Below are positions 1 to 64,000 of a DNA stretch of 64,000 bases, one piece after another. This DNA is from an uncultured Gammaproteobacteria bacterium. Lineage in GTDB: Bacteria > Patescibacteriota > Microgenomatia > UBA8517. Below the pieces are notes generated by a model. It worked only from the letters and a program-made list of their open reading frames with translations, did no database searches and was not told where the DNA came from. The stretch lies in contig CAZTVZ010000002.1 of assembly GCA_964617045.1 (NCBI GenBank), positions 76,095 to 140,094 of the forward strand, given 5' to 3'. The position numbers and the translations under genes were made by a program. Position 1 is the first letter of the stretch. The number at the start of each line of letters is the position of its first letter.

Positions 1-1311
1 TGGATAGTGTCGGCTGTTGTAAATTTTTTGGCTTATTTCAGTGATGTCGGGTTGGCCGCTGCTCTGATTCAAAAGAAAGAATCACCGACAAAAGACGATT
101 ACAGGACAACTTTTTTGGTTCAGCAAATACTTGTGTTGACATTACTTGCCCTCATTTTTATTGGTACTCCGTATATTGTAAAAATTTATAATCTTTCCGA
201 AGCTGGGAAAGTATTATTGTGGTCATTGGGTTTGTCATTATTTTTCTCCTCATTAAAAACTATTCCTTCAATAATGCTCGAGAGAAGATTGGAATTCAAT
301 AAACTTGTAATTCCACAGATAGTTGAAAATTTAATCTATAACCTGGTTGCGGTATTTTTGGCATGGAAAGGATTTGGTTTAACAAGTTTTACTATAGCAA
401 TACTTTTGAGAAGCATTGTGGGTCTTGTTATTATCTATATTCTTCAACCTTGGTTGCCTTGGTTTGCTTTATCGAAAGCTTCTTTGAAAAAACTTTTAAC
501 CTACGGTGTCCCTTATCAGGCAAACACGCTTTTGGCTACATTAAAAGACGACGCAATGACGGCTTTTTTGGGAACATCCCTGGGTTCAGCAGGGGTAGGG
601 TTTCTTGGTTGGGCACAAAAATGGGGACAATCACCGTTAAGATTCTTTATGGATCATGTTCTAAAAGTAACTTTCCCGGCATTTGCCAGAATGCAGGACA
701 ACAAAGAAGAACTAAGAAACTTTTTAACAAGATCAATATTCTTTATTTGTATATTGGTATTCCCAAGCATTATTGGCTTGGTCGTCGTTGCTCCGATTCT
801 GGTACAAATTATTCCCAAGTATGCAAAATGGGCTCCGGCACTTCTTCCCTTGGCTCTTGTTGCCATTAATACAATTTTTGCTGCGGTGACTACGCAATTG
901 ACCAATCTGTTAAATGCGATAGGGCAAATCAAAACGACATTCAAACTTATGGTGATGTGGACAGTTCTTACATGGCTTTTGGTTCCTTTTGCGGCAATTA
1001 GATATGGTGTAGTAGGTGTTGCCGCCGCATATTCCATAATCGGAGCAAGTTCTCTTATTGCAATATATATCGTAAGAAGAAAGGTATATTTTTCCCTTAT
1101 TGATTCTGCAGGTAAACCCCTGGCGGGAGCTGCCTTAATGGGAGTATTTGTTTGGGTACTCAGGAACTATCTTCCCGTAAGCATTTCTTCGGTAATTATC
1201 CTTATTTCATCTGGTCTATTGGTTTATCTTGGATCTATGTTTTTGATAGTAGGACCCGGTTTTATTCAAGACATCAAGAAAAGTTTTCGAACCCTGATGG
1301 CCAGGAAATAG
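1..1311 (+). CDS. Wzx/MOP-superfamily oligosaccharide flippase-like polytopic membrane protein (5' partial; ORF open to window edge)
   Basis: No start codon in window. The 434 aa seen are hydrophobic throughout with about 10-12 TM-like segments and the short-loop pattern of polysaccharide biosynthesis (Wzx) proteins. It is followed directly by GT genes. Confidence 0.55.
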   Translation, partial: WIVSAVVNFLAYFSDVGLAAALIQKKESPTKDDYRTTFLVQQILVLTLLALIFIGTPYIVKIYNLSEAGKVLLWSLGLSLFFSSLKTIPSIMLERRLEFNKLVIPQIVENLIYNLVAVFLAWKGFGLTSFTIAILLRSIVGLVIIYILQPWLPWFALSKASLKKLLTYGVPYQANTLLATLKDDAMTAFLGTSLGSAGVGFLGWAQKWGQSPLRFFMDHVLKVTFPAFARMQDNKEELRNFLTRSIFFICILVFPSIIGLVVVAPILVQIIPKYAKWAPALLPLALVAINTIFAAVTTQLTNLLNAIGQIKTTFKLMVMWTVLTWLLVPFAAIRYGVVGVAAAYSIIGASSLIAIYIVRRKVYFSLIDSAGKPLAGAALMGVFVWVLRNYLPVSISSVIILISSGLLVYLGSMFLIVGPGFIQDIKKSFRTLMARK

Positions 1312-1343
1312 GCAGAAGGGAATAATAGCTGTAAAATATACGT

Positions 1344-2252
1344 ATGAGTAAAATATCCGTTGTAATTAATACCCTGAACGAAGAAAAGAATATCAAAAAA
1401 GCAATTACATCTGTAAAAAGCTTTGCTGACGAAATTGTGGTTGTAGATATGCATTCCGGTGATAAAACGGTAGAGATAGTAAAAGAGATGGGGGCAAAAG
1501 TATATGACCACGAACCGGTAGGCTATGTCGAGCCGGCAAGAAATTTTGCCATTTCAAAAGCGGAAAGCGAATGGGTGTTTATCTTGGATGCCGATGAGGA
1601 AGCTTCCGAAGGATTAGCCAAGAAAATAAAAGAAATTGTAAAAGGAGATATTGGAGATTATTATAGAATCCCGAGAAAAAATATAAACTTTGGAAAGTGG
1701 ATCAAACACGCCAGATGGTGGCCAGACTACAACATCCGGTTATTCAGAAAAGGATGTGTGTCTTGGAATGAAGTCATTCATTCTGTCCCGATGACAACCG
1801 GTCAGGGATTTGAAATCCCTCCAGAAGAGAAGTATGCAATTGTTCATCACAATTATTCCAGTATTTCGGATTATATATCAAGGTTAAACAGATACACCGA
1901 TGTCCAATCGAAATTCTTGAGCAAGAATGGTTATAAATTTGAATGGAAAGATTTGATAGGCAAACCAGTCGGTGAATTTTTGGGGAGATATTTTTCGGGA
2001 GAAGGATATAAAGACGGGCTGCATGGGTTGGCACTATCTGTTTTGCAAGGATTTTCCGAATTTGTAACATATCTTAAAGTTTGGGAGCTTAACAAATTTG
2101 AAGAAAAAAATATTGACATCAAAAAACTGGAAGATGAAGTTCAAAAATCCCAAAAAGAAGTATTGTGGTGGATAAGAGACAGAAGAATCAGTTCCATGTC
2201 GATTATTCCCAAAATGCTGAATAAAATATTTAGAAAGGTAACAAATGGCTAA
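1344..2252 (+). CDS. Glycosyltransferase family 2 (WaaE/KdtX-like subfamily)
   Basis: ATG start. N-terminal 'ISVVINTLNEEKNI' GT2 signature, 'ILDADEE' DXD motif, C-terminal 'HARWWPDYNIRLFRK' motif. Paralog of 3164..3925 and 25988..26854. Confidence 0.75.
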   Translation: MSKISVVINTLNEEKNIKKAITSVKSFADEIVVVDMHSGDKTVEIVKEMGAKVYDHEPVGYVEPARNFAISKAESEWVFILDADEEASEGLAKKIKEIVKGDIGDYYRIPRKNINFGKWIKHARWWPDYNIRLFRKGCVSWNEVIHSVPMTTGQGFEIPPEEKYAIVHHNYSSISDYISRLNRYTDVQSKFLSKNGYKFEWKDLIGKPVGEFLGRYFSGEGYKDGLHGLALSVLQGFSEFVTYLKVWELNKFEEKNIDIKKLEDEVQKSQKEVLWWIRDRRISSMSIIPKMLNKIFRKVTNG

Positions 2253-3162
2253 CCCAAAAGTAAGCGTAATCATACTTAATTGGAACAGAAAAGACGATAC
2301 TGTCGAAACTCTGAAAAGTTTAAATAGAAGTAGTACGACAAATTACGAATTAAACATCATTGTTGTTGACAACGGTTCAACGGATGGGAGCATTGAAGCA
2401 TTCAACAAGATTACGAATATTAAATTTAGACTCATTTCCCTTGATACCAATACCGGTTTTGTTATGGGAAACAATATCGGAATTAAAGCTGCTCTTGAAG
2501 AAGAGGGTGCAGATTATGTACTTACTCTCAATGACGATACGTTGGTTGATAAAAACATGATCAAAAACATGATCAAGTATATTGAGGAAGATAAGTCTGT
2601 TGGCATTACCGTTCCAAAAATATATTTCGCACCAGGATTTGAGTTTAAAGATAAATATCCAAGAGGAGTATCCGGAAAGGTGATTTGGTATGCAGGAGGA
2701 AAAATTGATTGGGACAATGTATATGCAAGCAATTTTGGGGTAGATGATGTTGATAGAGGCCAGTATGACGAAAGAAAAGAAACGGATTTTGCAACTGGTT
2801 GTGCCCTTCTAATAAAAAGAAAAGTTTTGGAGAAAATTGGGATGTTTGATGAAAGATACTTTGCGTACATGGAGGATGTGGATCTTTCTCGAAGGGCTAT
2901 TAATGCAGGTTATAAAGTTGTCTACGTTCCTGAAGCATATATGTGGCACAAGGTATCGCAAAGTTCAGGAATCGGAAGCGAACTAAACGACTATTTTATT
3001 ACCAGGAACAGAATGATTTTTGGCCTTTCATATGCAAAACCAAGAACCAAATTTGCTCTATATCGAGAATCTTTGAAACTCCTTTTCTTCGGTAGAAAGT
3101 GGCAAAGAAGAGGAATACGTGATTATTATCTTCGAAAGTTCGGTAAAGGAAGTTGGAAATAG
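2245..3162 (+). CDS. Glycosyltransferase family 2 (rhamnosyltransferase/WbbL-like)
   Basis: 'VSVIILNWNRKDDTVETLKSL', 'IIVVDNGSTDGS', 'LNDDT' DXD-like and 'YMEDVDLSRRA' motifs typical of GT2 A-type transferases. 8-nt overlap with upstream gene. Confidence 0.75.
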   Translation: MANPKVSVIILNWNRKDDTVETLKSLNRSSTTNYELNIIVVDNGSTDGSIEAFNKITNIKFRLISLDTNTGFVMGNNIGIKAALEEEGADYVLTLNDDTLVDKNMIKNMIKYIEEDKSVGITVPKIYFAPGFEFKDKYPRGVSGKVIWYAGGKIDWDNVYASNFGVDDVDRGQYDERKETDFATGCALLIKRKVLEKIGMFDERYFAYMEDVDLSRRAINAGYKVVYVPEAYMWHKVSQSSGIGSELNDYFITRNRMIFGLSYAKPRTKFALYRESLKLLFFGRKWQRRGIRDYYLRKFGKGSWK

Positions 3163-3163
3163 A

Positions 3164-3925
3164 ATGTTAAAGATCTCCGCAATAATTCCTGCCAAGAATG
3201 AGGAAAAGATGATTGCAGGTGCAATCAAATCTCTGCTATGGTGTGACGAAATCATCGTCGTTGACAACGGATCAACGGATGACACGATAACAATCGCCAA
3301 GAAAATGGGAGCAAAGGTTATCGAATGTGAATCAAAAGAAATCGATTTTAGTAAGCCTCGAAATATGGGAGCGAAAGAGGCAAGCGGAGATTGGCTTTTA
3401 TATGTTGATGCTGACGAAAGGGCAACAGAAGAATTGCGCGTCGAGATTGAAAAAGCAATTGAGAGTTCGGTCTTAAATGCGTATTCTCTTCCCAGACAAA
3501 ACAATTTTCTTGGACACGATATGAGATATGGTGGGTGGTGGCCGGACAGGGTCATGAGATTGATAAGAAAAGAGTCGCTAACAAGATGGGAAGGGAAACT
3601 TCACGAACAACCCGTCATCAAAGGAGATAAAGGTGAACTGGCAACACCTCTTTATCATATAACCCACAGGAGCCTTTCCGAAATGATTGAAAAGACCAAC
3701 AAATGGTCAGTTGTGGAAGCAAAACTGTTGTTTGAATCAAATCATCCTCCAATGACTTGGTGGAGATTTTTATCGGCAGGTTTTCGAGAATTTTGGTTTA
3801 GAGGAATTCGCAAATTAGGATTTTTAGATGGCCCTGTAGGAATTATTGAAATCTTTTTTCAAACGTTTTCAAGGATGATAACATATGCGAAACTTTGGGA
3901 AATGCAAATACAGAAAAATAAATGA
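3164..3925 (+). CDS. Glycosyltransferase family 2 (WaaE-like)
   Basis: The ORF track starts at a GTG (3119). I prefer the ATG at 3164, 2 nt after the upstream stop and with AGGAAG upstream. 'ISAIIPAKNEEKMI', 'IIVVDNGSTDDT', 'YVDADER', 'GGWWPDRVMRLIRK'. Confidence 0.7.
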   Translation: MLKISAIIPAKNEEKMIAGAIKSLLWCDEIIVVDNGSTDDTITIAKKMGAKVIECESKEIDFSKPRNMGAKEASGDWLLYVDADERATEELRVEIEKAIESSVLNAYSLPRQNNFLGHDMRYGGWWPDRVMRLIRKESLTRWEGKLHEQPVIKGDKGELATPLYHITHRSLSEMIEKTNKWSVVEAKLLFESNHPPMTWWRFLSAGFREFWFRGIRKLGFLDGPVGIIEIFFQTFSRMITYAKLWEMQIQKNK

Positions 3926-4941
3926 GAGCAGCAATTGTAAATCCATATTTTGACACCCTAGGAGGAGGAGAAAGATACACATTGGCGGTTGCCACAACCT
4001 TAAGAGATGAAGGATATAACGTTTCCCTTGAATGGAAAGATGAAAGTATAAAAAAGAAACTGGAAGAAAGATTTGGGATAGATTTAACTGGTATCCAGAT
4101 TGTCGATGATGTTAAAAGAGGAGACGGATATGATGTTTGTTTCTGGGTTTCTGACGGAAGCATTCCAACCCTTAAGGCAAGGAAAAACATTCTTCATTTT
4201 CAGGTACCGTTCCACGATGTAAACGGAAAAACACTTATCAATAAAATGAAGTTATTCAGGATAAACAAGGTGATATGTAATTCTCATTTCACTAAAAAAG
4301 TAATTGACGAAGAATTTGGAATATCAAGCGAAGTTGTTTATCCTCCGGTATCTGTAGGAACAATAAAACCGAAGAGAAAAGAAAACATAATCTTATTTGT
4401 TGGTAGATTTTCTCAACTGAAGCAATCCAAAAATCAAGATATATTAGTTGCGGCGTTTCGAAAGTTTTACAACAAGGATCATAAAGAATGGAAAATGGTT
4501 CTATGCGGAGGAACCGAAGTTGGAGGGAAAGAATATTTGGAAGAATTGAAAAAAGAAGCAAAATGTTTTCCGATTGAATTTGTCGAGAATCCTCCTTTTA
4601 AAGTAGTTGCAGATTTATATGGAAGAGCAAAAATTTTTTGGTCGGCAGTTGGATATGGTGCAAAACCCAGTGAGCCGGAAAAGGTAGAGCACTTCGGTAT
4701 TACAGTCGTTGAAGCGATGGCCGCAGGAGCAACACCGGTTGTATATGATGCGGGTGGATATAAAGAATCTGTCGAAAACGGAGTAAACGGATATAGATGG
4801 AACAAAGTATCAGAGCTAATAAAGTTAACAGAAAAAATAATTGATAAAAAAGAATACGTAAAAATGTCAAAAGCAGGAGCGGAGAAAAGTAAGAAATATT
4901 CATATCAAGAATTCTCCAACGAATTTAAAAAATATCTGTAA
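3922..4941 (+). CDS. Glycosyltransferase family 4 (GT-B, retaining)
   Basis: ATGA overlap with upstream gene. C-terminal 'FGITVVEAMAAGATPVVYDAGG' E-x7-E GT4 motif. Confidence 0.7.
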   Translation: MRAAIVNPYFDTLGGGERYTLAVATTLRDEGYNVSLEWKDESIKKKLEERFGIDLTGIQIVDDVKRGDGYDVCFWVSDGSIPTLKARKNILHFQVPFHDVNGKTLINKMKLFRINKVICNSHFTKKVIDEEFGISSEVVYPPVSVGTIKPKRKENIILFVGRFSQLKQSKNQDILVAAFRKFYNKDHKEWKMVLCGGTEVGGKEYLEELKKEAKCFPIEFVENPPFKVVADLYGRAKIFWSAVGYGAKPSEPEKVEHFGITVVEAMAAGATPVVYDAGGYKESVENGVNGYRWNKVSELIKLTEKIIDKKEYVKMSKAGAEKSKKYSYQEFSNEFKKYL

Positions 4942-6458
4942 TGATAAATAGGAAAAACTTAATTACTACCGCATTTCTCATTCTTATATTTGGATTATCT
5001 GTTCTTTTGAGAATGCTTTTTGTTAAATACGGTTCGATATTATTTAGTTATGATCAGGCACGAGACGCCTTCATGGCAAAAGAAATAATTGCAGGAGATT
5101 TGAAAATAATGGGACCACCGGCGTCTATTTTACAAGGACTAAGTCACGGAGTAATTTGGTATTATCTTCTTGCAATATTTTATTCGATTGGACAAGGAAG
5201 TCCTATTGTGGCGGCTTATTCTTACGGGGTAGTTGTTTCTTTGTCGATTTTTTCAATATTCCTTTTGAGTAAAACATTATCCGGTAATGGCAAAATCGGA
5301 TTGGTATCAGCTTTGCTCTGGGCTGTATCTTTTGAAGGAATTCAATATTCAACATGGCTTTCAAATCCTTCGTTGGCATTTATTTTTACCCCCTTAATAT
5401 ATTTGTTTTTATGGTTATGGATAGAAAAGAAAAAATCCATTTATGCACTTGCAGCGGGAATCTTTCTTGGATTATCCGTTCAGGCGAATTTATTTTTAAT
5501 ATATCATTTAATTTCGATAGCAATACTCCTTCTTATTAATAGGGTAAAAATATTATCGAAGCATTCACTTCTATTTGTTGTCGCATTTTTGGTATCAATA
5601 TCAACTTTAATACTGGAGCAGATTAAATTCGGTTTTGCCGGAATCAAAGGAGTTGTGTTCCTTCTGTCCGGAACGGACAAATTCGTGAGTTCAACAGGAT
5701 TTGGTGACTTTTTGATTAATTATTTAAACCAGATTGGGACAGTATTTTCGAATAATCTTTTTCCATATAATCACGCTTTTGGTGGATTGTTGGGAACTAT
5801 TGTTGTTGTATTGACAATTAAGAAATTAATTCAAGACGAGAAAAGGCATAATTGGACCCTCTATATTCTTGTCTTTATGTTTTCTCAAATAATTATTTCA
5901 ATGTTTGGGGGAATGAGCACTCCGTATATCGGAGTTGGTTTGGGTGTGGCAATAATTATTTTAACGACCAACTTAATATTTTCGATCAAATCGTCTGTCG
6001 TTAAAATTCTGACTATTCTGTTTTTTGTATGCATTGGAATATCAACTGTATTTACAAAAGCCGATAAAAGTATTTTTGCAATTCAGGAAGAAATGCGAAT
6101 AGACATAACCCAAGAACTGATTGATTATACTTATCAGGAAAGTAATGGAGAGAAGTTTTCAATTAATACGGTTACGGCTCCCTTGTGGGTTAATACAACC
6201 TGGTCGTATTTATACAAATGGTATGGAATGGAAAAATACGGATATTTACCCAATTTTATTGGAAGAGATCAAATTGGACAAATTGATCAGCTCGGTAGCG
6301 GAAAGCCGGAAAAAACAATATACCTCATTATCGAACCAAGTATTGCCATCCCACAAAGATATATAGATGCTACAATTGCTGAAGAAAATGCGAGATCAAA
6401 AGTTCTTGAAGAGAAAAATTGGAAAACACTTATCGTTCAAAAAAGAATATTAAAATGA
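4941..6458 (+). CDS. Polytopic membrane protein, ArnT/GT-C-like putative glycosyltransferase
   Basis: TAATG overlap. About 11 TM segments. First-loop motif 'SYDQARDAFMAKEIIAGDL' resembles the DExRYAxI motif of ArnT/GT83-type GT-C enzymes. Soluble C-terminal domain. Confidence 0.45.
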   Translation: MINRKNLITTAFLILIFGLSVLLRMLFVKYGSILFSYDQARDAFMAKEIIAGDLKIMGPPASILQGLSHGVIWYYLLAIFYSIGQGSPIVAAYSYGVVVSLSIFSIFLLSKTLSGNGKIGLVSALLWAVSFEGIQYSTWLSNPSLAFIFTPLIYLFLWLWIEKKKSIYALAAGIFLGLSVQANLFLIYHLISIAILLLINRVKILSKHSLLFVVAFLVSISTLILEQIKFGFAGIKGVVFLLSGTDKFVSSTGFGDFLINYLNQIGTVFSNNLFPYNHAFGGLLGTIVVVLTIKKLIQDEKRHNWTLYILVFMFSQIIISMFGGMSTPYIGVGLGVAIIILTTNLIFSIKSSVVKILTILFFVCIGISTVFTKADKSIFAIQEEMRIDITQELIDYTYQESNGEKFSINTVTAPLWVNTTWSYLYKWYGMEKYGYLPNFIGRDQIGQIDQLGSGKPEKTIYLIIEPSIAIPQRYIDATIAEENARSKVLEEKNWKTLIVQKRILK

Positions 6459-7105
6459 AACAAATATCCAAAACTGCAGAGGAACTACACGAACAAGTAC
6501 CAGCAAACTGGTATTATGAGTCTTTAAAAGTTGATCCTTTTCAAAGGTATTGGCACAAAAGAAGATTTGATGAAGTATCAAAAGTGATTAGTCCGGTTAA
6601 AGGAGAAATTCTTGATATTGGAAGTGCCGACGGAATGTTCTCCAAAGTGATACTTGATAAAACCGGTGCGAAAAAATTAATCGGTATCGATGTTCTCAAA
6701 AAATCTGTTGATTGGGCAAATAAACATTGGAAAAAATATCCGATGAAATTTATGGTTGGTGATGCACACAAGTTAAGTTTTAGATCAGGAACCTTTGATG
6801 CGGTTTTTGCATTAGAAGTATTAGAGCATGTTCATAAACCGGTTGAAGTTTTTAAAGAAATAAAAAGAATTCTCAAAAAGAACGGATACGGAATGTTTTT
6901 AGTTCCTTCGGATAATTTTCTTTTTAGAACAATTTGGTGGTTATGGTTACATTTTTACCCCAGAGGATGGGTATGGAAAGAAACGCACATACAAACGTAC
7001 AGAAATAATTATTTGACGAAGGTATGTAAGAAGTCCGGTTTCAAAATTGAAGAGGATAAGAAATTTATTTTGGGTATGTTACATTTAGTAAAGGTTAGAA
7101 AATAA
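6455..7105 (+). CDS. Class I SAM-dependent methyltransferase
   Basis: ATG at 6455 (ATGA overlap; the track's TTG at 6419 is less likely). Motif I 'ILDIGSADGMFS', motif post-I 'LIGIDV', 'FDAVFALEVLEHV'. Confidence 0.7.
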   Translation: MKQISKTAEELHEQVPANWYYESLKVDPFQRYWHKRRFDEVSKVISPVKGEILDIGSADGMFSKVILDKTGAKKLIGIDVLKKSVDWANKHWKKYPMKFMVGDAHKLSFRSGTFDAVFALEVLEHVHKPVEVFKEIKRILKKNGYGMFLVPSDNFLFRTIWWLWLHFYPRGWVWKETHIQTYRNNYLTKVCKKSGFKIEEDKKFILGMLHLVKVRK

Positions 7106-7996
7106 ATGGAAGTATCTATAGTAATACCAAATTATAATGGTAAAGAAATAATCGAGAAGAATTTGCCTCACGTATTAAAAGCAAAAAAATATTTGGGTAA
7201 TAATATCAAGGAAATAATCATTGTTGACGACGGATCGTATGACGACAGTGTAAATTTTATTAAAAAAAGTTTTCCCGAAATCAGATTAATCGTTCACAAA
7301 AAAAATAGAGGTTTTTCTTGTGCTGTTAACACCGGTGCCAGGATGTGTAAAGGGGATCTGATCTGCTTACTAAATTCCGATGTTGTTCCCGAAGAGAAAT
7401 TCTTGGTGAATTCATTGCCTCATTTTAAAGACAAAAAGGTTTTTGCCGTATCACTAAGGGAGAGAGGTTATTCGTGGGCAACAGGCAACTTTCTTAACGG
7501 TTATCTGCACCATGAACAAGGTACGGTTTCCGACAAGACACACTATTCTTTGTGGGCAAGTGGGGGGAGCGCCTTGTTTAGAAGATCAACATGGATGGAG
7601 CTCGGAGGAATGGACGAAAAGGTATTTTCTCCGTTTTACTGGGAGGACATCGATTTATCATATCGGGCAACCAAAAGGGGATATGATGTTTTGTGGGAAC
7701 CGGGATCGGTTGTCGATCACAAACACGAATCCACCGTAAGTAAATTGTCCAAGAAATATGTACAACGAATAAGGGAAAGAAACGAACTTTTGTTTATTTG
7801 GAAAAATATTCATAGTAAGAAATTCATCAGAAATCATATAGGAGCCTTACTTAAAAGGATTATTAAACATCCGGGATATTTGGTTATTTTTGTAATGGCC
7901 TTATCGAAGTTGGGAATTGCCTTGAAAGCAAGGAAGAAAGAAATTAAAGAATCAAAACTTTCCGATGAAGCAGTGTTTCAAAGAGTAACAGCATGA
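7106..7996 (+). CDS. Glycosyltransferase family 2
   Basis: 'VSIVIPNYNGKEII', 'IIIVDDGSYDDS', 'LNSDV', 'YWEDIDLSYRA'. Confidence 0.7.
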   Translation: MEVSIVIPNYNGKEIIEKNLPHVLKAKKYLGNNIKEIIIVDDGSYDDSVNFIKKSFPEIRLIVHKKNRGFSCAVNTGARMCKGDLICLLNSDVVPEEKFLVNSLPHFKDKKVFAVSLRERGYSWATGNFLNGYLHHEQGTVSDKTHYSLWASGGSALFRRSTWMELGGMDEKVFSPFYWEDIDLSYRATKRGYDVLWEPGSVVDHKHESTVSKLSKKYVQRIRERNELLFIWKNIHSKKFIRNHIGALLKRIIKHPGYLVIFVMALSKLGIALKARKKEIKESKLSDEAVFQRVTA

Positions 7997-8817
7997 AACC
8001 ATCAATATCAATTGTTATCGTTAATTACAACACAAAGGATTTGATTGTTGATTGCATCAATTCTATTAAGAAAGACGGTCCCAACGATGCTGAAATAATT
8101 GTGGTGGACAACAATTCAACTGATGGTTCCGTTGAAGCAATCAATAAACTAAAGGGTATAAAAACAATTTTCAACGATAATAATACCGGTTTTGCATTTG
8201 CCAATAATCAAGGAATAAAAATTGCCAAAGGCAAATATGTATTTCTTCTAAACTCTGATACTTACCTTACAAAAGGAGCACTGGAAGATTTGATGAAATT
8301 TGCAGACGAACACGATGATGCGGGTGTCGTTGGTCCCAGACTCCTTAATATTGATAAATCCTTGCAGTATTCATGTTTTCGTTTTCCGACAATTACCAAT
8401 GCTATTAAACAATATTGGTTTGGGGAAAAAGGGCTTTTTGACAAATATGTTCCGGGACTGGATAAACCTTACGAGGTGGATGCTGTTGTCGGCGCGGCTT
8501 TTTTGATGACTCCCAAAGCTCTCGAAAAAGTAGGGGGGTTAGATGAAAGATATTTCTTCTATTTTGAAGACTTGGCTTACTGTAAAAGAGTTCACGAAAA
8601 AGGTTTGAAAGTGTACTATTATCCTAAGCCAAAAATTGTTCACTATCACGGGGCTAGTATTAAAAAAGTAGAAACAGAAGATGCGGGAAGATGGAAGAGA
8701 ATGATCCCTTCCAGTAAGATTTACCACGGCCTCTTCAAGCATTACCTTTTAACCTTTATAATGTTACTAGGCCAGAAATGGTCTAAGTTATATGAAGTTT
8801 TTAAGAAAAATTCGTAA
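7993..8817 (+). CDS. Glycosyltransferase family 2 (rhamnosyltransferase-like)
   Basis: ATGA overlap. 'ISIVIVNYNTKDLIVDCINSI', 'IIVVDNNSTDGS', 'LNSDT', 'YFEDLAYCKR'. Confidence 0.75.
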   Translation: MKPSISIVIVNYNTKDLIVDCINSIKKDGPNDAEIIVVDNNSTDGSVEAINKLKGIKTIFNDNNTGFAFANNQGIKIAKGKYVFLLNSDTYLTKGALEDLMKFADEHDDAGVVGPRLLNIDKSLQYSCFRFPTITNAIKQYWFGEKGLFDKYVPGLDKPYEVDAVVGAAFLMTPKALEKVGGLDERYFFYFEDLAYCKRVHEKGLKVYYYPKPKIVHYHGASIKKVETEDAGRWKRMIPSSKIYHGLFKHYLLTFIMLLGQKWSKLYEVFKKNS

Positions 8818-10486
8818 AGATCTCCCGTATCTGTTTTTTATCCTGCTGTTGACACTTCCGGTATTCATTCGCTTAATAAGACCCGGCTATTTTGTGATGC
8901 AGGATGATCTGCAGGCATTTAGAACCCAGCAGATGGATAAGTGTTTTGAAGATAAGCAATTGCCTTGCAGGTGGGTTCCTGATGCGGGATACCAATACGG
9001 TTATCCTCAGTTTAATTATTATCCGCCATCCGTATATTACTTTAGTGCTTTACTTCATAGAGCGGGTTTCCAGTATATAGATGCAGTTAAGGCAATGTTT
9101 GTGTTGGGATACGTAGTGTCTGCAATTACGATGTATCTATTGGCAAGTTCGGTTTTTAAAAACAGATGGATAGGGTTTGTTTCTTCTCTTTTATATACTT
9201 ATATTCCCTACAAGGCCGTGGAGGTATATGTCAGAGGAGCCTTAAACGAATTTTGGGCTCTTTCCTTTTTCCCGCTTGTTCTTTGGGCATCATATAGATT
9301 AATAAAAAAGGACAAGAAAAAATATCTTCTCTGGTTATCTATTGCCATTGCACTTCTTTTGACGACACACTCACTAACGGCCATGATTTTTATTCCGTTT
9401 GCCGCAGTCTGGGTATTCTTTTGGATATTTCGATTTAAAAAAGAAGTATTCAATAAAAAATTGATTGCCTCCTTGCTTCTAGGTTTTGGTTTATCTGCTT
9501 TTTTTGTATTACCGATGATGTTGGAAAAACAGTATGTTCATGTAGATTCGGTTCTTTCTGGATATTTTGATTACAGGCAACACTTTGTATCACTATATAA
9601 ATTGTTTATCTCGAGAGAATGGGGATACGGTTCTTCAGGATTTCCCAACGAACTTCTTAACCTGTCGGTTGGTGTCGTTCAGTGGGGAGCTGGAATACTT
9701 GCAGTAATCGTAAGCATTCTAAACTTCAAAAAGAAAAACAAATCATATGCCTATCTCGGAATTACGTTGGGTCTAATGACGATTTTCTCCTTGTTCATGA
9801 TTCATATGAAATCCAGTTTTATTTGGACAATGCTACCATTTCTTAAATGGTTGCAATTCCCTTGGAGATTTCTTTCTATTTCAATTGTCTTACTTCCTGT
9901 GTTGGTCGGTGTTTTATTGCATTACACCGGCAAAGCAAAATACGTTATCGGTTCACTGCTTGTTGTCGGAGCAATATTGCTGAATATTCAATTTTTTAAA
10001 GAAAAAGAATGGTTAAACATTACGGATCAGGGCAAATTCTCCGGTCAATATTGGGAAAAACAACTGACAATAAGTATTTTTGATTATCTTCCAATATATG
10101 CGACTCTTCCTCCTGTGGAAAAAGCTCCCGCAGAGCCGGAAGTTTTGGAGGGTGTAGCCAAATTTGAGAATTACGAAAAAGGATCAAATTGGCAAAAAGG
10201 AAAAGTAAAAGTTGAAACCGAAAAGGCCCTTTTGAGAGCTCCGATATACGATTTTCCGGGAATGACTGTTTCTTCATCGGAAAAAATTGTTAAACATATA
10301 AATAATGACTGTCGGGGACAAGAGTTTTGTTTAGGGCTGGTAACTTTTGAACTTGAAAACGGAGACCATGATATTAAAATCGAACTAAAAGATACTCCGA
10401 TAAGAACAATCGGAAATTATTTATCGATATTTTCTGTTTTGTACCTTATTTTCCTTATACTTAAGAGAAATGATGACTTTAATTAA
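8792..10486 (+). CDS. Unclassified GT-C-like polytopic membrane protein (module copy 1 of 3)
   Basis: N-terminal TM then loop 'MQDDLQAFR...QLPCRWVPDAGYQYGYPQFNYYPPSVYY', 'YKAVEVYVRGALNEFWAL', 'REWGYGSSG', 'LQFPWRFLS'. About 12 TM segments, soluble C-terminal domain and a terminal TM anchor. Family uncertain (YfhO- or PTPS-related-like?). Confidence 0.45.
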   Translation: MKFLRKIRKDLPYLFFILLLTLPVFIRLIRPGYFVMQDDLQAFRTQQMDKCFEDKQLPCRWVPDAGYQYGYPQFNYYPPSVYYFSALLHRAGFQYIDAVKAMFVLGYVVSAITMYLLASSVFKNRWIGFVSSLLYTYIPYKAVEVYVRGALNEFWALSFFPLVLWASYRLIKKDKKKYLLWLSIAIALLLTTHSLTAMIFIPFAAVWVFFWIFRFKKEVFNKKLIASLLLGFGLSAFFVLPMMLEKQYVHVDSVLSGYFDYRQHFVSLYKLFISREWGYGSSGFPNELLNLSVGVVQWGAGILAVIVSILNFKKKNKSYAYLGITLGLMTIFSLFMIHMKSSFIWTMLPFLKWLQFPWRFLSISIVLLPVLVGVLLHYTGKAKYVIGSLLVVGAILLNIQFFKEKEWLNITDQGKFSGQYWEKQLTISIFDYLPIYATLPPVEKAPAEPEVLEGVAKFENYEKGSNWQKGKVKVETEKALLRAPIYDFPGMTVSSSEKIVKHINNDCRGQEFCLGLVTFELENGDHDIKIELKDTPIRTIGNYLSIFSVLYLIFLILKRNDDFN

Positions 10487-13400
10487 CAAATATTGGAGAT
10501 TAATTGTAATTACCCTTCTTGGGTTTGCAATTGCTCTACCACTACTAACAAAAGGACCTTTTGCCAATCACGACGAAATGAACCCGATTAGATTTTTGGC
10601 AATAAAAGATTGTATTGAAGACGGACAGTTTCCGTGTAGATGGTCAAAAGATTTAGGTTGGGGGAATGGGTTCCCGATATTCAATTATTATGCACCGGGA
10701 CCTTACTATTTGGGAGCTGTGCTTAGCGAAGTTGTAGGTTACATTAATGCAGAAAAATTATTGGTTTTATTTTCTTTGGTTGCCGGTGGAATGGGCATGT
10801 ATATATTTGTTAAAAAACTTTACAACGAAAACGCCGGGTTCGTTGCCGGTGTACTGTATACAATTGCTCCTTATAAAGCCGTAGATATTTATGTACGTGG
10901 TGCCTTGTCCGAAGCGATGGCACTAGCCATAGTACCGTTTCTATTCCATTTTGCTTATCTTCTTATCAAAGACAAAGAGAAAAAGTACTTTATTTCTTTT
11001 TCCATAACTCTGTTTTTCTTCTTAACAACTCACAACATAATGACGATACTCTTTATCCCGCTTCTTGCACTATTTTCGATAATCATTTTATTTAAAGAAG
11101 GATTGAAAAAGTTACCACTCCTCATTACATCCGGATTGTTGGGGGTTGGATTGTCGGCATTCTATCTATTACCAGCCTTTTTTGAAAAAAAACTTGTTAG
11201 AGTCGATACACTTACCGGAGACTATTATAATTTCCAGAACCATTTTGTATCCCTTAAGCAAATGTTTATTAGTAATTATTGGGGATACGGTTCTTCGGGG
11301 CCTGGACTTGCCGATGGAATGTCGTTCCAAGTCGGGTATGTTCATTGGGCAATTGCTTTAATTGCACTTCTTTTCATAGCAATTAGAGTAATCAACAAAA
11401 AAGTTGCTCTTCAGACCGTATTGTTTGGAATAGTATTTATTCTTTCCGTTTTTATGATGCATAACAAATCTGCCTTTATTTGGCAGATAATACCACTGCT
11501 TAATTATTTACAATTCCCGTGGAGGCTCCTATCGCTTGTTATATTTACGTCTTCGATTTTGGGGGGTTATGTTATAACCCAATTAAAAGGAAAAATTCTT
11601 GATGTTTCCATTATTCTTGTGTCGGTTATTGCGATAATAATTAATTTCAATTATTTCAAACCCGAAAAGTTTTATACCGAATATAATGATCAAAGTTTGT
11701 TTGTCGGAAAAGTGTGGGAAGATCAAAGAAGTGGAATTCTTCTTGATTACCTTCCTGTGGGAGCAATAGAAGCAAGGGAGCCTGCCTCTTCAGTACCATT
11801 AATCAGAGAGGGAGACGGAATTATCTATTCGTACGTCGTTAGATCAAATAGTTTTTCGTTTAAATATATTGCCCAGGAAAATTCATTGTTGGAAATACCC
11901 GTATACTATTTTCCCGAATGGGAGTTGAAAGTTGACGGAAAAGAGAAGGATATTATTAAAAGTGACGTGGGAAGGATCATGGTTGAATTGGAGAAGGGAA
12001 GTCATGAAATAAAAGGTGTTTTTGGGGATACTCCTCTAAGGGATTTCTCAAATTTGTTAAGTCTTCTGTCTTTCCTTGTCCTTGCATTTTTACTGCTCAG
12101 GAAAAGAGTAGAGAAGATAAATATCGATAAAAGGATTGTTGTATTGGCACTTGTATTATCGATTCCTGCTATCTGGAGTTTTATATCCAAGGGTTTATAC
12201 GGGTTTTCGGATGATTCACATATTGGTTGGATGTATGAAATGGATAGGGCAGTCAAGTCTTTCAAATTTCCACCCAGGTTTGTTCCCGACTTAAGCTACG
12301 GATTTGGATATCCCTTGTTTACATTTGTGTATCCTTTGCCTTTCTATCTCGGTGAAGTCTTTCATCTTCTTGGTATGACCCTTGTCGGGAGTTTCAAAAT
12401 GGTTTTGGCATTATCAATTCCCCTCTCAATGCTTGCAATGTACAAATTCCTTAGAGAGTTTATGAAGAAAGAATATTCATTATTGGGATCTGTGATATAT
12501 GTATATGCCCCATATCGGGCAACGGAACTATTTGTAAGGGGAGCGATAGGGGAGATAGTGGCATTTATCTTTATTCCACTTGTTGCGTGGTCTTTCGTCA
12601 AACTAACCAAAGAAAAAAACACAAAATGGATTGCGGCATCGGCATTATCTGTTGCAGCCCTAATTATGTCGCACAATATTATGGCATATATGTTTATGCC
12701 CTTTGCGCTTCTCCTCTTGGTTTTAAGAATTGTTTTCGTTTATCGTAACGATATATCTCAGTATGTTCGTGGATTTATATCAATAATTTTTGGACTTGTT
12801 ATTTCAATATATTTTTGGCTTCCTGCAATAGTGGAAAGCTCGCTGATGCAATACTCCACGGTATTTAATTATTTGGATCATTTTCCGACACTAAAACAAC
12901 TCGTTACTCCTTACTTCGGTCACGGAGCGTCTGTCCCCGGACCATATGACGGAATATCCTTCTATATTGGAGTAATTGGGTTATTTATTGCTCTCGTGGG
13001 AATAGTCCACTTTTTCTTAAAAAGAAATGACTATACCCGGGAGGAAAAAGTATTTGTTGTTTGGGGAATTATTATGTTAGGTGTTTCGGTGTTTATGATG
13101 AATCACCGATCAGCCTTTATCTGGGAAGCAATACCGCTGATTAAATACTTCCAATTCCCGTGGAGATTTTTGGTCCCCGTAATATTTTCTTTGCCGATAT
13201 TCCTAATTGCGTTTGAAAAAAATAGCCCTATTAAATACGCACCCGGGATTTTAGTTATCCTTACAATTCTTGTAAATTCTCAATATTTTATTCCGGAAAG
13301 TTTTTTGGGTAGAACCGATGATTATTATTTAAAAAGATTTGTTCCTTATCCGATTGCAAGCGAAGAGTACAAAACGACTTCCGAGGAGTATTTGAGATTG

Positions 13401-13754
13401 CCTCTTGGTCAAACTGAAAGACCAAAAGAAACAAGGCCTTTGGTTGAAGGAGCGAAAGGTGTTAGGGGAATTGTAAATCTGAATGCCTATGACACTATTA
13501 TATATACCGATTATCCTCAAAGTTTCGTCTTGAATTATAATAAGTATATGTATCCTGGATGGACCGCCCTTGTTGACGGTGTTCCGGCGGATATAAAAGT
13601 GGGAAGTCCTTACGGACAAATCTCATTGGATATTCCAAGAGGAGCACATAAAATTGAAATATATTATAAAGAGACACCATTCAGAACAATTCTGAACATT
13701 GTTTCTTTGGCAGGTTTTATAACTGCAATATATTTATTAGTACGCAAAAAATGA
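10470..13754 (+). CDS. Tandem-duplicated (fused) GT-C-like membrane protein, two modules of the same family as 8792..10486
   Basis: 1094 aa. Module 1 (aa about 1-545): 'NHDEMNPIRF...QFPCRWSKDLGWGNGFPIFNYYAPGPYY', 'YKAVDIYVRGALSEAMAL', 'GYGSSG', 'LQFPWRLLS'. Module 2 (aa about 550-1094): 'SDDSHIGWMYEMDRAV...FPPRFVPDLSYGFGYPLFTFVYPLPFY', 'YRATELFVRGAIGEIVAF', 'FQFPWRFLV'. The junction is in frame with no stop. Confidence 0.45.
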   Translation: MMTLINKYWRLIVITLLGFAIALPLLTKGPFANHDEMNPIRFLAIKDCIEDGQFPCRWSKDLGWGNGFPIFNYYAPGPYYLGAVLSEVVGYINAEKLLVLFSLVAGGMGMYIFVKKLYNENAGFVAGVLYTIAPYKAVDIYVRGALSEAMALAIVPFLFHFAYLLIKDKEKKYFISFSITLFFFLTTHNIMTILFIPLLALFSIIILFKEGLKKLPLLITSGLLGVGLSAFYLLPAFFEKKLVRVDTLTGDYYNFQNHFVSLKQMFISNYWGYGSSGPGLADGMSFQVGYVHWAIALIALLFIAIRVINKKVALQTVLFGIVFILSVFMMHNKSAFIWQIIPLLNYLQFPWRLLSLVIFTSSILGGYVITQLKGKILDVSIILVSVIAIIINFNYFKPEKFYTEYNDQSLFVGKVWEDQRSGILLDYLPVGAIEAREPASSVPLIREGDGIIYSYVVRSNSFSFKYIAQENSLLEIPVYYFPEWELKVDGKEKDIIKSDVGRIMVELEKGSHEIKGVFGDTPLRDFSNLLSLLSFLVLAFLLLRKRVEKINIDKRIVVLALVLSIPAIWSFISKGLYGFSDDSHIGWMYEMDRAVKSFKFPPRFVPDLSYGFGYPLFTFVYPLPFYLGEVFHLLGMTLVGSFKMVLALSIPLSMLAMYKFLREFMKKEYSLLGSVIYVYAPYRATELFVRGAIGEIVAFIFIPLVAWSFVKLTKEKNTKWIAASALSVAALIMSHNIMAYMFMPFALLLLVLRIVFVYRNDISQYVRGFISIIFGLVISIYFWLPAIVESSLMQYSTVFNYLDHFPTLKQLVTPYFGHGASVPGPYDGISFYIGVIGLFIALVGIVHFFLKRNDYTREEKVFVVWGIIMLGVSVFMMNHRSAFIWEAIPLIKYFQFPWRFLVPVIFSLPIFLIAFEKNSPIKYAPGILVILTILVNSQYFIPESFLGRTDDYYLKRFVPYPIASEEYKTTSEEYLRLPLGQTERPKETRPLVEGAKGVRGIVNLNAYDTIIYTDYPQSFVLNYNKYMYPGWTALVDGVPADIKVGSPYGQISLDIPRGAHKIEIYYKETPFRTILNIVSLAGFITAIYLLVRKK

Positions 13755-15013
13755 AACGATTTATCGCAATAATTCTTACAATAGGGATACTTTTAAGAGT
13801 AGGCTTGGCTTTCAGCACTTTCCATGCGGATGTTCAGGCTTTTGATTTTGCCGGTAAGGTAATTGCGGAAGGAAATGTCCTAAATTTCTACGATTATTTA
13901 TGGAATCTTCCAAAAGAGGACCCCATTTTGGAAGTATACCCTCCATATTTATTCAACTATCCTCCGATGGTTTATTTTTTCCTTGGAGGAATTTCCAGAT
14001 TAACCACATGGATGGTTGATCCGTTGATTCACAATAACTTTATCTTTGATTTCCCTTCAACTTTGGGAAATATTAATTTGAATATCCTTCTTTTAATGCT
14101 TAAGCTACCGTATTTTCCTTTTGACATTGCTATTGCGTATCTTCTGATGCGCATGTTTAGTGAAGAAAAGAAAAAGAAATGGATTTTCGCTCTTTGGATG
14201 TTTAATCCAATTAACCTATATGCCACTTACATGATGGGGCAATTTGATATTATACCTACGTTTTTGACGATAGCTGCTCTTTATCTTGTCGTTAAGAATA
14301 AAGAAAGGATTGAGAATAGTAATTTACTATTACCGGCAGCACTTCTTGGTCTTGGGGCAGCATTCAAGATATTTCCTGCATTATTTATTGTTCCCCTTGC
14401 AACTTTGAAGAACAGTTGGTTAGACAGAATAAAAATAATCGCCGTTGGTTTCGGAGTTTATTTTATGACTAATTTTCCGTTTATCTTTTCGAAAGGCTTT
14501 CGTGCAACGGCAATGCTTGCTAATCAAACAACAAAAAGTTTGTATGCACAGATACCAATATCGGGCGGAGAATCCATAATCTTGTTTTTGGCTTTGGCGG
14601 TATTTGCATATATTGTGTTTTGGGTTAAAAAGGTTTTACCTGAAGATTTGTGGAAAAGATTTTTTGTAATGATTTTACTGTTTTTTGTATTTACCCATTA
14701 TCATCCACAATGGTTTCTTTGGCTTACTCCATTTTTACTGATTGATTATGTATATTCCGGCAATAAACACCTGGTTCCGATTAAGATATCGCTTTTGAGC
14801 TTTTTAGGACTACTTACATTCTTTGATCCGGGACTAACGGTATGGTTGTTCGCACCCATAAATAAAGCGCTATACGGCATGTCGGATTTATGGACTCAAA
14901 TCGGAATTAAGCCGGACGTTAATTATGCCAGAAGTATTTTGCATACATTATTTGTCGGTTCTGCACTATATTATATGTACATTCATTTCCCAAGAATTAC
15001 GAAAGGCGATTGA
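13751..15013 (+). CDS. Polytopic membrane protein, putative GT-C (DUF2029/GT87-like?)
   Basis: ATGA overlap. 420 aa with about 10 TM segments. First loop 'FHADVQAFDFAGKV...YPPYLFNYPP'. Family assignment is weak. Confidence 0.3.
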   Translation: MKRFIAIILTIGILLRVGLAFSTFHADVQAFDFAGKVIAEGNVLNFYDYLWNLPKEDPILEVYPPYLFNYPPMVYFFLGGISRLTTWMVDPLIHNNFIFDFPSTLGNINLNILLLMLKLPYFPFDIAIAYLLMRMFSEEKKKKWIFALWMFNPINLYATYMMGQFDIIPTFLTIAALYLVVKNKERIENSNLLLPAALLGLGAAFKIFPALFIVPLATLKNSWLDRIKIIAVGFGVYFMTNFPFIFSKGFRATAMLANQTTKSLYAQIPISGGESIILFLALAVFAYIVFWVKKVLPEDLWKRFFVMILLFFVFTHYHPQWFLWLTPFLLIDYVYSGNKHLVPIKISLLSFLGLLTFFDPGLTVWLFAPINKALYGMSDLWTQIGIKPDVNYARSILHTLFVGSALYYMYIHFPRITKGD

Positions 15014-16986
15014 TGAACGTTACATTGGATATCTTAAAATTCTTTGCATTCTTCCTAATAGTATTTTTTATCCCGGGCTATGTACTTACGAGAAATGCGG
15101 ATATTAAATCAAAAGCAGGAAAGATATTTATTGCTACGGTATTGGGGTTTGCACTTTCAACGGTCACTTATTATCTTCACTCGGTTATTTTTTCTCTTTA
15201 CGTGATTATTCCTTCGATTATTTTTATCATTGGCGGGTATTACAAAGATTTCAGGGGTTTAAAACTACCCCAAAAGAAGGGTCACTTAATTATCTTGGGT
15301 TTAATTATTGCCCTTGGAACATTTTTCCAAAACAACTTAACCTTCAGAACGGGTCTTAATTACGAGTATGGAATCGGTTTTTGGAGTGCGCTTGCGCACG
15401 ATGGAGTTTGGCACCAGGCGCTAATTGCTCAGCTTACCAAAAATATTCCTCCTTTGAATCCCGCTTTGTCCGAATTTACGCTTACAAACTATCATTATTT
15501 TTACGATTTGCTTTTGGCGATAGTAAACAAAATTACTTTAATACCGATTGCCGATTTGGTTTATCGTTATTTTCCAATCATATTTTCTTCTCTTCTGGGA
15601 ATAGGAAGTTATCTTTTAACGGTTAAAATATTCAAAAAAGAAAGTGCAGGAATATTCGCAGCATATTTTTCCTATTTCGGAAGTAGCTTTGGGTGGATTG
15701 TCGAACTTTTTAGAGGAGGAGAAATTATTGCGGGCGAATCCAATTTTTGGGCCAACCAACCCGTTTCTCTAAACATCAATCCTCCATTCGCAATTTCACT
15801 AATATTTTTAATTACCGTCCTATATTTGTTTTCTCTTTATGAAGAAAAACGAGATTATTGGTTATTAGGACTTATGGCAATAATTGCCGGGTTAACAATT
15901 GAGTTTAAAGTATACGGAGGTTTAATTATTCTTTCTTCCTTGCTGGTTCTGGCAATTAAGAAGGCTTTATTTGATAAAGACAGGGTTTTACTGGTGTACG
16001 TATTGATTGCAATCGGTATTGCTGCCGGAGTTTTTATTCCCAATAGTAAGGGAAGTGCATCTTTTGTTACCCTTGTTCCTTTTTGGATTATTCACTCGAT
16101 GATAGATATTGTTGATCGGGTTGGTTGGTGGAGATTGTCTCTGTCGAGGACGGTCGGTTTGGCAGAAAAAGATTGGGTTAAATTTATTGGAGCCGAAGGT
16201 GTCGGATTAATACTGTTCATTTTGGGAAATATCGGGACAAGAATGATTGCTTTTGCGGCACTTCTTTTGATACCGGCAAAAGAATGGTTTAAAAACAATT
16301 CTTATCTGATTTTAATAATTGTTTCCGGAGCATCCGTACTTCCAACGTTGTTATTCGTTCAAAAATCAGACCCTTGGAATATTATTCAATTTACATATTA
16401 TTTTCTTTTTATCGCGGCTATTGTTGCCGCTTACGTTCTCTCGATATTTTTCGAAAAATCAAAAAAATGGGTAGTAATCGTTGGGTTGACGCTTTTATTT
16501 GTGATTACCCCGTTGAGTTCTTTGGGTTCATTCAGAAGTGGATTTCAGGGAAACCCGACATATTTGGATAAAGGCGAACTTGAAGCGTTGAATTATCTTA
16601 AAACGCAAGAAGATGGGGTGGTTCTTACATATCCGTACAATCAGTATCTCAGGTACAGTACCGAAAAAAGACCACTTCCTTTGTGGGCCTATCAAACCAG
16701 TGCATATGTATCAGCTTATTCTCAAAAAGTGACATACCTGGAAGATATGATGCAGCAGGGAATACTTGATGCAGACTTTAAAGACAGAATCAAAAAGATG
16801 GAAGACTTTTTTACCAATAATATGCTGCAACAAGGAGAGGACTCCTTTATTAAAGAAGCAAATATCACTTACGTATACATTCCGCAGGATTTAAGAAGAA
16901 TGGTTAACACCAAACTTCCTTCGGCAAAAATAATATTTGAGAACGAAGGGGCGGTAATATTCAAATATGACTTTACAACTAATTAA
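15013..16986 (+). CDS. Polytopic membrane protein, uncharacterized family (paralog A), putative GT-C-like
   Basis: ATG at 15013 (TGATG overlap). Motifs shared with 16967..18973: 'AHDGVWHQA', 'NYHYFYD', 'YRYFPIIFSSLLGIGSY', 'KKESAGI', 'FWANQ', 'QTSAYVSAYSQKVTY'. C-terminal soluble domain. Confidence 0.4.
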   Translation: MNVTLDILKFFAFFLIVFFIPGYVLTRNADIKSKAGKIFIATVLGFALSTVTYYLHSVIFSLYVIIPSIIFIIGGYYKDFRGLKLPQKKGHLIILGLIIALGTFFQNNLTFRTGLNYEYGIGFWSALAHDGVWHQALIAQLTKNIPPLNPALSEFTLTNYHYFYDLLLAIVNKITLIPIADLVYRYFPIIFSSLLGIGSYLLTVKIFKKESAGIFAAYFSYFGSSFGWIVELFRGGEIIAGESNFWANQPVSLNINPPFAISLIFLITVLYLFSLYEEKRDYWLLGLMAIIAGLTIEFKVYGGLIILSSLLVLAIKKALFDKDRVLLVYVLIAIGIAAGVFIPNSKGSASFVTLVPFWIIHSMIDIVDRVGWWRLSLSRTVGLAEKDWVKFIGAEGVGLILFILGNIGTRMIAFAALLLIPAKEWFKNNSYLILIIVSGASVLPTLLFVQKSDPWNIIQFTYYFLFIAAIVAAYVLSIFFEKSKKWVVIVGLTLLFVITPLSSLGSFRSGFQGNPTYLDKGELEALNYLKTQEDGVVLTYPYNQYLRYSTEKRPLPLWAYQTSAYVSAYSQKVTYLEDMMQQGILDADFKDRIKKMEDFFTNNMLQQGEDSFIKEANITYVYIPQDLRRMVNTKLPSAKIIFENEGAVIFKYDFTTN

Positions 16987-18973
16987 CACCCTATTGATGG
17001 GAGCACTTTTCCTGTTTATTTATTTCGGAGTTATATATCCCGTTGGTTATTTAATTGTTAGAAAATTCAACAAATTATTGAAACCGGTTGAGGTTTTTGG
17101 TCTTTCTATGGCAATATCCATCGTTCTATTTATAGGGATAGCGATTTTGTTCGGAATACTTAAAATTCGGTTTCTGGTTCTTCCGTTGGTGGTTGGAATT
17201 ACCCTTGCAACCTATTGGAAATATAGATTCCCTGTTATCGATTCAATTTTGGTTGTATTCAAAAATAAAATTCTGTTACTTCTTTCCGTAGTGGCGATTA
17301 TCGTTCAAGGAATAATCAATTTTCCCAGCGGGTATTTATATGGCAATGGATATCAATTTTGGAGTTCTCAGGGGAACGACGGATTGTGGCATGTTGCGGT
17401 AATGGAAGAAATTAAAAAGAGTATGCCGATAGAAAACCCGATATACTACGGAGAAAAATTATATAACTATCACTATTTGACCGACGTCTTTATGGGTGAA
17501 TTTGCTCGTTTGTTCCCGTCTTTTACCTCACTCGATTTGTACTTCAGATATTTCCCGATTGTTTTCTCTCTTCTTATCAGTATCGGCGCATATGCTTTCG
17601 TGAGTAGATGGAGTAAATCGGAAAGTGCGGGATATTGGGCAATATTTTTTTCCAGTCTTTCCGGCGGCTTTGGGTATATCGTTACGTTAATAAAAGAAGG
17701 AAGATTGTTTGCCGGAGAAACCATTTTCTGGGCTGCTCAGGGAAACACAATAATAGGGAATCCTCCCCATGCAGTTGCTTACGGTTTGCTGGCAATGTTT
17801 TTACTTTCGATCGCAATATATCTGGAAACAAGAAAGAAAGAAATACTGCTTCTTTCCATATTAACCGGTGCTTTTGTTGCTGGTTTTAAAGTATCCGGTG
17901 GATTTATCCTTTCTGCCGGAATAATTGCTGGAGGATTATTTGATTTTCTTGTTAACAGAAAAAAAGAGATGGTATATATTCCTGTGATTGTTGGTTTATT
18001 AAACTTCGTAACACTTAAGCTTATGACCAAGGGTGCAGATAGTTTTTTGATTTTCGAACCATGGTGGTTTGTCAGAACAACGATTGTTGCGGATGGAAGA
18101 GTCGGAATAATAGATATGGAATTAAGAAGGCAACATTATCTTTCTTTGGGAACTTTTAAAGCAACCTTAAGAGTAATACAACTTGAAGTTGAAGCCTTCC
18201 TTATGTTTTTTGTCGGCAATATGAGTACGCGAATAATCGGATTCTTTCTTATCTTTGCAAATGGGTTTAAGGGGGTTGGAAAGTTCTTTAAAGATACGAT
18301 GAGTATCATTTTAATTTCTTCCGCCTTGGCGGGATTGGGAATAGTACTTCTATTTGTTCAGAAGGGAATAGCATACAATCTTATTCAGTTTTTCCAATAC
18401 TCTATTTTGATAATGGGTTTTTTGAGTGCCGCAGCAATGCCAATTATTTTGAAAAGGATTAAACCAAAAATAATTAAAACTGCATTTGCTTTTTTGATAA
18501 TAATAATTTCCGTACCGACTGTTATTGGTAATGTTGTCGAATTTTACGGAAAAGGACGATCAGCATTGGCCGTCGTCAGCAACAGCGAAATTGAAGCCTT
18601 AGAATATTTAAAAACATCAACACCAAATGATTCGGTAATTCTTACATACCCATTCGATGGAAATGCCCATTATGGGTATAAAGAACAACCATGGCCGATA
18701 TCAGTGTGGTACTCGACAGCTTACGTTTCTGCACTTTCCTCTAGAAAAACATATTTCAGCAATGAAGGGCAGGTTGATATATTAGGTATTCCAATTAAAG
18801 AAAGAAGAGAAGAAGTACTGGCCTTTTTCAATGACCCGAAGATTGATAGAAAACAGTATCTGAATGATAAAGGAATAGATTATGTTTACGTTCTTAAAAA
18901 AGATTATCCCAAACAGTTGGATTTGGAAATATATTATGAGAGTAGAGACGTTATAATTTACTGGAATATATGA
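16967..18973 (+). CDS. Polytopic membrane protein, uncharacterized family (paralog B), putative GT-C-like
   Basis: 'GNDGLWHVA', 'NYHYLTD', 'FRYFPIVFSLLISIGAY', 'KSESAGY', 'FWAAQ', 'STAYVSALSSRKTY'. Tandem paralog of 15013..16986. Confidence 0.4.
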   Translation: MTLQLINTLLMGALFLFIYFGVIYPVGYLIVRKFNKLLKPVEVFGLSMAISIVLFIGIAILFGILKIRFLVLPLVVGITLATYWKYRFPVIDSILVVFKNKILLLLSVVAIIVQGIINFPSGYLYGNGYQFWSSQGNDGLWHVAVMEEIKKSMPIENPIYYGEKLYNYHYLTDVFMGEFARLFPSFTSLDLYFRYFPIVFSLLISIGAYAFVSRWSKSESAGYWAIFFSSLSGGFGYIVTLIKEGRLFAGETIFWAAQGNTIIGNPPHAVAYGLLAMFLLSIAIYLETRKKEILLLSILTGAFVAGFKVSGGFILSAGIIAGGLFDFLVNRKKEMVYIPVIVGLLNFVTLKLMTKGADSFLIFEPWWFVRTTIVADGRVGIIDMELRRQHYLSLGTFKATLRVIQLEVEAFLMFFVGNMSTRIIGFFLIFANGFKGVGKFFKDTMSIILISSALAGLGIVLLFVQKGIAYNLIQFFQYSILIMGFLSAAAMPIILKRIKPKIIKTAFAFLIIIISVPTVIGNVVEFYGKGRSALAVVSNSEIEALEYLKTSTPNDSVILTYPFDGNAHYGYKEQPWPISVWYSTAYVSALSSRKTYFSNEGQVDILGIPIKERREEVLAFFNDPKIDRKQYLNDKGIDYVYVLKKDYPKQLDLEIYYESRDVIIYWNI

Positions 18974-20574
18974 GAAAAGCTTTCTTGCTGGGGATAATAT
19001 TGTTGTTTGCTTTTATAGTAAGAATCGTGGGGATAAACGAAGTTCCTTTGTATGGCGATGAACTTACAATTACCCAGGATGCATATTCTATTCTTCAAAC
19101 AGGTAAAGACGTTACCGGAAAAACACTACCGCTAACATTTTCAATGGGTGCCGGCAGGCCCGGAGGATATGTTTATTTTTCTGTTCCTTTTGTTTCACTT
19201 TTTGGACCAGGCGCGTATGGAGTTAGAATGCTCTCAATTATTTCCGGAGTGGGTATTGTTCTTGCAGGATATTTATTGAGTAGAAAACTCTTTTCAGAAA
19301 AAATTGCGATAATTACGGCATTTTTAACTGCGATATCCCCTTGGGCAATTAATTTAAGTAGGGGAGGATATGAGGCGAACTTTGCCCTCATGCTTTGCAT
19401 GTTTGCTATATACGCTTTTCTAGAGGCAAAGGGGAAACCGATTTGTTATCCGATATCGGCAGCACTATTGGGTCTTACGATTTTTACTTATCCCACTTTC
19501 AAATTGACGATTCCCCTATTCATCATCCCCCTTCTTTGGTATGTGGGAGGAATTAAAGAAATATTTGTTAAAAAGAATATCTTCTATCTTTTGGTTTCAA
19601 TTATTATCGGCATAAGCTTTATCGGATTGTCGATAAATGAAACGTTTAACAACAATTCCGAAGAAAGATTCGGCAGGATTAATATTTTTTCCTCTGAGGA
19701 TATCCAGAGAAACATAACGGAGGAAGTAATAAACGAAAGGAGAATTGTGGATGTATCATATGCTGACAGGTTGTTCCACAACAAGGTCATCAAAAATGTC
19801 GAGTATTTTATTGAGAATTACTTGGATAACTTTTCGATTCAATATCTTTTTACGAAGGGAGACGGTAATCCTCGGCACAACATGACCCAGACTGGTGTCC
19901 TGTTTACGGTAGAAATATTAACACTATTGCTTGGTCTGTATGCAATTTCGCAAAAAGAGAAAAAGGGAATGATAATGCTTCTTTCGTGGGTTTTGATTAC
20001 TCCGATTGCAACTTCCATTGTCGGGGTTCCCCACTCTTTAAGAAACGCATTTATGTTTCCGGCTCTTTCAATGATATCTGCATATGGTGTTTTTCTGTTA
20101 AGCAGTAACAAGAGAAAAATAGTCTTTACTCTGTTTGTGCTTGGACTATTTGTTCAGTTTATTTTCCAAATGGAGAGGTTGTATCTGGTTTCGGCAAAGG
20201 AATATGAAAAATCTTGGTCTTATCCTGCAAAAAGAGCTTCGGAAATTGCCGCATCGGAAACAGATAGATACGACCATGTAATTCTTTCGGACCGAATCGA
20301 TTCAGTGGAGTATGCGTATCCGGTATATGCAAGGGTGGATTCCAAGTTGGTTCAGGAGCAAAATCTAAACACTTCGTTAATCGGAAGCCTTCCTTTAAAA
20401 ACTTACGGAAATGTAAGCATTGGAAGAATTCCCGAAGGAGAATTGCCGAAATTTATCGATTCTATTCCGGGATCCGTTTTGTTTATCGGAAGTGAATACT
20501 ACGATATTAAATCGGGAGAAGTAATTAAATTTACAGATCCTATGCTAAATCTGTCGATTGTGCGAAAAGAATAA
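18970..20574 (+). CDS. GT-C glycosyltransferase, PMT_2/GT39-like (protein O-mannosyltransferase-like)
   Basis: ATGA overlap. First loop 'PLYGDELTITQDAYSILQTGKD' (DE motif), 'GVRMLSIISGVGIVLAGYLLSRKLF'. Shares the C-terminal 'FTKGDGNPRH' motif with 21410.. and 23053... Confidence 0.55.
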   Translation: MRKAFLLGIILLFAFIVRIVGINEVPLYGDELTITQDAYSILQTGKDVTGKTLPLTFSMGAGRPGGYVYFSVPFVSLFGPGAYGVRMLSIISGVGIVLAGYLLSRKLFSEKIAIITAFLTAISPWAINLSRGGYEANFALMLCMFAIYAFLEAKGKPICYPISAALLGLTIFTYPTFKLTIPLFIIPLLWYVGGIKEIFVKKNIFYLLVSIIIGISFIGLSINETFNNNSEERFGRINIFSSEDIQRNITEEVINERRIVDVSYADRLFHNKVIKNVEYFIENYLDNFSIQYLFTKGDGNPRHNMTQTGVLFTVEILTLLLGLYAISQKEKKGMIMLLSWVLITPIATSIVGVPHSLRNAFMFPALSMISAYGVFLLSSNKRKIVFTLFVLGLFVQFIFQMERLYLVSAKEYEKSWSYPAKRASEIAASETDRYDHVILSDRIDSVEYAYPVYARVDSKLVQEQNLNTSLIGSLPLKTYGNVSIGRIPEGELPKFIDSIPGSVLFIGSEYYDIKSGEVIKFTDPMLNLSIVRKE

Positions 20575-20596
20575 CAATCTGTTATTATCTTCCCAA

Positions 20597-21337
20597 ATGA
20601 AGAGAAACTCCAAAGTTGTTATAGTAATGCCGGCTTATAATGCCCAAAAAACGGTTAGGAATACTTTCAAAGAAATTCCTCCCAAATTCAGGAAACACAT
20701 AATACTTGTTGATGATAATTCAAAAGATTCCACTGTTAATGTTGCGAAGAAGTTGGGGATTAAAGTCTTTGAACATACCAACAATATCGGTTACGGCGGT
20801 AATCAAAAGACTTGTTATTGGGAGGCTCTGAAATTGAATCCGGATGTAATTGTAATGCTTCACCCTGATTATCAATACGACGCAACCCTTATTGAAGATC
20901 TGATAGACCCTATCCTTAAAGGAAAACGTGATTATATGTTTGGCAGCAGAATAAATAGTCGAGGACAAGCACTCAAAGGCGGAATGCCAATGCTAAAATA
21001 CATACTCAACCGAATTGATACCATTATCGAAAATATACTGTTGGGAGTTAATTTCAGTGAACATTTTTCCGGTTTTCGGGCGTATTCCAAAAAACTTCTT
21101 AAAAGAGTTCCTTTTCAGAGATTTTCCAACGATTTTGTTTTTGATCAACAAATTAAAGTGTCCGCAATCAGTTATGGCATGAAAATCGGAGAAATTCCTA
21201 TTCCTACGCGATATCACGAAAAATCTTCTTCAATTAATTATCTTAAGGGTGCAAAGTTTTTAATTGAAACTTATATTGTTATTTTCCTCTTTATGCTTCA
21301 CAAATCGGGAATACTAAAGTCAAGGTTGTTTAAATGA
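20597..21337 (+). CDS. GT2 polyprenol-phosphate glycosyltransferase (DPM1/GtrB-like sugar-phosphate-lipid synthase)
   Basis: ATG at 20597 (the track's GTG at 20558 lies inside the upstream gene). 'VVIVMPAYNAQKT', 'ILVDDNSKDST', 'FGSR', 'SGFRAYSKKLL'. No C-terminal TM domain. Confidence 0.6.
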   Translation: MKRNSKVVIVMPAYNAQKTVRNTFKEIPPKFRKHIILVDDNSKDSTVNVAKKLGIKVFEHTNNIGYGGNQKTCYWEALKLNPDVIVMLHPDYQYDATLIEDLIDPILKGKRDYMFGSRINSRGQALKGGMPMLKYILNRIDTIIENILLGVNFSEHFSGFRAYSKKLLKRVPFQRFSNDFVFDQQIKVSAISYGMKIGEIPIPTRYHEKSSSINYLKGAKFLIETYIVIFLFMLHKSGILKSRLFK

Positions 21338-21409
21338 TTAATTACGAGATACTCTTGAAAACACCATTTCTCAGCCATTTAGAGCCTTTTTGTATTAAAA
21401 TAGAATAGT

Positions 21410-23056
21410 ATGAAATCTAAACTGATTCAGTGGTTGCTTGTTACGGCAATTCTGCTTATTGGTTTTGCTGCAAGATTTTACAAAGTAACCGAAGTTCCTC
21501 CGTCATTGAATTGGGATGAGACATCTATTGCATACAACGCTTATTCGATTCTAACCTCAGGCAAGGACGAGTGGGGAGTTAGTTTCCCTTTAAATTTCAA
21601 ATCATACGGTGAATACAAATTACCGGTGCAAATATATGCTTCTATTCCTGGTATTTTTGTATTTGGACTTAATGAACTGGGGGTAAGAATAACTCCAATT
21701 GTTTACGGCACCCTCACCATTCTTCTCTTGTATTTTTTGGCGAAAGAACTGTTCGATAAAAAAGTTGCCTTGATATCCTCTTTCTTTTTAGCAATATCAC
21801 CCTGGCACATACAACTTACCAGGGCTTCGTTTGAATCCTCGTTTTCCGTATTATGGGTTCTGCTCGGACTACTTCTTCTTGTCAAAGGATTGAAAAAACC
21901 GTGGCTGTGGGTTTTATCCGTAATCCCATTTGCAATATCCGTTTATACATATAACAGTGCAAGAATATTCACACCCCTTATCATAATTGCTTTTGGTATT
22001 ATCTATTTCAAAAAAGTAATTCCCCATGTCAAACAAATTGTTGTATCGGGATTGTTGTTTTTTGGTTTAATGGCTCCAATTATTCTTTCGATATTCACGG
22101 GAGAAGCAGCTGCCAGATATAAGTTGGTTAGTGTTACGGACGAGAAGGGTCTAATACCGAGAATCGAACAGCAAAGAAACCTTTCAACATATCCCAAAGT
22201 GATAACAAATTTAATTCACAACAGATACACATACGTTGGTTATTATTCGATCAGAAACTATGTTTCTCATTTCGCTCCTGATTTCTTGTTTATTTCAGGG
22301 GCCGGTCATAAACAACATCATCCACAAAAAGTCGGAGAAATGTTTTTGATTCAAGCACCATTTGTAATCTGGGGAATCGTGCAACTGATAAGAAAGAAAA
22401 ATAAATACAACGGATTATTATTTGCTTGGTTATTGTTAACCTTTGTTCCCGTGTCTTTAACAAACGATAGTATTCCTCACGCGCTAAGAACCGTAATCGC
22501 AGCACCTATTTACCAAATATTTACAGCAGTTGGAATTGTTGAGCTTTTCAATTTATTAAAAGGCAAACGATTAATAGTTGCCTCTCTGATGTTGGGAATA
22601 GCAACGATTATTAGTTTCTATCTTTATTACCACCATTTAATTGTCGATTATCCCAGATTGTATTCCCAAGCTTGGCAATATGGCTATAAACAGGTTGTGG
22701 AATATATATCCGATCATGAAGACGAATATGATTTGGTGGTGTTTTCCAGATCCTATGGTGAGCCGCACATGTTTACATTATTTTTTAAGATGTACGACCC
22801 CGAAAGATATCAGAAAGCGGATAAAGTGATTCAGGTGGATCCTAACGATTGGATTAAAATATACAGTTTTGATAAATACAGGTTCCCGGATCTGAGCGAA
22901 CCGGGAACAATGTACAAAGATCTTGTTAAAGAAAACCCGGGTAAAGAGATATTATTTATCGGTAAACACGAAGACTTTGTTGACGGTCAAAAAGTACTTC
23001 TTAACGTTAAATTTTTGGATGGGCAGGATGCCTTCGACATCGTGGACAATAAATGA
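21410..23056 (+). CDS. GT-C glycosyltransferase, PMT_2/GT39-like (paralog 1)
   Basis: 'VPPSLNWDETSIAYNAYSILTSGKDEWG' DE motif, 'FGLNELGVR', 'ISGAGHKQHHP'. About 50% identical over the N-terminus to 23053..24666. Confidence 0.55.
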   Translation: MKSKLIQWLLVTAILLIGFAARFYKVTEVPPSLNWDETSIAYNAYSILTSGKDEWGVSFPLNFKSYGEYKLPVQIYASIPGIFVFGLNELGVRITPIVYGTLTILLLYFLAKELFDKKVALISSFFLAISPWHIQLTRASFESSFSVLWVLLGLLLLVKGLKKPWLWVLSVIPFAISVYTYNSARIFTPLIIIAFGIIYFKKVIPHVKQIVVSGLLFFGLMAPIILSIFTGEAAARYKLVSVTDEKGLIPRIEQQRNLSTYPKVITNLIHNRYTYVGYYSIRNYVSHFAPDFLFISGAGHKQHHPQKVGEMFLIQAPFVIWGIVQLIRKKNKYNGLLFAWLLLTFVPVSLTNDSIPHALRTVIAAPIYQIFTAVGIVELFNLLKGKRLIVASLMLGIATIISFYLYYHHLIVDYPRLYSQAWQYGYKQVVEYISDHEDEYDLVVFSRSYGEPHMFTLFFKMYDPERYQKADKVIQVDPNDWIKIYSFDKYRFPDLSEPGTMYKDLVKENPGKEILFIGKHEDFVDGQKVLLNVKFLDGQDAFDIVDNK

Positions 23057-24666
23057 AAATTATTTCGAAAATCATTTTACTTTTGATCATTCTTTCGGGA
23101 ATATTTTTGAGATTTTATAAATTGGAAAGTGTTCCCCCGTCGTTATCATGGGATGAAGCATCTTTTTCTTATAATGCATACACAATTGCGAACTGGGGCA
23201 AAGACGAATGGGGAAAAGTACTTCCCTTTGCTTTCAAATCGTTTGGAGAGTACAAAAACCCGGTTGATATATATATCGCAGTACCCTTCATTAAAGTATT
23301 TGGCCTTAACGAATTGGGAACCAGATTCCCGGCGGCATTGTTTGGAGCGGTAAACATCTTACTAGTCTATTTATTGGGAAAAAGACTTTTCAAAAACGAA
23401 GTCGTTGGTCTTTTTGCTGCATTTTCTTTTGCCATTTCACCATATAACATTCAATTTTCCAGACACCATCATGAACTTAATATTGCTTTGTTTTTCTATC
23501 TCCTTGGTCTTTGGTCTATCATCGGTGCAATTAATAAAGACAAGGTAAAAGGAATGATCTTGGGTTTTGTCAGTTTGGCTATTCCTCTTCTAACATATAA
23601 TGCCGCCAAGATAATTATTCCTCTTACGGTGTTGGGACTCTCAATTATATATTTCAAATATTTTATTAAACATTTAAAGTATTCGTTCGTTGCGGGAATA
23701 ATAGTGCTTGGCATATTCCTCTTTACTTTTTTTGGAGGAGGTTTGTCTGGCAGATCCAGATTATCCCAGGTTGCATTTAAACAGACAGATATCGAACAAA
23801 CATATTTATACAAGAAAACAAAAATTAGAAGGTTGGGACAAATAGAACTTGTTTTCAAGCAATATCCTTTGCATTTTTCAAGCGAATATCTTCTTGAAAG
23901 AGGAGACAAAAACTATAGACATTCAACAGGTGTGATAGGTGAGTATTATAAAATGGACGTTTTTTTGATGCTTCTCGGATTGGGTTATCTGGGATACCTG
24001 ATAATAAAAAAGAAATCGAAAGAAGCACTCCTTTTGTTGGGGGTTATTCTTATTGCCCCTCTTCCTTCTTCTATTGCCAGTGAGGCACCACATGCAGGAA
24101 GAACTATGTTTATGAACGGTTCTTGGCATATCCTGGTCGGTTTGGGATTTATGTTTCTTGTTTCCCAATTAAAACAAAAATTGGTTAAATGGTTGGTTAT
24201 CGGTCTACTGTTGGCAGGTTATGGATTTCAAATGTACGGATATCTGGATTTTCTTTTCAACGATTATGCGAAAAAATATGCAATTGATTGGCAGTACGGA
24301 ATGAAACAGATCGTCGAAACAATTAAAAAACAGGATCCCGAATCCGTACAAAGCGTATATATGACAATAGACAGATGTCAGCCACACATATTCTTTTTGT
24401 ATTATCTCGGTACCGACGTAAATTCGTACAATAAAACAATGATTGTAAATGAAGGACCGAAAAGCGGATGCGAAATAATTAATTCTTTCGAAAAATACAA
24501 TTTCGGAACATGGGATTTCGTGTGGTCCAGACCAATTCAGGGTGTTTATTATGTTTTAACACCAAATGAATATTCGGGACTTGCACACATCAACGATTTC
24601 ACCGTTATTGAAAAGATTCAATATCCTGACGGATCGGATGCATATTTTATCGTTACTTCCTACTGA
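23053..24666 (+). CDS. GT-C glycosyltransferase, PMT_2/GT39-like (paralog 2)
   Basis: ATGA overlap. 'VPPSLSWDEASFSYNAYTIANWGKDEWG', 'FGLNELGTR', 'ERGDKNYRHS'. Confidence 0.55.
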   Translation: MKIISKIILLLIILSGIFLRFYKLESVPPSLSWDEASFSYNAYTIANWGKDEWGKVLPFAFKSFGEYKNPVDIYIAVPFIKVFGLNELGTRFPAALFGAVNILLVYLLGKRLFKNEVVGLFAAFSFAISPYNIQFSRHHHELNIALFFYLLGLWSIIGAINKDKVKGMILGFVSLAIPLLTYNAAKIIIPLTVLGLSIIYFKYFIKHLKYSFVAGIIVLGIFLFTFFGGGLSGRSRLSQVAFKQTDIEQTYLYKKTKIRRLGQIELVFKQYPLHFSSEYLLERGDKNYRHSTGVIGEYYKMDVFLMLLGLGYLGYLIIKKKSKEALLLLGVILIAPLPSSIASEAPHAGRTMFMNGSWHILVGLGFMFLVSQLKQKLVKWLVIGLLLAGYGFQMYGYLDFLFNDYAKKYAIDWQYGMKQIVETIKKQDPESVQSVYMTIDRCQPHIFFLYYLGTDVNSYNKTMIVNEGPKSGCEIINSFEKYNFGTWDFVWSRPIQGVYYVLTPNEYSGLAHINDFTVIEKIQYPDGSDAYFIVTSY

Positions 24667-24707
24667 CAATCTTCCAATTCCATAATATTGTCGTATAATT
24701 GGCCATA

Positions 24708-25973
24708 ATGAAAGTTGCAATAATAGGCGCCGGCTTTGTTGGATTAAGTGCTGCCTTAAATTTGTTGGAAAAAGATGTAGATGTAACATTGTTTGAGAAG
24801 GACTCAATTCCCGGAGGTTTGGCCAACGGATTTAAGGAACCGGAATGGAGATGGAGTTTGGAAAAACATTATCATCATATATTTACTTCTGACAAAATTG
24901 TTCTTGATCTGGCAAATAAAGTAGGACAGAGAATAATATTCAATACACCCGAAACACTCTCCTTTTACGAAGGGGAAGCATTCAGATTGGACAGTCCAAT
25001 GTCTCTACTCGAATTTGGAAAGATTAGTTTTGCCGATAGGGTTAGAACTGGAATTATTCTTCTTTATCTAAAAATTACTTCCGATTGGAAAAAACTGGAA
25101 AGTATTACCGCCGAGAGTTTTATCACAAAATGGATGGGTGAAAAATCGTGGGAAATATTGTGGAAACCACTCTTTGTAAAAAAGTTCGGTAAAGAATATA
25201 AAAAAATACCGGCATCCTGGTTTTGGGCAAGAATTAAAAAAAGAAGTCAGTCATTGGGATATCCGGAAGGAGGGTTTGATTCTTTTTCGGGGAAAATTGC
25301 CGATAAGATAATAAAGAAAAAGGGAGTAATTAAATATCGTGAATTTGTTAAATCCATTAAACCCCACAAAGAAGGGTTTTCGATTGAAACGAACAAGAAT
25401 AAATACTCTTTTGACAAGGTAATATGTACTTTGCCCTCTTCATTGTTTGTAAAAATGGTAAAAGGATTGCCACAGAAATACACAGACAAACTGTTGGGGT
25501 TAAAAGGAATAGGTGCAGTTAACCTAATAATTGAACTTGAGAAACCGTTTATGAAAGGATACTGGTTGAGCATCAACGATATGGATATTCCTTTCCTTTG
25601 TGTCGTGGAACAAACAAATTACATGGAAAGAAGGTATTACGATGGATCAAGGATTTTATATGTGGGGAATTATTTACCTGCAAATCATGAATACTTCGAT
25701 TTAAATGCAAGGCAAATATTAAGTAGATACATGAAGGGGTTGAAACAAATAAATCCCGATTTCAACTACGACTGGATTAAAAGCTTAAAAGTTTTTAAGG
25801 CACCATATGCACAACCGCTGGTGGAAAAAAATTATTCGAAGAAGATACCGGATCTGAAGACTCCCTTAAGGAATCTGTTCTTGGCAAATATCGAACAGGT
25901 GTATCCCTGGGATAGGGGAACCAATTATTCCGTTGAACTTGGTTCTAAAGTTGCCGAGCTTACCCTGGAATAA
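24708..25973 (+). CDS. FAD/NAD(P)-binding oxidoreductase, UDP-galactopyranose-mutase-like/amine-oxidase-like flavoprotein
   Basis: ATG at 24708 gives 'MKVAIIGAGFVGLSAA' (Rossmann GxGxxG); the track's TTG at 24699 is less likely. 'EKD...GGLANGF' and 'HYHHIFTSD' resemble the Glf 'GAHIFHTND' region. Confidence 0.5.
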   Translation: MKVAIIGAGFVGLSAALNLLEKDVDVTLFEKDSIPGGLANGFKEPEWRWSLEKHYHHIFTSDKIVLDLANKVGQRIIFNTPETLSFYEGEAFRLDSPMSLLEFGKISFADRVRTGIILLYLKITSDWKKLESITAESFITKWMGEKSWEILWKPLFVKKFGKEYKKIPASWFWARIKKRSQSLGYPEGGFDSFSGKIADKIIKKKGVIKYREFVKSIKPHKEGFSIETNKNKYSFDKVICTLPSSLFVKMVKGLPQKYTDKLLGLKGIGAVNLIIELEKPFMKGYWLSINDMDIPFLCVVEQTNYMERRYYDGSRILYVGNYLPANHEYFDLNARQILSRYMKGLKQINPDFNYDWIKSLKVFKAPYAQPLVEKNYSKKIPDLKTPLRNLFLANIEQVYPWDRGTNYSVELGSKVAELTLE

Positions 25974-25987
25974 TATACTTCATATAT

Positions 25988-26854
25988 ATGGCCAAGATTT
26001 CGGTTGTTCTTGCTACCCGTAATGAAGAATCTAATATTGCGGGATGTTTGAATTCGGTTAAAGATTTTGCTTCGGAAATGATCGTTGTAGACGAGGGATC
26101 TTCAGATAAAACGGTAGATATCGCCAAATCTTTGGGTGCAAAAGTTGAAATTGTACGTCACGAAACGATTTTCCACAAAACAAAACAAAAAGCCCTTGAT
26201 CTTGCTACCGGTGAGTGGATACTTCAAATGGACGCAGACGAACGGGTAAGCAGCAGGTTGGGTAAAGAGATCAAACAAATAGTACACATGTCAGAAGAAG
26301 AACTGAATGATTATCAGGACGAAGTATTAAACAACAAACTATTTAGAAAACATCAAGCATTGATTGCGAAGAGAGATGGAAAGATAGGGACAGAAAGTGG
26401 TCCTTATTATGCATTTTTTGTTCCAAGACTAAATTATTTTTTGGGTAAATATTTGAGATACGGTGGGGTATACCCGGATGGTGTAATCAGACTTGTAAGA
26501 AAAGGAAAAGCATTCTTTCCGGCCAAGGATGTTCATGAACAAATGACCGTATTGGGCAAAGTGGGTTGGTTGAAAAACGATTTGATTCATATGGCCGACC
26601 CGACATTCAAAAGATATCTTGAAAGAAACTCGAGATATGTAAATCTTCTTTCGCTGGAGCTAAAAAGCAACAAGGTAAAAAAGAACCTGTTTACTTTCTT
26701 GGATTATATGTTTATCAAACCTGCTTATTGGTTAATATTGACTCAAATCAGACACAAAGGAATATTGGATGGTTGGCAGGGTATGGTGTTTTCTTTTTTC
26801 TCGGCATTAAGGTTTCCGAAAGCATATATTAAATACTTAAAAATCAATGATTAA
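25988..26854 (+). CDS. Glycosyltransferase family 2 (WaaE-like)
   Basis: 'ISVVLATRNEESNI', 'MIVVDEGSSDKT', 'QMDADERV', 'GGVYPDGVIRLVRK'. Confidence 0.75.
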   Translation: MAKISVVLATRNEESNIAGCLNSVKDFASEMIVVDEGSSDKTVDIAKSLGAKVEIVRHETIFHKTKQKALDLATGEWILQMDADERVSSRLGKEIKQIVHMSEEELNDYQDEVLNNKLFRKHQALIAKRDGKIGTESGPYYAFFVPRLNYFLGKYLRYGGVYPDGVIRLVRKGKAFFPAKDVHEQMTVLGKVGWLKNDLIHMADPTFKRYLERNSRYVNLLSLELKSNKVKKNLFTFLDYMFIKPAYWLILTQIRHKGILDGWQGMVFSFFSALRFPKAYIKYLKIND

Positions 26855-27893
26855 AGTTGCTATAGATTCAGGTCCCTTAAAAAGCGGAGATTCTGTGAGG
26901 GGTATTGGATTTCATACAAAACTTCTGACAGAACATATGACCAAAGTTAAAGATGTGAGATTCGATATCGTTGATGTCAGAAAAGAAAACCTCGATTCCT
27001 ATGATTTAATCCACTACCAGAAATTCCACCCGTATTTCCTGAGCATTCCATTAACTAAGAAGAAAAAGAGTGTGATCACGATACACGATCTTATATACCT
27101 CCTTTATCCCGATAAATATCCTTCGGGTATTAGAGGAAGAATAATATACGAAATGCAAAAGATATTGGTTAAAAGAATGGATGCAATAATAACCATATCG
27201 GAAACGTCTAAGAAGGATATTGTAAGATTTCTTGGAATTCCGGCTGAAAAGATATTCCCCGTTCATTTGGCGGCAAGGGATACGTTTAAGGTAATAACCA
27301 ATCAAAAATATCTCGATAGTGTAAAGAAGAAATATGCTTTACCGGAGAAATTTGTTTTGTATGTTGGTGATGTTAATTACAATAAAAATTTACCTACTTT
27401 ATGCAAAGCCGTAAAAGCAGCAAAGACAACGCTTGTAATTGTAGGTAAACAAGCAGTAAGTAAAGATTTTGATAAGAATCATCCGGAGAACAAATCCTTG
27501 GTTAAACTTCTTAAAGAGTACGGAAACGACAAGGCGATTAAAAGATTGGGGTTTGTAGACGACGAAGATCTTGTTGCAATATATAACTTGGCAACCGTAT
27601 ATGTACAACCCTCGTTCTATGAGGGATTTGGACTCCCACTTTTGGAGGCTTTCGCATGCAAGCTGCCCGTTATTGCATCAAAAATACAAGCGCATGTGGA
27701 AATCGGAGGAGAAGCTCCTTTGTATGTTGATCCGAAAAAATATGAAGATTTTTCGGAAAAGATAAGAATGGTAATGAACGACGAGAAATTAAGAAAAGAT
27801 ATGATATCAAAAGGTCTTGATAAAGTTTCGGAATACTCATGGGACAAAACTGCAAATGAAACGGCTGAAGTCTATCGCAAAATCACTCAATGA
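26847..27893 (+). CDS. Glycosyltransferase family 4
   Basis: 'YEGFGLPLLEAFACKLPVIAS' GT4 motif. 8-nt overlap upstream. Confidence 0.7.
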   Translation: MIKVAIDSGPLKSGDSVRGIGFHTKLLTEHMTKVKDVRFDIVDVRKENLDSYDLIHYQKFHPYFLSIPLTKKKKSVITIHDLIYLLYPDKYPSGIRGRIIYEMQKILVKRMDAIITISETSKKDIVRFLGIPAEKIFPVHLAARDTFKVITNQKYLDSVKKKYALPEKFVLYVGDVNYNKNLPTLCKAVKAAKTTLVIVGKQAVSKDFDKNHPENKSLVKLLKEYGNDKAIKRLGFVDDEDLVAIYNLATVYVQPSFYEGFGLPLLEAFACKLPVIASKIQAHVEIGGEAPLYVDPKKYEDFSEKIRMVMNDEKLRKDMISKGLDKVSEYSWDKTANETAEVYRKITQ

Positions 27894-29055
27894 TTTTCAG
27901 AAAATATTAATCCTCTTTTTGGTTTGGAGGGTCGTACTGTTTGTAATTGCGTATCTTGCAACGATATTTATCCCAACATGGGGAGGTTGGTATCCGTATG
28001 TTGAGAGGTCTCTTGAAATAACGGGACTTCCGTCGTGGATATGGGGATTTGGAGGGTTTGACGGTGTGCATTACCTTCGGATTGCACAAAACGGTTATGT
28101 TACCGGTTCTCAGGCATTTTTCCCCATATATCCTGTTGTTATCAATTTGTTAAGTAGAATTATTCCTGTTGCTAATTATTATGATCCTCAGTTTTTTGTG
28201 AATACCAATTTCTTTTATGCTGGAATGATAATCTCAAATTTGATATTTATTCCGGCTCTGTGGGTTGTAAAAAAACTATTTGATACATATACCGAAAGTA
28301 GATATTCATGGTTGGCAATTATACTTCTTCTTGTTTTTCCTACGTCATTTTACTTTGGAGCGATATATACGGAGTCGATATTTCTCTTTTTTGCAGCAAG
28401 TACACTCTACTTTTACAAGAAAGGTAATTATTTTCTTGCAGGATTGTTCGGAATACTTACCTCCGCTACAAAGATTGTTGGTATCGCCATCCCCGGAATA
28501 ATGATAATAGATGCCTTAATTGGGCTTTGGAAAAGAGAGATGAAAGGGAAGAATTGGAGAACGCTCTTTTCGGGTATCGTGGGATCATTGGGGCTTCTTT
28601 CCTATATGGCTTATCTTCAGGTTAAATTTGGTGATGCACTTCTTTTTTTGAATTCTCAACCAATGTTTGGTGCAGGAAGAAGCGCAGAGCCGGTGATAAC
28701 TCTTCCTCAAGTATTCTATAGATATTTCAAGATTCTTTCGTCAATTCCGCCAACCGAGATGAGATTCTATAACGCATTGTTTGAACTTCTGCTCACAATA
28801 ACAATTTTGGTTGTACTGCTGGTTTCTGTTAAAAAAATTAAATTCAGTTATTGGTTGGCAACTCTTGCAATGATAATTGTACCTACTTTAACGGGCACAT
28901 TTTCTTCAATGCCTAGATACATCCTGGTAGCATTCTTATTGTTTCCGTTTATTGCCAGCAGGCTCAAAAAAGCCTATACTCCAGTTGCAATCGCCCTGGG
29001 GATCCTGGGCGTTATTTGTATCGCCCTATTTACCAAGGGATATTGGGTAGCTTAA
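27856..29055 (+). CDS. PIG-V/Gpi18-like (GT76-like) mannosyltransferase-type polytopic membrane protein
   Basis: First ATG in the track ORF (the track begins at TTG 27817). 'GGFDGVHYLRIAQNGYVTGSQAFFPIYPVV' matches the PIG-V 'D..HYL.IA..GY...AFFP.FP' signature. About 9 TM segments. Confidence 0.5.
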   Translation: MKRLKSIAKSLNDFQKILILFLVWRVVLFVIAYLATIFIPTWGGWYPYVERSLEITGLPSWIWGFGGFDGVHYLRIAQNGYVTGSQAFFPIYPVVINLLSRIIPVANYYDPQFFVNTNFFYAGMIISNLIFIPALWVVKKLFDTYTESRYSWLAIILLLVFPTSFYFGAIYTESIFLFFAASTLYFYKKGNYFLAGLFGILTSATKIVGIAIPGIMIIDALIGLWKREMKGKNWRTLFSGIVGSLGLLSYMAYLQVKFGDALLFLNSQPMFGAGRSAEPVITLPQVFYRYFKILSSIPPTEMRFYNALFELLLTITILVVLLVSVKKIKFSYWLATLAMIIVPTLTGTFSSMPRYILVAFLLFPFIASRLKKAYTPVAIALGILGVICIALFTKGYWVA

Positions 29056-29712
29056 ATGAAAATATATATTGTAGTTCCGGCTTACAACGAAGGAAAACGT
29101 ATCGGAAAAGTTCTTAAAGAACTAAAAGCTCAAAGACTTCCCGTTATTGTTGTTGACGATGGCTCCAAAGATAATACCTACAAAGAAGCTTTAAAAAGTA
29201 AATATCTTGTATTAAAACACAGAATTAATTTGGGTAAGGGTGCTGCAATGAAAACAGGTGCAATGGCAGCGTTCAAATTGGGAGCTGATGCCGTTATCTT
29301 TATGGATTCGGATGGACAACACAAGGTTGAAGATTTGCCAAATTTTACTAAAGCCTTGAATACAAAGACCGATATTGTTTTTGGTTCACGAAATCTGGGT
29401 TTAAAAATGCCTTTTGTAAGATTTGCTGGGAATAAGGTTGCTTCAGTTTTTGTAAATATTCTATTTGGAATTTATGTCTCCGACTTGGTGTGTGGTTTTA
29501 GGGCAATTACGAAAAAGGCGTTTACCAAAATAATGTGGGAATCTACGGGATATGGAGTCGAAACCGAAATGGTAATTCGTACCGCAAAGTCGGGTTTAAT
29601 GCATTGTGAAGTACCCGTTAAGACGGTATACTATGACCAGTATAAGGGTGTTAGCATTATGGATGCTTTTGACATCCTTTTTAGTGTTTTAAGATGGAGA
29701 ATTAAATTATGA
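29056..29712 (+). CDS. GT2 polyprenol-phosphate glycosyltransferase (DPM1/GtrB-like)
   Basis: 'IYIVVPAYNEGKRI', 'VIVVDDGSKDNT', 'FMDSDGQH', 'FGSRNLG', 'CGFRAITKKAF'. Confidence 0.65.
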   Translation: MKIYIVVPAYNEGKRIGKVLKELKAQRLPVIVVDDGSKDNTYKEALKSKYLVLKHRINLGKGAAMKTGAMAAFKLGADAVIFMDSDGQHKVEDLPNFTKALNTKTDIVFGSRNLGLKMPFVRFAGNKVASVFVNILFGIYVSDLVCGFRAITKKAFTKIMWESTGYGVETEMVIRTAKSGLMHCEVPVKTVYYDQYKGVSIMDAFDILFSVLRWRIKL

Positions 29713-30053
29713 TTTTGGGATTACAGGTAGCAGCAATAGTATTTTCATTGACCATGATTTATTTGGCCGTGCTTCACTTTAAAAAAGGCGAAATTGATTC
29801 AATGGAAATTGCATCATGGATTGTGATTTGGGTCATCACAATTTTGATTGTGATATTCCCTGATATCGTAAGAGTTTTTGCTCAATCCTTTGCTGTATCA
29901 AGACTGCTTGACCTTCTTATCGCCGGCGGGTTTGTTCTTGTTATTTCAATGGTTGCATCAACTTATGTTAAATCCAGAAGAATTGAGAAAAAACTTGAAG
30001 ATTTTATCCGAAAAGAAGCCTTGAAAAATATTGATAAGAAAAGCAAGAAATGA
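29709..30053 (+). CDS. Small 3-4 TM membrane protein (DUF2304-like partner of polyprenol-P glycosyltransferases)
   Basis: ATGA overlap with the DPM1-like gene. 114 aa with hydrophobic segments and a basic C-terminal tail. Confidence 0.4.
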   Translation: MILGLQVAAIVFSLTMIYLAVLHFKKGEIDSMEIASWIVIWVITILIVIFPDIVRVFAQSFAVSRLLDLLIAGGFVLVISMVASTYVKSRRIEKKLEDFIRKEALKNIDKKSKK

Positions 30054-30832
30054 AATCTTATCCCAAGATATCTATTGTTGTTCCCTCATTAAATAAGGGT
30101 AGATATATTGAACAAACTCTCCAATCAATAATAGATCAAAAATACCCGAATCTTGAAGTGATCATTAAAGATGGCGGTTCGTCAGATAATTCAATTGAAA
30201 TTATTAATAAATTTATTAAGAAATATAAAAATACATTTAAATTGATTGTGAGCAAAGACAAAGGGCAATGGGACGCGATAAACAAAGGCTTTTCAATGGC
30301 AACCGGAGATTTGCTTGGATTTATTAATGCTGATGATATGTATGCAAAAAAAGCCCTGATTAATATTGTTAAGGCTTATTCTGCAAACCCCGATAGCCAA
30401 TGGTTCGCAGGAGAAGGGAAAACGGTCGATGAAATGGGTAGAGAATGTTCGACGTTCACCGATAATTATAAAAATTGGCTTCTAAAACAAAATAGGTACA
30501 AGTTTCTCCTTGCTATAAATTATTTGTTTCAACCTTCCGTGTTTATAACTAAAAAATGTTTTAAAAAATATGGACCTTTTGTTGGGGAAGGAAAATATGT
30601 AATGGAGTACGACATGTGGTTAAAGATCGCAAAAACAGAAATGCCTACTCTAATACAGAAAGTGGTTTCAGAGTTTAGACTTACAAGGGAAGGTGCTTCG
30701 ATAAAGGAATACAGGAAGCTGTTGAAGGCTGATGAAAAAATATTGGAAAATCAATCCGATGACATATTTACCAATATGGTCCACTATGTACACAACATTG
30801 CTCGGATAATAATCGTATACTTTTTTAAATGA
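30050..30832 (+). CDS. Glycosyltransferase family 2
   Basis: ATGA overlap. 'ISIVVPSLNKGRYIEQTLQSI', 'VIIKDGGSSDNS', 'INADD'. Confidence 0.7.
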   Translation: MKSYPKISIVVPSLNKGRYIEQTLQSIIDQKYPNLEVIIKDGGSSDNSIEIINKFIKKYKNTFKLIVSKDKGQWDAINKGFSMATGDLLGFINADDMYAKKALINIVKAYSANPDSQWFAGEGKTVDEMGRECSTFTDNYKNWLLKQNRYKFLLAINYLFQPSVFITKKCFKKYGPFVGEGKYVMEYDMWLKIAKTEMPTLIQKVVSEFRLTREGASIKEYRKLLKADEKILENQSDDIFTNMVHYVHNIARIIIVYFFK

Positions 30833-32286
30833 AAACTAAACTTATATTCTTTGGTATTGTGTTAATCACTCTCATTCTTTATCTACCTTCTTTTAATGTT
30901 TTTTATACGAATGATGATTTCTTTTTGTTAAAAATATCTCAAGCGAACAATATTTCTGAATTTATGAACTTTTTTAATTTTACAAAAGGGCCGGACGGAC
31001 TAGGGATGTATAGACCTTTAACGATACAAGTGTTTTATTTTCTTGCCCATTCTCTTTTTAATCTAAATCCTTTTCCGATGCATGTTGTTGTGTTTATTGT
31101 CTTTACCCTACTTCTTTATTCAATTTTCCTGTTGTCACGGAAATTGTTTGGATATTTGAAGGTTAAAAATAAAGACAATCCGAGCTTGTTGGTGGTGTTT
31201 CTTTATGCAATGTCCGCAACTCATTTCGGTCATATGTATTATCTGGCAACATTCCAAGAGGTTGCGATGACTTTATTTTCGGTCGTATGTATTTATTATT
31301 ACTTAAACTTTCTTGATAATAAGAATATAACAAGCATATTTTTATCTTTCATGATGTTTGTTTTGGCGTTGCTTTCTAAAGAAAATGCAGTCGTTATCCC
31401 TGGTTTATTATTTTCCACGTATTTATTTAGGCAGATTGCTGTTAAAGATAAAATCGTGCTGGTTAATGTTGTAAAACAACTTGCACCTTTTGCCATATTA
31501 TTGTCAATATATTTATATTTCCATTTTTTTGTGTATGGTTTGGCCACAGGGGATAGTTATGTGTGGGATTTTTCAATTAGAAAGATTTTGAATACTCTTT
31601 CGTGGTATTTACTGTGGTCGTTTAATATTCCTGAAATGTTTGTTGACTTTGTTGGACCTGGTTTGAAAATAAATCCCAATCTAATGAAATATTGGGCCGA
31701 TGAAACAACAGCAATTGTTTTAGGGTTTTTGATTATAGTTTTAACAATGGGAATTGTATTTATAAAAACTAAAACATCAAAGCAACTTTTATCCCTCTTG
31801 TTGTTTTCTGGAATGGGCTTTGTTGTATCTTTAGTTCCTGTTCTTTTTCTTCCAATTCATAAATTTACCTTTTACCTCACTCTTCCTTTGGTTTTCATTA
31901 CGATGAATGTGGCGTATTTACTAATCGAGAGAAACAAATTACTTGTATATGTTTTTGTTGTTTCCTGGTTGTTTACTTCATACAATACGCTTTGTTTGAC
32001 CAACAAAACCCATTGGATTACTCGTGGCCAAGAAATTGCGCAAGAAGTAAATAAATTTATAACCACAAATATATTAGAGTTTGAAGGAAAATCTTTAGTG
32101 TTTGTTGATACTCAAGAAGATGAGCCACTTCCATGGAGCCCAACGGAAATTGTAAAAACTGCGTTATCAAACCAAAATTACTTCGATGTATATTTTCCCA
32201 AGCAATTTATCACCATAACGTACAGTGAAACCAGCAATGAGATTATTCCTAATGCAATACACTCTAGACAATTTTTAGGTTATTAA
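30829..32286 (+). CDS. Polytopic membrane protein, putative GT-C
   Basis: ATGA overlap. 'FYTNDDFFLLKISQ' DD motif after TM1, about 11 TM segments, soluble C-terminal domain. Confidence 0.4.
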   Translation: MKTKLIFFGIVLITLILYLPSFNVFYTNDDFFLLKISQANNISEFMNFFNFTKGPDGLGMYRPLTIQVFYFLAHSLFNLNPFPMHVVVFIVFTLLLYSIFLLSRKLFGYLKVKNKDNPSLLVVFLYAMSATHFGHMYYLATFQEVAMTLFSVVCIYYYLNFLDNKNITSIFLSFMMFVLALLSKENAVVIPGLLFSTYLFRQIAVKDKIVLVNVVKQLAPFAILLSIYLYFHFFVYGLATGDSYVWDFSIRKILNTLSWYLLWSFNIPEMFVDFVGPGLKINPNLMKYWADETTAIVLGFLIIVLTMGIVFIKTKTSKQLLSLLLFSGMGFVVSLVPVLFLPIHKFTFYLTLPLVFITMNVAYLLIERNKLLVYVFVVSWLFTSYNTLCLTNKTHWITRGQEIAQEVNKFITTNILEFEGKSLVFVDTQEDEPLPWSPTEIVKTALSNQNYFDVYFPKQFITITYSETSNEIIPNAIHSRQFLGY

Positions 32287-32292
32287 AGATAT

Positions 32293-33087
32293 ATGGATAC
32301 TAATCAAATTAAAACATATGAAAGTCTTTACAAGAGAAAAGAGTTTCGCAATTTGGATTTGTCAGATTACAAAATTACTGATGGTGAAATTATTCATGGA
32401 AAGAAAGTTCTTGTAGTTGGTATCGGAACTGCAAGAGATATCCGTTACTTATTAGGTAAAAATACAGTATGGGGAATCGATAATTCAACTGAAGCAGTTC
32501 GTTTCTCCAAAAAATTGGGTATAAATGCTACTGTTGGTAATGTTGAAGAAAAGCTTCCTTATATCAAAGATTATTTTGACATAGTGGTAATAAAAGATGT
32601 ACTTGAGCATGTTGATGATTCGGTTTCACTGCTTAAAGAATGTCGTAGGGTATTAAATAAAAATGGTTATATTGTTGCAAGTGTTCCTAATCATTTTTAT
32701 TTTCCTTTTAGAATAAGAATACTTTTTGGGAGCAACATGATATGGAAAAGTATCGGTCACGATCATACGAAGTTGTTTGATGAATGGAATTATATGCATA
32801 AGCGTTTTTTTACATGGAGAGGTTTTAATAAAATGATAACAATAAGTGGCTTAAAGATTGTCAAATCGTATTGGGACTTCGGAACACTTGCACACTACAA
32901 TCAACCAGATATTGTATTAAGGTACTTATCTCAAATCAAACTCAAGAATACACTTCTGTTAAATGTGTTAAAACTATCATGGAAGGTATTTTGTTTAATA
33001 TTTCCCTCTACAGTTAGATCAAAAATTGTATCATTAAGTCCAGATTTATTATGTGCAGGTTTTTACTCGCATTTAAAGAAAAAATAA
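32293..33087 (+). CDS. Class I SAM-dependent methyltransferase
   Basis: 'VLVVGIGTARDI' motif I, 'VWGIDNS', 'FDIVVIKDVLEHV'. Confidence 0.65.
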   Translation: MDTNQIKTYESLYKRKEFRNLDLSDYKITDGEIIHGKKVLVVGIGTARDIRYLLGKNTVWGIDNSTEAVRFSKKLGINATVGNVEEKLPYIKDYFDIVVIKDVLEHVDDSVSLLKECRRVLNKNGYIVASVPNHFYFPFRIRILFGSNMIWKSIGHDHTKLFDEWNYMHKRFFTWRGFNKMITISGLKIVKSYWDFGTLAHYNQPDIVLRYLSQIKLKNTLLLNVLKLSWKVFCLIFPSTVRSKIVSLSPDLLCAGFYSHLKKK

Positions 33088-34010
33088 AACACCATCTACC
33101 CCTATTATGTTTAGGAACATTATTTGGTATATATCTTACGTTCAATATCCTTGAAACGTATTATTTCCCGGGCCTTGTAAAAAAATACTTGTTTTTTCCA
33201 AAAGAAATAGTTTTAATCCCCTTTTATTATTTTGTGATTCTCTTTGGCAAACAATTAAAAGAAGTAAGGATATTATTTCCGATTTTAAAGATGTTGCTGT
33301 TGATTTTGGCAGCAATATTTCTGACATTATTAGCTATCGAATCAATATACTATTCAAATTATGTGCTGAAAACATACCATATACACATCATTGAAGTGCT
33401 AAATCTTTTTACATTTTTTGGAATGATATTCATATTGATAAATAATACGAAAATTATCAAATTATTTATCAAGAGCAAAGCTTATCTTATTCGCATTTTG
33501 ACAATAGTATCAGTTGTTACCATAGCGATATATTTACATATTAATTTTGTTAGCACAATGAATTATGGTCTTGGAGAATTAATGTTTATTATCAAAAATA
33601 GTAATTACGATTATGAACAAAAAAGAGCTTATCGTTGGAGGGATATAGATGCGTATATTGATTTAATAATTAACAATACTCCTCCAGATGCGATTATATT
33701 AATTCCACCACTAACTGAAAAATGGCAAACAATCGGGAATGGTGCAGTTGTCAAATATTTTATTCGACCACGAAAAACTGTGAATGGTGATTTTTCAGAA
33801 AAATTTGCATATTTCGATTGTGCACTTTTTGTTAGCGGGGAATATTATATTGAAACAAGAATGTTCAATATTTGGCCGAACCAAAAACATGATGCTAAAA
33901 GAATAATATTTTTTAATAATTTAACAAAATCGTATCAAGAAATATTCTCAAACTATTATCCTGATGACACAAGATATTCGAACACTTACGGACTTTTTTG
34001 CGTGAATTAA
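33051..34010 (+). CDS. Hypothetical membrane-anchored protein
   Basis: 319 aa with N-terminal TM segments and a soluble C-terminal region ('RWRDIDAYIDLIINNTPPDAIILIPP'). No recognisable family. Start uncertain; it overlaps the upstream gene by 37 nt. Confidence 0.3.
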   Translation: MCRFLLAFKEKIKHHLPLLCLGTLFGIYLTFNILETYYFPGLVKKYLFFPKEIVLIPFYYFVILFGKQLKEVRILFPILKMLLLILAAIFLTLLAIESIYYSNYVLKTYHIHIIEVLNLFTFFGMIFILINNTKIIKLFIKSKAYLIRILTIVSVVTIAIYLHINFVSTMNYGLGELMFIIKNSNYDYEQKRAYRWRDIDAYIDLIINNTPPDAIILIPPLTEKWQTIGNGAVVKYFIRPRKTVNGDFSEKFAYFDCALFVSGEYYIETRMFNIWPNQKHDAKRIIFFNNLTKSYQEIFSNYYPDDTRYSNTYGLFCVN

Positions 34011-34011
34011 T

Positions 34012-35304
34012 ATGTTTACTCTTTTACTAATTGTTCAAATGTTTTTAGGTAGTCTAATCGTAAAAAGCATTAACAAATCTGCCAAATTGATAGAGATCTT
34101 GGGATTGGGATTTTTTGTTGGTCATGGATTATATTCGTTGGTGTTATTTCTACTTTTATATTTAGGTTTAAAACCAAACATTGCCAGTAGCGTCTTTGCA
34201 ATTTTTATATTGATTACGGCATCAACATTGTCTTATCTATTATCTAAACCAATAACCAATCATATTAGTACTAAATTTAATTTCAAAAATAAATTGGGGA
34301 AAACCAAACCATTATTGTATTTGATATTGTTCGTGATTGCCCTTTCTCTTGTTAGTAACATATATTGGCCCCCTTTTGACTGGGATTCTGCGGCACTTTA
34401 TGACATGCGAGCGTTAAAGATAATCGAGATGGGCTCGCTTGATGCAATAAATGGTGAGTTTTATTACTTGACTTATCCCTTTTTCACAACAATGAGCCAT
34501 TTGTCGGCTTATGTAATGGGTGCAAAAAATCCAAGTTGTTTGTATACAATTTATTTATCACTTTATTTATCATGCTTATTCTGTGTTTATAAGTTGAAGA
34601 GTTTGTTTCCATTGGTTCTTATTGTTTTAAATACACTAATATTTCAGCATTCAACAATGGCTTATACAAATCTACCCTACACGATATATTTTACATTATC
34701 TGTAGCATACCTATATAAATGGTTAAAAACGAAAACCATTTCTTATCTATATTTGTCTTCATTATTACTTCCATTGAGTTATTGGACAAGGAGTTTTGAG
34801 CCATTTTGGATTTTGCCAATTTTGTGTGTTTTATATATGAGTATAAGAAATCGACAAATATATCCACTTATTACATACACTTTACCATTATTTGTAGTAA
34901 TGTATTTTTGGAAAAAATATTTGATATTATCTGGAATTCCTACTGGAGGTGCTCTTACGGAATATGGGGGATTATTCTCAAAACTCAATTATTCATCTAT
35001 TGTGCTTTCAGATTCAGTCAAATATATTATAGAAAATTTGTTGTTTCCAAATTTCTTATTAATAATAATCTATATTGCGTCAACTATTATTAAATTATTA
35101 AAAAACAAGAATCTCAATATTATTGACTATTTTATATTTGGAATCGTAGCGATTTGTTTTGCCGGAACGTATCTATATAGATTAAATGGGATATATGATG
35201 ATTGGATCCAGTTGGGTGAATCGTACAAAAGAATATCTATGATTTTTGTTCCATTATTTTCGATTCAAATATATATTAATATATTTAAAAGCACTCATGA
35301 ATAA
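34012..35304 (+). CDS. Polytopic membrane protein, ArnT/GT-C-like
   Basis: First loop 'WPPFDWDSAALYDMRALKIIEMGSLD' is the same D..A.R......G motif class as 4941.., 38961.. and 47474... About 11 TM segments. Confidence 0.4.
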   Translation: MFTLLLIVQMFLGSLIVKSINKSAKLIEILGLGFFVGHGLYSLVLFLLLYLGLKPNIASSVFAIFILITASTLSYLLSKPITNHISTKFNFKNKLGKTKPLLYLILFVIALSLVSNIYWPPFDWDSAALYDMRALKIIEMGSLDAINGEFYYLTYPFFTTMSHLSAYVMGAKNPSCLYTIYLSLYLSCLFCVYKLKSLFPLVLIVLNTLIFQHSTMAYTNLPYTIYFTLSVAYLYKWLKTKTISYLYLSSLLLPLSYWTRSFEPFWILPILCVLYMSIRNRQIYPLITYTLPLFVVMYFWKKYLILSGIPTGGALTEYGGLFSKLNYSSIVLSDSVKYIIENLLFPNFLLIIIYIASTIIKLLKNKNLNIIDYFIFGIVAICFAGTYLYRLNGIYDDWIQLGESYKRISMIFVPLFSIQIYINIFKSTHE

Positions 35305-36091
35305 ACCCTTTTTTTCAATAATCACTTGCACTCTGAATAGTGATCAATACATCAATAAAAATATCCAATCTGTACGTAGTCAATGTTTTAAAAATTACGA
35401 ACATATAATAATTGATGGATATTCAAAGGATTTAACAATGGATATTATAAACAGATATCGATTCGCTGATAATCAGAAGGTAATTGTAAAAAAGCAAAAA
35501 CCAAAAGGTGTTACAGCGGCATTCAACAAAGGAATTGGTGTGTCTAAGGGTAAATATGTAATCCATCTTAATTCTGATGATTATTTATACGATAATAACG
35601 TGCTGAATGATGTCTATATATATCTAAAAAAGAACACTCATCTTGATTGGATATTCGGTAAAGTAGTCGTACGAACAAAAAAAGGAGTAAAAATTGGCAC
35701 GATTCCACATTTCAATTTTATGGGTAAATATGGAAAATTTATCTTAAGAATGATTAACGTGGTACCTCATCAATCAGTGTTTATTAAAAAGGATATATTT
35801 AATAAATTTGGTTTATTTGATCGAAATATAAAATACCTCCCTGATTATGAATATTGGTTGAGAATTTGCAATAAAACAAAATGGGAATTCCTTGACCGTG
35901 TAATAGCAGTATTCATTGCTAGGCATAATTCGGTATCGATGTCTGAAAGAAATATGGTTAAAAACAAAATTGAAACAATAAAATATCATACAAAATATTG
36001 CTCATCTTTTGAGAGTATCTTATTCCAAATTATTAATTATAATTTCATTATTAAAACAATAAGAAAACTTAGAAACAATTTTGTTTTATGA
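35297..36091 (+). CDS. Glycosyltransferase family 2
   Basis: ATG at 35297 gives 'MNKPFFSIITCTLNSDQYI' (8-nt overlap). 'IIIDGYSKDLT', 'LNSDD'. Confidence 0.7.
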   Translation: MNKPFFSIITCTLNSDQYINKNIQSVRSQCFKNYEHIIIDGYSKDLTMDIINRYRFADNQKVIVKKQKPKGVTAAFNKGIGVSKGKYVIHLNSDDYLYDNNVLNDVYIYLKKNTHLDWIFGKVVVRTKKGVKIGTIPHFNFMGKYGKFILRMINVVPHQSVFIKKDIFNKFGLFDRNIKYLPDYEYWLRICNKTKWEFLDRVIAVFIARHNSVSMSERNMVKNKIETIKYHTKYCSSFESILFQIINYNFIIKTIRKLRNNFVL

Positions 36092-36810
36092 AATCAGTAA
36101 GTAAAAAAACCAAGTTAAAAAATAGATATTCAATCGTTATGGATTATTTATTACGAATAATTTTGCCTCGACAAGCTTATGGGGTATTCCATATAATGAG
36201 AATAATATTGAAAGAATACGGATATTGGAACAGTATAAAAAATAAATGCATCACCGATAAAGATGGAAGATATATTCCATGGTTTACTTACCCAGCTTAT
36301 GAATTCATTAACTCACTTGATCTAAAAAATAAAACAGTATTTGAATGGGGCTCTGGGCACTCAACAGTATATTGGTCAAAAAAGTGCAAAAGTGTTACAA
36401 GTGTTGAGGATAATAAAGAGTGGTATGAAAAAATTTCCCGATTTCTTAATAGGTGTAAAAATGTAAATCTAATATTCTCTAAAGACAAAGAAGAATATCT
36501 GGATTCGATTAAAGCTGCTAATTTTAGTTATGATTTAATTATTATCGATGGGTCTTATCGAATTGAGTGTTTAAAAAAGGCTGTCGGTTTAATAAATGAT
36601 GGCGGATTCATAATATTTGACAATTCTGATTGGTATGAAAAACCAATTAATGAAATAATAAGAAATGCTTGGTTAAAAATTGATTTCAATGGTTTCTCTC
36701 CAACGAATGAATATACTTCAAGAACCTCAATATTATTCTCTGTAAAATCATCATTGAAACAAAAAAATAGATACCAAACGATTGGCGGAATAAAGGCAAA
36801 TTTGAATTAA
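36088..36810 (+). CDS. Class I methyltransferase-like protein (O-methyltransferase-type fold, tentative)
   Basis: ATGA overlap. 'VFEWGSGHSTVYW' (Gly-rich motif I-like) and 'YDLIIIDGS' (motif resembling the catechol-OMT 'DFVFIDADK'). Confidence 0.4.
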   Translation: MKSVSKKTKLKNRYSIVMDYLLRIILPRQAYGVFHIMRIILKEYGYWNSIKNKCITDKDGRYIPWFTYPAYEFINSLDLKNKTVFEWGSGHSTVYWSKKCKSVTSVEDNKEWYEKISRFLNRCKNVNLIFSKDKEEYLDSIKAANFSYDLIIIDGSYRIECLKKAVGLINDGGFIIFDNSDWYEKPINEIIRNAWLKIDFNGFSPTNEYTSRTSILFSVKSSLKQKNRYQTIGGIKANLN

Positions 36811-37718
36811 TGATTTATTCAAGAAAAACAAAAGTCCCCGTATTGTTGATTATATATAACAGACCTCAGTATACAAAAAAAATATTGAAATCTATAAATA
36901 AATATGGCCCTTCAATCTTATATATAGCCGCAGATGGGTGGAAAGACAAAGAGGATAGATATAAATGCCTAAGTGCAAGAAATCAAACAAATCATTTTAA
37001 ATGGGGTTGTCCCATAGAAACAGTCTTCCGCAAAAAAAATTTAGGATGTGGAAAGGCAGTTTCTAAGGCGATAACATGGTTTTTTAAAAACAACACCAAA
37101 GGTATTATTCTCGAAGACGATTGTCTGCCCAATGAAGATTTTTATTATTATTGTGACCAAATGTTGAATCGATATGAGTATAACGGAAAAATTATGCACA
37201 TTAGTGGTGTTAATTATTTACCCAATAAATTGAAAAAAAGAAATGGATACTATTTTTCGAAAATGACACATGTTTGGGGGTGGGCCACATGGAGACGGGC
37301 TTGGCGAAAATATGATTATAAAATGACCAGATGGGGCACATCAATAACAAAAAATACATTTTCAAATAATTATGACGTACTTCATGAACGTAATTACTGG
37401 TCATCAATATTTGACATAGTAAAAAAGAGGAAGATAGATACTTGGGATTATCAATGGCTCTATTCATGTTGGGTTAATGAAGGCTTATCAATAAATCCAG
37501 GTGTAAATCTCGTAAAAAACATTGGAATTGAAAAAGACGGGACACACACAAAAAATAAAATAAATGGAATTGAAAACAAACTCGAAAAATTTTCATATCC
37601 ACTTAAAAACCCTAGTGTTGTTGCAAGAGATATTAATAGGGACAGATATGTTATTGAAAATATATTTAGACCAAAATTCTATTCTTCACTATATTTGAAG
37701 ATAAGATATTTTCTATGA
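36810..37718 (+). CDS. GnT-I-like (GT13-like) glycosyltransferase
   Basis: TAATG overlap. 'VPVLLIIYNRPQYTKKILKSI' and 'IILEDDCLPNEDFYYY' resemble the GnT-I N-terminal and 'EDD' catalytic-region motifs. Confidence 0.45.
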   Translation: MIYSRKTKVPVLLIIYNRPQYTKKILKSINKYGPSILYIAADGWKDKEDRYKCLSARNQTNHFKWGCPIETVFRKKNLGCGKAVSKAITWFFKNNTKGIILEDDCLPNEDFYYYCDQMLNRYEYNGKIMHISGVNYLPNKLKKRNGYYFSKMTHVWGWATWRRAWRKYDYKMTRWGTSITKNTFSNNYDVLHERNYWSSIFDIVKKRKIDTWDYQWLYSCWVNEGLSINPGVNLVKNIGIEKDGTHTKNKINGIENKLEKFSYPLKNPSVVARDINRDRYVIENIFRPKFYSSLYLKIRYFL

Positions 37719-38980
37719 AAAATAATAATAAAGTATTAAAAATAGTATATGTAAACACTTTTGACAAAATTGGAGGAGCGGCAAGAGTAATGATGGATTT
37801 GAAAAAGTGTTTAGAAAACAAATGTTCAATCAAAGTACTTGTCGGATATAAAATGTCCGATGACAAAAATATTAATATAGTAAATCAAACAATTATTGTA
37901 AAAAACAATAAACTGTATAAAATTTTGCAAAAAATTATTTATAAAATTCGATATTTAAGATCCTTTTTATTCTCAAACGATATTGACTGCTTTTCAAACG
38001 ATTCTTTGATTAACCATCCATGGATAAAAGAAGCTGACATTGTTCATTTTCATAATATTCACGGTAATTATATTAATATCGAATCACTAAATATTATATC
38101 CAAATCTAAACCAATCATATTGACCACGCATGATTTATGGTCAATGACCGCCCACTGTGGAACCTGCGAAAAATGCAAAAATTGGAATAAGGGAAAGCAT
38201 TTTACCCCTGGCTTATTTCACTATCAAGGAATGCTTTGCGATAACAAGGAATACTTGTGGAATAAGAAAAAAAACATATTCAACAGATCAGTTAAATGTT
38301 TTGTTTTACCTTCTAGGTGGATTCAGAATAAATATTACAAAAGTTATCTTTCAAAATGTAATAATATTGTAATAAATAATGGTGTCCAAATTGTAGCGAA
38401 AAAATATACCAGTAAATCAATAGCCAGACGAAATCTTAATTTGCCGAACAGAAAGACTTTGTTGTTTATTGCAAACGGAGGAAGAAATAATCCATCAAAA
38501 GGTGGAGATATTGTGACAAAGTTATCTTTAAAAGAAAAATATAAAAATGTTAACTTTTTGATTATTGGAGAAAAAGAAAGCAAACGTATTAACAACATGG
38601 TAATTTTGCCTTATCTTGATCACAAAAAATTGAGCGAATATTACATGGCTTCTGATATATTCTTATTTCCATCTCTTGCAGAAAATTTTCCCCTTGTTAC
38701 CCTCGAGGCAATGTCGTACGGCTTACCAATTGTATCTTTTGGTGTTGGAGGTATCCCAGAACAAGTAGTCCATAAAGTTAATGGTTACATTTCAAAATAT
38801 AAAGACATTCAAGATTTAACGAATGGCATCGATTATTATTTGCGAATGTCAAAAAAAGACCTTGAACATGTTGGAAAAATCAATATAAGAAAAGTAAAGA
38901 AATATTATTCTAACAAAAAAATGGCAAATGAATATTACAAACTATATATGAAGACGAAAAATGCGAAAACACATATTTAA
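37715..38980 (+). CDS. Glycosyltransferase family 4
   Basis: ATGA overlap. 'LAENFPLVTLEAMSYGLPIVSFGVGGIPE'. Confidence 0.7.
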   Translation: MKNNNKVLKIVYVNTFDKIGGAARVMMDLKKCLENKCSIKVLVGYKMSDDKNINIVNQTIIVKNNKLYKILQKIIYKIRYLRSFLFSNDIDCFSNDSLINHPWIKEADIVHFHNIHGNYINIESLNIISKSKPIILTTHDLWSMTAHCGTCEKCKNWNKGKHFTPGLFHYQGMLCDNKEYLWNKKKNIFNRSVKCFVLPSRWIQNKYYKSYLSKCNNIVINNGVQIVAKKYTSKSIARRNLNLPNRKTLLFIANGGRNNPSKGGDIVTKLSLKEKYKNVNFLIIGEKESKRINNMVILPYLDHKKLSEYYMASDIFLFPSLAENFPLVTLEAMSYGLPIVSFGVGGIPEQVVHKVNGYISKYKDIQDLTNGIDYYLRMSKKDLEHVGKINIRKVKKYYSNKKMANEYYKLYMKTKNAKTHI

Positions 38981-40574
38981 TATAATTTCAATATCTATTC
39001 TATTTTTTATTTGGATATTAACCTCTAGTTATTTCAGAAGTCACAACTATTTGGAATTTTCCGATGGAGCAAAATACGCTTCAATTGCAAAAAATTATGT
39101 TGAAGGTAGGGGTTTGAGCAATAGTTTTAGTTTTTTTTATTCCAATTTGATAGTTGATCCTAATTCTAATACTTTTAATCTTTCAGGAATTGAACCTGTA
39201 TATCCGCTTGTTATGTCCTTGACCTTCAAGTTGTTCGGAATTAATGATAATTCAGTTATATTAACCTCTTCAATATTTTTGTTTACCACATCTCTTTTGA
39301 TATTTTTGATAGCAGTACAATTTAACAAAAAGTTTCTTGGTCTACTTGCTGGAATTTCAATTCTTTTGGATATAAATTTTGGAACATATTCTATTGGGGG
39401 TGGTATGGAAACATTTTTTACTACCCTAATTCTATTCCTTTTCTGGCTTATTCTTAAACAAAGAATGATTACCGACTACTTAGCGATTTTAGTTTCACTT
39501 GTTATGTATTTTACTAAACAACAAGCATTTATATATATTACAGGTGCTTTGTTGCTATATTTGCTCTTGAACAACAAATATAAATTAGCAATTATCAAAA
39601 TTGCAATTATTAGCATCGGCTTCTTAATATTTGACGCACTTATATTAACAAAGATTAATGGCAAATATTATTTGTATTCGATTCTTTTTCAAGGAATAAA
39701 TGTTATTCAAAGTGTAGCCACAGATCCAAATGCGACATCCTTGTTAAGGGGGGGTGCTGGTAGCAAGATTGAACTGAAATTTGTGATTACAAATATTTTT
39801 TATAACTTATATAATTTTTATAAATTACTACCCAATATTGGATCCCCATACTTGTTTGCATTATTTGTTTTAGGTCTATTATGTAAATTTAAAAATAATC
39901 GTTACAGGTTGTTTGTGCATTCTGTTCTATTTACAATATTATTAACAATAATTGTTACATCATCTTCAATACCCCTTTATAGGTATTTGCACCCAGTATT
40001 GCCATTAGGATATTTACTCGGCATTATAATGTTGGGAAAAATGGTTGAACTAATTAACAAACATAACTGTTATGCAAATTTATATAAATTCAAATACTTA
40101 ATTTTGCTCACGTTGGTGTTCGTTTTTTCTTATGGTAAAACGTTGGGTCATCTATTTCTGGACTCTAGATTTTCGAGTAAAATTTATGACAAAAACAAGC
40201 CCCCAATTTATGTCCGGTTGGCATCGGAGGTAAAAAATAAAATACCCAATACTTCGATAGTTCTTACAAACCTAGATACATGGGGGAGTTGGTATGGCAA
40301 CAAAAGCACAGTTTGGTACCCATTCAAACCTGAAATGATAAAGCCCGAGGATGGACAAAAAAACATTTATAATGCAATTTATTTGACATCATATTTGATG
40401 GATGACAATAACTATTATATGGGTGATGAATGGAGGCAAATTTTTTACAATCCAGAAAACATCGAAAATGATTTTATTCGCGAAAATTACCAACTAAAAG
40501 AGATAATCGAAATACCGGCAGAAGAAACATATGAAAAACAAGCAGCCAGAGCAGTTCTTCTTGTAAGAAAATGA
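38961..40574 (+). CDS. Polytopic membrane protein, ArnT/GT83-like GT-C
   Basis: 'FSDGAKYASIAKNYVEGRGL' (D-x-x-K/R-Y-A-x-I-A motif as in ArnT), about 12 TM segments, soluble C-terminal domain. Confidence 0.45.
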   Translation: MRKHIFNIISISILFFIWILTSSYFRSHNYLEFSDGAKYASIAKNYVEGRGLSNSFSFFYSNLIVDPNSNTFNLSGIEPVYPLVMSLTFKLFGINDNSVILTSSIFLFTTSLLIFLIAVQFNKKFLGLLAGISILLDINFGTYSIGGGMETFFTTLILFLFWLILKQRMITDYLAILVSLVMYFTKQQAFIYITGALLLYLLLNNKYKLAIIKIAIISIGFLIFDALILTKINGKYYLYSILFQGINVIQSVATDPNATSLLRGGAGSKIELKFVITNIFYNLYNFYKLLPNIGSPYLFALFVLGLLCKFKNNRYRLFVHSVLFTILLTIIVTSSSIPLYRYLHPVLPLGYLLGIIMLGKMVELINKHNCYANLYKFKYLILLTLVFVFSYGKTLGHLFLDSRFSSKIYDKNKPPIYVRLASEVKNKIPNTSIVLTNLDTWGSWYGNKSTVWYPFKPEMIKPEDGQKNIYNAIYLTSYLMDDNNYYMGDEWRQIFYNPENIENDFIRENYQLKEIIEIPAEETYEKQAARAVLLVRK

Positions 40575-41287
40575 TGCTATCAAATACTCAACATGTTAAA
40601 AATTTGAAAATATCAAAAGGAGATCGGATTCTTGATGTCGGTGGTAGCATGAAACAACATACGGATATTCAGATAGATACTCTTGTCGATATTATTCGTC
40701 CAGAAGAATCAAAATATAATAGATCAAAATTGCATGCGAAGCATTTTGTGAAATGCGATTTTGTTAAAGAAAAACTTCCTTTTAAAGATAAAGAATTTGA
40801 TGTTTGTCTTTGTACACATGTTCTTGAAGACTTGTACGACCCGTTCCCTTTGATTAATGAGATGTCACGTGTTGCAAAAAGAGGATATATCGCAACCCCT
40901 TCAATGGGAAAAGATATTGAATTTACAAAAATAAATTTTTCTGATTGGAAAACCGGAGCAAGAAGATTGCCCGGAGTATCACATCACAAGTGGTTGTTTT
41001 ATATGAAGGATGGAAAGATGGTTGTGTTGCCCAAAAATTATCCGTTACTTTATTCATCAGACTTCCATGTTTCCAAATGGTTGGGAGAGGAGGAGTTTAG
41101 ATATTTTTGGAAAGGAAAAATTGAATATGTCGAAAAAACAGATATTGATTTCAAAAAATTAATTAATGAGTATCGAATTTGGTTTAGAAACAATAAAAAA
41201 TATATCAAGAAATCTCCTGTGTTGTTGTATTTGGATAATCCTTTCAATATCGTAAAAGAATATTTGAAACTTCTAATCAAAAAATAA
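40571..41287 (+). CDS. Methyltransferase-like protein (class I fold, tentative)
   Basis: ATGA overlap. 'GDRILDVGGSMKQ' motif I-like, 'FDVCLCTHVLEDLYDP'. Confidence 0.4.
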   Translation: MMLSNTQHVKNLKISKGDRILDVGGSMKQHTDIQIDTLVDIIRPEESKYNRSKLHAKHFVKCDFVKEKLPFKDKEFDVCLCTHVLEDLYDPFPLINEMSRVAKRGYIATPSMGKDIEFTKINFSDWKTGARRLPGVSHHKWLFYMKDGKMVVLPKNYPLLYSSDFHVSKWLGEEEFRYFWKGKIEYVEKTDIDFKKLINEYRIWFRNNKKYIKKSPVLLYLDNPFNIVKEYLKLLIKK

Positions 41288-41288
41288 A

Positions 41289-41305
41289 TTCGATTAATTA
41301 TCGAA
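41289..41305. promoter_or_regulatory. 17-bp palindrome TTCGAT-TAATT-ATCGAA in the 37-bp gap before the second flippase gene
   Basis: Read directly: ttcgattaattatcgaa is a 6-bp inverted repeat around a 5-nt AT core. It sits in one of the few intergenic gaps, between the stop at 41287 and the GTG at 41325. Function unknown (operator or weak hairpin). Confidence 0.3.
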
Positions 41306-41324
41306 TAATGATAAAATTCAGATA

Positions 41325-42602
41325 GTGAAAAAATATTTAAGTCGAGCATATTCTCTTGCAACTTCGGGTACCGCAAAAGATACATATATTTTGTTTATCG
41401 GTAATATATTTGCTGCTTTTTTGGGTTTTGTTACTACCTTGGTGTTGGCAAGATCTTTGAGCATTTCCGATTTTGGAGTATATTCAGCAGCAACAAATTT
41501 GATAGTAATTATTAGCTCCCTTACTGACTTGGGAATATCAAGTGGTTTGGTAAGCTTTGCGTCAGCTGCTTTTTCATCTGGAGAAACGAAAAAGGCATAT
41601 GAATATTCTAAGGCTGCTTTTTTAATAAAAATATTTGCAACAATTCCTCTCGTTCTTTTTACAATAATTTTCGCCCAATTCGTATCGAATAATTGGTTGG
41701 CAACAACAGATCCGATGGTGTCAGTATGGGTCGGTGTCGTATCCCTTGTTGCTGTAATTTGGGGATTTATTCCATATATCCTTCAATCTAAAAAATTATT
41801 CCTGAAAGGAGTAATAATCGATATTTCTTTGAGTTTACCAAAAGCAGTAATTCCATACCTCTTGATGATTTTTGGACTTCTTACCGTCAATACTTCTATG
41901 GCTGCATTTGCTGTTAGTGCAGCAATTGCGGGTATGGTTAGTTTTGCTTTTGTCGGTTTCGGATTTTTAAAATCAAAACCGTCAAAAGAGACATATGTAG
42001 AACTGGCAAAATTTTCCAGTTGGATCGGGATAAACCGAATAATATCTTCAATATCGGGGAAACTTGATGTTCAGATGCTTGCTGCAATGGCCGGTGCTAC
42101 ACTTACAGGTTTGTATTCTATCCCAATGAGATTATCTTCTATCATTATTGTATTCGCGTCCAGTTTTTCTGCGGTTTTGGCTCCTCGCTTTGCTTCTTTT
42201 GGGGACAAAATAAAAGAAAAAAGGTATTTAATCAAAGCTTCTTTGGTGATTATTCCCATTATTTTTGGAATTCTTCTTGTTACGTACTATGCAAAACCGT
42301 TTGTGCTAATTCTTTTTGGTGATAAATACCTTGAAAGTGTTCCCGTGTTCCAAGCATTATGTCTCGTTTTAATCCCTTATATTATTTCCGTACCTCCTGT
42401 TGCAGCAATTATTTATTCTATGAAGAAAACAAAATATATTGGCCTCTTTTCTTTTTATCAAATTGCCGCAATTTTCTTAATTAATTATTTCCTGATTCCA
42501 ATCTATGGCGCCTTTGCCCCGGCGATTTCTTTTGGTGTTGTGTATCTTAGCTTGGCAATTTACTCTTGGATAATCGTGTTTAAACACTACTGGATAAAAT
42601 GA
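41325..42602 (+). CDS. Wzx/MOP-superfamily oligosaccharide flippase
   Basis: GTG start after a 37-bp gap. 425 aa with about 12 TM segments. 'ILFIGNIFAAFLGFVTTLVLARSL' is a typical Wzx N-terminus. Confidence 0.55.
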   Translation: MKKYLSRAYSLATSGTAKDTYILFIGNIFAAFLGFVTTLVLARSLSISDFGVYSAATNLIVIISSLTDLGISSGLVSFASAAFSSGETKKAYEYSKAAFLIKIFATIPLVLFTIIFAQFVSNNWLATTDPMVSVWVGVVSLVAVIWGFIPYILQSKKLFLKGVIIDISLSLPKAVIPYLLMIFGLLTVNTSMAAFAVSAAIAGMVSFAFVGFGFLKSKPSKETYVELAKFSSWIGINRIISSISGKLDVQMLAAMAGATLTGLYSIPMRLSSIIIVFASSFSAVLAPRFASFGDKIKEKRYLIKASLVIIPIIFGILLVTYYAKPFVLILFGDKYLESVPVFQALCLVLIPYIISVPPVAAIIYSMKKTKYIGLFSFYQIAAIFLINYFLIPIYGAFAPAISFGVVYLSLAIYSWIIVFKHYWIK

Positions 42603-43525
42603 GCAAAATTAGGATAACTGCCCACATGATGGTTAAAAATGAGGCTCGTTTTGTATGGTATTCAATCATGTCCGTGTTGGATTATGTGGATAGAATAAGA
42701 ATTTGGGATACAGGGAGTAATGACGGAACAGTTGAAATAATTGAATCGTTGATAAAAGAATACAAGGGTAACACTCAAATTATCTTCAAGAAAGTTCAAG
42801 AAAAAGAATTTGACGAAGGAAGATATCGAGAAGCAATGCTTCTTGAATGTTGTGACCCAAATACAACCGAAAATGATATTGGGACATTTTCAGTTATGAG
42901 ACAGCAAATGCTCAATGAAACCATATATGACTGGATTATTATGGTGGACGGGGATGAAGTTTGGTGGAAAGATTCGATTAAGGAACTGACAGACACAATA
43001 AGGGAAAAGGGTAGGGAGTATGAATCCATAGTTGTACCCACGGTCAATCTTGTCGGAGACATATACCATTATCAAGAAGAAAAAGCTGGGAAATATAAAT
43101 TTTTTGGTAAAACCGGACATTACAATTTGCGAGCGTTCAGTAGAGATATTCCTGGCTTACATTCTTCCACTAAACCCCATGGAATATGGGGATGGGAAGA
43201 TAAAGATTGTGTAATGATTCAAGATAGGGATCCCAAGAACATCTTGTTTCTAAATACTCCATATATGCACGCAACACACCTTCAAAGATCCGGAAATATT
43301 GTTTTAGAAAAAGGAGTCTATAAAAGAGCAAAAAAATTAAAACACGAAATTGGTTTTTCTTTTCCAAAAGACTATTTCTATCCAGAATCCTTTTTTTACT
43401 TGAGACCGGATATCGTTAGTAGCCCATGGATTAAAATGGGGTTGTTGTTCAAAATTCGTTCATATCTTGAAACACCATTCAGAATGTTAAAAAGAAGATT
43501 GTTCAAGAGTAAAGTTGGTTATTAA
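42599..43525 (+). CDS. GT2-like glycosyltransferase (divergent)
   Basis: ATGA overlap. 'ITAHMMVKNEARFV', 'IWDTGSNDGT', 'IIMVDGDEVWW' DXD. Confidence 0.45.
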   Translation: MSKIRITAHMMVKNEARFVWYSIMSVLDYVDRIRIWDTGSNDGTVEIIESLIKEYKGNTQIIFKKVQEKEFDEGRYREAMLLECCDPNTTENDIGTFSVMRQQMLNETIYDWIIMVDGDEVWWKDSIKELTDTIREKGREYESIVVPTVNLVGDIYHYQEEKAGKYKFFGKTGHYNLRAFSRDIPGLHSSTKPHGIWGWEDKDCVMIQDRDPKNILFLNTPYMHATHLQRSGNIVLEKGVYKRAKKLKHEIGFSFPKDYFYPESFFYLRPDIVSSPWIKMGLLFKIRSYLETPFRMLKRRLFKSKVGY

Positions 43526-45110
43526 CGTGATTAACTCCTTTAATAAAGTAAGAAACAAAAAATACTATTCGATAGCACACGAAGGAAGCGATGACACGAG
43601 TCATCCCGCCATGAAGCTTTTGAAAAACATTGCTGGTGAAGTAGATAAGGTTTTAGATTTGGGGTGTGGAGAGGGAACAAGATTGAATCATGTAATCCCG
43701 AACGGGAAAATTGGCTACGGAATAGATATTAGTAGTATTGCCATAGATGCAGCAAAAAAGAAATATCCACACCATTTCCAAGTAGGAAATCTGGAAAAAC
43801 TGCCTTATAAAGATAGCTTTTTTGATTTGGTATATTCTGCGTATGTTTTTGAGCATCTCGATAATCCGGAAAAAGTAATAAAAGAAGGCCTGAGAGTGTT
43901 AAAAAAAGGTGGTTACTTTCTTGTTGTTTGTCCTAATTACGGTTCTCCAAACAGAGCCTCACCTCCATTTTTGGGAAATAGGATTAGTAAATTAATCAAA
44001 GGATATTACGATGACATATTTCACCCCAAGAACTTGGATTGGAAAAAAGTAAATCCGATTGCAACTGAAAGCCAATACGAAATTGATTGGGATACGACAA
44101 TTGAACCCTATCTAGGATCGCTTGTAAGATATCTGTCTAACAAAGGATTAAAGATTGTGTATTCCAGTTCCTGCTGGGAAAGAGAAGAAAGAAAAGTCAA
44201 ATATCTTCAAAGGGTAATTAGACTACTTGGGGAAAGAAACATTTACCCCTTCAATAAATGGGGCCCTCATTTATTGATTGTTGCCAAGAAGGGGGGGGGA
44301 GATTGCGAGCTTTGCGGAAACGATTCATATAATCAACTGTTCAAAAAAGATAGATATGAAATATTACAATGCAAAAAATGTAAATTGGTTAAAACAAGCG
44401 GAGTATCCGAAATTGATTATTCCGATTACCACAGAGACAGCGATTATGAAAAATTCAACGAACATTTTCGAAATATATTCCAGAATATATATTCATTGGT
44501 ATCCAGGTATGTTTCCAGACCCGCGAAAATTCTCGAAATAGGATGCTCGACGGGAACCTTGTTATCTTTGTTTAAAGAAAATGGATGGGAAGTGTGGGGT
44601 ATTGAACCGTCAAAGAGTTTTTGGAACGCCCAGGAAAAAGGAATAAAAGTATTGGGAGTAAGCTTGTTGGAAGCAAAGCTGGAAGAAGCCAGTTTTGATT
44701 TGGTTGTTATTAATCACACATTGGAGCACATGTCCAAGCCGCTGGATAATCTGAAAAAAGTATACAAACTTCTTAAGAAAGGAGGAAAGATATATATTGG
44801 TGTTCCTAATTTTGACAGCCTGGACTCAAGGTTGTGGAAAAGTAAATGGAAGATGCTTTTACCCGAGGAGCATAATTTTCAATACACACCGCAAACTTTA
44901 AAAAAAGTATTGGAAAAAGTCGGTTTTAAGATAGTTGAAACGAGAACCAACGAAGGAATCTGGTCTTTAAACAGTCCCTTGAAAGGATTAGTTGACGAAA
45001 TTAAAAACAGAAAAAGGGCGTTTTTGATAGATTTAATTAGTTCACCTTTTGCTCTATTTTCGACCATTGTTAACAAAGGATCCAATTTGATAGTAATTGC
45101 CGAGAAATAA
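43515..45110 (+). CDS. Dual class I SAM-methyltransferase fusion with central C4 zinc ribbon
   Basis: Domain 1 'VLDLGCGEGTRL...FDLVYSAYVFEHL'. Linker 'CELCGND...CKKCKL'. Domain 2 'ILEIGCSTGTLL...FDLVVINHTLEHM'. Start uncertain: the track starts at TTG 43515, with GTG 43527 and ATG 43611 as alternatives. Confidence 0.6.
   Translation: MVINVINSFNKVRNKKYYSIAHEGSDDTSHPAMKLLKNIAGEVDKVLDLGCGEGTRLNHVIPNGKIGYGIDISSIAIDAAKKKYPHHFQVGNLEKLPYKDSFFDLVYSAYVFEHLDNPEKVIKEGLRVLKKGGYFLVVCPNYGSPNRASPPFLGNRISKLIKGYYDDIFHPKNLDWKKVNPIATESQYEIDWDTTIEPYLGSLVRYLSNKGLKIVYSSSCWEREERKVKYLQRVIRLLGERNIYPFNKWGPHLLIVAKKGGGDCELCGNDSYNQLFKKDRYEILQCKKCKLVKTSGVSEIDYSDYHRDSDYEKFNEHFRNIFQNIYSLVSRYVSRPAKILEIGCSTGTLLSLFKENGWEVWGIEPSKSFWNAQEKGIKVLGVSLLEAKLEEASFDLVVINHTLEHMSKPLDNLKKVYKLLKKGGKIYIGVPNFDSLDSRLWKSKWKMLLPEEHNFQYTPQTLKKVLEKVGFKIVETRTNEGIWSLNSPLKGLVDEIKNRKRAFLIDLISSPFALFSTIVNKGSNLIVIAEK
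44291..44299 (+). repeat. G9 homopolymeric tract inside the dual-methyltransferase CDS (encodes KK-GGG-D)
   Basis: Read directly: 'aagaagggggggggagat'. It is the only run of 8 or more G/C that I found in this AT-rich window. Confidence 0.9.
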
Positions 45111-45129
45111 TTTTGTTATTTCTCTTTAA

Positions 45130-46482
45130 ATGCTTCAAAATACATATATGGTAAAGAAAAATTATTTGTTACCGATTATTCTTGGGGGACATCTTCTAAT
45201 TTTAATTCTTACCAGTTTCACAGCTTGGCCGGAGATGCTTGCTTGGCCATATCTGATAATGAAAGGATGGTTGCCCTATAAAGATATTGCTATTGCACAT
45301 ACACCTTTCCTTCTGTTTGACTTATCGCTTGTGTATAAAGTATTCGGTGCTGGACCGATGCAAATTCAAATATATTCCTGGATTATTACTCTTCTTACCG
45401 ATTTGGTTATTTATTTTGTCGTAAGCAGGCTCCACAACAAGAAAGTTGCTTTATGGACACTGTTACTTTTTGTCCCTTTAAACATTTTTTACGAAGGGAA
45501 CGGATTGTGGTTTGATCATTTACTGGGACCCCTGGTTATTCTTTCCTACTATTTTATTAAAAAAGAAAAATATCTTACAGCAGGACTTATGTGGGGGTTG
45601 GCGTTTATGACCAAACAAACGGCCATATGGTTTCTCCCCGGAGTAATATATCTATTTTGGGGAAAAGATTTACTGTTCAAATTAAAGGAATATGCATGTG
45701 GTTTCTTGATTCCGATAACAATTACATTTGTTGTTTTCCAGCTGTTGGGAATACTTCCAAACTTTTTGTATTGGGCTTTTCAGTTTGGTGTTTACACCCT
45801 CCCCAGGGCAATGGGTCAAATTGATTACCCCTCAATAAGACAAATAATTGTTTCTCTTGCTCCAATCGCAATTATGATTCCGGTCTTGATAGCGGAAAAA
45901 AGAAAATATTTTGCCTTGATTCTTTTGGGTGTATTGGGAATAATGGGAGCCAATCCAAGATGGGAATTATTTCATTTCCAACCGGGCCTTCCTTTTATTG
46001 CCATAATTGGGGGTCTTGTTCTTTCCGGAGAAATAAAACTGAAAGGTTATCTAAGGGGTTTCTTTCTGTTGTTTGCGATAGGAATTATTGTTTTGTCTTT
46101 TAGATCAATAAGAACATCTTTTATGAAAGAAGATAGATTTTTGGAAAGTGCAGTAATAAGTACTGCCAACAAAATTAACGAAGCGACAAAACCAGGCGAT
46201 AAGATATTTGTTCTAAATTCTTGGGACAGTTTATATGCACTTTCCGACAGAATGCCTTCAGTCAGACCTCTTATTCCACAACTAGAGTGGTACTATACCG
46301 ACAAAATTGATGGTTATGTTTCGGCTAAGCTGCTGGATAATTTACCCGATATTGTTGTGATGCAACCATATACTAAAACAGGGTTGTCATCATTCGTGCC
46401 GGAAAAGGTAACTGACGTGATTTTTAAATATTATTCAACCGATTCTGTCATTGAGAATAAATTCTGGATATTAAAACCTTAA
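45130..46482 (+). CDS. Polytopic membrane protein, putative GT-C (GT87/DUF2029-like?)
   Basis: 450 aa with about 10 TM segments. No firm family motif. Confidence 0.3.
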   Translation: MLQNTYMVKKNYLLPIILGGHLLILILTSFTAWPEMLAWPYLIMKGWLPYKDIAIAHTPFLLFDLSLVYKVFGAGPMQIQIYSWIITLLTDLVIYFVVSRLHNKKVALWTLLLFVPLNIFYEGNGLWFDHLLGPLVILSYYFIKKEKYLTAGLMWGLAFMTKQTAIWFLPGVIYLFWGKDLLFKLKEYACGFLIPITITFVVFQLLGILPNFLYWAFQFGVYTLPRAMGQIDYPSIRQIIVSLAPIAIMIPVLIAEKRKYFALILLGVLGIMGANPRWELFHFQPGLPFIAIIGGLVLSGEIKLKGYLRGFFLLFAIGIIVLSFRSIRTSFMKEDRFLESAVISTANKINEATKPGDKIFVLNSWDSLYALSDRMPSVRPLIPQLEWYYTDKIDGYVSAKLLDNLPDIVVMQPYTKTGLSSFVPEKVTDVIFKYYSTDSVIENKFWILKP

Positions 46483-46485
46483 CAA

Positions 46486-47502
46486 ATGAAAATAGCCATA
46501 TTAAATATTTACCAAAATTCGGTGTACAGGGGAGCGGAGACATATGTTGATCAGTTGGCAAAAAGATTAAGCAAGAAACATGAGGTTCATTTAATAGTTG
46601 GAAATAATAAGGTGCAAGAAAGGTGGCCTCTGTTGTGGAGAGTGTATCTTGATCCTCAAAGTATAACAATCGCAAAATTCACCCTGAAAAATATTGGTAA
46701 AATTTGGAAAGAAAAATACGATGTTGTTATCCCGACAAACGGAGGATGGCAACCGGCATTTATTAGATTGGTTACCTGGTTATATGGCGGAAAAATGATT
46801 ATCTCTGGTCAATCGGGAATGGGTTGGGATGACAGAAACAATCTATGGTCTTTTCCCGATGTGTTTATTGCCCTTTCAAATAAAGCAAAAAAATGGGCAA
46901 AAAATGTTAATCCATTTGTAAAAGTGGAAAAGATTCCCAACGGAGTTGATACAAAAGTATTCAAACCCACAGGAAGAAAATATATAACCGATTTGCCGAA
47001 ACCAATTGTTCTTTGTGTTGGTGCATTAACAAAAACAAAAAGAATAGATTTAACCATTAAAGCAGTTGCCGGACTCAAGAAAGGGAGCTTGTTAATTGCA
47101 GCCGGAGGAGGGGATATGAAAGAAGAATATTCCAAACTCGCCAAAGATTTATTGGGAGATAGATGCAATATAATAAAAGTTCCCCACAATGAAATGCCAA
47201 AAGTATATAGGGCTTGTGATGTTTTCTCTCTTGCTTCCGAGCCTTATTATTCTTTTGAAATTGTATTAACGGAAGCAATGGCGACCGGATTGCCCGTTGT
47301 TGCCAACAGAGACGACATCAGAAGGGAAATTGTCGGGGACTCGGGTGTATTGGTAAATCCAACAAATATTAAAGCGTACAGCTTAGCTTTGGAAACAGCA
47401 ATGAAATTAAAATGGGGTAAAAAACCCATTCGACAAGCGAAAAAATTCGACTGGGATATAGTTGCAGAAAAATATGAAAAAATCCTTGCGAATCTTTCTT
47501 AA
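46486..47502 (+). CDS. Glycosyltransferase family 4
   Basis: 'FEIVLTEAMATGLPVVANRDDIRREIVGDSGVLV', N-terminal 'YRGAETYVDQLAKRL'. Confidence 0.65.
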   Translation: MKIAILNIYQNSVYRGAETYVDQLAKRLSKKHEVHLIVGNNKVQERWPLLWRVYLDPQSITIAKFTLKNIGKIWKEKYDVVIPTNGGWQPAFIRLVTWLYGGKMIISGQSGMGWDDRNNLWSFPDVFIALSNKAKKWAKNVNPFVKVEKIPNGVDTKVFKPTGRKYITDLPKPIVLCVGALTKTKRIDLTIKAVAGLKKGSLLIAAGGGDMKEEYSKLAKDLLGDRCNIIKVPHNEMPKVYRACDVFSLASEPYYSFEIVLTEAMATGLPVVANRDDIRREIVGDSGVLVNPTNIKAYSLALETAMKLKWGKKPIRQAKKFDWDIVAEKYEKILANLS

Positions 47503-48739
47503 GAAATATCAAATTGAGTTAGTGTTTTTCCTTTTGTTAGTTATTGCTGTTGTTGTACGTTTTTATAATTATGAGAGTAGAATTGTTTTTGATTCAGAGC
47601 AAGCACGCTCACTAATCGTTTCCGGCAATTATGTTAAAGATAAGTTCTCACTTCTTGGACAAGAATATTTTAGATCCACTTCTTCGGGCCATAAACTATT
47701 TTCCGGAGCAATTTTTAGTTATCTTTTATTACCGATTCAATTATTGGCAAATTATGATGCATATAAAATTACACAATTCTTTACATTATTAAATTTATTT
47801 TCCGGAATTATTCTTTTCATCGTTGCTTCAAAATTGTGGGGTAAAAAGGTTGGTTTGATGTCGGGAACTTTATTCCTATTCAGCGATATGATGATTAAGC
47901 ACTCTTTGTTTATATGGATTCTAAACTGGGTTCCGCTTTTGGGAGTCCTTGCAATTTATGCTTTGCATTACTTCAATAAGAATAAAAAGATTGCCAGCGT
48001 GCTATCTTTGGGGTTAATCCTCGGAATGGGAATTAATTTTCATTACCCAATCCTGTTCTTTGCAGGTTTAGTCGGGATTTATATTTTATTTAAATCCAGA
48101 AACAGATTAATTTCGGCAATTATTTATGTTCTGGGTTTAGTTGTTGGAAACTTGCCAACCTTATTATTTGATTTGAGGCACGATTGGTACCATATCAGAA
48201 CGTTAATCCAGTACATACTCGATGCGTTTAACGGAAACGGACAAAACTTTTCTTATTATTACCTATTTTTAATTTGGCCAGCACTGTGTGTGTTTGTATC
48301 ATTACTCTTTATTAGAGTTTTGAAGAAAAACATATTGTTGGTGTTTGCAATCGTAATTTATGTTGTTCTAAATCTAAACTCGAAATGGGTTAATTTTTCT
48401 TCAGCAAAAGAAATGCCGCCAGGTCTTGTGTACAAAGATATTATTACTGCGTCCGAAATAATTGCGAAAGATAAACCCGAAAGATTTAATGTTTCAACAT
48501 TGTTCGGTTTTGATGCGAGGGGATACATTTTAAGATATCCACTTGAGTTTAATTATGGATATACTCCTTCTGGTGTCGAAGAGTATAAAGAGCTGGATTC
48601 GTTATATGTCATGGCATTAGGGGATGGTGATATAAAAAACCCCTCGAGATATGAACTTAAAACGTATCTGCCATATAATTATGAATTACTGGGAGAAGTA
48701 AATTCTAAATATCAGATATACAAATTAACAAAGAAATGA
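47474..48739 (+). CDS. Polytopic membrane protein, ArnT/GT-C-like
   Basis: First ATG in the track ORF, at 47474 (the track begins at TTG 47462). 'VFDSEQARSLIVSGNYV' loop motif. About 11 TM segments. Confidence 0.4.
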   Translation: MKKSLRIFLKKYQIELVFFLLLVIAVVVRFYNYESRIVFDSEQARSLIVSGNYVKDKFSLLGQEYFRSTSSGHKLFSGAIFSYLLLPIQLLANYDAYKITQFFTLLNLFSGIILFIVASKLWGKKVGLMSGTLFLFSDMMIKHSLFIWILNWVPLLGVLAIYALHYFNKNKKIASVLSLGLILGMGINFHYPILFFAGLVGIYILFKSRNRLISAIIYVLGLVVGNLPTLLFDLRHDWYHIRTLIQYILDAFNGNGQNFSYYYLFLIWPALCVFVSLLFIRVLKKNILLVFAIVIYVVLNLNSKWVNFSSAKEMPPGLVYKDIITASEIIAKDKPERFNVSTLFGFDARGYILRYPLEFNYGYTPSGVEEYKELDSLYVMALGDGDIKNPSRYELKTYLPYNYELLGEVNSKYQIYKLTKK

Positions 48740-49575
48740 AAATATCAGTAATTATTCCGGTATACAACGAGGAGAAGGTGATACTAAGTTGCCTGAACTC
48801 TCTTGAACAACAAACACACAAGGATTTTGAAGTGATCCTTGTCGATGACGGATCATCTGACAAGACTGGGGAGATGGTTAATCTTTTTAAAACTGAACGG
48901 TTTGAACTTACTTTACTTCAGCAAAATCATCTTGGTCCGGGTGCTGCCAGGAACTTGGCTTCTAAAAAAGCAAAAGGAAACATTTTGGTGTTTGTAGATG
49001 CTGATATGACCTTCGATATTCACTTTTTGGAAAACCTTATTAAACCAATTGTCCTTGGAAAAGAAAAAGGAACATTTTCCAAAGAAGAATATGTTTCAAA
49101 CTGGATTAATATATGGTCAAGGTGTTGGAATATTAACGAGGGATGGGAAAAAGAAAGAAGACACCCAAAAAATTATCCGAATAGACAAAAAGTATTCAGG
49201 GCAATTCTCAAAGAAGAATTTGAAAGAGTTGGAGGGTTTACACCTGGAGGATACAACGATGATTGGAGTCTTTCCGAAAAGTTGGGTTATGATGCGGGAG
49301 AGGCAGTTGGTGCAACTTTCTATCATGCAAACCCATCTAGCTTGAAAGAAGTATTTTTTCACGCCAAGTGGGTGGGGAAGAGGCAGTATAAACTGGGGAT
49401 AATTGGAAAACTGATTGCTCTGGTCAGAGTGTCACTGCCGGTATCAATAATTATTGGAGTACTCAAATCAATTATTTATGTGACTCCCCCTTTTATAATA
49501 TTCAAATTATTGTACGACGCAGGTGTGTTTATCGGGATTGTGGAATCTGTGGCAACAAATAAATTAGCCAAGTAA
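48736..49575 (+). CDS. Glycosyltransferase family 2
   Basis: ATGA overlap. 'ISVIIPVYNEEKVI', 'VILVDDGSSDKT', 'VDADM'. Confidence 0.7.
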   Translation: MKISVIIPVYNEEKVILSCLNSLEQQTHKDFEVILVDDGSSDKTGEMVNLFKTERFELTLLQQNHLGPGAARNLASKKAKGNILVFVDADMTFDIHFLENLIKPIVLGKEKGTFSKEEYVSNWINIWSRCWNINEGWEKERRHPKNYPNRQKVFRAILKEEFERVGGFTPGGYNDDWSLSEKLGYDAGEAVGATFYHANPSSLKEVFFHAKWVGKRQYKLGIIGKLIALVRVSLPVSIIIGVLKSIIYVTPPFIIFKLLYDAGVFIGIVESVATNKLAK

Positions 49576-51008
49576 TGATTAATTTAATTCTTACTGCCCT
49601 AACTGGATTTTTGGTTAGAATGTTTCGGATAACCGAATCTTTTTGGCATGATGAGGCGATTGGGATATCAATAGTAGAGAGATACTCTTTACAAGAAATT
49701 ATTTCGAATTACCTTCCTTTAGATAACCATCCTCCCCTTTATTATCTGACCCTTGATATATGGACAAACATTTTCGGATACAGTGAACTTTGGATTCGAT
49801 TATTGTCGGTATTCTTGGGTATTGGCACCATTGTTCTTGTCTACTATATATACCAAGAAATATCCGGCAAAAAATCCGTATTGGCAAGCCTGCTTCTTGC
49901 AATATCCCCTTTGTTTATCTACTTCACGCAGGAGGCAAGAATGTACAGTATGGCTGCATTTTTTACCTCTCTGGCAGTTTTGTTCTTTTTAAGAACTTTT
50001 GGTAAACATAATCCTTGGAATTACTTATGGTTTGCGGTAGGACTTTTGGGAATGTTTTTCTCCGACTACATGCCGGTATTCATGTACCCGGTATTTATCA
50101 TTTTTGCGATAATCAGAAAACAAAAATGGTCTTGGTGGAAATGGTTTTTACTCTCACATATACCACTTCTGGTATTTGGAGTTATGTGGATTCCGATTTT
50201 ATTACAGCAATTATCGAGCATGAGCCAGCAAGTTCAGGTATTCCCCATGTGGAAGCAATTGGTTGGTGGTTTTTCGATTAAACACATCTTACTGCTTCCG
50301 ATAAAAATGATTGTTGGAATGACCAATTTTGAAAACAAAAATATCTATTATGGAATGGTTCTAGTTGCTTCGATCCCTTACGTTTACGTTTTGGCAAAAG
50401 GATTAAACAGTTTCAAGAAGAATATTCTCGTTTGGCTTTGGCTGTTGGTACCCCCAGCTCTGGCATTTATTGTATCCTCGGTTGTTCCCGTGTTTAACTT
50501 TTTTAGATTTATATATATTCTTCCCGCTTTTGCTTTGCTTCTTGCCGTTAATGCCAAGAATGAGAACTTTGGGAAATTAAGTAATTATGTTATTCCCACA
50601 CTCCTGATTATTCCTTCGTTTTTCCATGTTTATTATCAGACTAAATCAATTACATATCGTGAGAACTGGAAACAAGCAGTACAAGATGTCGAATCGAGAA
50701 TAAAGGATGATGAAATAGTTCTCTTGGAATACCCACATACTTTACCCGGATATTATTGGTATTCACAAAAGAAAGACATGGTATTGCCTGCAATAACAAA
50801 ATTCCAAAACACGAAAGAAGAAATTGACGCATATATTCCCGAGATAACAAAGAATGTTAATGGAATATATTACTTTGAATATTTGCGGGATGTGACAGAT
50901 CCTCAGAGATTAGTTGAAAGAGTCCTTCTACAGGAGGGCTTTCAGACTGCTGATATTCTTGACGGATTTTCGGGTGTTGGCCAGGTAACTTACTTTAAGC
51001 GTAAATAG
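49575..51008 (+). CDS. GT-C glycosyltransferase, GT39/GT83-like
   Basis: TAATG overlap. 'ITESFWHDEAIGISIVERY' DE motif after TM1, about 12 TM segments, C-terminal soluble domain. Confidence 0.5.
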   Translation: MINLILTALTGFLVRMFRITESFWHDEAIGISIVERYSLQEIISNYLPLDNHPPLYYLTLDIWTNIFGYSELWIRLLSVFLGIGTIVLVYYIYQEISGKKSVLASLLLAISPLFIYFTQEARMYSMAAFFTSLAVLFFLRTFGKHNPWNYLWFAVGLLGMFFSDYMPVFMYPVFIIFAIIRKQKWSWWKWFLLSHIPLLVFGVMWIPILLQQLSSMSQQVQVFPMWKQLVGGFSIKHILLLPIKMIVGMTNFENKNIYYGMVLVASIPYVYVLAKGLNSFKKNILVWLWLLVPPALAFIVSSVVPVFNFFRFIYILPAFALLLAVNAKNENFGKLSNYVIPTLLIIPSFFHVYYQTKSITYRENWKQAVQDVESRIKDDEIVLLEYPHTLPGYYWYSQKKDMVLPAITKFQNTKEEIDAYIPEITKNVNGIYYFEYLRDVTDPQRLVERVLLQEGFQTADILDGFSGVGQVTYFKRK

Positions 51009-51023
51009 CAAGTATAATAGGCT

Positions 51024-52103
51024 ATGCGCATTGGAATAGATATCTCTCAAATTGTCTACGGTACGGGTGTCTCTTTTTATACAAAAGAATTAGTCAAGAA
51101 TCTTCTTCGTTATGATAGAGAAAACGAGTATGTTCTTTACGGGGGATCTTTGCGACGAATCCCCGATCTTAAATCGTTTTCCTCATCTTTGGCGGGGAAA
51201 TTCACAACTAAGTTTTTGCCGATCCCTCCCTCAATTGCTGATTTTCTTTGGAACCAGATTCATTTCCCCAAGATTGAAAAATTTACGGGACAATTGGATG
51301 TATATCATTCTTCGGATTGGACACAGGCCCCGAGTGATGCCTTTAAGGTTACAACCATTCACGATATGGCACCTTTTAAGTATCCCCAGTTTACAAACAA
51401 AAAAATTATTGAAGTTCATAAAAGAAGGCTTAATTGGATTAATAAAGAAGCAGATAGAATTATAGTTCCTTCAAACGCAACCAAGAATGATTTGGTAAAG
51501 CTTGGTATGGATGAAGAAAAGATCAGGGTTATTTATGAAGCTCCGGGAGAAATATTCAAACCCGCTTTGAAAAGCGAAATAGAATCCATTAAAAGAAAGT
51601 ATAAGATCCCGGGAGAGTATGTGTTTGTTGTAGGTGTGGGTGGAAGGAAAAACACGGACAAAACCATAAGTGCCTTCGAGCTTGCAAGAGCGGGGAAAAA
51701 TTTAACTCTCGTATTGGCCGGAAAAGGAAGTGAAATATACACCAACGAAAGAAACATTAGAGGAGTCGGGCAGGTCGGAGACAAAGAACTTGCTACTCTT
51801 TACTCCGGTGCAAGTGCTCTTGTCTATGCTTCTCTTTACGAAGGGTTTGGGTTGGTTATTTTGCAGGCTTTTGCTTGCGGATGCCCTGTTGTAACATCAA
51901 ATAAATCAAGCATGAAAGAGATTGCTGGAGACGCTGCCGTTTTGGTTGATCCAGATAGTGTTGGATCCATTGTCGAAGGCCTTAAAAAGGCTCTTGCGGG
52001 TCCACAAGGATTAATTAAAAAGGGTTCCGAGAGAGTAAAAGAATTCTCTTGGGAAAAAGCTGCAAGAGAAACAATAAATGTCTACAAGGAGGCTATAAAA
52101 TGA
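51024..52103 (+). CDS. Glycosyltransferase family 4
   Basis: 'YEGFGLVILQAFACGCPVVTSNKSSMKEIAGDAAVLVDP'. Confidence 0.75.
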   Translation: MRIGIDISQIVYGTGVSFYTKELVKNLLRYDRENEYVLYGGSLRRIPDLKSFSSSLAGKFTTKFLPIPPSIADFLWNQIHFPKIEKFTGQLDVYHSSDWTQAPSDAFKVTTIHDMAPFKYPQFTNKKIIEVHKRRLNWINKEADRIIVPSNATKNDLVKLGMDEEKIRVIYEAPGEIFKPALKSEIESIKRKYKIPGEYVFVVGVGGRKNTDKTISAFELARAGKNLTLVLAGKGSEIYTNERNIRGVGQVGDKELATLYSGASALVYASLYEGFGLVILQAFACGCPVVTSNKSSMKEIAGDAAVLVDPDSVGSIVEGLKKALAGPQGLIKKGSERVKEFSWEKAARETINVYKEAIK

Positions 52104-53221
52104 TAATAGGGATAGACGGTAACGAAGCAAACATTCAAAATAGGGTTGGAGTAAACCAATACGGGTACGAACTCCTGCATTCTCTGCGAAAACTACAGGA
52201 AGAATGGAAGAATTCGCATAAGGTCATAGTTTTCCTTAAAAACGAGCCTCTTCCCGACATGCCCAAGCCTTCTGAACACTTTAAGTATAAGGTTCTTCCG
52301 GGTGGAGGAGCATGGATAATAAAAACTCTTACTCCTTATTTGTTTAAGGCTAAAGACAAACCTGATATATTTTTCTCGCCTAGCCACTATGTTCCCCCAA
52401 TATCTCCTGTGCCAATGGTGTGCTCGATTATGGACCTCGGATACCTCGTATTTTCGGGACAATTTAAAAAATATGACTTCTGGCAGTTAACTTTGTGGAG
52501 TGCTTATTCGATATTGGTATCAAAACGGGTCATAGCGATATCAAATAGTACAAAGAAAGACATTGTACGACACTATCCCTTTGCCTCGAGAAAGACGGTT
52601 GTTACCCTACTGGCGTATGATAATAAAACTTTCAATCTGAACGTTCCCGAAAAAGATGTGCGACGTATCCGAAAAACCTACTCTATAGTCGATGACTATA
52701 TCTTGTACCTTTCAACCTTGAAGCCAAGCAAGAATGTCGAGGGTCTTTTGGAGGCGTACAGTAAAATTAAGAATGCCCCCACACTTGTAATAGCAGGAAA
52801 GAAAGGGTGGCTTTACGAATCCATTTTTGAAAAGGTTCAAAATCTTGGTATTGAAAGTAAAGTTATTTTTACGGACTTTATTCCAGACGAAGACAGGGCT
52901 CCTTTAATCGCCGGAGCAAAACTTTTTGTTCTTCCTTCTTTTTGGGAGGGATTTGGTCTCGATGTTCTCAATGCCATGGCATGTGGAGTGCCTGTTGTGT
53001 GTTCGAATGTCGGTAGTTTGCCGGAGGTGGCAGGGGAAGCGGGTATTTTGGTTGACCCGTATAATATGGATAGTATTAAAGAGGGAATTGAAAAAGTGCT
53101 TTCGATGAACTCAACAGAATATACTAGAATAGTAGAGAAGGGTTTGGAACAGGTTAAAAAGTTTTCTTGGGAGAAAACTGTCAGAGAAACCCTAAAGGTA
53201 TTGGAAAATGTTCAGAGATAG
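52100..53221 (+). CDS. Glycosyltransferase family 4
   Basis: ATG at 52100 (ATGA overlap) gives 'MIIGIDGNEA'. 'WEGFGLDVLNAMACGVPVVCSNVGSLPEVAGEAGILVDP'. Confidence 0.75.
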   Translation: MIIGIDGNEANIQNRVGVNQYGYELLHSLRKLQEEWKNSHKVIVFLKNEPLPDMPKPSEHFKYKVLPGGGAWIIKTLTPYLFKAKDKPDIFFSPSHYVPPISPVPMVCSIMDLGYLVFSGQFKKYDFWQLTLWSAYSILVSKRVIAISNSTKKDIVRHYPFASRKTVVTLLAYDNKTFNLNVPEKDVRRIRKTYSIVDDYILYLSTLKPSKNVEGLLEAYSKIKNAPTLVIAGKKGWLYESIFEKVQNLGIESKVIFTDFIPDEDRAPLIAGAKLFVLPSFWEGFGLDVLNAMACGVPVVCSNVGSLPEVAGEAGILVDPYNMDSIKEGIEKVLSMNSTEYTRIVEKGLEQVKKFSWEKTVRETLKVLENVQR

Positions 53222-53801
53222 AATGGGAAATAAACTTTCCTTCGGGAAAGTAATAGAAAAAGTGGGAAATAGAATATATTCCTACTTTGCCGACTTTGGA
53301 TTAATGCTTATCAGGTGGGTCGGACATATTCCTTTTCATTTTGTGCGCAACATTGTTTATCGTATCTCGGGAATGAAATTGGGAAAACGGGCAACTATTC
53401 ATATGTGGGCAAGTTTCTTTAATCTAAAAAATATCGAGATAGGTGAGGGAACCATTATAGGTGATCATGCATTTTTGGATGGCAGGGCAAAATTGAAAAT
53501 AGGGAAAGAAGTGGATATCGCTTCTTCGATTATGATTTACAATTCCGAACATGATTTAACAAGTGACGACTTCCACGCAATTACCGAACCGGTTGAAATT
53601 GGAGACCACGTATTTATCGGTCCGCGGGTTACAATAATGCCCGGGGTGAAAATTGGTGACGGGGCGGTTGTTGCCGGAGGAGCGGTTGTTGTTAAGGGTG
53701 TTCCCGAAAGAGCAATCGTAGGTGGAGTACCCGCAAAAGAAATCGGAGAAAGAAAAGGATCCCTTGACTATAAACTTGGTAGAGCAAGGTTGTTCCAATA
53801 A
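53208..53801 (+). CDS. Hexapeptide-repeat (LbH) sugar O-acetyltransferase
   Basis: Left-handed beta-helix repeats 'IGDHVFIGPRVTIMPGVKIGDGAVVAGGAVVVKGVPERAIVGGVPAK'. Alternative in-frame ATG at 53223. Confidence 0.75.
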   Translation: MFRDRMGNKLSFGKVIEKVGNRIYSYFADFGLMLIRWVGHIPFHFVRNIVYRISGMKLGKRATIHMWASFFNLKNIEIGEGTIIGDHAFLDGRAKLKIGKEVDIASSIMIYNSEHDLTSDDFHAITEPVEIGDHVFIGPRVTIMPGVKIGDGAVVAGGAVVVKGVPERAIVGGVPAKEIGERKGSLDYKLGRARLFQ

Positions 53802-54370
53802 TGCTTAAAAAATTTCTCTTTCTTTTTTATTGTCTTTTCTCTTTGTTTTTTTTAATCTATCTGGTTGTACCTGGACCCGACAGTATTACTGACTTTCCCC
53901 CTCTTCCTACTTCTTTAAAATCTTCTCTTGAAGGAGATACTATCCAGGTGCCGAATGTCTCTGCATATTTTTCCGACAATTTCAGAAACGAGGCGGTCAA
54001 GTACTATAAAGATGCATATCAGAAGAACACTCCTTTTTTCTTTCCACCCTTGAGGCTTAACCATCCTCCTGAATATGCCTATACAGTGATTAAAGATCAA
54101 ACCGAAAGTACATACATTGAAGAATATACTTATCCTTTCAGGGATTCATTGTATGTTAACGGAATGGAGCCTGTGAACGAAGACGGAACCCCCAGGTTTA
54201 CCGGAGCATCTAAATATAAAATCGATGACGTGGAATATTCCACCAAAGTCACACTTAGATACTACCCTTCAAATATCGTAAGCAGATTAATTCTATGGGT
54301 GGGAATTAATTTTTCAATTATTATTCTTTATGTGACTGGAAGGAGGCTTTTTGCAAATGGCCAAACTTGA
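53801..54370 (+). CDS. Hypothetical protein with N-terminal signal-anchor TM
   Basis: TAATG overlap. 189 aa: an N-terminal hydrophobic segment, a soluble domain and a C-terminal TM. No family recognised. Confidence 0.3.
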   Translation: MLKKFLFLFYCLFSLFFLIYLVVPGPDSITDFPPLPTSLKSSLEGDTIQVPNVSAYFSDNFRNEAVKYYKDAYQKNTPFFFPPLRLNHPPEYAYTVIKDQTESTYIEEYTYPFRDSLYVNGMEPVNEDGTPRFTGASKYKIDDVEYSTKVTLRYYPSNIVSRLILWVGINFSIIILYVTGRRLFANGQT

Positions 54371-55256
54371 ATTAATTTTTCTTAATTACAAAACGGCGGA
54401 AATGACAATGGATGCAATAAAAAGCATTTATGACAATCCTCCAGATTGTTCGTATCGTGTATGGCTTGTGGACAATGCATCAAACGATGGGTCCTTGGAG
54501 AAAATAAAGAAAGCTTTTCCTGAGGTTAAAACAATTGCCAATCCGGAAAACTCCGGTTTTGCGATTGGAAATAATCTTGCCATCAAAGAGGCGTATCCCG
54601 ATGGAGAGTATTATCTCCTAATAAATACGGATACCATTGTATACAAGGATTCACTTAATGCGCTTGTTAAGTTCGCGGACAAATCGGATCATGGGATAGT
54701 AAGCTGTTATCTCACCAATCCAGACGGATCGTTTCAACCCAACTGTGGAGATCTTCCTACATTTATTCCGATGATGACATGGTTAACGGGAATTGACGAT
54801 TTATTTAAAAAGGTAGTAAATATTCCTTCCTATCATCAGGAAAGTAAAAAGTATTATGTTGATGGAAAAACAGTTGGATGGATATCCGGATCGGTATTTT
54901 TGATCAAAAAAGAAACAATAGAGAAAATCGGAATGCTTGACGAAAAAATATTTATGTACGGAGAAGATGTTGAATATTGCTGGAAAGCAAAAAGAGCTGG
55001 AATAAGCTGTGGGTGGACGGATAAAGGAAAAATACTGCACATCGGAGGAGCAAGTTCAGATAAACCGAAATTGAGACAGTGGGCGGGGGAGTTTAAAGGA
55101 TTATTTTACCTGTATAAAAAGTTTTATGGATTCGTTCCTTCTCTCGCAGTACGATTAATGTCGTACGTTTTTATTTTTCTAAGAGCTATAGCATTTATGT
55201 TAATGGGTAAATTTGATCATGCAAAAACATATGTCCAAGTTATCGGAAATATTTGA
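54357..55256 (+). CDS. Glycosyltransferase family 2 (rhamnosyltransferase-like)
   Basis: ATG at 54357. 'LELIFLNYKTAEMTMDAIKSI', 'VWLVDNASNDGS', 'INTDT', 'YGEDVEYCWKA'. Confidence 0.75.
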   Translation: MAKLELIFLNYKTAEMTMDAIKSIYDNPPDCSYRVWLVDNASNDGSLEKIKKAFPEVKTIANPENSGFAIGNNLAIKEAYPDGEYYLLINTDTIVYKDSLNALVKFADKSDHGIVSCYLTNPDGSFQPNCGDLPTFIPMMTWLTGIDDLFKKVVNIPSYHQESKKYYVDGKTVGWISGSVFLIKKETIEKIGMLDEKIFMYGEDVEYCWKAKRAGISCGWTDKGKILHIGGASSDKPKLRQWAGEFKGLFYLYKKFYGFVPSLAVRLMSYVFIFLRAIAFMLMGKFDHAKTYVQVIGNI

Positions 55257-56682
55257 AAAAGTTCTCTATTGGGCGGTACTTGTTCTAATACTGTTCATAC
55301 CGCTATTTATGAAGTTCCCCCTCTTGGGGGTACAGGGAACGTTTGTTTCCGTAAGATCCGAAGATATTCTTATTGCTGCCACTTATCTTGTATGGCTACT
55401 TTATTTGATTGTATCGGGAAAAATAAAAGTATTTTTTAAAGATAAACTACATATAACTTTCTTGGTATTCTTTATTGTGGGTTTTGTTTCACTATTTTCG
55501 GCTGCATATATCACATATACGGCAGGTATTAAATTGGGGCTACTACACTTCTTAAGAAGGATAGAAATGATAATGCTTCTTCCGATGGTTGCATCAATAA
55601 TTAAAAATAAAAAGCAGGCATATTTCTATCTTTTTTCATTATCTTTGGTGGTATTTATTGTTAATTTTTATGCTTTGGGGCAGAAATTTCTTCAGTTCCC
55701 GGCTGTTTCTACAACCAATTCGGAGCTATCAAAAGGCGTCGTCTACTATATTCAACCTTTTGACAGAATAATATCTACATTCGGTGGGCACTATGACCTT
55801 GCCGTATTTTTATTAATGTTCTTGTCGATTGCTTCGGCAACCGTCATTTATACGTTAAAAAAGAAAACTGTTTTGGGAATTTGGCTTTTAGGTCTTGCGG
55901 GTATTTCAGGAGTAATACTTGTGATGACGGCAGCCAGGCTTTCATTCTTTGCCGCGATATTCGGGATTATTGCTGGACTGATCTTTTCTGGAAACAAGAA
56001 ATTTATTTTGGGAATTGTTATCCTCGCAACAATTGCGGTCGCATATCCTTCACAGCTTAGAGATCGACTTGTTTCTACCTTTACGGTAACAATTAAAAGA
56101 AGTTGGGACGGTTATTTTTCGAACAAAGACGAAAACTCGGGTAGGTCAAAATTAAACATTCCGACACTTCCTTTAACGTGGGAACAGCAAGCAAAAGAAG
56201 AATCATCGAATTCGGCTCAGGTTAATACCGGGGAACCTGCAGATATTGTACCCGGAGAGCCCGTAGATTCTACGGATTTGGGTGTATATCGATCTTTTGA
56301 AATACGAATACGCGCTGAGTGGCCGCGAGCTATACGTGCTTTTACCAAGAATCCCTTGTTGGGTACGGGATACTCCTCGATCGGTTTGGCAACGGATAAT
56401 GATTACCTAAGACTATTGGGAGAAATCGGAATACTTGGTGCAACGGCTTTCTTCTTTGTTCTTTACGAGGTAATAAGGAGAGTTGTTATGGTATTCAAAA
56501 ACTCGGATGGATTTACCAAATATCTCGCCGCAGGAGTACTTGCTATGATTACAGCTTTTCTTATAAATGCTTTGTTTATCGATGTGTTTGAAGCAAGTAA
56601 AACGGCATCTTTATTCTGGATTATTCTGGGAATTACTTTGGGGTTATATAATATCGAATATGGGAATAAAAAAGATAATTGA
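55219..56682 (+). CDS. O-antigen ligase/Wzy-like polymerase family membrane protein
   Basis: About 11 TM segments plus a large loop. 'NPLLGTGYSSIGLATDNDYLRLLGEIGILG' matches the Wzy_C signature. ATG starts at 55219 or 55231. Confidence 0.6.
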   Translation: MQKHMSKLSEIFEKVLYWAVLVLILFIPLFMKFPLLGVQGTFVSVRSEDILIAATYLVWLLYLIVSGKIKVFFKDKLHITFLVFFIVGFVSLFSAAYITYTAGIKLGLLHFLRRIEMIMLLPMVASIIKNKKQAYFYLFSLSLVVFIVNFYALGQKFLQFPAVSTTNSELSKGVVYYIQPFDRIISTFGGHYDLAVFLLMFLSIASATVIYTLKKKTVLGIWLLGLAGISGVILVMTAARLSFFAAIFGIIAGLIFSGNKKFILGIVILATIAVAYPSQLRDRLVSTFTVTIKRSWDGYFSNKDENSGRSKLNIPTLPLTWEQQAKEESSNSAQVNTGEPADIVPGEPVDSTDLGVYRSFEIRIRAEWPRAIRAFTKNPLLGTGYSSIGLATDNDYLRLLGEIGILGATAFFFVLYEVIRRVVMVFKNSDGFTKYLAAGVLAMITAFLINALFIDVFEASKTASLFWIILGITLGLYNIEYGNKKDN

Positions 56683-58123
56683 ATCAAAAGCCTTTAGGAT
56701 AACAGTATTAATAGGAATAATTATTGGAGCCTTTATAGTTAGGTTATATAAAATTAACGAACCGTTGGCTGATTGGCATTCCTGGAGACAAGTAGATACG
56801 GCATCAGTCTCAAGAACATATGTTGAACAAGGAATTGATCTTCTAAACCCCCGATACCATGATGTTTCAAGTATTCAAACGGGTATACCCAATCCCAAAG
56901 GACTTCGTTTGGTTGAATTACCAATATTTAATGTAATTCATGCTTTTTTGACAATTAGTTTCCCAAATTTATCTTTGGAGTTTTGGGGAAGAATGACATC
57001 AATAATATTTTCCTTGTTCTCGGTTTTGTTCTTATTTTTATTGGGAGAAAGATACATCGGAAAATGGGGCGGAATACTTGCGGCATTTTTCTTTGCCTTT
57101 ATTCCGTTCAATATTTTCTACAGTAGGGTGATTCTTCCTGAGCCAACCGCTGTTGCATTGTCGTTGGGTGCATTGTGGTTTTTTTCTCAATTTATCGAAA
57201 AAGACAATCAAACTTATCTTTACATATCTGCCGTTGTGTTTTGTTTGGCACTTCTCGTAAAACCGTTTTCAATTTTCTATGCCGTACCGATGATTTGGCT
57301 TATCAGAAATAAATGGGGGGATATTACTTATGTATTTAAAAATTCCAAGCTTCTTATTAAGTTTTTGATATTTGCCAACATTATCCTTGTTCCCATTCTT
57401 CTTTGGAGATATTTACTGTCACTTCACCCCGAAGGTGTTCCTTTCTTTACATGGGCTTTTAATGGTGACCATATTCGTTTTAGGCCATCATTCTGGAGAT
57501 GGATATTTGCAGAAAGATTGGGAAAGATGATTCTGGGTATATGGGGTATAGTACCTTTTATTTTTTCCATTATTCAAAAGGGGAAAAGTGATTTTGTGAG
57601 ATATTTCATGATCGGAGCATTTTTATATGTATCGACTATTGCAACAGCAAACGTGAGACACGATTATTATCAAACGTTTATTATTCCGATGGTAGCTTTT
57701 GGTGTTGCAGCGGGGGGATATTATCTTTGGAATCAAAACATATTCAACAAATTAATTACCAGAACGCTATTTGTCTTTTCAACTTTACTGATGTTGATGG
57801 TCGGATATTTCCAGGTTATCGATTTATATAATATTAACCATCCGGAAATAATTCGTGTTGGAGCAAGAGTAGACGAAATAACACCCAAAGATTCTTTGGT
57901 TGTTGCACCGTATAACGGAGATACGGCATTTTTGTACCAAACCAAAAGATGGGGATGGCCGGCTGTTGATTCCGATATCGATAATATTATTGCCAGAGGA
58001 GCAGATTATTATGTTTCGGTTAATTATGACGATGACACAAATAAATTTATGAAAAGATTTGTAACGGTTGAGAAAACTCCAGAATATATTATCCTTGATT
58101 TACATAAGGAGATATCACAATGA
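56660..58123 (+). CDS. Polytopic membrane protein, GT-C-like
   Basis: ATG at 56660 (the track starts at 56567, inside the upstream gene). 'LADWHSWRQVDTASVSRTYVEQGID' loop motif, about 11 TM segments, soluble C-terminus. Confidence 0.45.
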   Translation: MGIKKIIESKAFRITVLIGIIIGAFIVRLYKINEPLADWHSWRQVDTASVSRTYVEQGIDLLNPRYHDVSSIQTGIPNPKGLRLVELPIFNVIHAFLTISFPNLSLEFWGRMTSIIFSLFSVLFLFLLGERYIGKWGGILAAFFFAFIPFNIFYSRVILPEPTAVALSLGALWFFSQFIEKDNQTYLYISAVVFCLALLVKPFSIFYAVPMIWLIRNKWGDITYVFKNSKLLIKFLIFANIILVPILLWRYLLSLHPEGVPFFTWAFNGDHIRFRPSFWRWIFAERLGKMILGIWGIVPFIFSIIQKGKSDFVRYFMIGAFLYVSTIATANVRHDYYQTFIIPMVAFGVAAGGYYLWNQNIFNKLITRTLFVFSTLLMLMVGYFQVIDLYNINHPEIIRVGARVDEITPKDSLVVAPYNGDTAFLYQTKRWGWPAVDSDIDNIIARGADYYVSVNYDDDTNKFMKRFVTVEKTPEYIILDLHKEISQ

Positions 58124-59307
58124 AAGTATTAATGCTTACTCCATACCTTCCCTTCCCACCTCTTTCGGGTGGACAGACAAGATCATATAACCTTATTAAG
58201 AATCTGTCGAAACACCACGAAATAACGCTATTTTCTCTAATTAAGGACGACTCGGAAAAGAAATATGTCAAAGAGCTGGAAAAATACTGTAAAAAGGTAA
58301 GAGTTTTTAAAAGATCCAAATCTCCATGGACACTCAGAAATATTTTACTTACCGGTTTCTCTCAATACCCATTCCTGGTTATCAGAAATTTGGTTCCTGA
58401 AGAAAAAAGGGCAGTTGAGCAGGAATTAAAAAAAGAAAAATATGATCTGATTCATGCAGAGTGTTTTTATGTAATGCCTCATATTCCTAAAACAAACATT
58501 CCGATTTTGATGGTAGAGCAGACAATAGAATATTCGGTATATAAACACTTTGTTGAAGACCAGGCTCCTTTTCTGATCAGACCACTTCTGTGGTTGGATG
58601 TTCTTAAATTGAAACATTGGGAAACGACTATATGGAAATCGGCAGACAAAGTGGTTGCAATGTCTGATTCGGACAAAAAAGCAATGACAGGACTTGTACC
58701 CGGACTTAATATCGATATTGTCCCGAACGGAATAGACATTGAATATTTTTCCAGAGAACAAAAAGAGACTCAGGATCACCCCAAAGTTTTATATGTGGGA
58801 AACTTTAAATGGTTACAAAATGTTGAAGCTGTCGATCTTCTTATTGACGAAGTATGGCCGAAAATGAAGAAAGCCATACCGAATCTGAAACTATGGATCG
58901 TTGGGATGAATATTACCGATGGAATAAAAGAAAAAGCAGTAGGTGATATTGAAATAACGGAAGCGATACCTGATATAAGAGATGCATATTCGAGTGCAAC
59001 TGTTCTTGTCACTCCGATTAAGGGACCGGGAGGAACAAGGCTTAAAATACTGGAAGCAATGGCTTCCGGAATGCCTATCGCAACCACCTCGGTAGGTGCA
59101 GAGGGATTGGAAGTAACCAACGGTGAACAAATGCTTATATCCGACGACATGGACGAATTGGCAAACAAAGCCGTGCAAATAATTAAAGATAAAGAACTTG
59201 CCAAAAAACTGGGTAATAACGCCAGAAAATTTGTGAGAGAAAAGTTTTCTTGGGAGATAAGTGCAAATGCTCTTGATAAAATATATAAAGAGGCAACCAA
59301 AAAATGA
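58120..59307 (+). CDS. Glycosyltransferase family 4
   Basis: ATGA overlap. 'PYLPFPPLSGGQTRSYNL', 'GTRLKILEAMASGMPIATTSVGAEGL'. Confidence 0.75.
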   Translation: MKVLMLTPYLPFPPLSGGQTRSYNLIKNLSKHHEITLFSLIKDDSEKKYVKELEKYCKKVRVFKRSKSPWTLRNILLTGFSQYPFLVIRNLVPEEKRAVEQELKKEKYDLIHAECFYVMPHIPKTNIPILMVEQTIEYSVYKHFVEDQAPFLIRPLLWLDVLKLKHWETTIWKSADKVVAMSDSDKKAMTGLVPGLNIDIVPNGIDIEYFSREQKETQDHPKVLYVGNFKWLQNVEAVDLLIDEVWPKMKKAIPNLKLWIVGMNITDGIKEKAVGDIEITEAIPDIRDAYSSATVLVTPIKGPGGTRLKILEAMASGMPIATTSVGAEGLEVTNGEQMLISDDMDELANKAVQIIKDKELAKKLGNNARKFVREKFSWEISANALDKIYKEATKK

Positions 59308-60209
59308 GTAGACCTGAACTTTCGATAGTAATTCTTAATTACAATACACGCGATCTTACTCTGGACTGTTTGGCTTCCTTGAGAAAAGTAAAAAACGAAT
59401 CGGATTTTGAAATTATCCTTTGTGACAACGGTTCTTCGGATGGTTCGGTAGAAGCAATTAAAGAAAAATACCCGGAAGTAATTATTATTGAGAATAATGC
59501 CAACTTGGGATTTGCCAAAGGAAACAATGCCGCAAAAAACATTGCCAAGGGTGAATATATTCTTTTCCTAAATACCGACACTATTGTATATAAAGATACA
59601 ATCAGAAAGACCCTGGATTATCTTAAAGAACATAAAGATGTTGGAGCAGTAACATGCAAATTGGTTCTCAATGACGGTTCTTTGGACAAAGATGCGAGAA
59701 GATCTTTCCCTACGCCATGGGTATCTTTTACACACTTGGCACTTCCGCTGGATCGACTATTTCCCAAATCAAAACTTTTTGCCAGGTACTGGTATGGATA
59801 TATTTCTCCCGACACAACTCACGATGCGGACGTATTGCAAGGAGCTTATTTCCTTGCACCAAAGAAACTGCTTGATGAGGTAGGATGGTTTGACGAGGAT
59901 TATTTCCTGGACGGAGAAGATATCGATTTATGTTGGAAAATAAAGGAAAAAGGATATCGTTTGGTATATTATCCGGAAGTATCCATTCTTCACCTTAAGG
60001 GTGCGACCAAAGGAAAAACAAAAAAGGTTCAACGCAGCAAAATCTCTTTAAAAGACAAAATGAAATTTAGAATGTCGGGGGTAAACTCGATGGAGATATT
60101 TTATCGAAAAAGAATGTGGAAGCATTATCCAATGACCGTTAACATACTGGTAATTATCGGAATTAAAACTATTAAGCTTTTAAGAATTATTAAACTTATC
60201 CTCCAATGA
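59304..60209 (+). CDS. Glycosyltransferase family 2 (rhamnosyltransferase-like)
   Basis: ATGA overlap. 'LSIVILNYNTRDLTLDCLASL', 'IILCDNGSSDGS', 'LNTDT', 'LDGEDIDLCWK'. Confidence 0.75.
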   Translation: MSRPELSIVILNYNTRDLTLDCLASLRKVKNESDFEIILCDNGSSDGSVEAIKEKYPEVIIIENNANLGFAKGNNAAKNIAKGEYILFLNTDTIVYKDTIRKTLDYLKEHKDVGAVTCKLVLNDGSLDKDARRSFPTPWVSFTHLALPLDRLFPKSKLFARYWYGYISPDTTHDADVLQGAYFLAPKKLLDEVGWFDEDYFLDGEDIDLCWKIKEKGYRLVYYPEVSILHLKGATKGKTKKVQRSKISLKDKMKFRMSGVNSMEIFYRKRMWKHYPMTVNILVIIGIKTIKLLRIIKLILQ

Positions 60210-61348
60210 AAATTGTAATTGATGCTAGGTTGTACGGACTCGAAAATGCAGGTCTTGGTCGTTATGTAATGAATTTAATTAGAAATCTCCAAAATTTCGA
60301 CAAAGATAATGAATATGTACTAATTCTTCGAAAGAAATACTACGAATCCCTAAAACTACCCAAAAAATGGTCGAAAGTGCTATTTGATCACAGACACTAT
60401 AGCTTCAATGAACAACTATTGCTTCCTAAATTATTAAAAAGTATAAACCCCGATTTGGTTCATTTTCCCCATTTCAACGTTCCTGTTTTCTATTCCGGTC
60501 CTTTTGTTGTAACTATTCACGATATATTGATGCACAGACAAAGCGGGCTACAGGCCACAACTCTCCCTGCGCCAATATATTTTCTTAAAAGATTCGGATA
60601 TCACAGAGTGTTTGAATATGCCGTTAATGCATCAAAAGCAATTGTTGTTCCAAGCAAATTTGTAAAATCAGAGATAGAAAAGTTCTACAAACTAGATGAA
60701 GATAAAATCAAAGTAACCTACGAAGGATTCGATGAAAAAATCGAAAATACGATTTCACCGGATAAAGTACTTAAAAAATACAACATCAGGAAACCATACT
60801 TTATTTATGCAGGAAATGCATATCCTCACAAAAATATTGCAAGATTAATTGAAGCAGTAGTTGAATTGAATAAAACAAAAAAAGACAAAGTAGTTCTGGC
60901 CCTTGTTTCCGCCAGAAGTGTATTTTTGGAAAAACTTGAACAATTAATAAAAAAGCATCAGGCAATTCCTTATATCAAACCTTTGGGTTTTGTTCCTGAC
61001 GAAGATCTTGGAGTGCTGTTGTCCAATTCTTCTGGTTTTACTTTTCCTTCATTGTCGGAAGGCTTCGGCCTTCCCGGACTTGAAGCTTTATCTTCAAAAA
61101 CACTACTCTTAGCATCAGATATTCCGGTATTTAAAGAGATATATAAAGATTCGGCTACGTATTTTGATCCCTTGGATGTAAATTCAATAAAAGAAAAGTT
61201 GAACAGCGTGCTTAATTTGAAAGAAGAAGAAAGAAATAAGCTTGTGGAAAAAGGAATTCAATTTGCAAAAAGATACTCATGGGATAAAATGGCCAGAGAA
61301 ACTTTAAATGTCTATAAAAGTTGCCTTGGTTTACGACCGGGTAAATAA
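60206..61348 (+). CDS. Glycosyltransferase family 4
   Basis: ATGA overlap. 'SEGFGLPGLEALSSKTLLLASDIPVFKEIYKDSATYFDP'. Confidence 0.75.
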   Translation: MKIVIDARLYGLENAGLGRYVMNLIRNLQNFDKDNEYVLILRKKYYESLKLPKKWSKVLFDHRHYSFNEQLLLPKLLKSINPDLVHFPHFNVPVFYSGPFVVTIHDILMHRQSGLQATTLPAPIYFLKRFGYHRVFEYAVNASKAIVVPSKFVKSEIEKFYKLDEDKIKVTYEGFDEKIENTISPDKVLKKYNIRKPYFIYAGNAYPHKNIARLIEAVVELNKTKKDKVVLALVSARSVFLEKLEQLIKKHQAIPYIKPLGFVPDEDLGVLLSNSSGFTFPSLSEGFGLPGLEALSSKTLLLASDIPVFKEIYKDSATYFDPLDVNSIKEKLNSVLNLKEEERNKLVEKGIQFAKRYSWDKMARETLNVYKSCLGLRPGK

Positions 61349-62396
61349 ATGGGGTGGTGCCGAAAGAGTTCTTCTTGCCCTTCACGAAATTTTTCCTAAA
61401 GCACCTCTTTTTACTACGGTATATTCAAAACAGAAAGCTCGATGGGCGAATGTGTTTCCAAAAGTGAACACTTCGTTTTTGGGAAAATTTTTATGGCTTC
61501 AAGACAAACACGAATTGCTGGGTACTTTCACACCCTTGGCTTCGGAATCTTTGGACTTATCTGAATACGATTTTGTTATTTCAGTCATATCGGAATCTGC
61601 CAAAGGAATTATTACCGGACCAAAAACAAAACATATATGTTACATGCTTACTCCGACAAGATATCTGTGGAGCGGTTACGAGGAATATTTTAAAAACCCG
61701 ATTCTTAGATTATTATCTTTACCCGTTATCAAATACCTTAAATGGTGGGATTATGCTGCTGCCAGAAGACCCGATGAAATAATATCTATTTCGAATGAGG
61801 TTAAAAAAAGAGTAAAAAAATATTACGGACTTGGTTCAAAAGTAATTTTCCCTCCAGTAAACGTGCAAATATCAGCTAAGGATAAAAAAGAACTGAAGAA
61901 AAAAAGGAATTATTACCTCATGGTTGGAAGATTGGTTCCTTATAAAAGATTCGATTTGGCAATAAAAGCATTTAATAAAATAAAAGAACCCTTGTATATA
62001 GTCGGTACAGGTTACGACCTTCCCAGACTTCTTGGTATTTCCAATCAAAATGTTAAGTTTTTAGGTCGGGTAAGTGAAGCCAAACTAAAAAAACTATACC
62101 TGGGAGCAAAAGCATTCATTTTTCCCCAAGAAGAAGATTTTGGTATTGTTGCAGTGGAAGCACAGTCGTATGGTGTTCCGGTAATTGCATACAAAGCGGG
62201 TGGGGCACTTGATACAGTGGTAGATAAAGAGACGGGAATTTTCTTTTCGAAGCAGGAAGTTGACAGTTTGGTGGATGCTATTGCACAATTTAATAACACT
62301 AAGTTTTCACAGAGAAAACTTTTAGCAAACGCAAAAAAGTTTTCCAAGGAAAGGTTTAAAAGAGAATTTAGAAAAACAATTGATGGAAGATTATAA
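61308..62396 (+). CDS. Glycosyltransferase family 4
   Basis: 'IKVALVYDRVNKWGGAERV' is a typical GT4 N-terminus. 'EEDFGIVAVEAQSYGVPVIAYKAGGALDTV'. Confidence 0.7.
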   Translation: MSIKVALVYDRVNKWGGAERVLLALHEIFPKAPLFTTVYSKQKARWANVFPKVNTSFLGKFLWLQDKHELLGTFTPLASESLDLSEYDFVISVISESAKGIITGPKTKHICYMLTPTRYLWSGYEEYFKNPILRLLSLPVIKYLKWWDYAAARRPDEIISISNEVKKRVKKYYGLGSKVIFPPVNVQISAKDKKELKKKRNYYLMVGRLVPYKRFDLAIKAFNKIKEPLYIVGTGYDLPRLLGISNQNVKFLGRVSEAKLKKLYLGAKAFIFPQEEDFGIVAVEAQSYGVPVIAYKAGGALDTVVDKETGIFFSKQEVDSLVDAIAQFNNTKFSQRKLLANAKKFSKERFKREFRKTIDGRL

Positions 62397-63489
62397 GGAT
62401 CACATATACGCATTAATCTTCTGCGGTGGTGGAGGAACCAGGCTATGGCCGTTCTCCAGAGAAAAACGACCCAAACAATTCCTCAAAATTAAAGGATCGA
62501 AAACGCTAATTAAACAAACTTTTGACAGAGTATCTTCGTTTGTGCCGGTAGAAAGAATATTTGTGGTTACAGTCCCGGATTATACGGATGAGGTGGCGGA
62601 AATGATGAATGAAGTACCCAGAAGCCAGGTTCTAGTTGAGCCGGCAAGAAGAAATACTGCAATGGCTGCCGCTTTGGGTGCAGCAGCAATATTTAAAAAA
62701 GACCCTACGGCAATTATTGTAAACATTTGGGCTGACCATTTAATTCCGGATAAGGATGATTACAAGAGGGCAATGTTTGCCGGTGCCAAGGCGGCTTCCG
62801 ATGGACTAAACCTTGTAACGACCGGAATTAAACCAAGATATCCCCATACCGGATTCGGATATATCAAAAAAGGTGAGCTGTATGATTCCGAAGGGGGAGA
62901 GCCGGTTTATAAAATTGATAAATTTGCCGAAAAGCCAGACTTGGAAACCGCAAAGAAATATTTGAAAGCAGGAGATTACCTGTGGCACCAGGGAACTTTC
63001 ATTTGGAGAGTTGATGCTTTTATGGAAGCTTTGAAAAAATACGCCAAACCTACGTATGAAAGAATGGGCGAAATAATTGATCATTTGGGAGAAGTAGGCG
63101 GTAAAGACAAAATAATAAAAGCATATATGGCGGCACCCGATTTATCGATCGACGTGGCCGTAGCGGAGAAGGCCCCGAATTTTTTGGTCACAGAAGCGAA
63201 TTTTGAATGGTGGGATGTGGGGGATTTTAATGTTCTATGGAATGTCGAAGAAAAAGACAAAGACGGGAATGTTGTCCTGACGGATGAAGGGGGAGAATAT
63301 ATCGGTATTGAGACAAAAGACTCAATGATTATTTCCGAAGACAACCGATTGGTTGCCACCTATGGAGTTGACAATATAGTTGTTGTAGCCACAAAAGATG
63401 CGGTACTGGTAATACCAAAAAGTGAAGCACAAAGCGTAAAAAAGATAGTTGAGCAGATAAAAGAGGAAAATAAGAAGAATTTCCTGTAA
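62383..63489 (+). CDS. manC: Mannose-1-phosphate guanylyltransferase (GDP-mannose pyrophosphorylase), nucleotidyltransferase domain only
   Basis: ATG at 62383. 'ALIFCGGGGTRLWPFSREKRPKQFL' is the canonical GMP/ManC signature. About 368 aa with no cupin/PMI domain. Confidence 0.8.
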   Translation: MEDYKDHIYALIFCGGGGTRLWPFSREKRPKQFLKIKGSKTLIKQTFDRVSSFVPVERIFVVTVPDYTDEVAEMMNEVPRSQVLVEPARRNTAMAAALGAAAIFKKDPTAIIVNIWADHLIPDKDDYKRAMFAGAKAASDGLNLVTTGIKPRYPHTGFGYIKKGELYDSEGGEPVYKIDKFAEKPDLETAKKYLKAGDYLWHQGTFIWRVDAFMEALKKYAKPTYERMGEIIDHLGEVGGKDKIIKAYMAAPDLSIDVAVAEKAPNFLVTEANFEWWDVGDFNVLWNVEEKDKDGNVVLTDEGGEYIGIETKDSMIISEDNRLVATYGVDNIVVVATKDAVLVIPKSEAQSVKKIVEQIKEENKKNFL

Positions 63490-63502
63490 TATAGCCAAGC
63501 TT

Positions 63503-64000
63503 ATGTTATTTAACGTAGTTAAAAGATTAATGGATATAACGGTAGCCTCCGTTGGTATCCTGTTCTTTTCACCGATAATGCTTGTTACGGCAATTGCAAT
63601 CAAACTGACAAGCAAAGGCCCCGTATTTGCAGAAACTCCCAAACGGGTGGGAATGAACGGTAAAACCTTCAATCCATATAAATTCAGATCAATGATCGCA
63701 AATGCACACAAGCTATTAAAGACCGACCCAAGATTCAAGAAACTGTTCGAGGAATACAAAAAATCAAATTACAAATTACACGACGACCCCAGAATTACAC
63801 CGGTTGGAAAATTTATCAGAAAACATTCCATTGATGAGGTTCCCCAATTTCTTAATGTACTTAAAGGGGAAATGAGTGTTGTTGGACCAAGACCGTATTA
63901 TCCTGACGAACTTGAGGATCAGTTAAATAAAAATCCTGACAAGAAAAAACACTTGAAAGACGTTCTTTCCGTAAGGCCGGGAATAACCGGATATTGGCAG
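63503..64000 (+). CDS. Initiating phosphoglycosyltransferase, bacterial sugar transferase family (PglC/WbaP C-domain-like); 3' partial
   Basis: Not in the ORF track because it runs off the window end. ATG at 63503 gives 'MLFNVVKRLMDITVASVGILFFSPIMLVTAIAIKLTSKGPVFAETPKRVGMNGKTFNPYKFRSM...DEVPQFLNVLKGEMSVVGPRP', the bacterial sugar transferase signature. Confidence 0.8.
   Translation, partial: MLFNVVKRLMDITVASVGILFFSPIMLVTAIAIKLTSKGPVFAETPKRVGMNGKTFNPYKFRSMIANAHKLLKTDPRFKKLFEEYKKSNYKLHDDPRITPVGKFIRKHSIDEVPQFLNVLKGEMSVVGPRPYYPDELEDQLNKNPDKKKHLKDVLSVRPGITGYWQ

What the first reader, a model, noticed from the sequence alone, without database searches (positions are those of the whole stretch)
1..64000. 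64-kb single-strand glycosylation supercluster dominated by GT-C-type membrane glycosyltransferases
All 56 genes are co-directional with gaps of 72 bp or less, so the whole window reads as one locus. The GT-C candidates are 4941, 8792, 10470 (two modules), 13751, 15013, 16967, 18970, 21410, 23053, 27856, 30829, 34012, 38961, 45130, 47474, 49575 and 56660. Typical O-antigen or capsule loci carry none or one such enzyme, so 17 in a single locus is exceptional. GT-C enzymes act on the extracytoplasmic face using polyprenol-phosphate sugars. This points to an unusually elaborate extracytoplasmic glycan or protein-glycosylation machinery. Low GC, pervasive start/stop overlaps and a near-absence of Shine-Dalgarno motifs at non-overlapping starts suggest a small-genome uncultivated lineage (CPR/Patescibacteria-like); that is speculation.
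Basis: partly seen in the sequence, partly recalled or inferred. Interest (0 to 1): 0.85.

Follow-up and report, generated by a model that had tools for sequence, protein, structure and literature searches.

The report
Woesebacteria giant membrane-glycosyltransferase gene cluster
A 64-kb stretch from an uncultivated, small-genome bacterium (Woesebacteria, Candidate Phyla Radiation) is one unbroken same-strand run of 56 sugar-polymer genes, 17 of them membrane enzymes that add sugars on the outside of the cell, a concentration I found described nowhere and one that related genomes share.

Summary
The window carries 56 co-directional genes, both end genes cut, with 98.8% coding and no gap above 72 bp. 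All 17 proposed GT-C genes (18 modules, since 10470 is a fusion) have support:
- Eleven pass Pfam gathering scores (PMT_2, PTPS_related/YfhO, GT87).
- 30829, 34012 and 27856 are GT-C by profile-profile or family-level evidence.
- 47462 is only probable.

In all, 41 of 56 genes encode glycosyltransferases: 17 GT-C, 14 GT2, 9 GT4 and 1 phosphoglycosyl transferase. The rest include two Wzx-like flippases, a Wzy_C-like protein, a GacI/GacJ-like lipid-sugar synthase pair, methyltransferases, an acetyltransferase and ManC.

Relatives at 35-57% identity are Woesebacteria/Microgenomates MAGs, syntenic over the left 25 kb (one to 32 kb). Daviesbacteria carry the same core module. Independent assemblies reproduce about 39 kb at 96-100% identity, so the contig is not chimeric.

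[quoted passage not shown] The product and acceptor are unknown. Interest 0.6. It is a new variant of a known kind.

The parts
1..1311 (+). Wzx-like flippase (Polysacc_synt_3), 5' end cut by the window
   Evidence: Pfam 166.8 bits; aligns to residues 65-498 of the L008 homolog
1344..2252 (+). GT2 glycosyltransferase
   Evidence: PF00535 70.4 bits
2245..3162 (+). GT2 glycosyltransferase
   Evidence: PF00535 77.9 bits
3119..3925 (+). GT2 glycosyltransferase
   Evidence: PF00535 73.4 bits
3922..4941 (+). GT4 (GT-B) glycosyltransferase
   Evidence: PF00534 80.1 bits
4941..6458 (+). GT-C, PMT_2/ArnT-like
   Evidence: PMT_2 32.1 bits, above GA 26.1; hhalign 93.6% against the PMT_2-paralog profile
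6419..7105 (+). SAM methyltransferase
   Evidence: Methyltransf_11 76 bits
7106..7996 (+). GT2 glycosyltransferase
   Evidence: PF00535 82.2 bits
7993..8817 (+). GT2 glycosyltransferase
   Evidence: PF00535 107 bits
8792..10486 (+). GT-C, PTPS_related/YfhO-like (first of three tandem paralogous modules)
   Evidence: PF10131 37.4 bits; 38% identical to 10470 N-half
10470..13754 (+). Fusion of two PTPS_related/YfhO-like GT-C modules (1094 aa, about 24 TM)
   Evidence: PF10131 103.8 bits in 2 stretches, YfhO 63.5 bits; both halves match 8792; two separate ORFs in 13 relatives; the fusion is reproduced in independent assemblies
13751..15013 (+). GT-C, GT87-like
   Evidence: PF09594 36.6 bits, above GA 25
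15010..16986 (+). GT-C of the family with no Pfam hit (paralog of 16967)
   Evidence: 30% identity over 641 aa to 16967, E 2e-72; no Pfam or NCBIfam hit
16967..18973 (+). GT-C of a family with no Pfam hit, conserved across Microgenomates, about 670 aa, STT3/AglB-like fold
18970..20574 (+). GT-C, PMT_2/ArnT-like
   Evidence: PMT_2 43.3 bits; the family profile hits ArnT 5EZM at E 4.6e-6
20558..21337 (+). GT2, polyprenyl-phosphate-sugar-synthase-like
   Evidence: PF00535 68.5 bits; best NCBIfam matches are AglJ, PpgS and Dol-P-hexose transferase, all below equivalog cut-offs
21410..23056 (+). GT-C, PMT_2/PMT
   Evidence: PMT_2 45.1 bits, PMT 29.2 bits
23053..24666 (+). GT-C, PMT_2/PMT
   Evidence: PMT_2 46.4 bits, PMT 28.1 bits
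24699..25973 (+). FAD-dependent oxidoreductase (amine-oxidase fold, PRK07233 type)
   Evidence: NF005560 415 bits, above cut-off 252; Amino_oxidase 80.3 bits
25988..26854 (+). GT2 glycosyltransferase
   Evidence: PF00535 61.8 bits
26847..27893 (+). GT4 glycosyltransferase
   Evidence: PF00534 116.3 bits
27817..29055 (+). GT-C, PIG-V (GT76)-like; probable start at 27856
   Evidence: No Pfam hit for the protein itself. Its family has 6929 representatives, and 19 of 37 sampled members hit PF04188, 5 PMT_2 and 2 GT87. It carries the FDGVHY motif after TM1
29056..29712 (+). GT2, GacI/PpgS-like polyprenyl-phosphate-sugar synthase candidate
   Evidence: PF00535 83 bits; best NCBIfam match PpgS 103.8 bits, below cut-off 370; best window match of the GT2 domain fused to GT-C in P0004
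29709..30053 (+). DUF2304 small membrane protein (GacJ/Rv3632-like activator)
   Evidence: PF10066 65.3 bits; GacJ belongs to DUF2304 and stimulates GacI (10.1101/180810)
30050..30832 (+). GT2 glycosyltransferase
   Evidence: PF00535 90.9 bits
30829..32286 (+). GT-C, divergent PMT_2-like
   Evidence: PMT_2 22.7 bits, below GA; family profile A5 against A3 gives hhalign 97.8%, E 7.4e-13 over 322 columns
32293..33087 (+). SAM methyltransferase (first gene of the low-GC cassette)
   Evidence: Methyltransf_11 59.8 bits; GC drops to 0.29-0.30
33051..34010 (+). Unknown membrane protein (6 TM plus a C-terminal soluble domain of about 150 aa), partner of 34012
   Evidence: No family hit; a 33051-like plus 34012-like pair occurs twice in tandem in L032
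34012..35304 (+). GT-C, highly divergent, rare
   Evidence: Only 5 homologs, one with PMT_2; profile A2 against A3 gives hhalign 92.7%, E 4.4e-7
35246..36091 (+). GT2 glycosyltransferase
   Evidence: PF00535 70.6 bits
36088..36810 (+). Possible methyltransferase (weak)
   Evidence: Methyltransf_24 19.7 bits, below GA
36810..37718 (+). Unknown, weak GT2-like
   Evidence: PF00535 16.6 bits, below GA
37715..38980 (+). GT4 glycosyltransferase
   Evidence: PF00534 86.2 bits
38961..40574 (+). GT-C, PMT_2-like
   Evidence: PMT_2 29.9 bits; hhalign 93.5% against the PIG-V-like profile A4
40571..41287 (+). SAM methyltransferase
   Evidence: Methyltransf_11 37.6 bits
41325..42602 (+). Second Wzx-like flippase
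   Evidence: Polysacc_synt 80 bits
42599..43525 (+). GT2 glycosyltransferase
   Evidence: PF00535 37 bits
43515..45110 (+). Double-domain SAM methyltransferase
   Evidence: Two stretches each of Methyltransf_23, _11 and _25
45130..46482 (+). GT-C, PMT_2-like
   Evidence: PMT_2 42.9 bits
46486..47502 (+). GT4 glycosyltransferase
   Evidence: PF00534 81.5 bits
47462..48739 (+). Probable GT-C (weakest of the 17)
48736..49575 (+). GT2 glycosyltransferase
   Evidence: PF00535 109.6 bits
49575..51008 (+). GT-C, PMT_2/PMT
   Evidence: PMT_2 52.1 bits
51024..52103 (+). GT4 glycosyltransferase
   Evidence: PF00534 82.7 bits
52049..53221 (+). GT4 glycosyltransferase
   Evidence: PF00534 123.6 bits
53208..53801 (+). 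Hexapeptide-repeat acyl/acetyltransferase
   Evidence: Hexapep 52.6 bits
53801..54370 (+). Unknown 189-aa protein with N- and C-terminal TM helices
   Evidence: No family hit
54351..55256 (+). GT2 glycosyltransferase
   Evidence: PF00535 56.1 bits
55213..56682 (+). Wzy_C-like protein (polymerase, ligase or O-oligosaccharyltransferase type), about 12 TM
   Evidence: PF04932 29.6 bits, just below GA 31.7
56567..58123 (+). GT-C, PMT_2-like; probable start at 56660
   Evidence: PMT_2 53 bits; hhalign 97.8%
58120..59307 (+). GT4 glycosyltransferase
   Evidence: Glyco_trans_1_4 85.4 bits
59304..60209 (+). GT2 glycosyltransferase
   Evidence: PF00535 85.9 bits
60206..61348 (+). GT4 glycosyltransferase
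   Evidence: PF00534 88.5 bits
61308..62396 (+). GT4 glycosyltransferase
   Evidence: PF00534 110.6 bits
62380..63489 (+). ManC-type sugar-1-phosphate (mannose-1-P) nucleotidyltransferase
   Evidence: NTP_transferase 126.5 bits, ManC_GMP_beta-helix 58 bits
63503..64000 (+). Initiating phosphoglycosyl transferase (Bac_transf), 3' end cut by the window
   Evidence: PF02397 167.2 bits

Best explanation
The window is part of a cell-envelope glycan assembly supercluster longer than 64 kb, from a Woesebacteria (Microgenomates, CPR) genome.

Proposed mechanism; every step is inferred from family membership and gene context:
1. A monotopic phosphoglycosyl transferase (63503-end) primes undecaprenyl phosphate. 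ManC supplies GDP-mannose.
2. Nine GT4 and most of the 14 GT2 enzymes build lipid-PP-linked oligosaccharide(s) on the cytoplasmic face. Methyltransferases and an acetyltransferase decorate them.
3. Two Wzx-like proteins flip lipid-linked intermediates. A Wzy_C-like protein polymerises or ligates them.
4. In parallel, GacI/PpgS-like GT2 enzymes make polyprenyl-monophosphate sugars: 29056 with its DUF2304 partner 29709, and 20558.
5. On the outer face, 17 GT-C enzymes (18 catalytic modules from at least five sequence families) use these lipid-P-sugars to extend, branch or cap the polymer, and possibly proteins.

In short, it is the three-component or multi-component transmembrane glycosylation scheme (GtrABC, CsbB/GtcA/YfhO, GacIJKL) expanded into an assembly line. 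In logic it is closest to extracytoplasmic assembly of mycobacterial arabinogalactan and lipoarabinomannan. The left 32 kb is a conserved lineage core. The 32.3-41.3 kb segment is a low-GC variable cassette.
For: Shown here:
- Gene layout.
- Forty-one of 56 genes are glycosyltransferases by Pfam.
- GT-C identity of the 17 candidates.
- After TM1 every candidate has a long loop with an acidic motif such as DE, DD or D-x-E.
- 29056 and 29709 form a GT2 plus DUF2304 pair. GacI/GacJ and PpgS/Rv3632 are experimentally characterised lipid-P-sugar synthase pairs of that kind that feed a GT-C (10.1101/180810).
- About 30 Patescibacteria protein clusters fuse a GT2 to the PTPS_related GT-C. In the one examined, P0004, the GT2 part is most similar to 29056. 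This is a Rosetta-stone link between donor synthase and GT-C.
- PGT, Wzx x2 and a Wzy_C-like protein are present.
- Synteny in 13 Woesebacteria/Microgenomates MAGs, and the same core module in Daviesbacteria.
- Paralogs are old: 38% aa identity or less, with no DNA-level repeats.

Established frameworks: three-component systems (PMC11127046); YfhO/CsbB (PMC5836110) and the review PMC8035078.
Against: - No donor, acceptor or product is known. No GtrA-family flippase, LCP ligase, Wzz, or sugar-nucleotide pathway other than ManC lies in the window.
- Only two or three GT2 genes look like lipid-P-sugar synthases, and they score far below NCBIfam equivalog cut-offs. This is few donors for 17 GT-C enzymes unless the synthases lie elsewhere or many GT-Cs share a donor.
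- The Wzy_C hit is below the gathering score.
- Two Wzx genes, the GC shift and the break in synteny argue that more than one pathway is encoded.
- Co-transcription is untested, and the promoter/terminator scan was uninformative.
- PMT_2 and STT3-like folds would equally fit protein glycosylation.
Confidence: 0.6

Rival explanations
1. The GT-C enzymes are mainly protein glycosyltransferases. PMT-like O-mannosyltransferases and an STT3/AglB-like oligosaccharyltransferase (the 15010/16967 family) would decorate surface proteins such as pilins, S-layer proteins or adhesins, and would not build a polysaccharide. The Wzy_C-like protein would act as a PglL/PilO-type O-oligosaccharyltransferase.
Confidence: 0.2
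2. The window is not one system. It holds several adjacent, independent glycan loci, for example a conserved wall-polysaccharide core, a strain-variable O-antigen-like cassette and a third Wzx/Wzy unit. These happen to be co-oriented in a compact genome.
For: There are two Wzx genes. GC falls from about 0.36 to 0.29 at 32-40 kb. Synteny with L029 stops at 32.3 kb. 34012 has only five homologs in 5.8 billion sequences, whereas the 16967 and 27856 families are very large. Gene order of the flippase and the 15010-like gene differs among relatives.
Against: There is no gap above 72 bp, no strand switch and no unrelated gene in 64 kb. Only one PGT and one nucleotide-sugar gene are visible, both at the right end. 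GT-C genes are spread through all parts of the window. This reading changes the number of products but not the mechanism, so it overlaps with the best explanation.
Confidence: 0.35
3. The array is an artefact: a chimeric or mis-assembled MAG contig, or the membrane proteins are transporters mis-read as glycosyltransferases.
For: It comes from a metagenome assembly. There is a GC discontinuity at 32-41 kb. Five candidates had no Pfam hit.
Against: Independent assemblies from Logan and ENA samples reproduce these window stretches at 96.4-100% identity, including both edges of the low-GC segment:
- 8943-26788
- 31996-37228
- 39579-47497
- 47826-56332

Thirteen related MAGs share the gene order of the left 25 kb, and one metagenome contig (L029) shares 21.4-32.3 kb. 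All five candidates without a Pfam hit resolve as GT-C. Flippase controls score under 1.5% in the same test.
Confidence: 0.02

Closest known systems
Three-component / multi-component transmembrane glycosylation systems (GtrA/GtrB/Gtr*, CsbB-GtcA-YfhO, GacI-GacJ-GacK-GacL)
   Same: A GT2 makes a polyprenyl-P-sugar. One GT2 here (29056) is paired with a DUF2304 protein, as in GacI/GacJ. A flippase exports the donor, and a Wzx-type protein is present as in GacK. A GT-C enzyme transfers the sugar outside the membrane, and PTPS_related/YfhO and PMT_2 families are present.
   Different: Known systems have one GT-C, rarely a few, that decorates a polymer made elsewhere. Here there are 17 GT-C genes from at least five families in one array. 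No GtrA/GtcA-family flippase is present. The donor synthases are only loosely assigned.
Mycobacterial/corynebacterial arabinogalactan and LM/LAM assembly (EmbA/B/C, AftA-D, PimE, Mpt enzymes; PpgS-Rv3632-Rv3779)
   Different: There is no close sequence relationship. No decaprenyl-P-arabinose pathway (DPPRS, DprE1/E2) or galactan genes lie in the window. The host is a CPR bacterium with a genome of about 1 Mb and no mycolate envelope. GT-C density is much higher: 17 in 64 kb against about 6 in the Mtb AG cluster (own knowledge).
Wzx/Wzy-dependent O-antigen / capsule / EPS loci
   Same: An initiating PGT (Bac_transf), GT2/GT4 sets, Wzx-like flippases, a Wzy_C-like membrane protein, methyl- and acetyltransferases, ManC, and a low-GC variable cassette.
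   Different: These loci are typically 10-30 kb with no or one GT-C. No Wzz or export/ligation genes are visible. The Wzy_C score is below the Pfam threshold.
Oligosaccharyltransferases STT3/AglB/PglB (for the 15010/16967 family only)

Membership tests
GT-C glycosyltransferase superfamily (all 17 candidates) | Polytopic membrane domain of about 7-13 or more TM helices | tested here: met
   Hydropathy predicts 6-17 TM per module (about 24 for the two-module 10470) in all 17 candidates. This is a crude Kyte-Doolittle count and not DeepTMHMM.
GT-C glycosyltransferase superfamily (all 17 candidates) | Significant match to a curated GT-C family model (PMT_2, PMT, PTPS_related/YfhO, GT87, PIG-V) | tested here: met
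   Eleven genes are above Pfam GA. 30829, 34012 and 27856 are met through family profiles or members. 15010/16967 are met only by fold. 47462 is inconclusive by sequence (19.5 bits; hhalign 84%).
GT-C glycosyltransferase superfamily (all 17 candidates) | Long first extracytoplasmic loop after TM1 carrying conserved acidic residue(s) | tested here: met
   DE, DD or D-x-E motifs lie 5-15 residues after TM1 in most of the candidates that have a canonical N-terminus. The equivalent invariant Asp lies further in for 16967 (D138, D173) and 34012 (D125, D131). Membrane sidedness was not computed.
GT-C glycosyltransferase superfamily (all 17 candidates) | Structural similarity to solved GT-C enzymes | tested here: met
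GT-C glycosyltransferase superfamily (all 17 candidates) | Uses a polyprenyl-phosphate-linked sugar donor on the extracytoplasmic face | not testable with these tools
   Inferred from family membership. Needs biochemistry.
Oligosaccharyltransferase STT3/AglB/PglB (15010/16967 family) | WWDxG motif at the start of the C-terminal extracytoplasmic domain | tested here: not met
   No WWD-like motif follows the last TM helix in the 39-sequence consensus. The only WW is in the PWWF(I/V)RT segment at 365-371, upstream of the C-terminal domain.
Oligosaccharyltransferase STT3/AglB/PglB (15010/16967 family) | Sequence-level homology to STT3 family models or structures | tested here: not met
   No Pfam STT3 hit. 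The profile found nothing among PDB sequences at E up to 10.
Three-component transmembrane glycosylation system (Gtr / CsbB-GtcA-YfhO / GacIJKL) | GT2 polyprenyl-monophosphate-sugar synthase | tested here: inconclusive
   29056 and 20558 best match PpgS, AglJ and Dol-P-hexose transferase, but at 52-104 bits against equivalog cut-offs of 325-375. The DUF2304 partner and GT2-GT-C fusions in relatives support the assignment.
Three-component transmembrane glycosylation system (Gtr / CsbB-GtcA-YfhO / GacIJKL) | Dedicated lipid-P-sugar flippase (GtrA/GtcA, SMR, MATE or Wzx type) | tested here: inconclusive
   No GtrA (PF04138) hit among the 56 genes. Two Wzx/MOP-family proteins are present and could serve as GacK does. 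Which substrate they flip is unknown.
Wzx/Wzy-dependent polysaccharide pathway | Initiating PGT, Wzx flippase and Wzy polymerase | tested here: inconclusive
   PGT 167 bits and Wzx 167 and 80 bits are met. Wzy_C is 29.6 bits, below GA 31.7. No Wzz is present.
Mycobacterial arabinan-type pathway | Decaprenyl-P-arabinose/ribose donor synthesis genes (UbiA-type DPPRS, DprE1/E2) | tested here: not met
   No such Pfam families among the 56 genes. The only oxidoreductase is of the amine-oxidase/PRK07233 type.
Candidatus Woesebacteria / Microgenomates (CPR, Patescibacteria) | Closest homologs and conserved gene order in genomes of that lineage | tested here: met
   All 15 GTDB-representative loci found are Microgenomates-type; 8 are titled Woesebacteria, Microgenomates or Patescibacteria and 7 carry placeholder Gammaproteobacteria or Pseudomonadales titles. 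Identity is 35-57% and 13 share gene order. There is no rRNA or ribosomal-protein marker in the window, so no phylogenetic placement was made.

The most novel reading that the evidence does not exclude
Microgenomates may build their principal envelope glycopolymer largely outside the membrane, with a dedicated GT-C assembly line. That would be a convergent counterpart of mycobacterial arabinogalactan/LAM synthesis in an ultra-small episymbiotic lineage. The strongly conserved family of about 670 aa with no Pfam hit and an STT3/AglB-like fold (15010/16967) would be a new type of terminal glycan transferase, such as an oligosaccharyltransferase to protein or wall that lacks the WWDxG motif. The 33051/34012 pair could be a split GT-C.
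Probability: 0.25. Interest if true: 0.8.

Novelty: new variant of a known kind. Interest (0 to 1): 0.6.

Why it matters
CPR/Patescibacteria have genomes of about 1 Mb. Patescibacteria contigs of 0.78-0.84 Mb appear among the homolog sources. These organisms are thought to live attached to host cells (own knowledge). Spending 64 kb or more, roughly 6-8% of such a genome, on one glycosylation array with 41 glycosyltransferases implies that an elaborate surface glycan is central to their biology: attachment, host specificity, phage evasion or envelope integrity.

The locus gives concrete, conserved targets:
- the 16967 family
- the PTPS_related triplet
- the GacI/J-like pair

These could be used for heterologous expression, for surveys of glycan structure in enrichments, and for CAZy family definition. 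The locus also provides a natural set of at least five divergent GT-C families in one operon-like context, useful for studying how GT-C specificity diversifies. My full-text searches found no description of this cluster.

Tried and rejected
- Exact-protein look-ups failed for 10470 with my start codon, 34012 and 32293. I worked round this with near-identical clusters P0001 and P0227.
- The NCBI source contig (144,918 bp) could not be retrieved, so the flanks beyond the window and the marker genes were not seen.
- Sequence searches of PDB with the 16967, 27856 and 30829 family profiles, and with the single proteins 47462, 55213 and 13751, found nothing useful.
- Profile-profile comparison of the 16967 family with the PMT_2 paralogs was not significant (10.7%). 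Only the fold search resolved it.
- NCBIfam gave nothing for the proteins without a Pfam hit, apart from a weak AZOBR_p60025 'glycopolymer formation' hit for 27817.
- The afdb50 Foldseek library was unavailable.
- The sigma-70 promoter and terminator scan of 20-40 kb was no better than shuffles, so it says nothing about operon structure.
- The second AF2 model (47462) is low confidence and used a paralog MSA. I treat its fold hits as weak support only.
- 33051 and 53801 remain unassigned.
- Rejected: transporters (controls), recent gene amplification or repeat collapse, an alternative genetic code (TGA ends 25 of 55 ORFs cleanly), and a canonical N-oligosaccharyltransferase role for 16967 (no WWDxG).

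Full report
**1. Observation**

The window contains 55 + strand ORFs plus a 3'-truncated gene, 56 genes in all. The first gene is also cut by the window edge: about 64 aa are missing relative to a homolog. The locus is therefore longer than 64 kb.

- No intergenic gap exceeds 72 bp.
- Seventeen gene pairs overlap by 4 bases and four overlap by 1 base.
- 98.8% of the window is coding.
- Minus-strand ORFs are short (174 aa or less) and lie inside + strand genes that have family hits.
- There are no tRNA genes, Rfam families or recent DNA repeats.
- GC is about 0.36, with a dip to 0.29 at 32-40 kb.
- Shine-Dalgarno-like 4-mers precede 5 of 54 starts, the same as the 9.5% background.
- TGA, TAA and TAG all terminate ORFs, so the code is standard.

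**2. Gene content**

Pfam scans of all genes give the following.

| Class | Count | Notes |
|---|---|---|
| GT2 | 14 | two or three look like lipid-P-sugar synthases |
| GT4 | 9 | |
| Bac_transf phosphoglycosyl transferase | 1 | 3' end cut |
| Wzx/MOP-type flippase | 2 | 1-1311 and 41325-42602 |
| Wzy_C-like protein | 1 | 29.6 bits, GA 31.7 |
| SAM methyltransferase | 4 clear | one is double-domain; one more is weak |
| Hexapeptide acyltransferase | 1 | |
| ManC-type nucleotidyltransferase | 1 | |
| FAD oxidoreductase | 1 | PRK07233 type, 415 bits |
| DUF2304 protein | 1 | |

With the 17 GT-C genes, 41 of 56 genes encode glycosyltransferases.

**3. Are the 17 membrane proteins GT-C enzymes?**

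Eleven pass curated Pfam thresholds:
- 4941, 18970, 21410, 23053, 38961, 45130, 49575 and 56567 (PMT_2, some also PMT).
- 8792 and 10470 (PTPS_related/YfhO).
- 13751 (GT87).

A profile of the 18970/21410/23053/49575 group hits ArnT (5EZM) at E 4.6e-6.

10470 is a true two-module protein. It has two PTPS_related stretches, and both halves match 8792 (38% and 27% identity). The remaining candidates were resolved as follows.

- **30829.** PMT_2 scores 22.7 bits. A family profile built from eight metagenome relatives matches the PMT_2-paralog profile at 97.8%, E 7e-13, over 322 columns.
- **34012.** No Pfam hit and only five homologs, one of them carrying PMT_2. Profile-profile comparison gives 92.7%, E 4e-7, and aligns P-x-D-W-D with the loop-1 DE motif.
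- **27856.** No Pfam hit. It belongs to a very large family (6929 representatives). Of 37 sampled members, 19 hit PIG-V Mannosyl_trans2, 5 hit PMT_2 and 2 hit GT87.
- **15010.** A 30%-identical paralog of 16967.

In the same hhalign test the two flippases, the Wzy-like protein and 33051 score 0.2-1.2%. Most candidates have a long loop after TM1 with a DE, DD or D-x-E motif; in 16967 and 34012 it lies after extra N-terminal helices. The refutation condition 'most are transporters' is not met.

**4. Origin and reality of the contig**

The 10470 product is identical to a protein recorded on a 144,918-bp NCBI contig. Independent assemblies reproduce four stretches of the window.

| Window range | Source | Identity |
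|---|---|---|
| 8943-26788 | Logan | 99.6-100% |
| 31996-37228 | ENA | 96.4% |
| 39579-47497 | Logan | 99.8-100% |
| 47826-56332 | Logan | 100% |

These stretches include both edges of the low-GC segment.

Their titles name Candidatus Woesebacteria, Microgenomates or Patescibacteria; several 'binchicken' MAGs carry placeholder Gammaproteobacteria titles. Thirteen of these loci share the gene order of window 1-25 kb. A further metagenome contig is syntenic over 21.4-32.3 kb and then diverges exactly where GC drops.

Homologs of 16967 in Daviesbacteria and in another groundwater contig sit in the same module. That module reads, in order:
- PTPS_related x2-3
- a protein of about 420 aa
- Wzx
- a protein of 1137-1162 aa with no Pfam hit
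- the 16967 homolog
- PMT_2
- GT2 and further genes

The array is therefore not chimeric, and it is a conserved trait of the lineage rather than an oddity of one genome. The CPR guess is supported by homology and synteny. It has not been tested by phylogeny.

**5. How it probably works**

The known frameworks are the three- or multi-component transmembrane glycosylation systems. A GT2 makes a polyprenyl-P-sugar, a flippase exports it, and a GT-C transfers it outside the membrane (PMC11127046; PMC5836110 and PMC8035078).

The window has a direct counterpart of the GacI/GacJ pair. GT2 29056 best matches PpgS, AglJ and Dol-P-hexose transferase, though far below equivalog cut-offs. It is followed by DUF2304 protein 29709. 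GacJ and Rv3632 are DUF2304 proteins that stimulate the GlcNAc-P-Und and GalNAc-P-polyprenol synthases, and in that system a Wzx-type GacK and the GT-C GacL complete the pathway (10.1101/180810).

About 30 Patescibacteria protein clusters fuse a GT2 domain to the PTPS_related GT-C. I examined one, P0004. Its GT-C part is 40% identical to 8792, and its GT2 part is most similar to 29056 among the window proteins. That links donor synthase and GT-C functionally.

Together with the PGT, the GT4/GT2 sets, Wzx, the Wzy_C-like protein and ManC, the most economical model has two branches. A lipid-PP-linked glycan is built inside, flipped, and polymerised or ligated. It is then extensively extended and branched outside by the GT-C set, with methylation and acetylation. 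The gene families are shown. Every catalytic step, the sugars, the acceptor and the product are inferred.

The dominance of families whose characterised members are mannosyltransferases (PMT, GT87, PIG-V), and ManC as the only nucleotide-sugar gene present, hint at a mannose-rich polymer. This is speculation.

**6. Rivals**

- **Protein glycosylation.** PMT-like O-mannosylation, an STT3-like transferase, and a Wzy_C protein acting as a PglL-type enzyme cannot be excluded, and the two readings may coexist. Against a canonical OST role, the 16967 family lacks WWDxG, has no sequence-level STT3 signal, and scores nearly as well against ALG12, Pmt4 and ArnT.
- **Several juxtaposed pathways.** The window may encode more than one pathway: two Wzx genes, a GC shift, a synteny break, and a rare 34012 against the ubiquitous 16967 and 27856 families. 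This changes the number of products, not the mechanism.
- **Artefact or transporter explanations.** These are rejected (section 4).

**7. Comparison with known systems, and novelty**

All parts belong to known superfamilies. What is unusual is the scale and organisation: 17 GT-C genes (18 modules) from at least five sequence families, within 41 glycosyltransferase genes, in one gap-free co-directional array, in a lineage with genomes of about 1 Mb. The five families are PMT_2/ArnT-like, PTPS_related/YfhO-like, GT87-like, PIG-V-like and the 16967 family.

Characterised three-component systems have one GT-C, or a few. The mycobacterial AG/LAM machinery is the nearest functional analogue, but it is unrelated in sequence, has a lower density of GT-C genes, and depends on a decaprenyl-P-arabinose pathway that is absent here.

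Five full-text searches combining CPR lineage names with glycosyltransferase terms found no description of such clusters. The library is open-access only, so this is weak negative evidence. UniRef already labels 16967-family members 'Glycosyltransferase RgtA/B/C/D-like domain-containing', so that family is not wholly unrecognised. I rate the finding a new variant of a known kind, with interest 0.6.

**8. Limits**

- TM counts come from a simple hydropathy scan.
- Gene starts are the longest ORFs.
- Only two structures were modelled.
- The 56.3-64 kb, 1-8.9 kb, 26.8-32.0 kb and 37.2-39.6 kb stretches lack same-strain independent assemblies. The 1-8.9 kb stretch and 26.8-32.0 kb are syntenic in relatives.
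- Neither the whole contig nor a genome-wide GT-C census was available.

Noticed in passing
window 8792-13754; relatives L006-L018: 8792 and the two halves of 10470 form an old tandem triplication of a PTPS_related GT-C (DNA repeat D1, period about 1650 nt). In 13 related MAGs the two halves of 10470 are separate ORFs of about 550 aa. In this strain, and in P0002 and P0003, they are fused in frame into a protein of about 1094-1120 aa.
   Followed up: yes
L006-L018, minus strand, e.g. L008:15059-16891: In all the Woesebacteria relatives with enough flank, the 16967-family gene (about 610 aa) is the only opposite-strand gene inside the locus. In the window it is on the + strand, next to a second paralog (15010).
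   Followed up: partly
window 33051-35304; L032:5032-9528: A 33051-like protein (6 TM plus a C-terminal soluble domain, no family) and a 34012-like protein (a divergent GT-C core without a C-terminal domain) occur as a pair twice in tandem in a metagenome contig. This suggests a two-subunit or split GT-C.
   Followed up: partly
P0004-P0035; P0004 residues 1-240 and 249-802: Many Patescibacteria fuse a GT2 domain to the PTPS_related GT-C. In P0004 the GT2 part looks GacI/PpgS-like and best matches window 29056. This is a Rosetta-stone link between the presumed lipid-P-sugar synthase and the GT-C.
   Followed up: partly
window 32293-41287: A low-GC (0.29) cassette begins exactly where synteny with L029 ends. 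It contains the rare 34012 (5 homologs in 5.8 billion sequences). It looks like a strain-variable, serotype-like module, and no tRNA genes or repeats mark its edges.
   Followed up: partly
window 24699-25973: An FAD oxidoreductase of the uncharacterised PRK07233 type (415 bits) is conserved between GT-C 23053 and GT2 25988, in this strain's other assemblies and in L029. It might modify a lipid-linked or nucleotide sugar.
   Followed up: no
L023:6513-10001; L024:6591-10004: In Daviesbacteria and another groundwater contig, a protein of 1137-1162 aa with no Pfam hit directly precedes the 16967 homolog. In L019 a 1009-aa ORF whose N-terminal part matches 15010 (35% identity over 552 aa) points to a 15010-like GT-C with an extra domain.
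   Followed up: no
window 53801-54370: A 189-aa protein with one N-terminal and one C-terminal TM helix and a Pro/Tyr-rich middle part has no family in Pfam or NCBIfam. It is retained in same-strain assemblies between the acetyltransferase and a GT2.
   Followed up: no
L007, L009, L010, L013, L017, L019, L020 (record titles): Several 'binchicken' co-assembly MAGs titled 'uncultured Gammaproteobacteria' or 'uncultured Pseudomonadales' carry loci that are clearly of the Woesebacteria/Microgenomates type. The titles look like placeholders or mislabels.
   Followed up: no
window 43515-45110: A single 531-aa protein carries two complete class-I SAM methyltransferase domains. Together with three or four other methyltransferases, this suggests heavily O-methylated sugars.
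   Followed up: no

What the first reader, a model, noticed from the sequence alone, without database searches (positions are those of the whole stretch)
8792..13754. Tandem triplication of an unclassified GT-C-like module, two copies fused into one 1094-aa protein
Three consecutive copies of the same roughly 550-aa module share an acidic first-loop motif (MQDD / NHDE / SDDSHIGWMYEMD), '(Q)FPCRW..D.G.G.G(Y/F)P.FN(Y/F)Y.P.PYY', 'YKAV(E/D).YVRGA(L/I).E', 'GYGSSG' and 'LQFPWR(F/L)L'. Each has a soluble C-terminal domain and a final TM anchor. Copies 2 and 3 form a single in-frame ORF; the TM anchor of copy 2 runs straight into TM1 of copy 3. The D(D/E) loop fits a GT-C catalytic site, but I cannot place the family confidently (possibly YfhO-like or PTPS-related membrane protein). 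A tandem-duplicated GT-C enzyme in one polypeptide would be unusual.
Basis: seen in the sequence. Interest (0 to 1): 0.75.

Follow-up and report, generated by a model that had tools for sequence, protein, structure and literature searches.

The report
Three membrane sugar-transferase paralogs, two fused
Three related membrane glycosyltransferase modules (GT-C fold, Pfam family PF10131) sit side by side in a huge cell-surface sugar gene cluster of a Woesebacteria-like ultra-small bacterium; two of them are genuinely fused into one protein, which is a rare but recurring arrangement in this family rather than a new kind of enzyme.

Summary
ORFs 8792..10486 (564 aa, m1) and 10470..13754 (1094 aa, m2+m3) contain three full-length homologous modules: m1/m2 38% identity (E 6e-102) and m1/m3 27% (E 2e-57).

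The fusion is not an artefact. The identical gene appears in two other assemblies, strain variants keep the same length, and orthologous fused ORFs at 45-50% identity lie at the same position in two other lineages.

It is also not a recent triplication. The order m1-m2-m3 is conserved across 14 further Woesebacteria/Microgenomates species genomes, where m2 and m3 are separate, usually overlapping genes. In some relatives m1 is fused to the upstream GT2 instead.

Each module has 12 TM helices with both ends in the cytoplasm, so modules can be concatenated. Other multi-module proteins exist in the family.

Most likely function (inferred): three non-redundant glycosyltransferases that use a polyprenyl-phosphate-sugar donor and act outside the membrane, with m2~m3 as a covalent pair. 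I rate it a new variant of a known kind, of moderate interest.

The parts
7106..7996 (+). GT2 family glycosyltransferase (GT2a), 296 aa, first of two cytoplasmic GT-A enzymes directly upstream
   Evidence: Pfam PF00535 at 82 bits and PF13641 at 74 bits. PDB sequence matches cover only the N-terminal ~100-170 residues: chondroitin synthase, weaker ArnC/DPMS/GtrB. It is syntenic in L001 and L009.
7993..8817 (+). GT2 family glycosyltransferase (GT2b), 274 aa; its end overlaps the m1 start by 26 nt. In many relatives it is fused in frame to m1 (~800-aa GT2~module proteins).
   Evidence: Pfam PF00535 at 107 bits. Fusion proteins P0004-P0035 carry PF00535 plus PF10131. In L007 and L009 the GT2b ortholog (46-56% id) and the m1 ortholog (58-59% id) form one ORF. 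Its PDB relatives are generic soluble GT2s, not specifically DPMS/GtrB.
8792..10486 (+). Module 1 (m1), 564 aa: a complete PF10131 GT-C module with 12 TM helices, N-in/C-in topology, an extracytoplasmic beta-sandwich at aa ~450-532 and a C-terminal TM anchor at aa 536-557
8900..8908 (+). m1 acidic motif QDD (aa 37-39) in the first extracytoplasmic loop; D38 is the putative catalytic base
   Evidence: D38 is invariant in alignment A2 (17 sequences) and at least 90% conserved in A1 (77 sequences). Position.
10470..12113 (+). Module 2 (m2), aa 1-548 of the 1094-aa ORF: a complete PF10131 / YfhO-like GT-C module; acidic motif HDE at aa 34-36 (nt 10569-10577)
   Evidence: As a stand-alone sequence it scores PF10131 68.8 bits and YfhO 38.7 bits. 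It is 38% identical to m1. Orthologs in 14 further genomes are separate genes of ~523-571 aa. It keeps all family-invariant residues.
12033..12185 (+). Fusion junction: the m2 C-terminal TM anchor (aa 522-549), the basic cytoplasmic linker RKRVEKINIDKR (aa 544-555, nt 12099-12134) and TM1 of m3 (aa 552-572)
   Evidence: Secondary structure from the AF2 fused model. The sequence is identical in two independent assemblies. The same anchor-basic linker-TM1 layout is present in fused orthologs P0002 and P0003. In unfused relatives the m2 stop and m3 start overlap out of frame by 13-59 nt in 11 of 13 genomes.
12114..13754 (+). Module 3 (m3), aa 549-1094: the most divergent complete PF10131 GT-C module; acidic motif SDD at aa 580-582 (nt 12207-12215) and QFPWR at aa 895-899
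   Evidence: PF10131 at 47.4 bits when scanned alone. It is 27% identical to m1. The AF2 pLDDT of this half is ~90. A search with m3 gave 775 homologs, and the best 120 are all stand-alone proteins of 522-569 aa at 47-59% identity, from Woesebacteria/Microgenomates where a source names them.
13751..15013 (+). GT87-family GT-C membrane glycosyltransferase, translationally coupled to the fused gene by a 4-nt overlap
   Evidence: Pfam PF09594 GT87 at 36.6 bits against a cut-off of 25. A gene of about the same size (412-421 aa) follows m3 in L001, L007 and L009; of these only the L007 gene carries a GT87 hit on record.
29056..29712 (+). DPMS/ArnC-like GT2 (polyprenyl-phosphate sugar synthase candidate) in the same cluster; a possible source of the lipid-linked donor
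   Evidence: phmmer against PDB: P. furiosus dolichol-phosphate mannose synthase 5mlz at E 1.5e-13 over the full length, and ArnC at E 2e-6. A second, weaker candidate is 20558..21337.

Best explanation
**What it is.** The region encodes three paralogous, complete GT-C-fold membrane glycosyltransferase modules of Pfam family PF10131 (PTPS_related, the nearest Pfam neighbour of YfhO). They form an ancient, order-conserved cassette m1-m2-m3 in Woesebacteria/Microgenomates (Patescibacteria).

**Module anatomy.**
- Each module has 12 TM helices with both termini in the cytoplasm.
- The active site faces outward. It is built from an invariant Asp in the first external loop plus the invariant R-G-A..E, H, E and QFPWR motifs.
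- An external beta-sandwich domain is followed by a C-terminal TM anchor.

**The fusion.**
- In this lineage m2 and m3 have become one 1094-aa polypeptide. The simplest origin is a frame change in the short out-of-frame overlap that separates the two genes in relatives.
- The N-in/C-in topology makes such head-to-tail concatenation harmless.

**Inferred mechanism (not shown).**
- The modules take a sugar from a polyprenyl-phosphate-linked donor on the outer face of the membrane and add it to a cell-surface glycopolymer or glycoprotein. The donor would be made by GT2 enzymes of the same cluster and then flipped.
- The three paralogs do different, non-redundant steps.
- m2 and m3, and GT2b with m1, probably work in physical association. 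This would be a covalent version of the Pmt1-Pmt2 or EmbA-EmbB type of GT-C pair.
For: **Shown**
- Module homology.
- PF10131 above its cut-off for each module, and PF10131 is in the GT-C clan.
- A high-confidence model whose top structural matches are exclusively GT-C-fold proteins.
- All family-invariant residues are kept in all three modules.
- All of those residues lie on the predicted outer side, with a strong positive-inside bias.
- The fusion is reproduced in independent assemblies and strain variants and in orthologs at 45-50% identity with the same neighbours.
- The m1-m2-m3 order is conserved in 14 more species genomes.
- GT2~m1 fusions occur in relatives.
- Independent multi-module proteins exist in the family.
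- The cluster context includes DPMS-like GT2s, Wzx-like flippases, GT87, many PMT_2 genes and ManC.

**From established knowledge**
- YfhO-type GT-C enzymes use C55-P-sugar made by an adjacent GT-A enzyme (PMC5836110; review PMC8035078).
- Pmt1-Pmt2 and EmbA-EmbB are GT-C heterodimers (PDB 6p25 and 7bvf, as listed).
Against: - There is no biochemical evidence for any member of PF10131. The donor, acceptor and sugar are unknown.
- The GT2 next to, or fused with, m1 is not specifically DPMS/GtrB-like by sequence. Its role as donor synthase is therefore unproven.
- The m2~m3 fusion is a minority state and phylogenetically patchy. It could be neutral.
- The AF2 model of the fused protein has only moderate confidence in the m2 half and pTM 0.68. 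No inter-module interface can be claimed.
- No GtrA-type flippase was seen in the window.
Confidence: 0.65

Rival explanations
1. The fusion is functionally neutral. m2 and m3 act as independent enzymes without a specific complex, and the single ORF is just an accidental frame change in the overlap of two genes whose topology happens to allow concatenation.
For: - Only 3 of about 17 sampled lineages carry the fusion, and they are not monophyletic in NJ trees.
- In most unfused relatives (11 of 13 genomes) the genes overlap by 13-59 nt out of frame, so one indel is enough.
- The N-in/C-in topology removes any topological cost.
Against: - The m1-m2-m3 order and adjacency are strictly conserved over deep divergence.
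- The fusion is retained at 45-50% identity and in strain variants.
- Multi-module fusions recur independently in the family, and GT2~m1 fusions also occur. In general such fusions point to functional or physical coupling.
Confidence: 0.3
2. The modules transfer pre-assembled oligosaccharides or polymer blocks from a polyprenyl-diphosphate carrier (OST/PglB-, WaaL- or Wzy-like role) rather than single sugars from a polyprenyl-monophosphate donor.
For: - The Foldseek top hits are oligosaccharyltransferases AglB, STT3 and PglB.
- The cluster holds two Wzx-like flippases and a sub-threshold Wzy_C-like protein.
Against: - The closest sequence family, YfhO, uses C55-P-GlcNAc.
- The WGYGSSG motif lies in an external loop between TM7 and TM8, not in the C-terminal domain where the OST WWDYG motif sits.
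- DPMS-like synthases are present in the cluster.
Confidence: 0.15
3. One or more modules are catalytically dead scaffolds or substrate-binding subunits with a GT-C fold, as PIG-U/GAB1 are in GPI transamidase.
For: - m3 is the most divergent copy and alters several motifs: PPRF, FVRGA, GHGAS.
Against: - All 18 columns that are invariant across the family alignment are kept in m1, m2 and m3. These include D38, R148, H193, E245 and Q-F-P-x-R.
- In an alignment dominated by about 100 stand-alone m3 orthologs, D581 and the other invariant residues of the module family are at least 90% conserved.
Confidence: 0.1
4. The 1094-aa ORF is an assembly or sequencing artefact: a collapsed stop or frameshift between two genes.
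For: In most relatives m2 and m3 are separate genes.
Against: - There are 0 mismatches over 3282 nt in two independent Logan assemblies of different runs.
- Strain variants at 99.4-99.6% identity from ENA and Logan have the same 1093-aa length and no change at the junction.
- Orthologous fused ORFs of 1096 and 1120 aa appear in 6 further contigs from other samples.
Confidence: 0.02

Closest known systems
[quoted passage not shown]
   Same: All three modules score above the family's gathering threshold. The family is very large: 42,853 clusters at 50% identity match the module profile.
   Different: The Pfam model covers only about the first 350 residues of each module. No member has a known function. 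The architecture here is a conserved paralog trio with two modules in one chain.
YfhO (PF09586), the GT-C glycosyltransferase that adds GlcNAc from C55-P-GlcNAc to lipoteichoic or wall teichoic acid in Bacillus, Staphylococcus and Listeria, paired with the GT-A enzyme CsbB
   Same: - m2 passes the YfhO threshold.
- The beta-sandwich and TM-anchor end of the module matches the last ~70 positions of the YfhO model.
- A GT2 gene lies directly upstream, as csbB does for yfhO.
   Different: - PF10131 scores higher than YfhO.
- Modules are ~550 aa against ~850 aa for YfhO.
- No GtcA/GtrA flippase is seen.
- The adjacent GT2 is not clearly CsbB/GtrB-like.
- The acceptor is unknown.
Mycobacterial embC-embA-embB arabinosyltransferases (three tandem paralogous GT-C genes; EmbA-EmbB heterodimer, EmbC homodimer)
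   Same: - Three adjacent paralogous GT-C genes with extracytoplasmic carbohydrate-binding-type domains.
- GT-C fold shared.
- Two paralogs acting as a pair is a precedent for reading m2~m3 as a covalent pair.
   Different: - Emb proteins are ~1,050-1,100 aa single modules with periplasmic C-termini and are not fused.
- Different phylum and glycan.
Protein O-mannosyltransferases Pmt1-Pmt2 / Pmt4 (GT39) and ArnT (GT83)
   Different: - Pfam PMT_2 is below threshold for all modules.
- No MIR domain.
- The extra C-terminal beta-sandwich plus TM anchor gives N-in/C-in topology.

Membership tests
GT-C fold glycosyltransferase superfamily | Polytopic membrane core with the conserved GT-C helix arrangement | tested here: met
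   [not shown]
GT-C fold glycosyltransferase superfamily | Conserved acidic catalytic residue in the first extracytoplasmic loop | tested here: met
   D38 (m1), D35 (m2) and D581 (m3) align in one column. That column is invariant in A2 and at least 90% conserved in A1. It lies ~8 residues after TM1 on the side poor in K/R. Catalytic role not assayed.
GT-C fold glycosyltransferase superfamily | Uses a lipid-phosphate-linked sugar donor at the extracytoplasmic face | not testable with these tools
   Context only: DPMS-like GT2s, Wzx-like flippases and ManC lie in the same cluster.
Pfam PF10131 PTPS_related | Score at or above the curated gathering threshold (26.4 bits) | tested here: met
   m1 37.4, m2 68.8, m3 47.4 bits; the whole fused ORF scores 103.8 bits with 2 stretches.
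Pfam PF09586 YfhO | Score at or above the gathering threshold (28.5 bits) | tested here: inconclusive
   m2 alone scores 38.7 bits and the fused ORF 63.5 bits. m1 and m3 give no hit at E<=1. PF10131 scores higher throughout.
YfhO-type teichoic acid glycosylation system (CsbB-GtcA-YfhO) | Partner GtrB/CsbB-type membrane GT-A enzyme and a GtrA/GtcA flippase | tested here: not met
   The adjacent GT2b matches generic soluble GT2s, not GtrB/DPMS. No GtrA-family hit turned up in any ORF of at least 150 aa scanned, which is all but one of the + strand ORFs of that size; shorter ORFs, where a GtrA-sized protein would fall, were not scanned. DPMS-like GT2s do exist elsewhere in the cluster.
PMT_2 / GT39-GT83 (PMT, ArnT-like) | Pfam PF13231 at or above 26.1 bits | tested here: not met
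   23.0 bits (m1) and 20.4-21.9 bits (m3 region), all below the cut-off.
Oligosaccharyltransferase STT3/PglB/AglB | WWDYG motif in the C-terminal soluble domain and a sequence match to PF02516 | tested here: not met
   No STT3 Pfam hit. No PDB sequence hit even with a profile. The WGYGSSG motif lies in the TM7-TM8 loop, not in the C-terminal domain.

The most novel reading that the evidence does not exclude
m1, m2 and m3 form an obligate multi-subunit GT-C 'assembly line'. The GT2 would be docked on m1 and m2-m3 would form a heterodimer, covalent in this lineage. The complex would build a Woesebacteria-specific surface polymer stepwise on the outer face of the membrane from polyprenyl-phosphate sugars, analogous to arabinan synthesis by EmbA/B/C. 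The family's N-in/C-in module design would have evolved to allow concatenation into natural poly-GT-C enzymes of 2 to about 6 modules (for example the 3329-aa P0224).
Probability: 0.2. Interest if true: 0.6.

Novelty: new variant of a known kind. Interest (0 to 1): 0.38.

Why it matters
- PF10131 is one of the largest GT-C families with no assigned function. More than 10,000 clusters at 50% identity match the module profile at E<=1e-30.
- The conserved m1-m2-m3 cassette, with its alternative fusion states (GT2~m1 or m2~m3), gives 'Rosetta-stone' evidence for which proteins work together.
- A natural covalent GT-C pair would be a convenient target for cryo-EM and for testing whether GT-C paralogs act as heterodimers.
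- It also shows how much of a small Patescibacteria genome goes to surface glycans. This 64-kb window alone carries about 15 GT-C modules.
- It does not overturn any current view.

Tried and rejected
1. **Sequence search of solved structures** with a 77-sequence profile found no GT-C hit, only a weak 13-bit match of the beta-sandwich to a kinase-associated domain. The fold had to be established from a model.
2. **Building one MSA that covers both halves of the fused protein.** MAFFT pulls all single-module homologs onto the m3 half as soon as any m3-like sequence is present. The fused model was therefore run with a deep MSA for m3 only. The m2 half came out at pLDDT ~70, and I make no claim about the m2-m3 interface.
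3. **Foldseek of the fused model against afdb50**, to look for other double GT-C proteins. The library was not available.
4. **Testing whether the GT2 next to m1 is a DPMS/GtrB-type donor synthase.** PDB matches are generic, so this is inconclusive. Clearer DPMS-like GT2s lie elsewhere in the window.
5. **Testing whether the downstream paralog pair 15010/16967 belongs to the same module family.** hhalign gives probability 0.4%, so it is rejected.
6. **Literature search for tandem or dual GT-C proteins and for PF10131.** Nothing describes such fusions, and PF10131 is mentioned only as 'function unknown'.
7. **NCBIfam** gave no meaningful hit.
8. **The window's own species** was not found among the GTDB representative genomes (best 57% on a segment). 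The organism is inferred only from relatives, which are Woesebacteria/Microgenomates.


Full report
**1. Observation**

The two ORFs are as described: 8792..10486 (+, 564 aa) and 10470..13754 (+, 1094 aa). They overlap by 17 nt.

BLASTP of the short protein against the long one gives two full-length matches:
- 38% identity over 553 aa (E 6.5e-102) to residues 11-546.
- 27% identity over 576 aa (E 2.3e-57) to residues 545-1094.

I call the modules m1, m2 (aa 1-548 of the long ORF) and m3 (aa 549-1094).

- QDD / HDE / SDD in the first loop.
- PCRW / PCRW / PPRF.
- YVRGA / YVRGA / FVRGA.
- GYGSSG / GYGSSG / GHGAS.
- QFPWR in all three.

**2. What the module is**

Sequence evidence:
- Each module alone passes the gathering threshold of Pfam PF10131 (PTPS_related). 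Scores are m1 37.4, m2 68.8 and m3 47.4 bits against a cut-off of 26.4.
- m2 also passes YfhO PF09586 (38.7 against 28.5).
- PMT_2 stays below threshold.
- PF10131 is listed as a member of the Pfam GT-C clan CL0111 with unknown function (PMC7801869).
- No solved structure is detectable by sequence, even with a profile.

Structure evidence:
- An AlphaFold2 model of m1, built on a 77-sequence alignment, is very confident (pLDDT 95.3, pTM 0.94).
- Foldseek agrees.

The GT-C assignment is therefore well supported, and the module is classified rather than unclassified.

**3. Anatomy and topology**

The model has 12 membrane helices. A long first external loop carries short helices. A beta-sandwich domain spans aa ~450-532, and a final TM helix spans 536-557.

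Using these helices, K+R make up 39% of the predicted cytoplasmic loops but only 8-11% of the predicted external segments. This gives an N-in/C-in topology.

Eighteen columns are invariant across a 17-sequence family alignment. In m1 numbering they include D38, P72, F74, R148, A150, H193, P241, E245, G294, W345, Q355-F-P-x-R359, G524, T535 and R538. All of them are kept in m1, m2 and m3. The membrane-proximal ones all fall on the external side.

This fits an outward-facing GT-C active site with the loop-1 Asp as catalytic residue. That reading is inference from the family; nothing was assayed.

The last ~70 positions of the YfhO model match the beta-sandwich end and the start of the anchor. 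This C-terminal element is therefore shared with YfhO.

**4. Is the fusion real?**

Yes.
- The gene is identical (0 mismatches in 3282 nt) in two Logan assemblies of other sequencing runs.
- Two strain variants with 4 and 7 amino-acid changes, from ENA and Logan, have the same 1093-aa length. Neither has a change at the junction.
- Orthologous fused ORFs occur in two other lineages:
  - 1096 aa, 50% identity, in three Hainich groundwater contigs.
  - 1120 aa, 45-46% identity, in one NCBI MAG and two Logan runs.
- Each of these sits directly after an m1 ortholog.
- Modules are orthologous by position (m1-m1 52-61%, m2-m2 42-49%, m3-m3 48-53%). Paralogs are 25-38% identical.
- All three fused proteins have the same junction: TM anchor, short basic linker, TM1.
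- The AlphaFold model of the fused protein has pLDDT 78.6 and pTM 0.68. The m3 half is ~90. The m2 half is ~70 because its MSA was shallow.
- That model shows helix 522-549, a 2-residue break and helix 552-572. Both halves repeat the m1 secondary-structure pattern.

**5. It is an old cassette, not a local triplication**

A scan of one genome per GTDB species found 15 related loci. All are Woesebacteria/Microgenomates-type MAGs, although some carry placeholder titles.

ORF analysis shows the same order m1, m2, m3 in the 14 further species genomes that hold all three modules. There m2 and m3 are separate genes. In 11 of the 13 unfused genomes checked, the m2 stop overlaps the m3 start by 13-59 nt out of frame.

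A search with m3 alone gave 775 homologs. The best 120 are all stand-alone proteins of 522-569 aa at 47-59% identity.

In many relatives m1 is instead fused to the upstream GT2, giving ~800-aa PF00535+PF10131 proteins that are 57-61% identical to m1.

So the same four domains occur in two arrangements:
- (GT2~m1)(m2)(m3).
- (GT2)(m1)(m2~m3).

In NJ trees the three fused lineages are deep-branching and not monophyletic. The pattern needs either one old fusion with at least two later fissions, or three separate fusions. The trees are too weak to choose between these.

**6. How unusual is a tandem GT-C?**

A module profile searched against 1.84 billion representative proteins matched 42,853 clusters at E<=1e-3 and 10,434 at E<=1e-30. 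Among the top 150 by score, a few are multi-module:
- The window's own cluster.
- P0223: 1116 aa, two modules, only ~30% identical to the window protein and not orthologous to m2/m3.
- P0225: 1670 aa, about three modules.
- P0224: 3329 aa, at least four recognisable modules, with YfhO and PF10131 hits.
- Proteins of ~1300-1900 aa with a divergent module followed by a canonical one.

Fusion is therefore rare but recurrent. The N-in/C-in topology created by the C-terminal anchor explains why it is tolerated in this family. In PglB, ArnT and PMT the chain ends outside the membrane.

I found no paper describing tandem GT-C proteins in the searchable library.

**7. Context**

All of the 57 ORFs of at least 150 aa lie on the + strand except two short ones inside larger + strand genes. 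Nearly all that could be assigned are glycan-related:
- Two Wzx-like flippases.
- About a dozen GT2.
- About ten GT4.
- About nine PMT_2 GT-Cs.
- A GT87 translationally coupled to the fused gene.
- Methyltransferases.
- A hexapeptide acyltransferase.
- A sub-threshold Wzy_C-like protein.
- A ManC-like nucleotidyltransferase.

Two GT2s resemble dolichol-phosphate mannose synthase/ArnC:
- 29056..29712, at E 1.5e-13 over the full length.
- 20558..21337, at E 1.4e-6.

The GT2 adjacent to m1 is not specifically of that type.

**8. Mechanism**

Shown:
- Three intact PF10131 GT-C modules.
- Outward-facing conserved residues.
- A genuine, conserved m2~m3 fusion.
- A conserved cassette with alternative fusion partners.

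Inferred from what is established for YfhO-type and other GT-C systems (PMC5836110, PMC8035078):
- The modules use polyprenyl-phosphate sugars made by GT-A enzymes of the cluster and flipped outward.
- They decorate or build a surface glycopolymer or glycoprotein.
- The beta-sandwich probably helps bind the acceptor.

Retention of all three paralogs in fixed order argues for non-redundant steps.

The two kinds of fusion suggest physical coupling. The closest functional analogies are embC-embA-embB (three tandem GT-C paralogs, with an EmbA-EmbB heterodimer) and Pmt1-Pmt2. This last step is plausible but unproven, and neutral fusion remains a serious rival.

**9. Verdict**

- This is a member of a known but uncharacterised GT-C family in a variant architecture.
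- I rate it a new variant of a known kind, with interest about 0.38.

Noticed in passing
window 1..64000: The whole window is one co-directional glycan-biosynthesis super-cluster. It holds about 15 GT-C-type membrane modules (nine PMT_2, one GT87, three PF10131, plus an unassigned pair), about 12 GT2, about 10 GT4, two Wzx-like flippases, a Wzy_C-like protein, several methyltransferases and a ManC-like enzyme. No tRNA and no priming phosphoglycosyltransferase were detected.
   Followed up: partly
window 15010..16986 and 16967..18973: A second tandem paralog pair of large polytopic membrane proteins (658 and 668 aa, 30% identity, E 1e-73) has no Pfam family above threshold. It shows no profile similarity to the PF10131 module (hhalign probability 0.4%). 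Genes of matching size follow at the same position: both in L001 (652 and 673 aa) and one in L009 (647 aa).
   Followed up: partly
window 7993..8817 / 8792..10486; L007 5162..7609; L009 5936..8365: The GT2 gene that overlaps the m1 start by 26 nt is fused in frame with m1 in many Woesebacteria, giving ~800-aa cytoplasmic GT-A + GT-C proteins. This GT-A~GT-C single-chain architecture may deserve study in its own right.
   Followed up: partly
window 30000..40000: A low-GC island (GC 0.29 against ~0.36 elsewhere) sits inside the cluster. It holds several ORFs with no Pfam hit at E<=1e-5 (33051..34010, 34012..35304, 36088..36810, 36810..37718). It may be a horizontally acquired or fast-evolving glycan sub-cluster.
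   Followed up: no
window 43515..45110: A 531-aa protein carries two SAM-methyltransferase domains in tandem (two stretches each of Methyltransf_11/23/25). This is another intra-cluster domain duplication or fusion.
   Followed up: no
P0224 (3329 aa), P0225 (1670 aa), P0040 (1881 aa): Metagenomic proteins of the same family have three or more concatenated GT-C modules, with YfhO + PF10131 (+PMT_2) hits along one chain. P0225 also ends in a DUF3105 domain. Their genomic context and organisms were not examined.
   Followed up: partly
L004 13372..15103: In the GCA_023487645.1 locus the fused gene is followed by a fourth PF10131-like copy split into 354-aa and 224-aa ORFs (40% identity to m1 and 36% to m2). 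It may be a disrupted extra module.
   Followed up: no
output: The search with m3 alone did not list the window's own protein (P0001) or P0002/P0003 among its best 120 hits, although they contain m3 at 100% and ~50% identity. This is probably an effect of the word-based candidate pre-filter or of the listing, not biology.
   Followed up: no

Follow-up and report, generated by a model that had tools for sequence, protein, structure and literature searches.

Several membrane glycosyltransferases of the GT-C_A type have solved structures: STT3/PglB/AglB (GT66), the C-mannosyltransferase DPY19, ArnT (GT83), the arabinofuranosyltransferases AftA, AftD, and AftB, and Pmt1/2/4 (GT39). The type is recognised by two juxtamembrane helices (JM1 and JM2) in the outer loop that joins TM1 to TM2, a conserved and essential Asp at the JM1 tip, and a kinked TM3 (PMC12041299). 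Three-component extracytoplasmic glycosylation combines a polyprenyl-P-sugar synthase, a flippase, and a GT-C transferase (PMC11127046). Systems of this kind are GtrA/GtrB/Gtr*, the GT136 system (Kelly et al. 2024, PMC11127046), ArnC/ArnD/ArnT, and the mycobacterial PpgS/Rv3632/Rv3779. A literature search found no paper pairing GT-C enzymes or glycosyltransferases with Patescibacteria, CPR, or Microgenomates.

Here, I analysed two adjacent genes, A and B, lying in a 64-kb stretch of DNA (the window). The window holds glycan-synthesis genes throughout: at least 14 GT-C-type genes, Wzx flippase genes (not adjacent to A), AglJ/PpgS-like GT2 genes, and a GT2 + DUF2304 gene pair, while no GtrA-type flippase gene was seen among the ORFs of at least 150 aa and in one gap. 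No tRNA or Rfam elements were found in it. The pair and its neighbours are arranged as follows.

13751..15013, + strand: upstream GT87-like GT-C gene (Pfam GT87, E=5.4e-9), whose stop codon overlaps the ATG of A by 1 nt (TGA/ATG at 15013)
15013..16986, + strand: paralog A, 657 aa from the ATG at 15013, or 658 aa from an alternative TTG start at 15010
16967..18973, + strand: paralog B, 668 aa, overlapping A by 20 nt
18970..20574, + strand: downstream PMT_2-type GT-C gene (Pfam PMT_2, E=5.9e-11), with an ATGA overlap with B at 18970
20558..21337, + strand: small GT2 gene (Pfam GT2), whose best NCBIfam matches are polyprenyl/dolichyl-phosphate sugar synthases (AglJ, PpgS, and Dol-P-hexose transferase), all below the family cut-offs

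The ATG start of A at 15013 is also used by independent gene calls on other contigs. The small GT2 is, judging from its sequence, a likely maker of a lipid-P-sugar donor. The first-pass annotation had described A and B as a tandem paralog pair of an uncharacterized family, placed between GT-C genes, and the arrangement above is as it had said. A BLASTP alignment of A and B extends over 641 residues with 30% identity and 50% positives (E=1e-73); on this alignment, the two are judged to be true paralogs with a similarity far beyond chance. All six motif blocks quoted in that annotation were recovered at equivalent alignment positions: AHDGVWH/GNDGLWH, NYHYF/NYHYL, KESAGI/SESAGY, FWANQ/FWAAQ, YRYFPIIFSSLLGIGSY/FRYFPIVFSLLISIGAY, and QTSAYVSAYSQKVTY/STAYVSALSSRKTY (A/B). 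Residues kept family-wide occur in most of these blocks. Across the whole family, the two clades share an identical residue, kept at 90% or more, in 53 alignment columns; these take in all candidate catalytic residues, and both A and B carry all 53.

Is this a known family? Scans of A and B against Pfam and NCBIfam gave nothing significant, and searches of PDB sequences and profiles gave no match even at E<=10, in agreement with the description as uncharacterized. Below the cut-off, Pfam offered DUF6541, DUF2964, and VKGC. DUF6541 (PF20176) is of comparable length (a 646-position model), but its local match to B 515-568 is weak (E=0.0016, 17.2 bits against a 29-bit cut-off), occurs in 1 of 40 family members, and spans no more than the final TM helix and the beginning of the C-terminal domain. 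None of the 40 members matched PF13231 (PMT_2) at E<=0.1 in the current Pfam, nor was PF02366 matched at that threshold, and hhalign likeness was confined to the C-terminus, which leaves the pair outside the PMT/PMT_2/ArnT-like group (GT39/GT83). Specifically, hhalign of A1 against an alignment of 11 PMT_2 paralogs covered B 482-647 (probability 91.7%, E=7.7e-7), so that the profile-level likeness of B to its PMT_2-type neighbours lies in the last TM helix and the C-terminal domain only. Two B-type homologs bear the automatic UniRef name 'Glycosyltransferase RgtA/B/C/D-like domain-containing protein'. Membership in YfhO/PTPS_related (PF09586, PF10131) found no footing either (hhalign probability 3.4%, no Pfam match). 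No Pfam match to STT3 (GT66, PF02516) was seen among the family members, and an oligosaccharyltransferase identity was rejected because WWDxG occurs in 0 of 85 family sequences; A has WWR and B has WWF, both in a mid-protein loop. Overall, in the Pfam, NCBIfam, PDB-profile, and hhalign comparisons, the TM core could not be tied by sequence to a characterised GT-C family.

The family comprises 1812 representatives at 50% identity, and has so far turned up in Microgenomates and other Patescibacteria (CPR). Among the 246 homologs of B, the named ones come from Daviesbacteria, Microgenomates, and Berkelbacteria. A lies at the base of the A clade and aligns with the C-terminal half of a 1141-aa Daviesbacteria protein at 39% identity (E=6e-139). 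A recent local duplication was rejected, since identity is higher between A and such long proteins from other genomes (39%) than between A and B (30%). Most A-type relatives have a fused extracytoplasmic domain with a glycoside-hydrolase/deacetylase fold (3lm3, E=5.5e-15; CE4 deacetylases, 1e-7 to 1e-4), which points to a carbohydrate substrate. This fusion recalls ArnD and the GalNAc-to-GalN step. A itself lacks the domain, and tblastn did not find it elsewhere in the window.

The genome scan used two B-type peptide patterns and therefore favours close relatives. At least two family members are present in 36 of the 45 related loci, which belong to Daviesbacteria and other Microgenomates/Patescibacteria. 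In 24 loci, an A-type and a B-type gene (two B-type genes in L028) lie on one strand and touch or overlap, the gap being -8 to +16 nt; five more hold a divergently oriented pair at a distance of 38-70 nt, and in seven the two genes are split by others. Nine loci have a single member, some of them truncated or fragmented, while some genomes have three. Most of the 45 loci repeat one gene order: yfhO-like genes (two or three), (GT87), Wzx, A-type, B-type, PMT_2, GT2, GT2. In most loci, the Wzx/MOP flippase gene immediately precedes the A-type gene, with which it is fused in P0159, and a PMT_2-like gene comes after the B-type gene. The pair thus accompanies GT-C and DPM1-like GT2 genes across related loci, a co-occurrence that the first-pass annotation had proposed to check. 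Judged by these comparisons, the A/B split is ancient and syntenic across Microgenomates.

The fold evidence consists of an AlphaFold (AF2) model of one of the two paralogs, B, with a pLDDT of 92.2 and a pTM of 0.92. In a Foldseek search against the PDB, the best 25 matches are all GT-C_A proteins (E 1.2e-8 to 9e-3, probability 1.00), led by STT3 (1.2e-8), DPY19 (1.7e-8), AglB (2e-7), and PglB (2.7e-6), with a weaker group of AftA (1e-3), AftD (2.5e-3), and ArnT (7e-3). The similarity is one of overall fold: TMt reaches 0.52 at most, and TM-scores on query length are just 0.38-0.46. The best matches are oligosaccharyltransferases, an observation that is counted against a lipid-P-monosaccharide donor; oligosaccharyltransferases use lipid-PP-oligosaccharide donors. 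The matches after these have E>0.3 and probability <0.15, except for a weak one to Pmt4, which is also GT-C. A transporter identity was rejected on these scores, as transporter folds gave E>0.3, probability <=0.14, and a TM-score of about 0.1. No WaaL, Wzy, or SEDS structure (GT-C_B) is among the listed matches, and the conserved loop lies near the N-terminus of the core, unlike the long catalytic loop of GT-C_B, which is expected close to the C-terminus. The following parts of the proteins were delimited.

16967..17266, + strand: B residues 1-100, accessory N-terminal extension with three predicted TM helices and a cytoplasmic amphipathic helix (model helices 2-37, 40-64, 68-86, and 88-99)
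17318..17527, + strand: B residues 118-187, predicted first external loop of the GT-C core (DSSP of the model, conservation, codons checked)
17378..17380, + strand: codon of D138 of B (codons checked)
15400..15402, + strand: codon of D131 of A (658-aa numbering), the equivalent of B D138, in the A motif HDGVWH (alignment, conservation, codons checked)
17702..17761, + strand: B residues 246-265, predicted second external loop (conservation, K/R bias, codons checked)
18548..18970, + strand: B residues 528-668, predicted C-terminal extracytoplasmic alpha/beta domain (model secondary structure)

In the model, the first external loop contains a beta-hairpin and the helices 135-151 (JM1) and 170-182 (JM2), and is flanked by the TM helices 101-115 and 188-215. 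D138 is the fourth residue of JM1. It and its A counterpart D131 are invariant in 40 sequences and kept at 90% or more in both clades; the other invariant residues of this loop are the rest of D138-G-x-W141-H142, N167-Y-H169, and D173. TM3 is split into the helices 219-231 and 236-244 with the invariant G233-S-F-G236 between them. By its position in the secondary structure and its conservation, D138 (D131 in A) is the probable counterpart of the catalytic Asp of GT-C_A enzymes. The second external loop has a K/R content of 2.9% and carries G250-E251-x-x-F254-W255-x-x-Q258 and N265, with P266-P267 right after; both clades keep these residues at 90% or more, and the loop is a candidate for a second acidic and substrate-binding site. 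In the 85 sequences, the K+R share is 23-43% in the putative inside loops and 3-12% in the short outside loops, and all the conserved polar residues were placed outside because of this bias. The N-terminus is predicted to be outside as well, since the N-terminal extension has three TM helices. This extension is missing from family members of about 550 aa, and many relatives begin at profile position ~95-103, directly with the TM helix ahead of the Asp loop.

Taken at the level of the model, the pair belongs in fold class to the GT-C_A glycosyltransferases, a link that the sequences do not give. B is thus predicted to be a GT-C_A-type membrane glycosyltransferase of the B clade, and A one of the A clade, without the N-terminal deacetylase-fold domain of most of its relatives. 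The first-pass annotation had not recognised the motifs as those of any named GT-C or transporter family, and its impression of a non-GT-C protein holds for the sequence and fails for the predicted fold; likewise, a match to a well-characterised family, which it had named as refuting, was found for the superfamily fold and not for any family. Setting the pair apart from GT-C enzymes, as it had implied, finds no support in the model. The enzymatic role that it had favoured, with the Asp/His loop at its centre, is likely; this loop would be the canonical first external GT-C loop with a catalytic-type Asp at the JM1 tip.

The pair resembles the solved GT-C_A enzymes in overall fold, in a TM1 followed by the JM1/JM2 loop with an invariant Asp at the JM1 tip, in the kinked TM3, in conserved polar residues on the outer face, in a C-terminal extracytoplasmic domain, and in having flippase genes and polyprenyl-P-sugar synthase-like GT2 genes as genomic neighbours. 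In contrast, its TM core has no detectable sequence similarity to them, TM-scores are only ~0.4-0.5, WWDxG is absent, and the family has motifs of its own (DGxWH, NYH, GSFG, GExxFWAxQ, NPP, and PWW) and an extra N-terminal extension of three TM helices. The PMT_2 neighbours (PF13231, 'RgtA/B/C/D-like') starting at 18970, 21410, and 23053 are in the same operon and of the same GT-C class, whereas their loop-1 motif is DE/DD close to TM1 and that of the pair's family is DG-WH about 20 residues past the TM helix. As in three-component systems, the window has AglJ/PpgS-like GT2 genes and a GT2 gene paired with DUF2304; unlike them, the cluster is no three-gene module, with its many GT-C-type genes and no GtrA-type gene seen.

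I consider it quite likely that A and B, whose lines parted long ago, belong to an unnamed and sequence-distinct family of integral-membrane glycosyltransferases with the GT-C_A fold; they would use a lipid-phosphate donor and a glycan acceptor and divide the labour between them. Each would have the canonical 11-TM GT-C core preceded by the family-specific extension. In this core, a TM helix would lead into the extracytoplasmic loop with the two JM helices, where D138 or D131 at the first tip would be the probable catalytic base; the kinked third helix, further external loops bearing E251, R194, K308, and R388, and the outside C-terminal domain would follow. Each enzyme would most likely move a sugar from a polyprenyl-phosphate donor to a cell-surface glycan. 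Donor synthesis would fall to the AglJ/PpgS-like GT2 enzymes encoded in the same operon, with outward flipping as the next step. The two proteins may form two different, probably consecutive, linkages in a conserved assembly line with many GT-C enzymes.

A and B may instead be an obligate heteromeric GT-C enzyme, like Pmt1-Pmt2 or EmbA-EmbB, forming one complex for one or a processive reaction. This is somewhat unlikely. The 20-nt overlap of the two genes, the 24 abutting or overlapping pairs with the five divergent ones, the retention of both lineages after an ancient duplication, and the presence of all conserved residues in both paralogs agree with it; the subunits of known GT-C heterodimers likewise both keep the conserved residues. 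However, nine loci have a single member, seven have separated genes, some genomes have three members, and adjacency is equally expected for consecutive steps of a pathway, because nearly all genes here overlap.

Transfer of a Wzx-flipped lipid-PP-oligosaccharide en bloc to protein or cell wall, in the manner of OST/PglB/AglB or as a Wzy/WaaL substitute, is rather improbable. STT3, AglB, and PglB are among the top fold matches, Wzx/MOP genes directly precede (in P0159 join) the A-type gene in most loci, and the invariant outside residues D138, D173, D190, and E251 could, together with His, Arg, and Lys, make up a site for metal/pyrophosphate. Yet the OST-defining WWDxG and any Pfam STT3 match are missing, the C-terminal domain of about 140 aa is far smaller than OST periplasmic domains, WaaL, Wzy, and SEDS are not among the Foldseek matches, and Wzx is not adjacent in the window. 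Moreover, DPY19, a Dol-P-Man user, scores as high as STT3, and thus the fold ranking cannot tell the donor type. A combined possibility, which I regard as improbable, is a CPR-specific heteromeric GT-C machine of A and B that polymerises or ligates a Wzx-flipped lipid-PP-linked glycan en bloc onto the cell surface, with the fused deacetylase-fold domain of most relatives editing the glycan or a lipid-linked amino sugar. If so, Microgenomates would have in this pair their missing OST/Wzy/WaaL-equivalent, with a 3-TM module added to a GT-C_A scaffold. It is very improbable that A and B are non-enzymes serving as transporters, flippases, or scaffolds of the glycan pathway. They are polytopic proteins outside any assigned family, their N-terminal extension has no assigned role, and a GtrA-like flippase gene was not seen among the window's ORFs of at least 150 aa and in one gap, but transporter folds scored poorly and the outside loops hold clustered conserved polar residues as in GT-C enzymes, the JM1 tip carrying the Asp.

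With the GT-C_A glycosyltransferase family preferred, the family is new and the enzyme type is familiar (a GT-C using lipid-linked sugars), not a new kind of machine. It could seed a new CAZy GT family and reveals no new principle. The GT-C_A assignment, the candidate catalytic Asp, and the topology turn hypothetical proteins into testable enzymes. The family is a conserved core element beside a flippase, yet has no Pfam, NCBIfam, or CAZy-type assignment. CPR/Patescibacteria have genomes of about 1 Mb and are mostly uncultured and host-attached; surface glycans therefore probably mediate their lifestyle, and tiny uncultured Microgenomates bacteria keep the pair in their clusters of surface-sugar genes.

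Two genes for paralogous membrane proteins, here called A and B, lie next to each other in the window:

15010/15013..16986, + strand, ORF of A (657 aa from 15013), adjacent to B
16967..18973, + strand, ORF of B (668 aa), adjacent to A

The tandem paralog pair proposed in the first-pass annotation is thus present at this place. The two proteins are 30% identical over 641 residues (BLASTP, E=1e-73), and all six motif blocks noticed earlier were found at aligned positions of A and B. The TGA of the upstream GT87-like gene (15011-15013) has one base in common with the ATG of A at 15013, the 3' end of A overlaps B by 20 nt, and the stop codon of B overlaps with the ATG of the next gene as ATGA; the packing of these junctions is operon-like. 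On four other contigs with an identical B protein, independent gene calls likewise start A at the ATG, for a length of 657 aa.

Do A and B belong to a known family? Pfam gave no significant match for A, B, or 40 family members scanned one by one (the family being A, B, and their homologs, with A-type and B-type members in two clades), and NCBIfam gave none for A or B. Neither phmmer nor an hmmsearch with the family profile found a significant match among PDB sequences. Since all of these searches stayed below significance, the motifs belong to no named family, as had been suspected. The best Pfam result, DUF6541 on B 515-568, was sub-threshold (E=0.0016, 17.2 bits; cut-off 29). Two B-type homologs have the automatic UniRef name 'Glycosyltransferase RgtA/B/C/D-like domain-containing protein', and the current Pfam detects no PMT_2 in them at E<=0.1.

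B was modelled with AlphaFold2 on a 40-sequence family alignment (mean pLDDT 92.2, pTM 0.92). In a Foldseek search against PDB, the best 25 matches of the model were exclusively GT-C_A glycosyltransferases:

Yeast and human STT3, E=1.2e-8 and above
C. elegans DPY19, E=1.7e-8
AglB, E=2e-7
PglB, E=2.7e-6
AftA, E=1e-3
AftD, E=2.5e-3
ArnT, E=7e-3, TMt up to 0.52

A weak Pmt4 match came next, and no GT-C_B structure (WaaL, SEDS) was among the matches listed. The non-GT-C matches all had E>0.3, probability <=0.14, and a TM-score of about 0.1; on these fold scores, the reading of the proteins as transporters or scaffolds is rejected. The query-normalised TM-scores of the B model against GT-C_A structures are modest (0.38-0.46), which fits a distant relationship with domain rearrangements.

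GT-C_A enzymes have TM helices 1-7 in common, together with two juxtamembrane helices (JM1, JM2) that lie between TM1 and TM2; an Asp essential for catalysis is found at the JM1 tip, and TM3 is typically kinked into two helices (PMC12041299). The model of B, together with conservation for the invariant residues, shows the following elements (B numbering):

101-115, TM helix, followed by a beta-hairpin
135-151, helix with the invariant D138-G-x-W-H at its N-terminal tip
170-182, helix containing D173, with the invariant N167-Y-H169 just before it
188-215, TM helix starting with D190 and R194
219-231 and 236-244, split helix broken at the invariant G233-S-F-G236
G250-E251-xx-F-W-xx-Q258, N265-P-P, K308, P365-W-W367, and R388, in further predicted outside loops
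About 140 residues after the last TM helix, C-terminal alpha/beta domain

Across 85 family sequences, the Lys+Arg content is 23-43% in predicted cytoplasmic loops and 3-12% in predicted short outside loops. The topology is supported by this bias, which puts all conserved polar residues on the outer side. Three TM helices and an amphipathic helix make up the first ~100 residues of B, an accessory extension. In many ~550-aa relatives the sequence opens at profile position ~95-103 with the TM helix before the Asp loop, which gives them the canonical 'TM1 then catalytic loop' arrangement known from GT-C enzymes (PMC11127046). From its conservation and its position in the model, D138 would be the catalytic Asp. 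Both clades have the same residue at 53 columns conserved >=90%, including all candidate catalytic positions, and judging from the alignment neither A nor B looks like a pseudoenzyme.

When 11 PMT_2-type paralogs from the window and two related loci were compared with the family by profile-profile alignment, only the last TM helix and the C-terminal domain aligned (B 482-647; probability 91.7%, E=7.7e-7). The profile comparison with the YfhO/PTPS_related neighbours was negative (3.4%), and the OST-defining WWDxG motif was found in 0 of the 85 family sequences, so that membership in either family was rejected. The fold, hallmark, profile, and motif tests therefore place the family inside the GT-C_A fold class and outside each named family examined. 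It is best described as a sequence-distinct new family of this known fold class, whose specific features are the 3-TM extension, the conserved paralog pair, and the frequent fusion to a deacetylase-fold domain. Sequence-orphan enzymes continue to give rise to new GT-C families, GT136 (PMC11127046) and GT119-135 being examples. In the literature, I found no paper joining GT-C or glycosyltransferases with Patescibacteria, CPR, or Microgenomates.

Among 1.84 billion cluster representatives, the family profile matches 1812 proteins at E<=1e-3, of which 892 reach E<=1e-30. The named sources are Daviesbacteria, Microgenomates, Shapirobacteria, Woesebacteria, Berkelbacteria, Parcubacteria, and 'Patescibacteria group'. 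There are three architectures: ~650-690 aa, as in A and B; ~550 aa, without the 3-TM extension; and ~1015-1190 aa, where the GT-C module makes up the C-terminal half. Related genome loci (45 in all, with names of the form L001) were collected with two B-type peptide patterns only, a scan that says nothing on absence outside CPR. The same Microgenomates-type gene order occurs in MAGs labelled 'uncultured Gammaproteobacteria', 'Bathyarchaeia archaeon', 'Spirochaetia', and 'Clostridia' (L005, L006, L008-L010, L014, L021, L027, and others). The taxonomy given in these records is probably incorrect or a placeholder.

With the C-terminal half of a 1141-aa Daviesbacteria protein, which is encoded directly upstream of a B ortholog, A shares 39% identity (E=6e-139), against only 30% with the adjacent B. 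In a neighbour-joining tree of 85 domain sequences, two deep clades were resolved, A branching basally in the A clade and B nested in the B clade. The A/B split is ancient, and the pair is syntenic across Microgenomates. Two members abut or overlap on one strand in 24 of the 45 loci, A-type then B-type (L028 has two B-type genes); five loci have a divergent pair, seven have two members apart from each other within the locus, and nine have one member, several of the last being truncated or fragmented. In some genomes (L009, L017, L028, L036) a third member, from a separate sub-clade of the B superclade, lies near the pair, often on the opposite strand. The recurrent order is two or three YfhO/PTPS-like genes, (GT87), Wzx, A-type, B-type, PMT_2, GT2, GT2, GT4, and more PMT_2. 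The window departs from it on three points: A has no N-terminal domain of the kind described below, no Wzx gene adjoins the pair, and two YfhO-like genes form a single ORF. This fused gene is as follows:

10470..13754, + strand, 1094-aa ORF of two tandem PTPS_related/YfhO-like GT-C modules (two Pfam stretches)

Related loci have separate ~555-aa genes at the counterpart position, indicating gene fusion or stop-codon loss.

The N-terminal domain of A-type relatives is ~465 aa long with a signal-peptide-like start, and DUF3863 was weakly matched in 5 of 12 such domains. Its AlphaFold2 model (pLDDT 82.8) matched 3lm3, a 'putative glycoside hydrolase/deacetylase' (E=5.5e-15), CE4-type polysaccharide and peptidoglycan deacetylases (1e-7 to 1e-4), and, more weakly, GH38 and GH57 enzymes. 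A-type relatives that carry the domain are encoded in L001 (6568..9993), L002 (6570..10004), and about 30 further loci; the domain is a separate 696-aa gene in L043, and one 1639-aa relative (P0159) fuses a Wzx flippase, the deacetylase-fold domain, and the GT-C module. By tblastn, the domain is not encoded anywhere in the window. That a carbohydrate-processing domain is fused to A-type GT-C proteins speaks for glycans or lipid-linked amino sugars as the substrates of the family. Deacetylation is paired with GT-C transfer in ArnD-ArnT and in the mycobacterial PpgS/Rv3779 GalN pathway.

The window (1..64000) is devoted to glycan synthesis throughout, all on the + strand. It has at least 14 GT-C-type genes (10 PMT_2, two YfhO/PTPS-like including the double module, GT87, A, and B), many GT2 and GT4 genes, methyltransferases, one hexapeptide acyltransferase, and a mannose-1-phosphate guanylyltransferase-like gene; no tRNA or Rfam element was found in it. 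Flippase and putative donor-synthesis genes are:

7..1311 and 41325..42602, + strand, two Wzx/MOP flippases
20558..21337, + strand, GT2, two genes downstream of B
29056..29712, + strand, GT2
29709..30053, + strand, 114-aa DUF2304 membrane protein (E=6.9e-18), overlapping the preceding GT2

Both GT2 genes match polyprenyl/dolichyl-phosphate sugar synthases best (AglJ, PpgS, Dol-P-hexose transferase), with scores that stay under the equivalog cut-offs. The GT2-DUF2304 pair (29056..30053) resembles the mycobacterial PpgS/Rv3632 polyprenyl-P-sugar synthase pair and may supply donors to the GT-C enzymes. Elsewhere, a 489-aa membrane protein (55213..56682, + strand) has a sub-threshold Wzy_C (O-antigen ligase/polymerase) match (29.6 bits; cut-off 31.7) and is a possible polymerase or ligase of the cluster. 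The GC content is 0.285-0.32 across 30001..40000 versus ~0.36 elsewhere in the window; this stretch, where ORFs 33051 and 34012 have no Pfam match and 36088 and 36810 have weak ones, may be a variable or horizontally exchanged sub-cluster.

Beyond the fold, topology, conservation, and synteny shown for the family, a lipid-linked-sugar mechanism of three steps is best supported, with putative donor, acceptor, and stereochemistry. AglJ/PpgS-like GT2 enzymes would load sugars onto polyprenyl phosphate, the lipid-linked sugars would be flipped to the outside, and the JM1 Asp of A and of B would activate the acceptor hydroxyl of a surface glycan or glycoprotein, with A and B differing in the sugar or linkage that each adds. 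The conserved A/B coupling would also allow, but does not demand, that the two proteins form one heteromeric enzyme like Pmt1-Pmt2 or EmbA-EmbB. The top fold matches to STT3 and the Wzx adjacency suggest an OST- or ligase-like en bloc transferase; however, the family is without OST motifs and DPY19 scores equal to STT3.

If the genome is CPR-sized, the glycan supercluster takes up a very large share of it. The finding is of use in work on the CPR cell surface and in CAZy classification.
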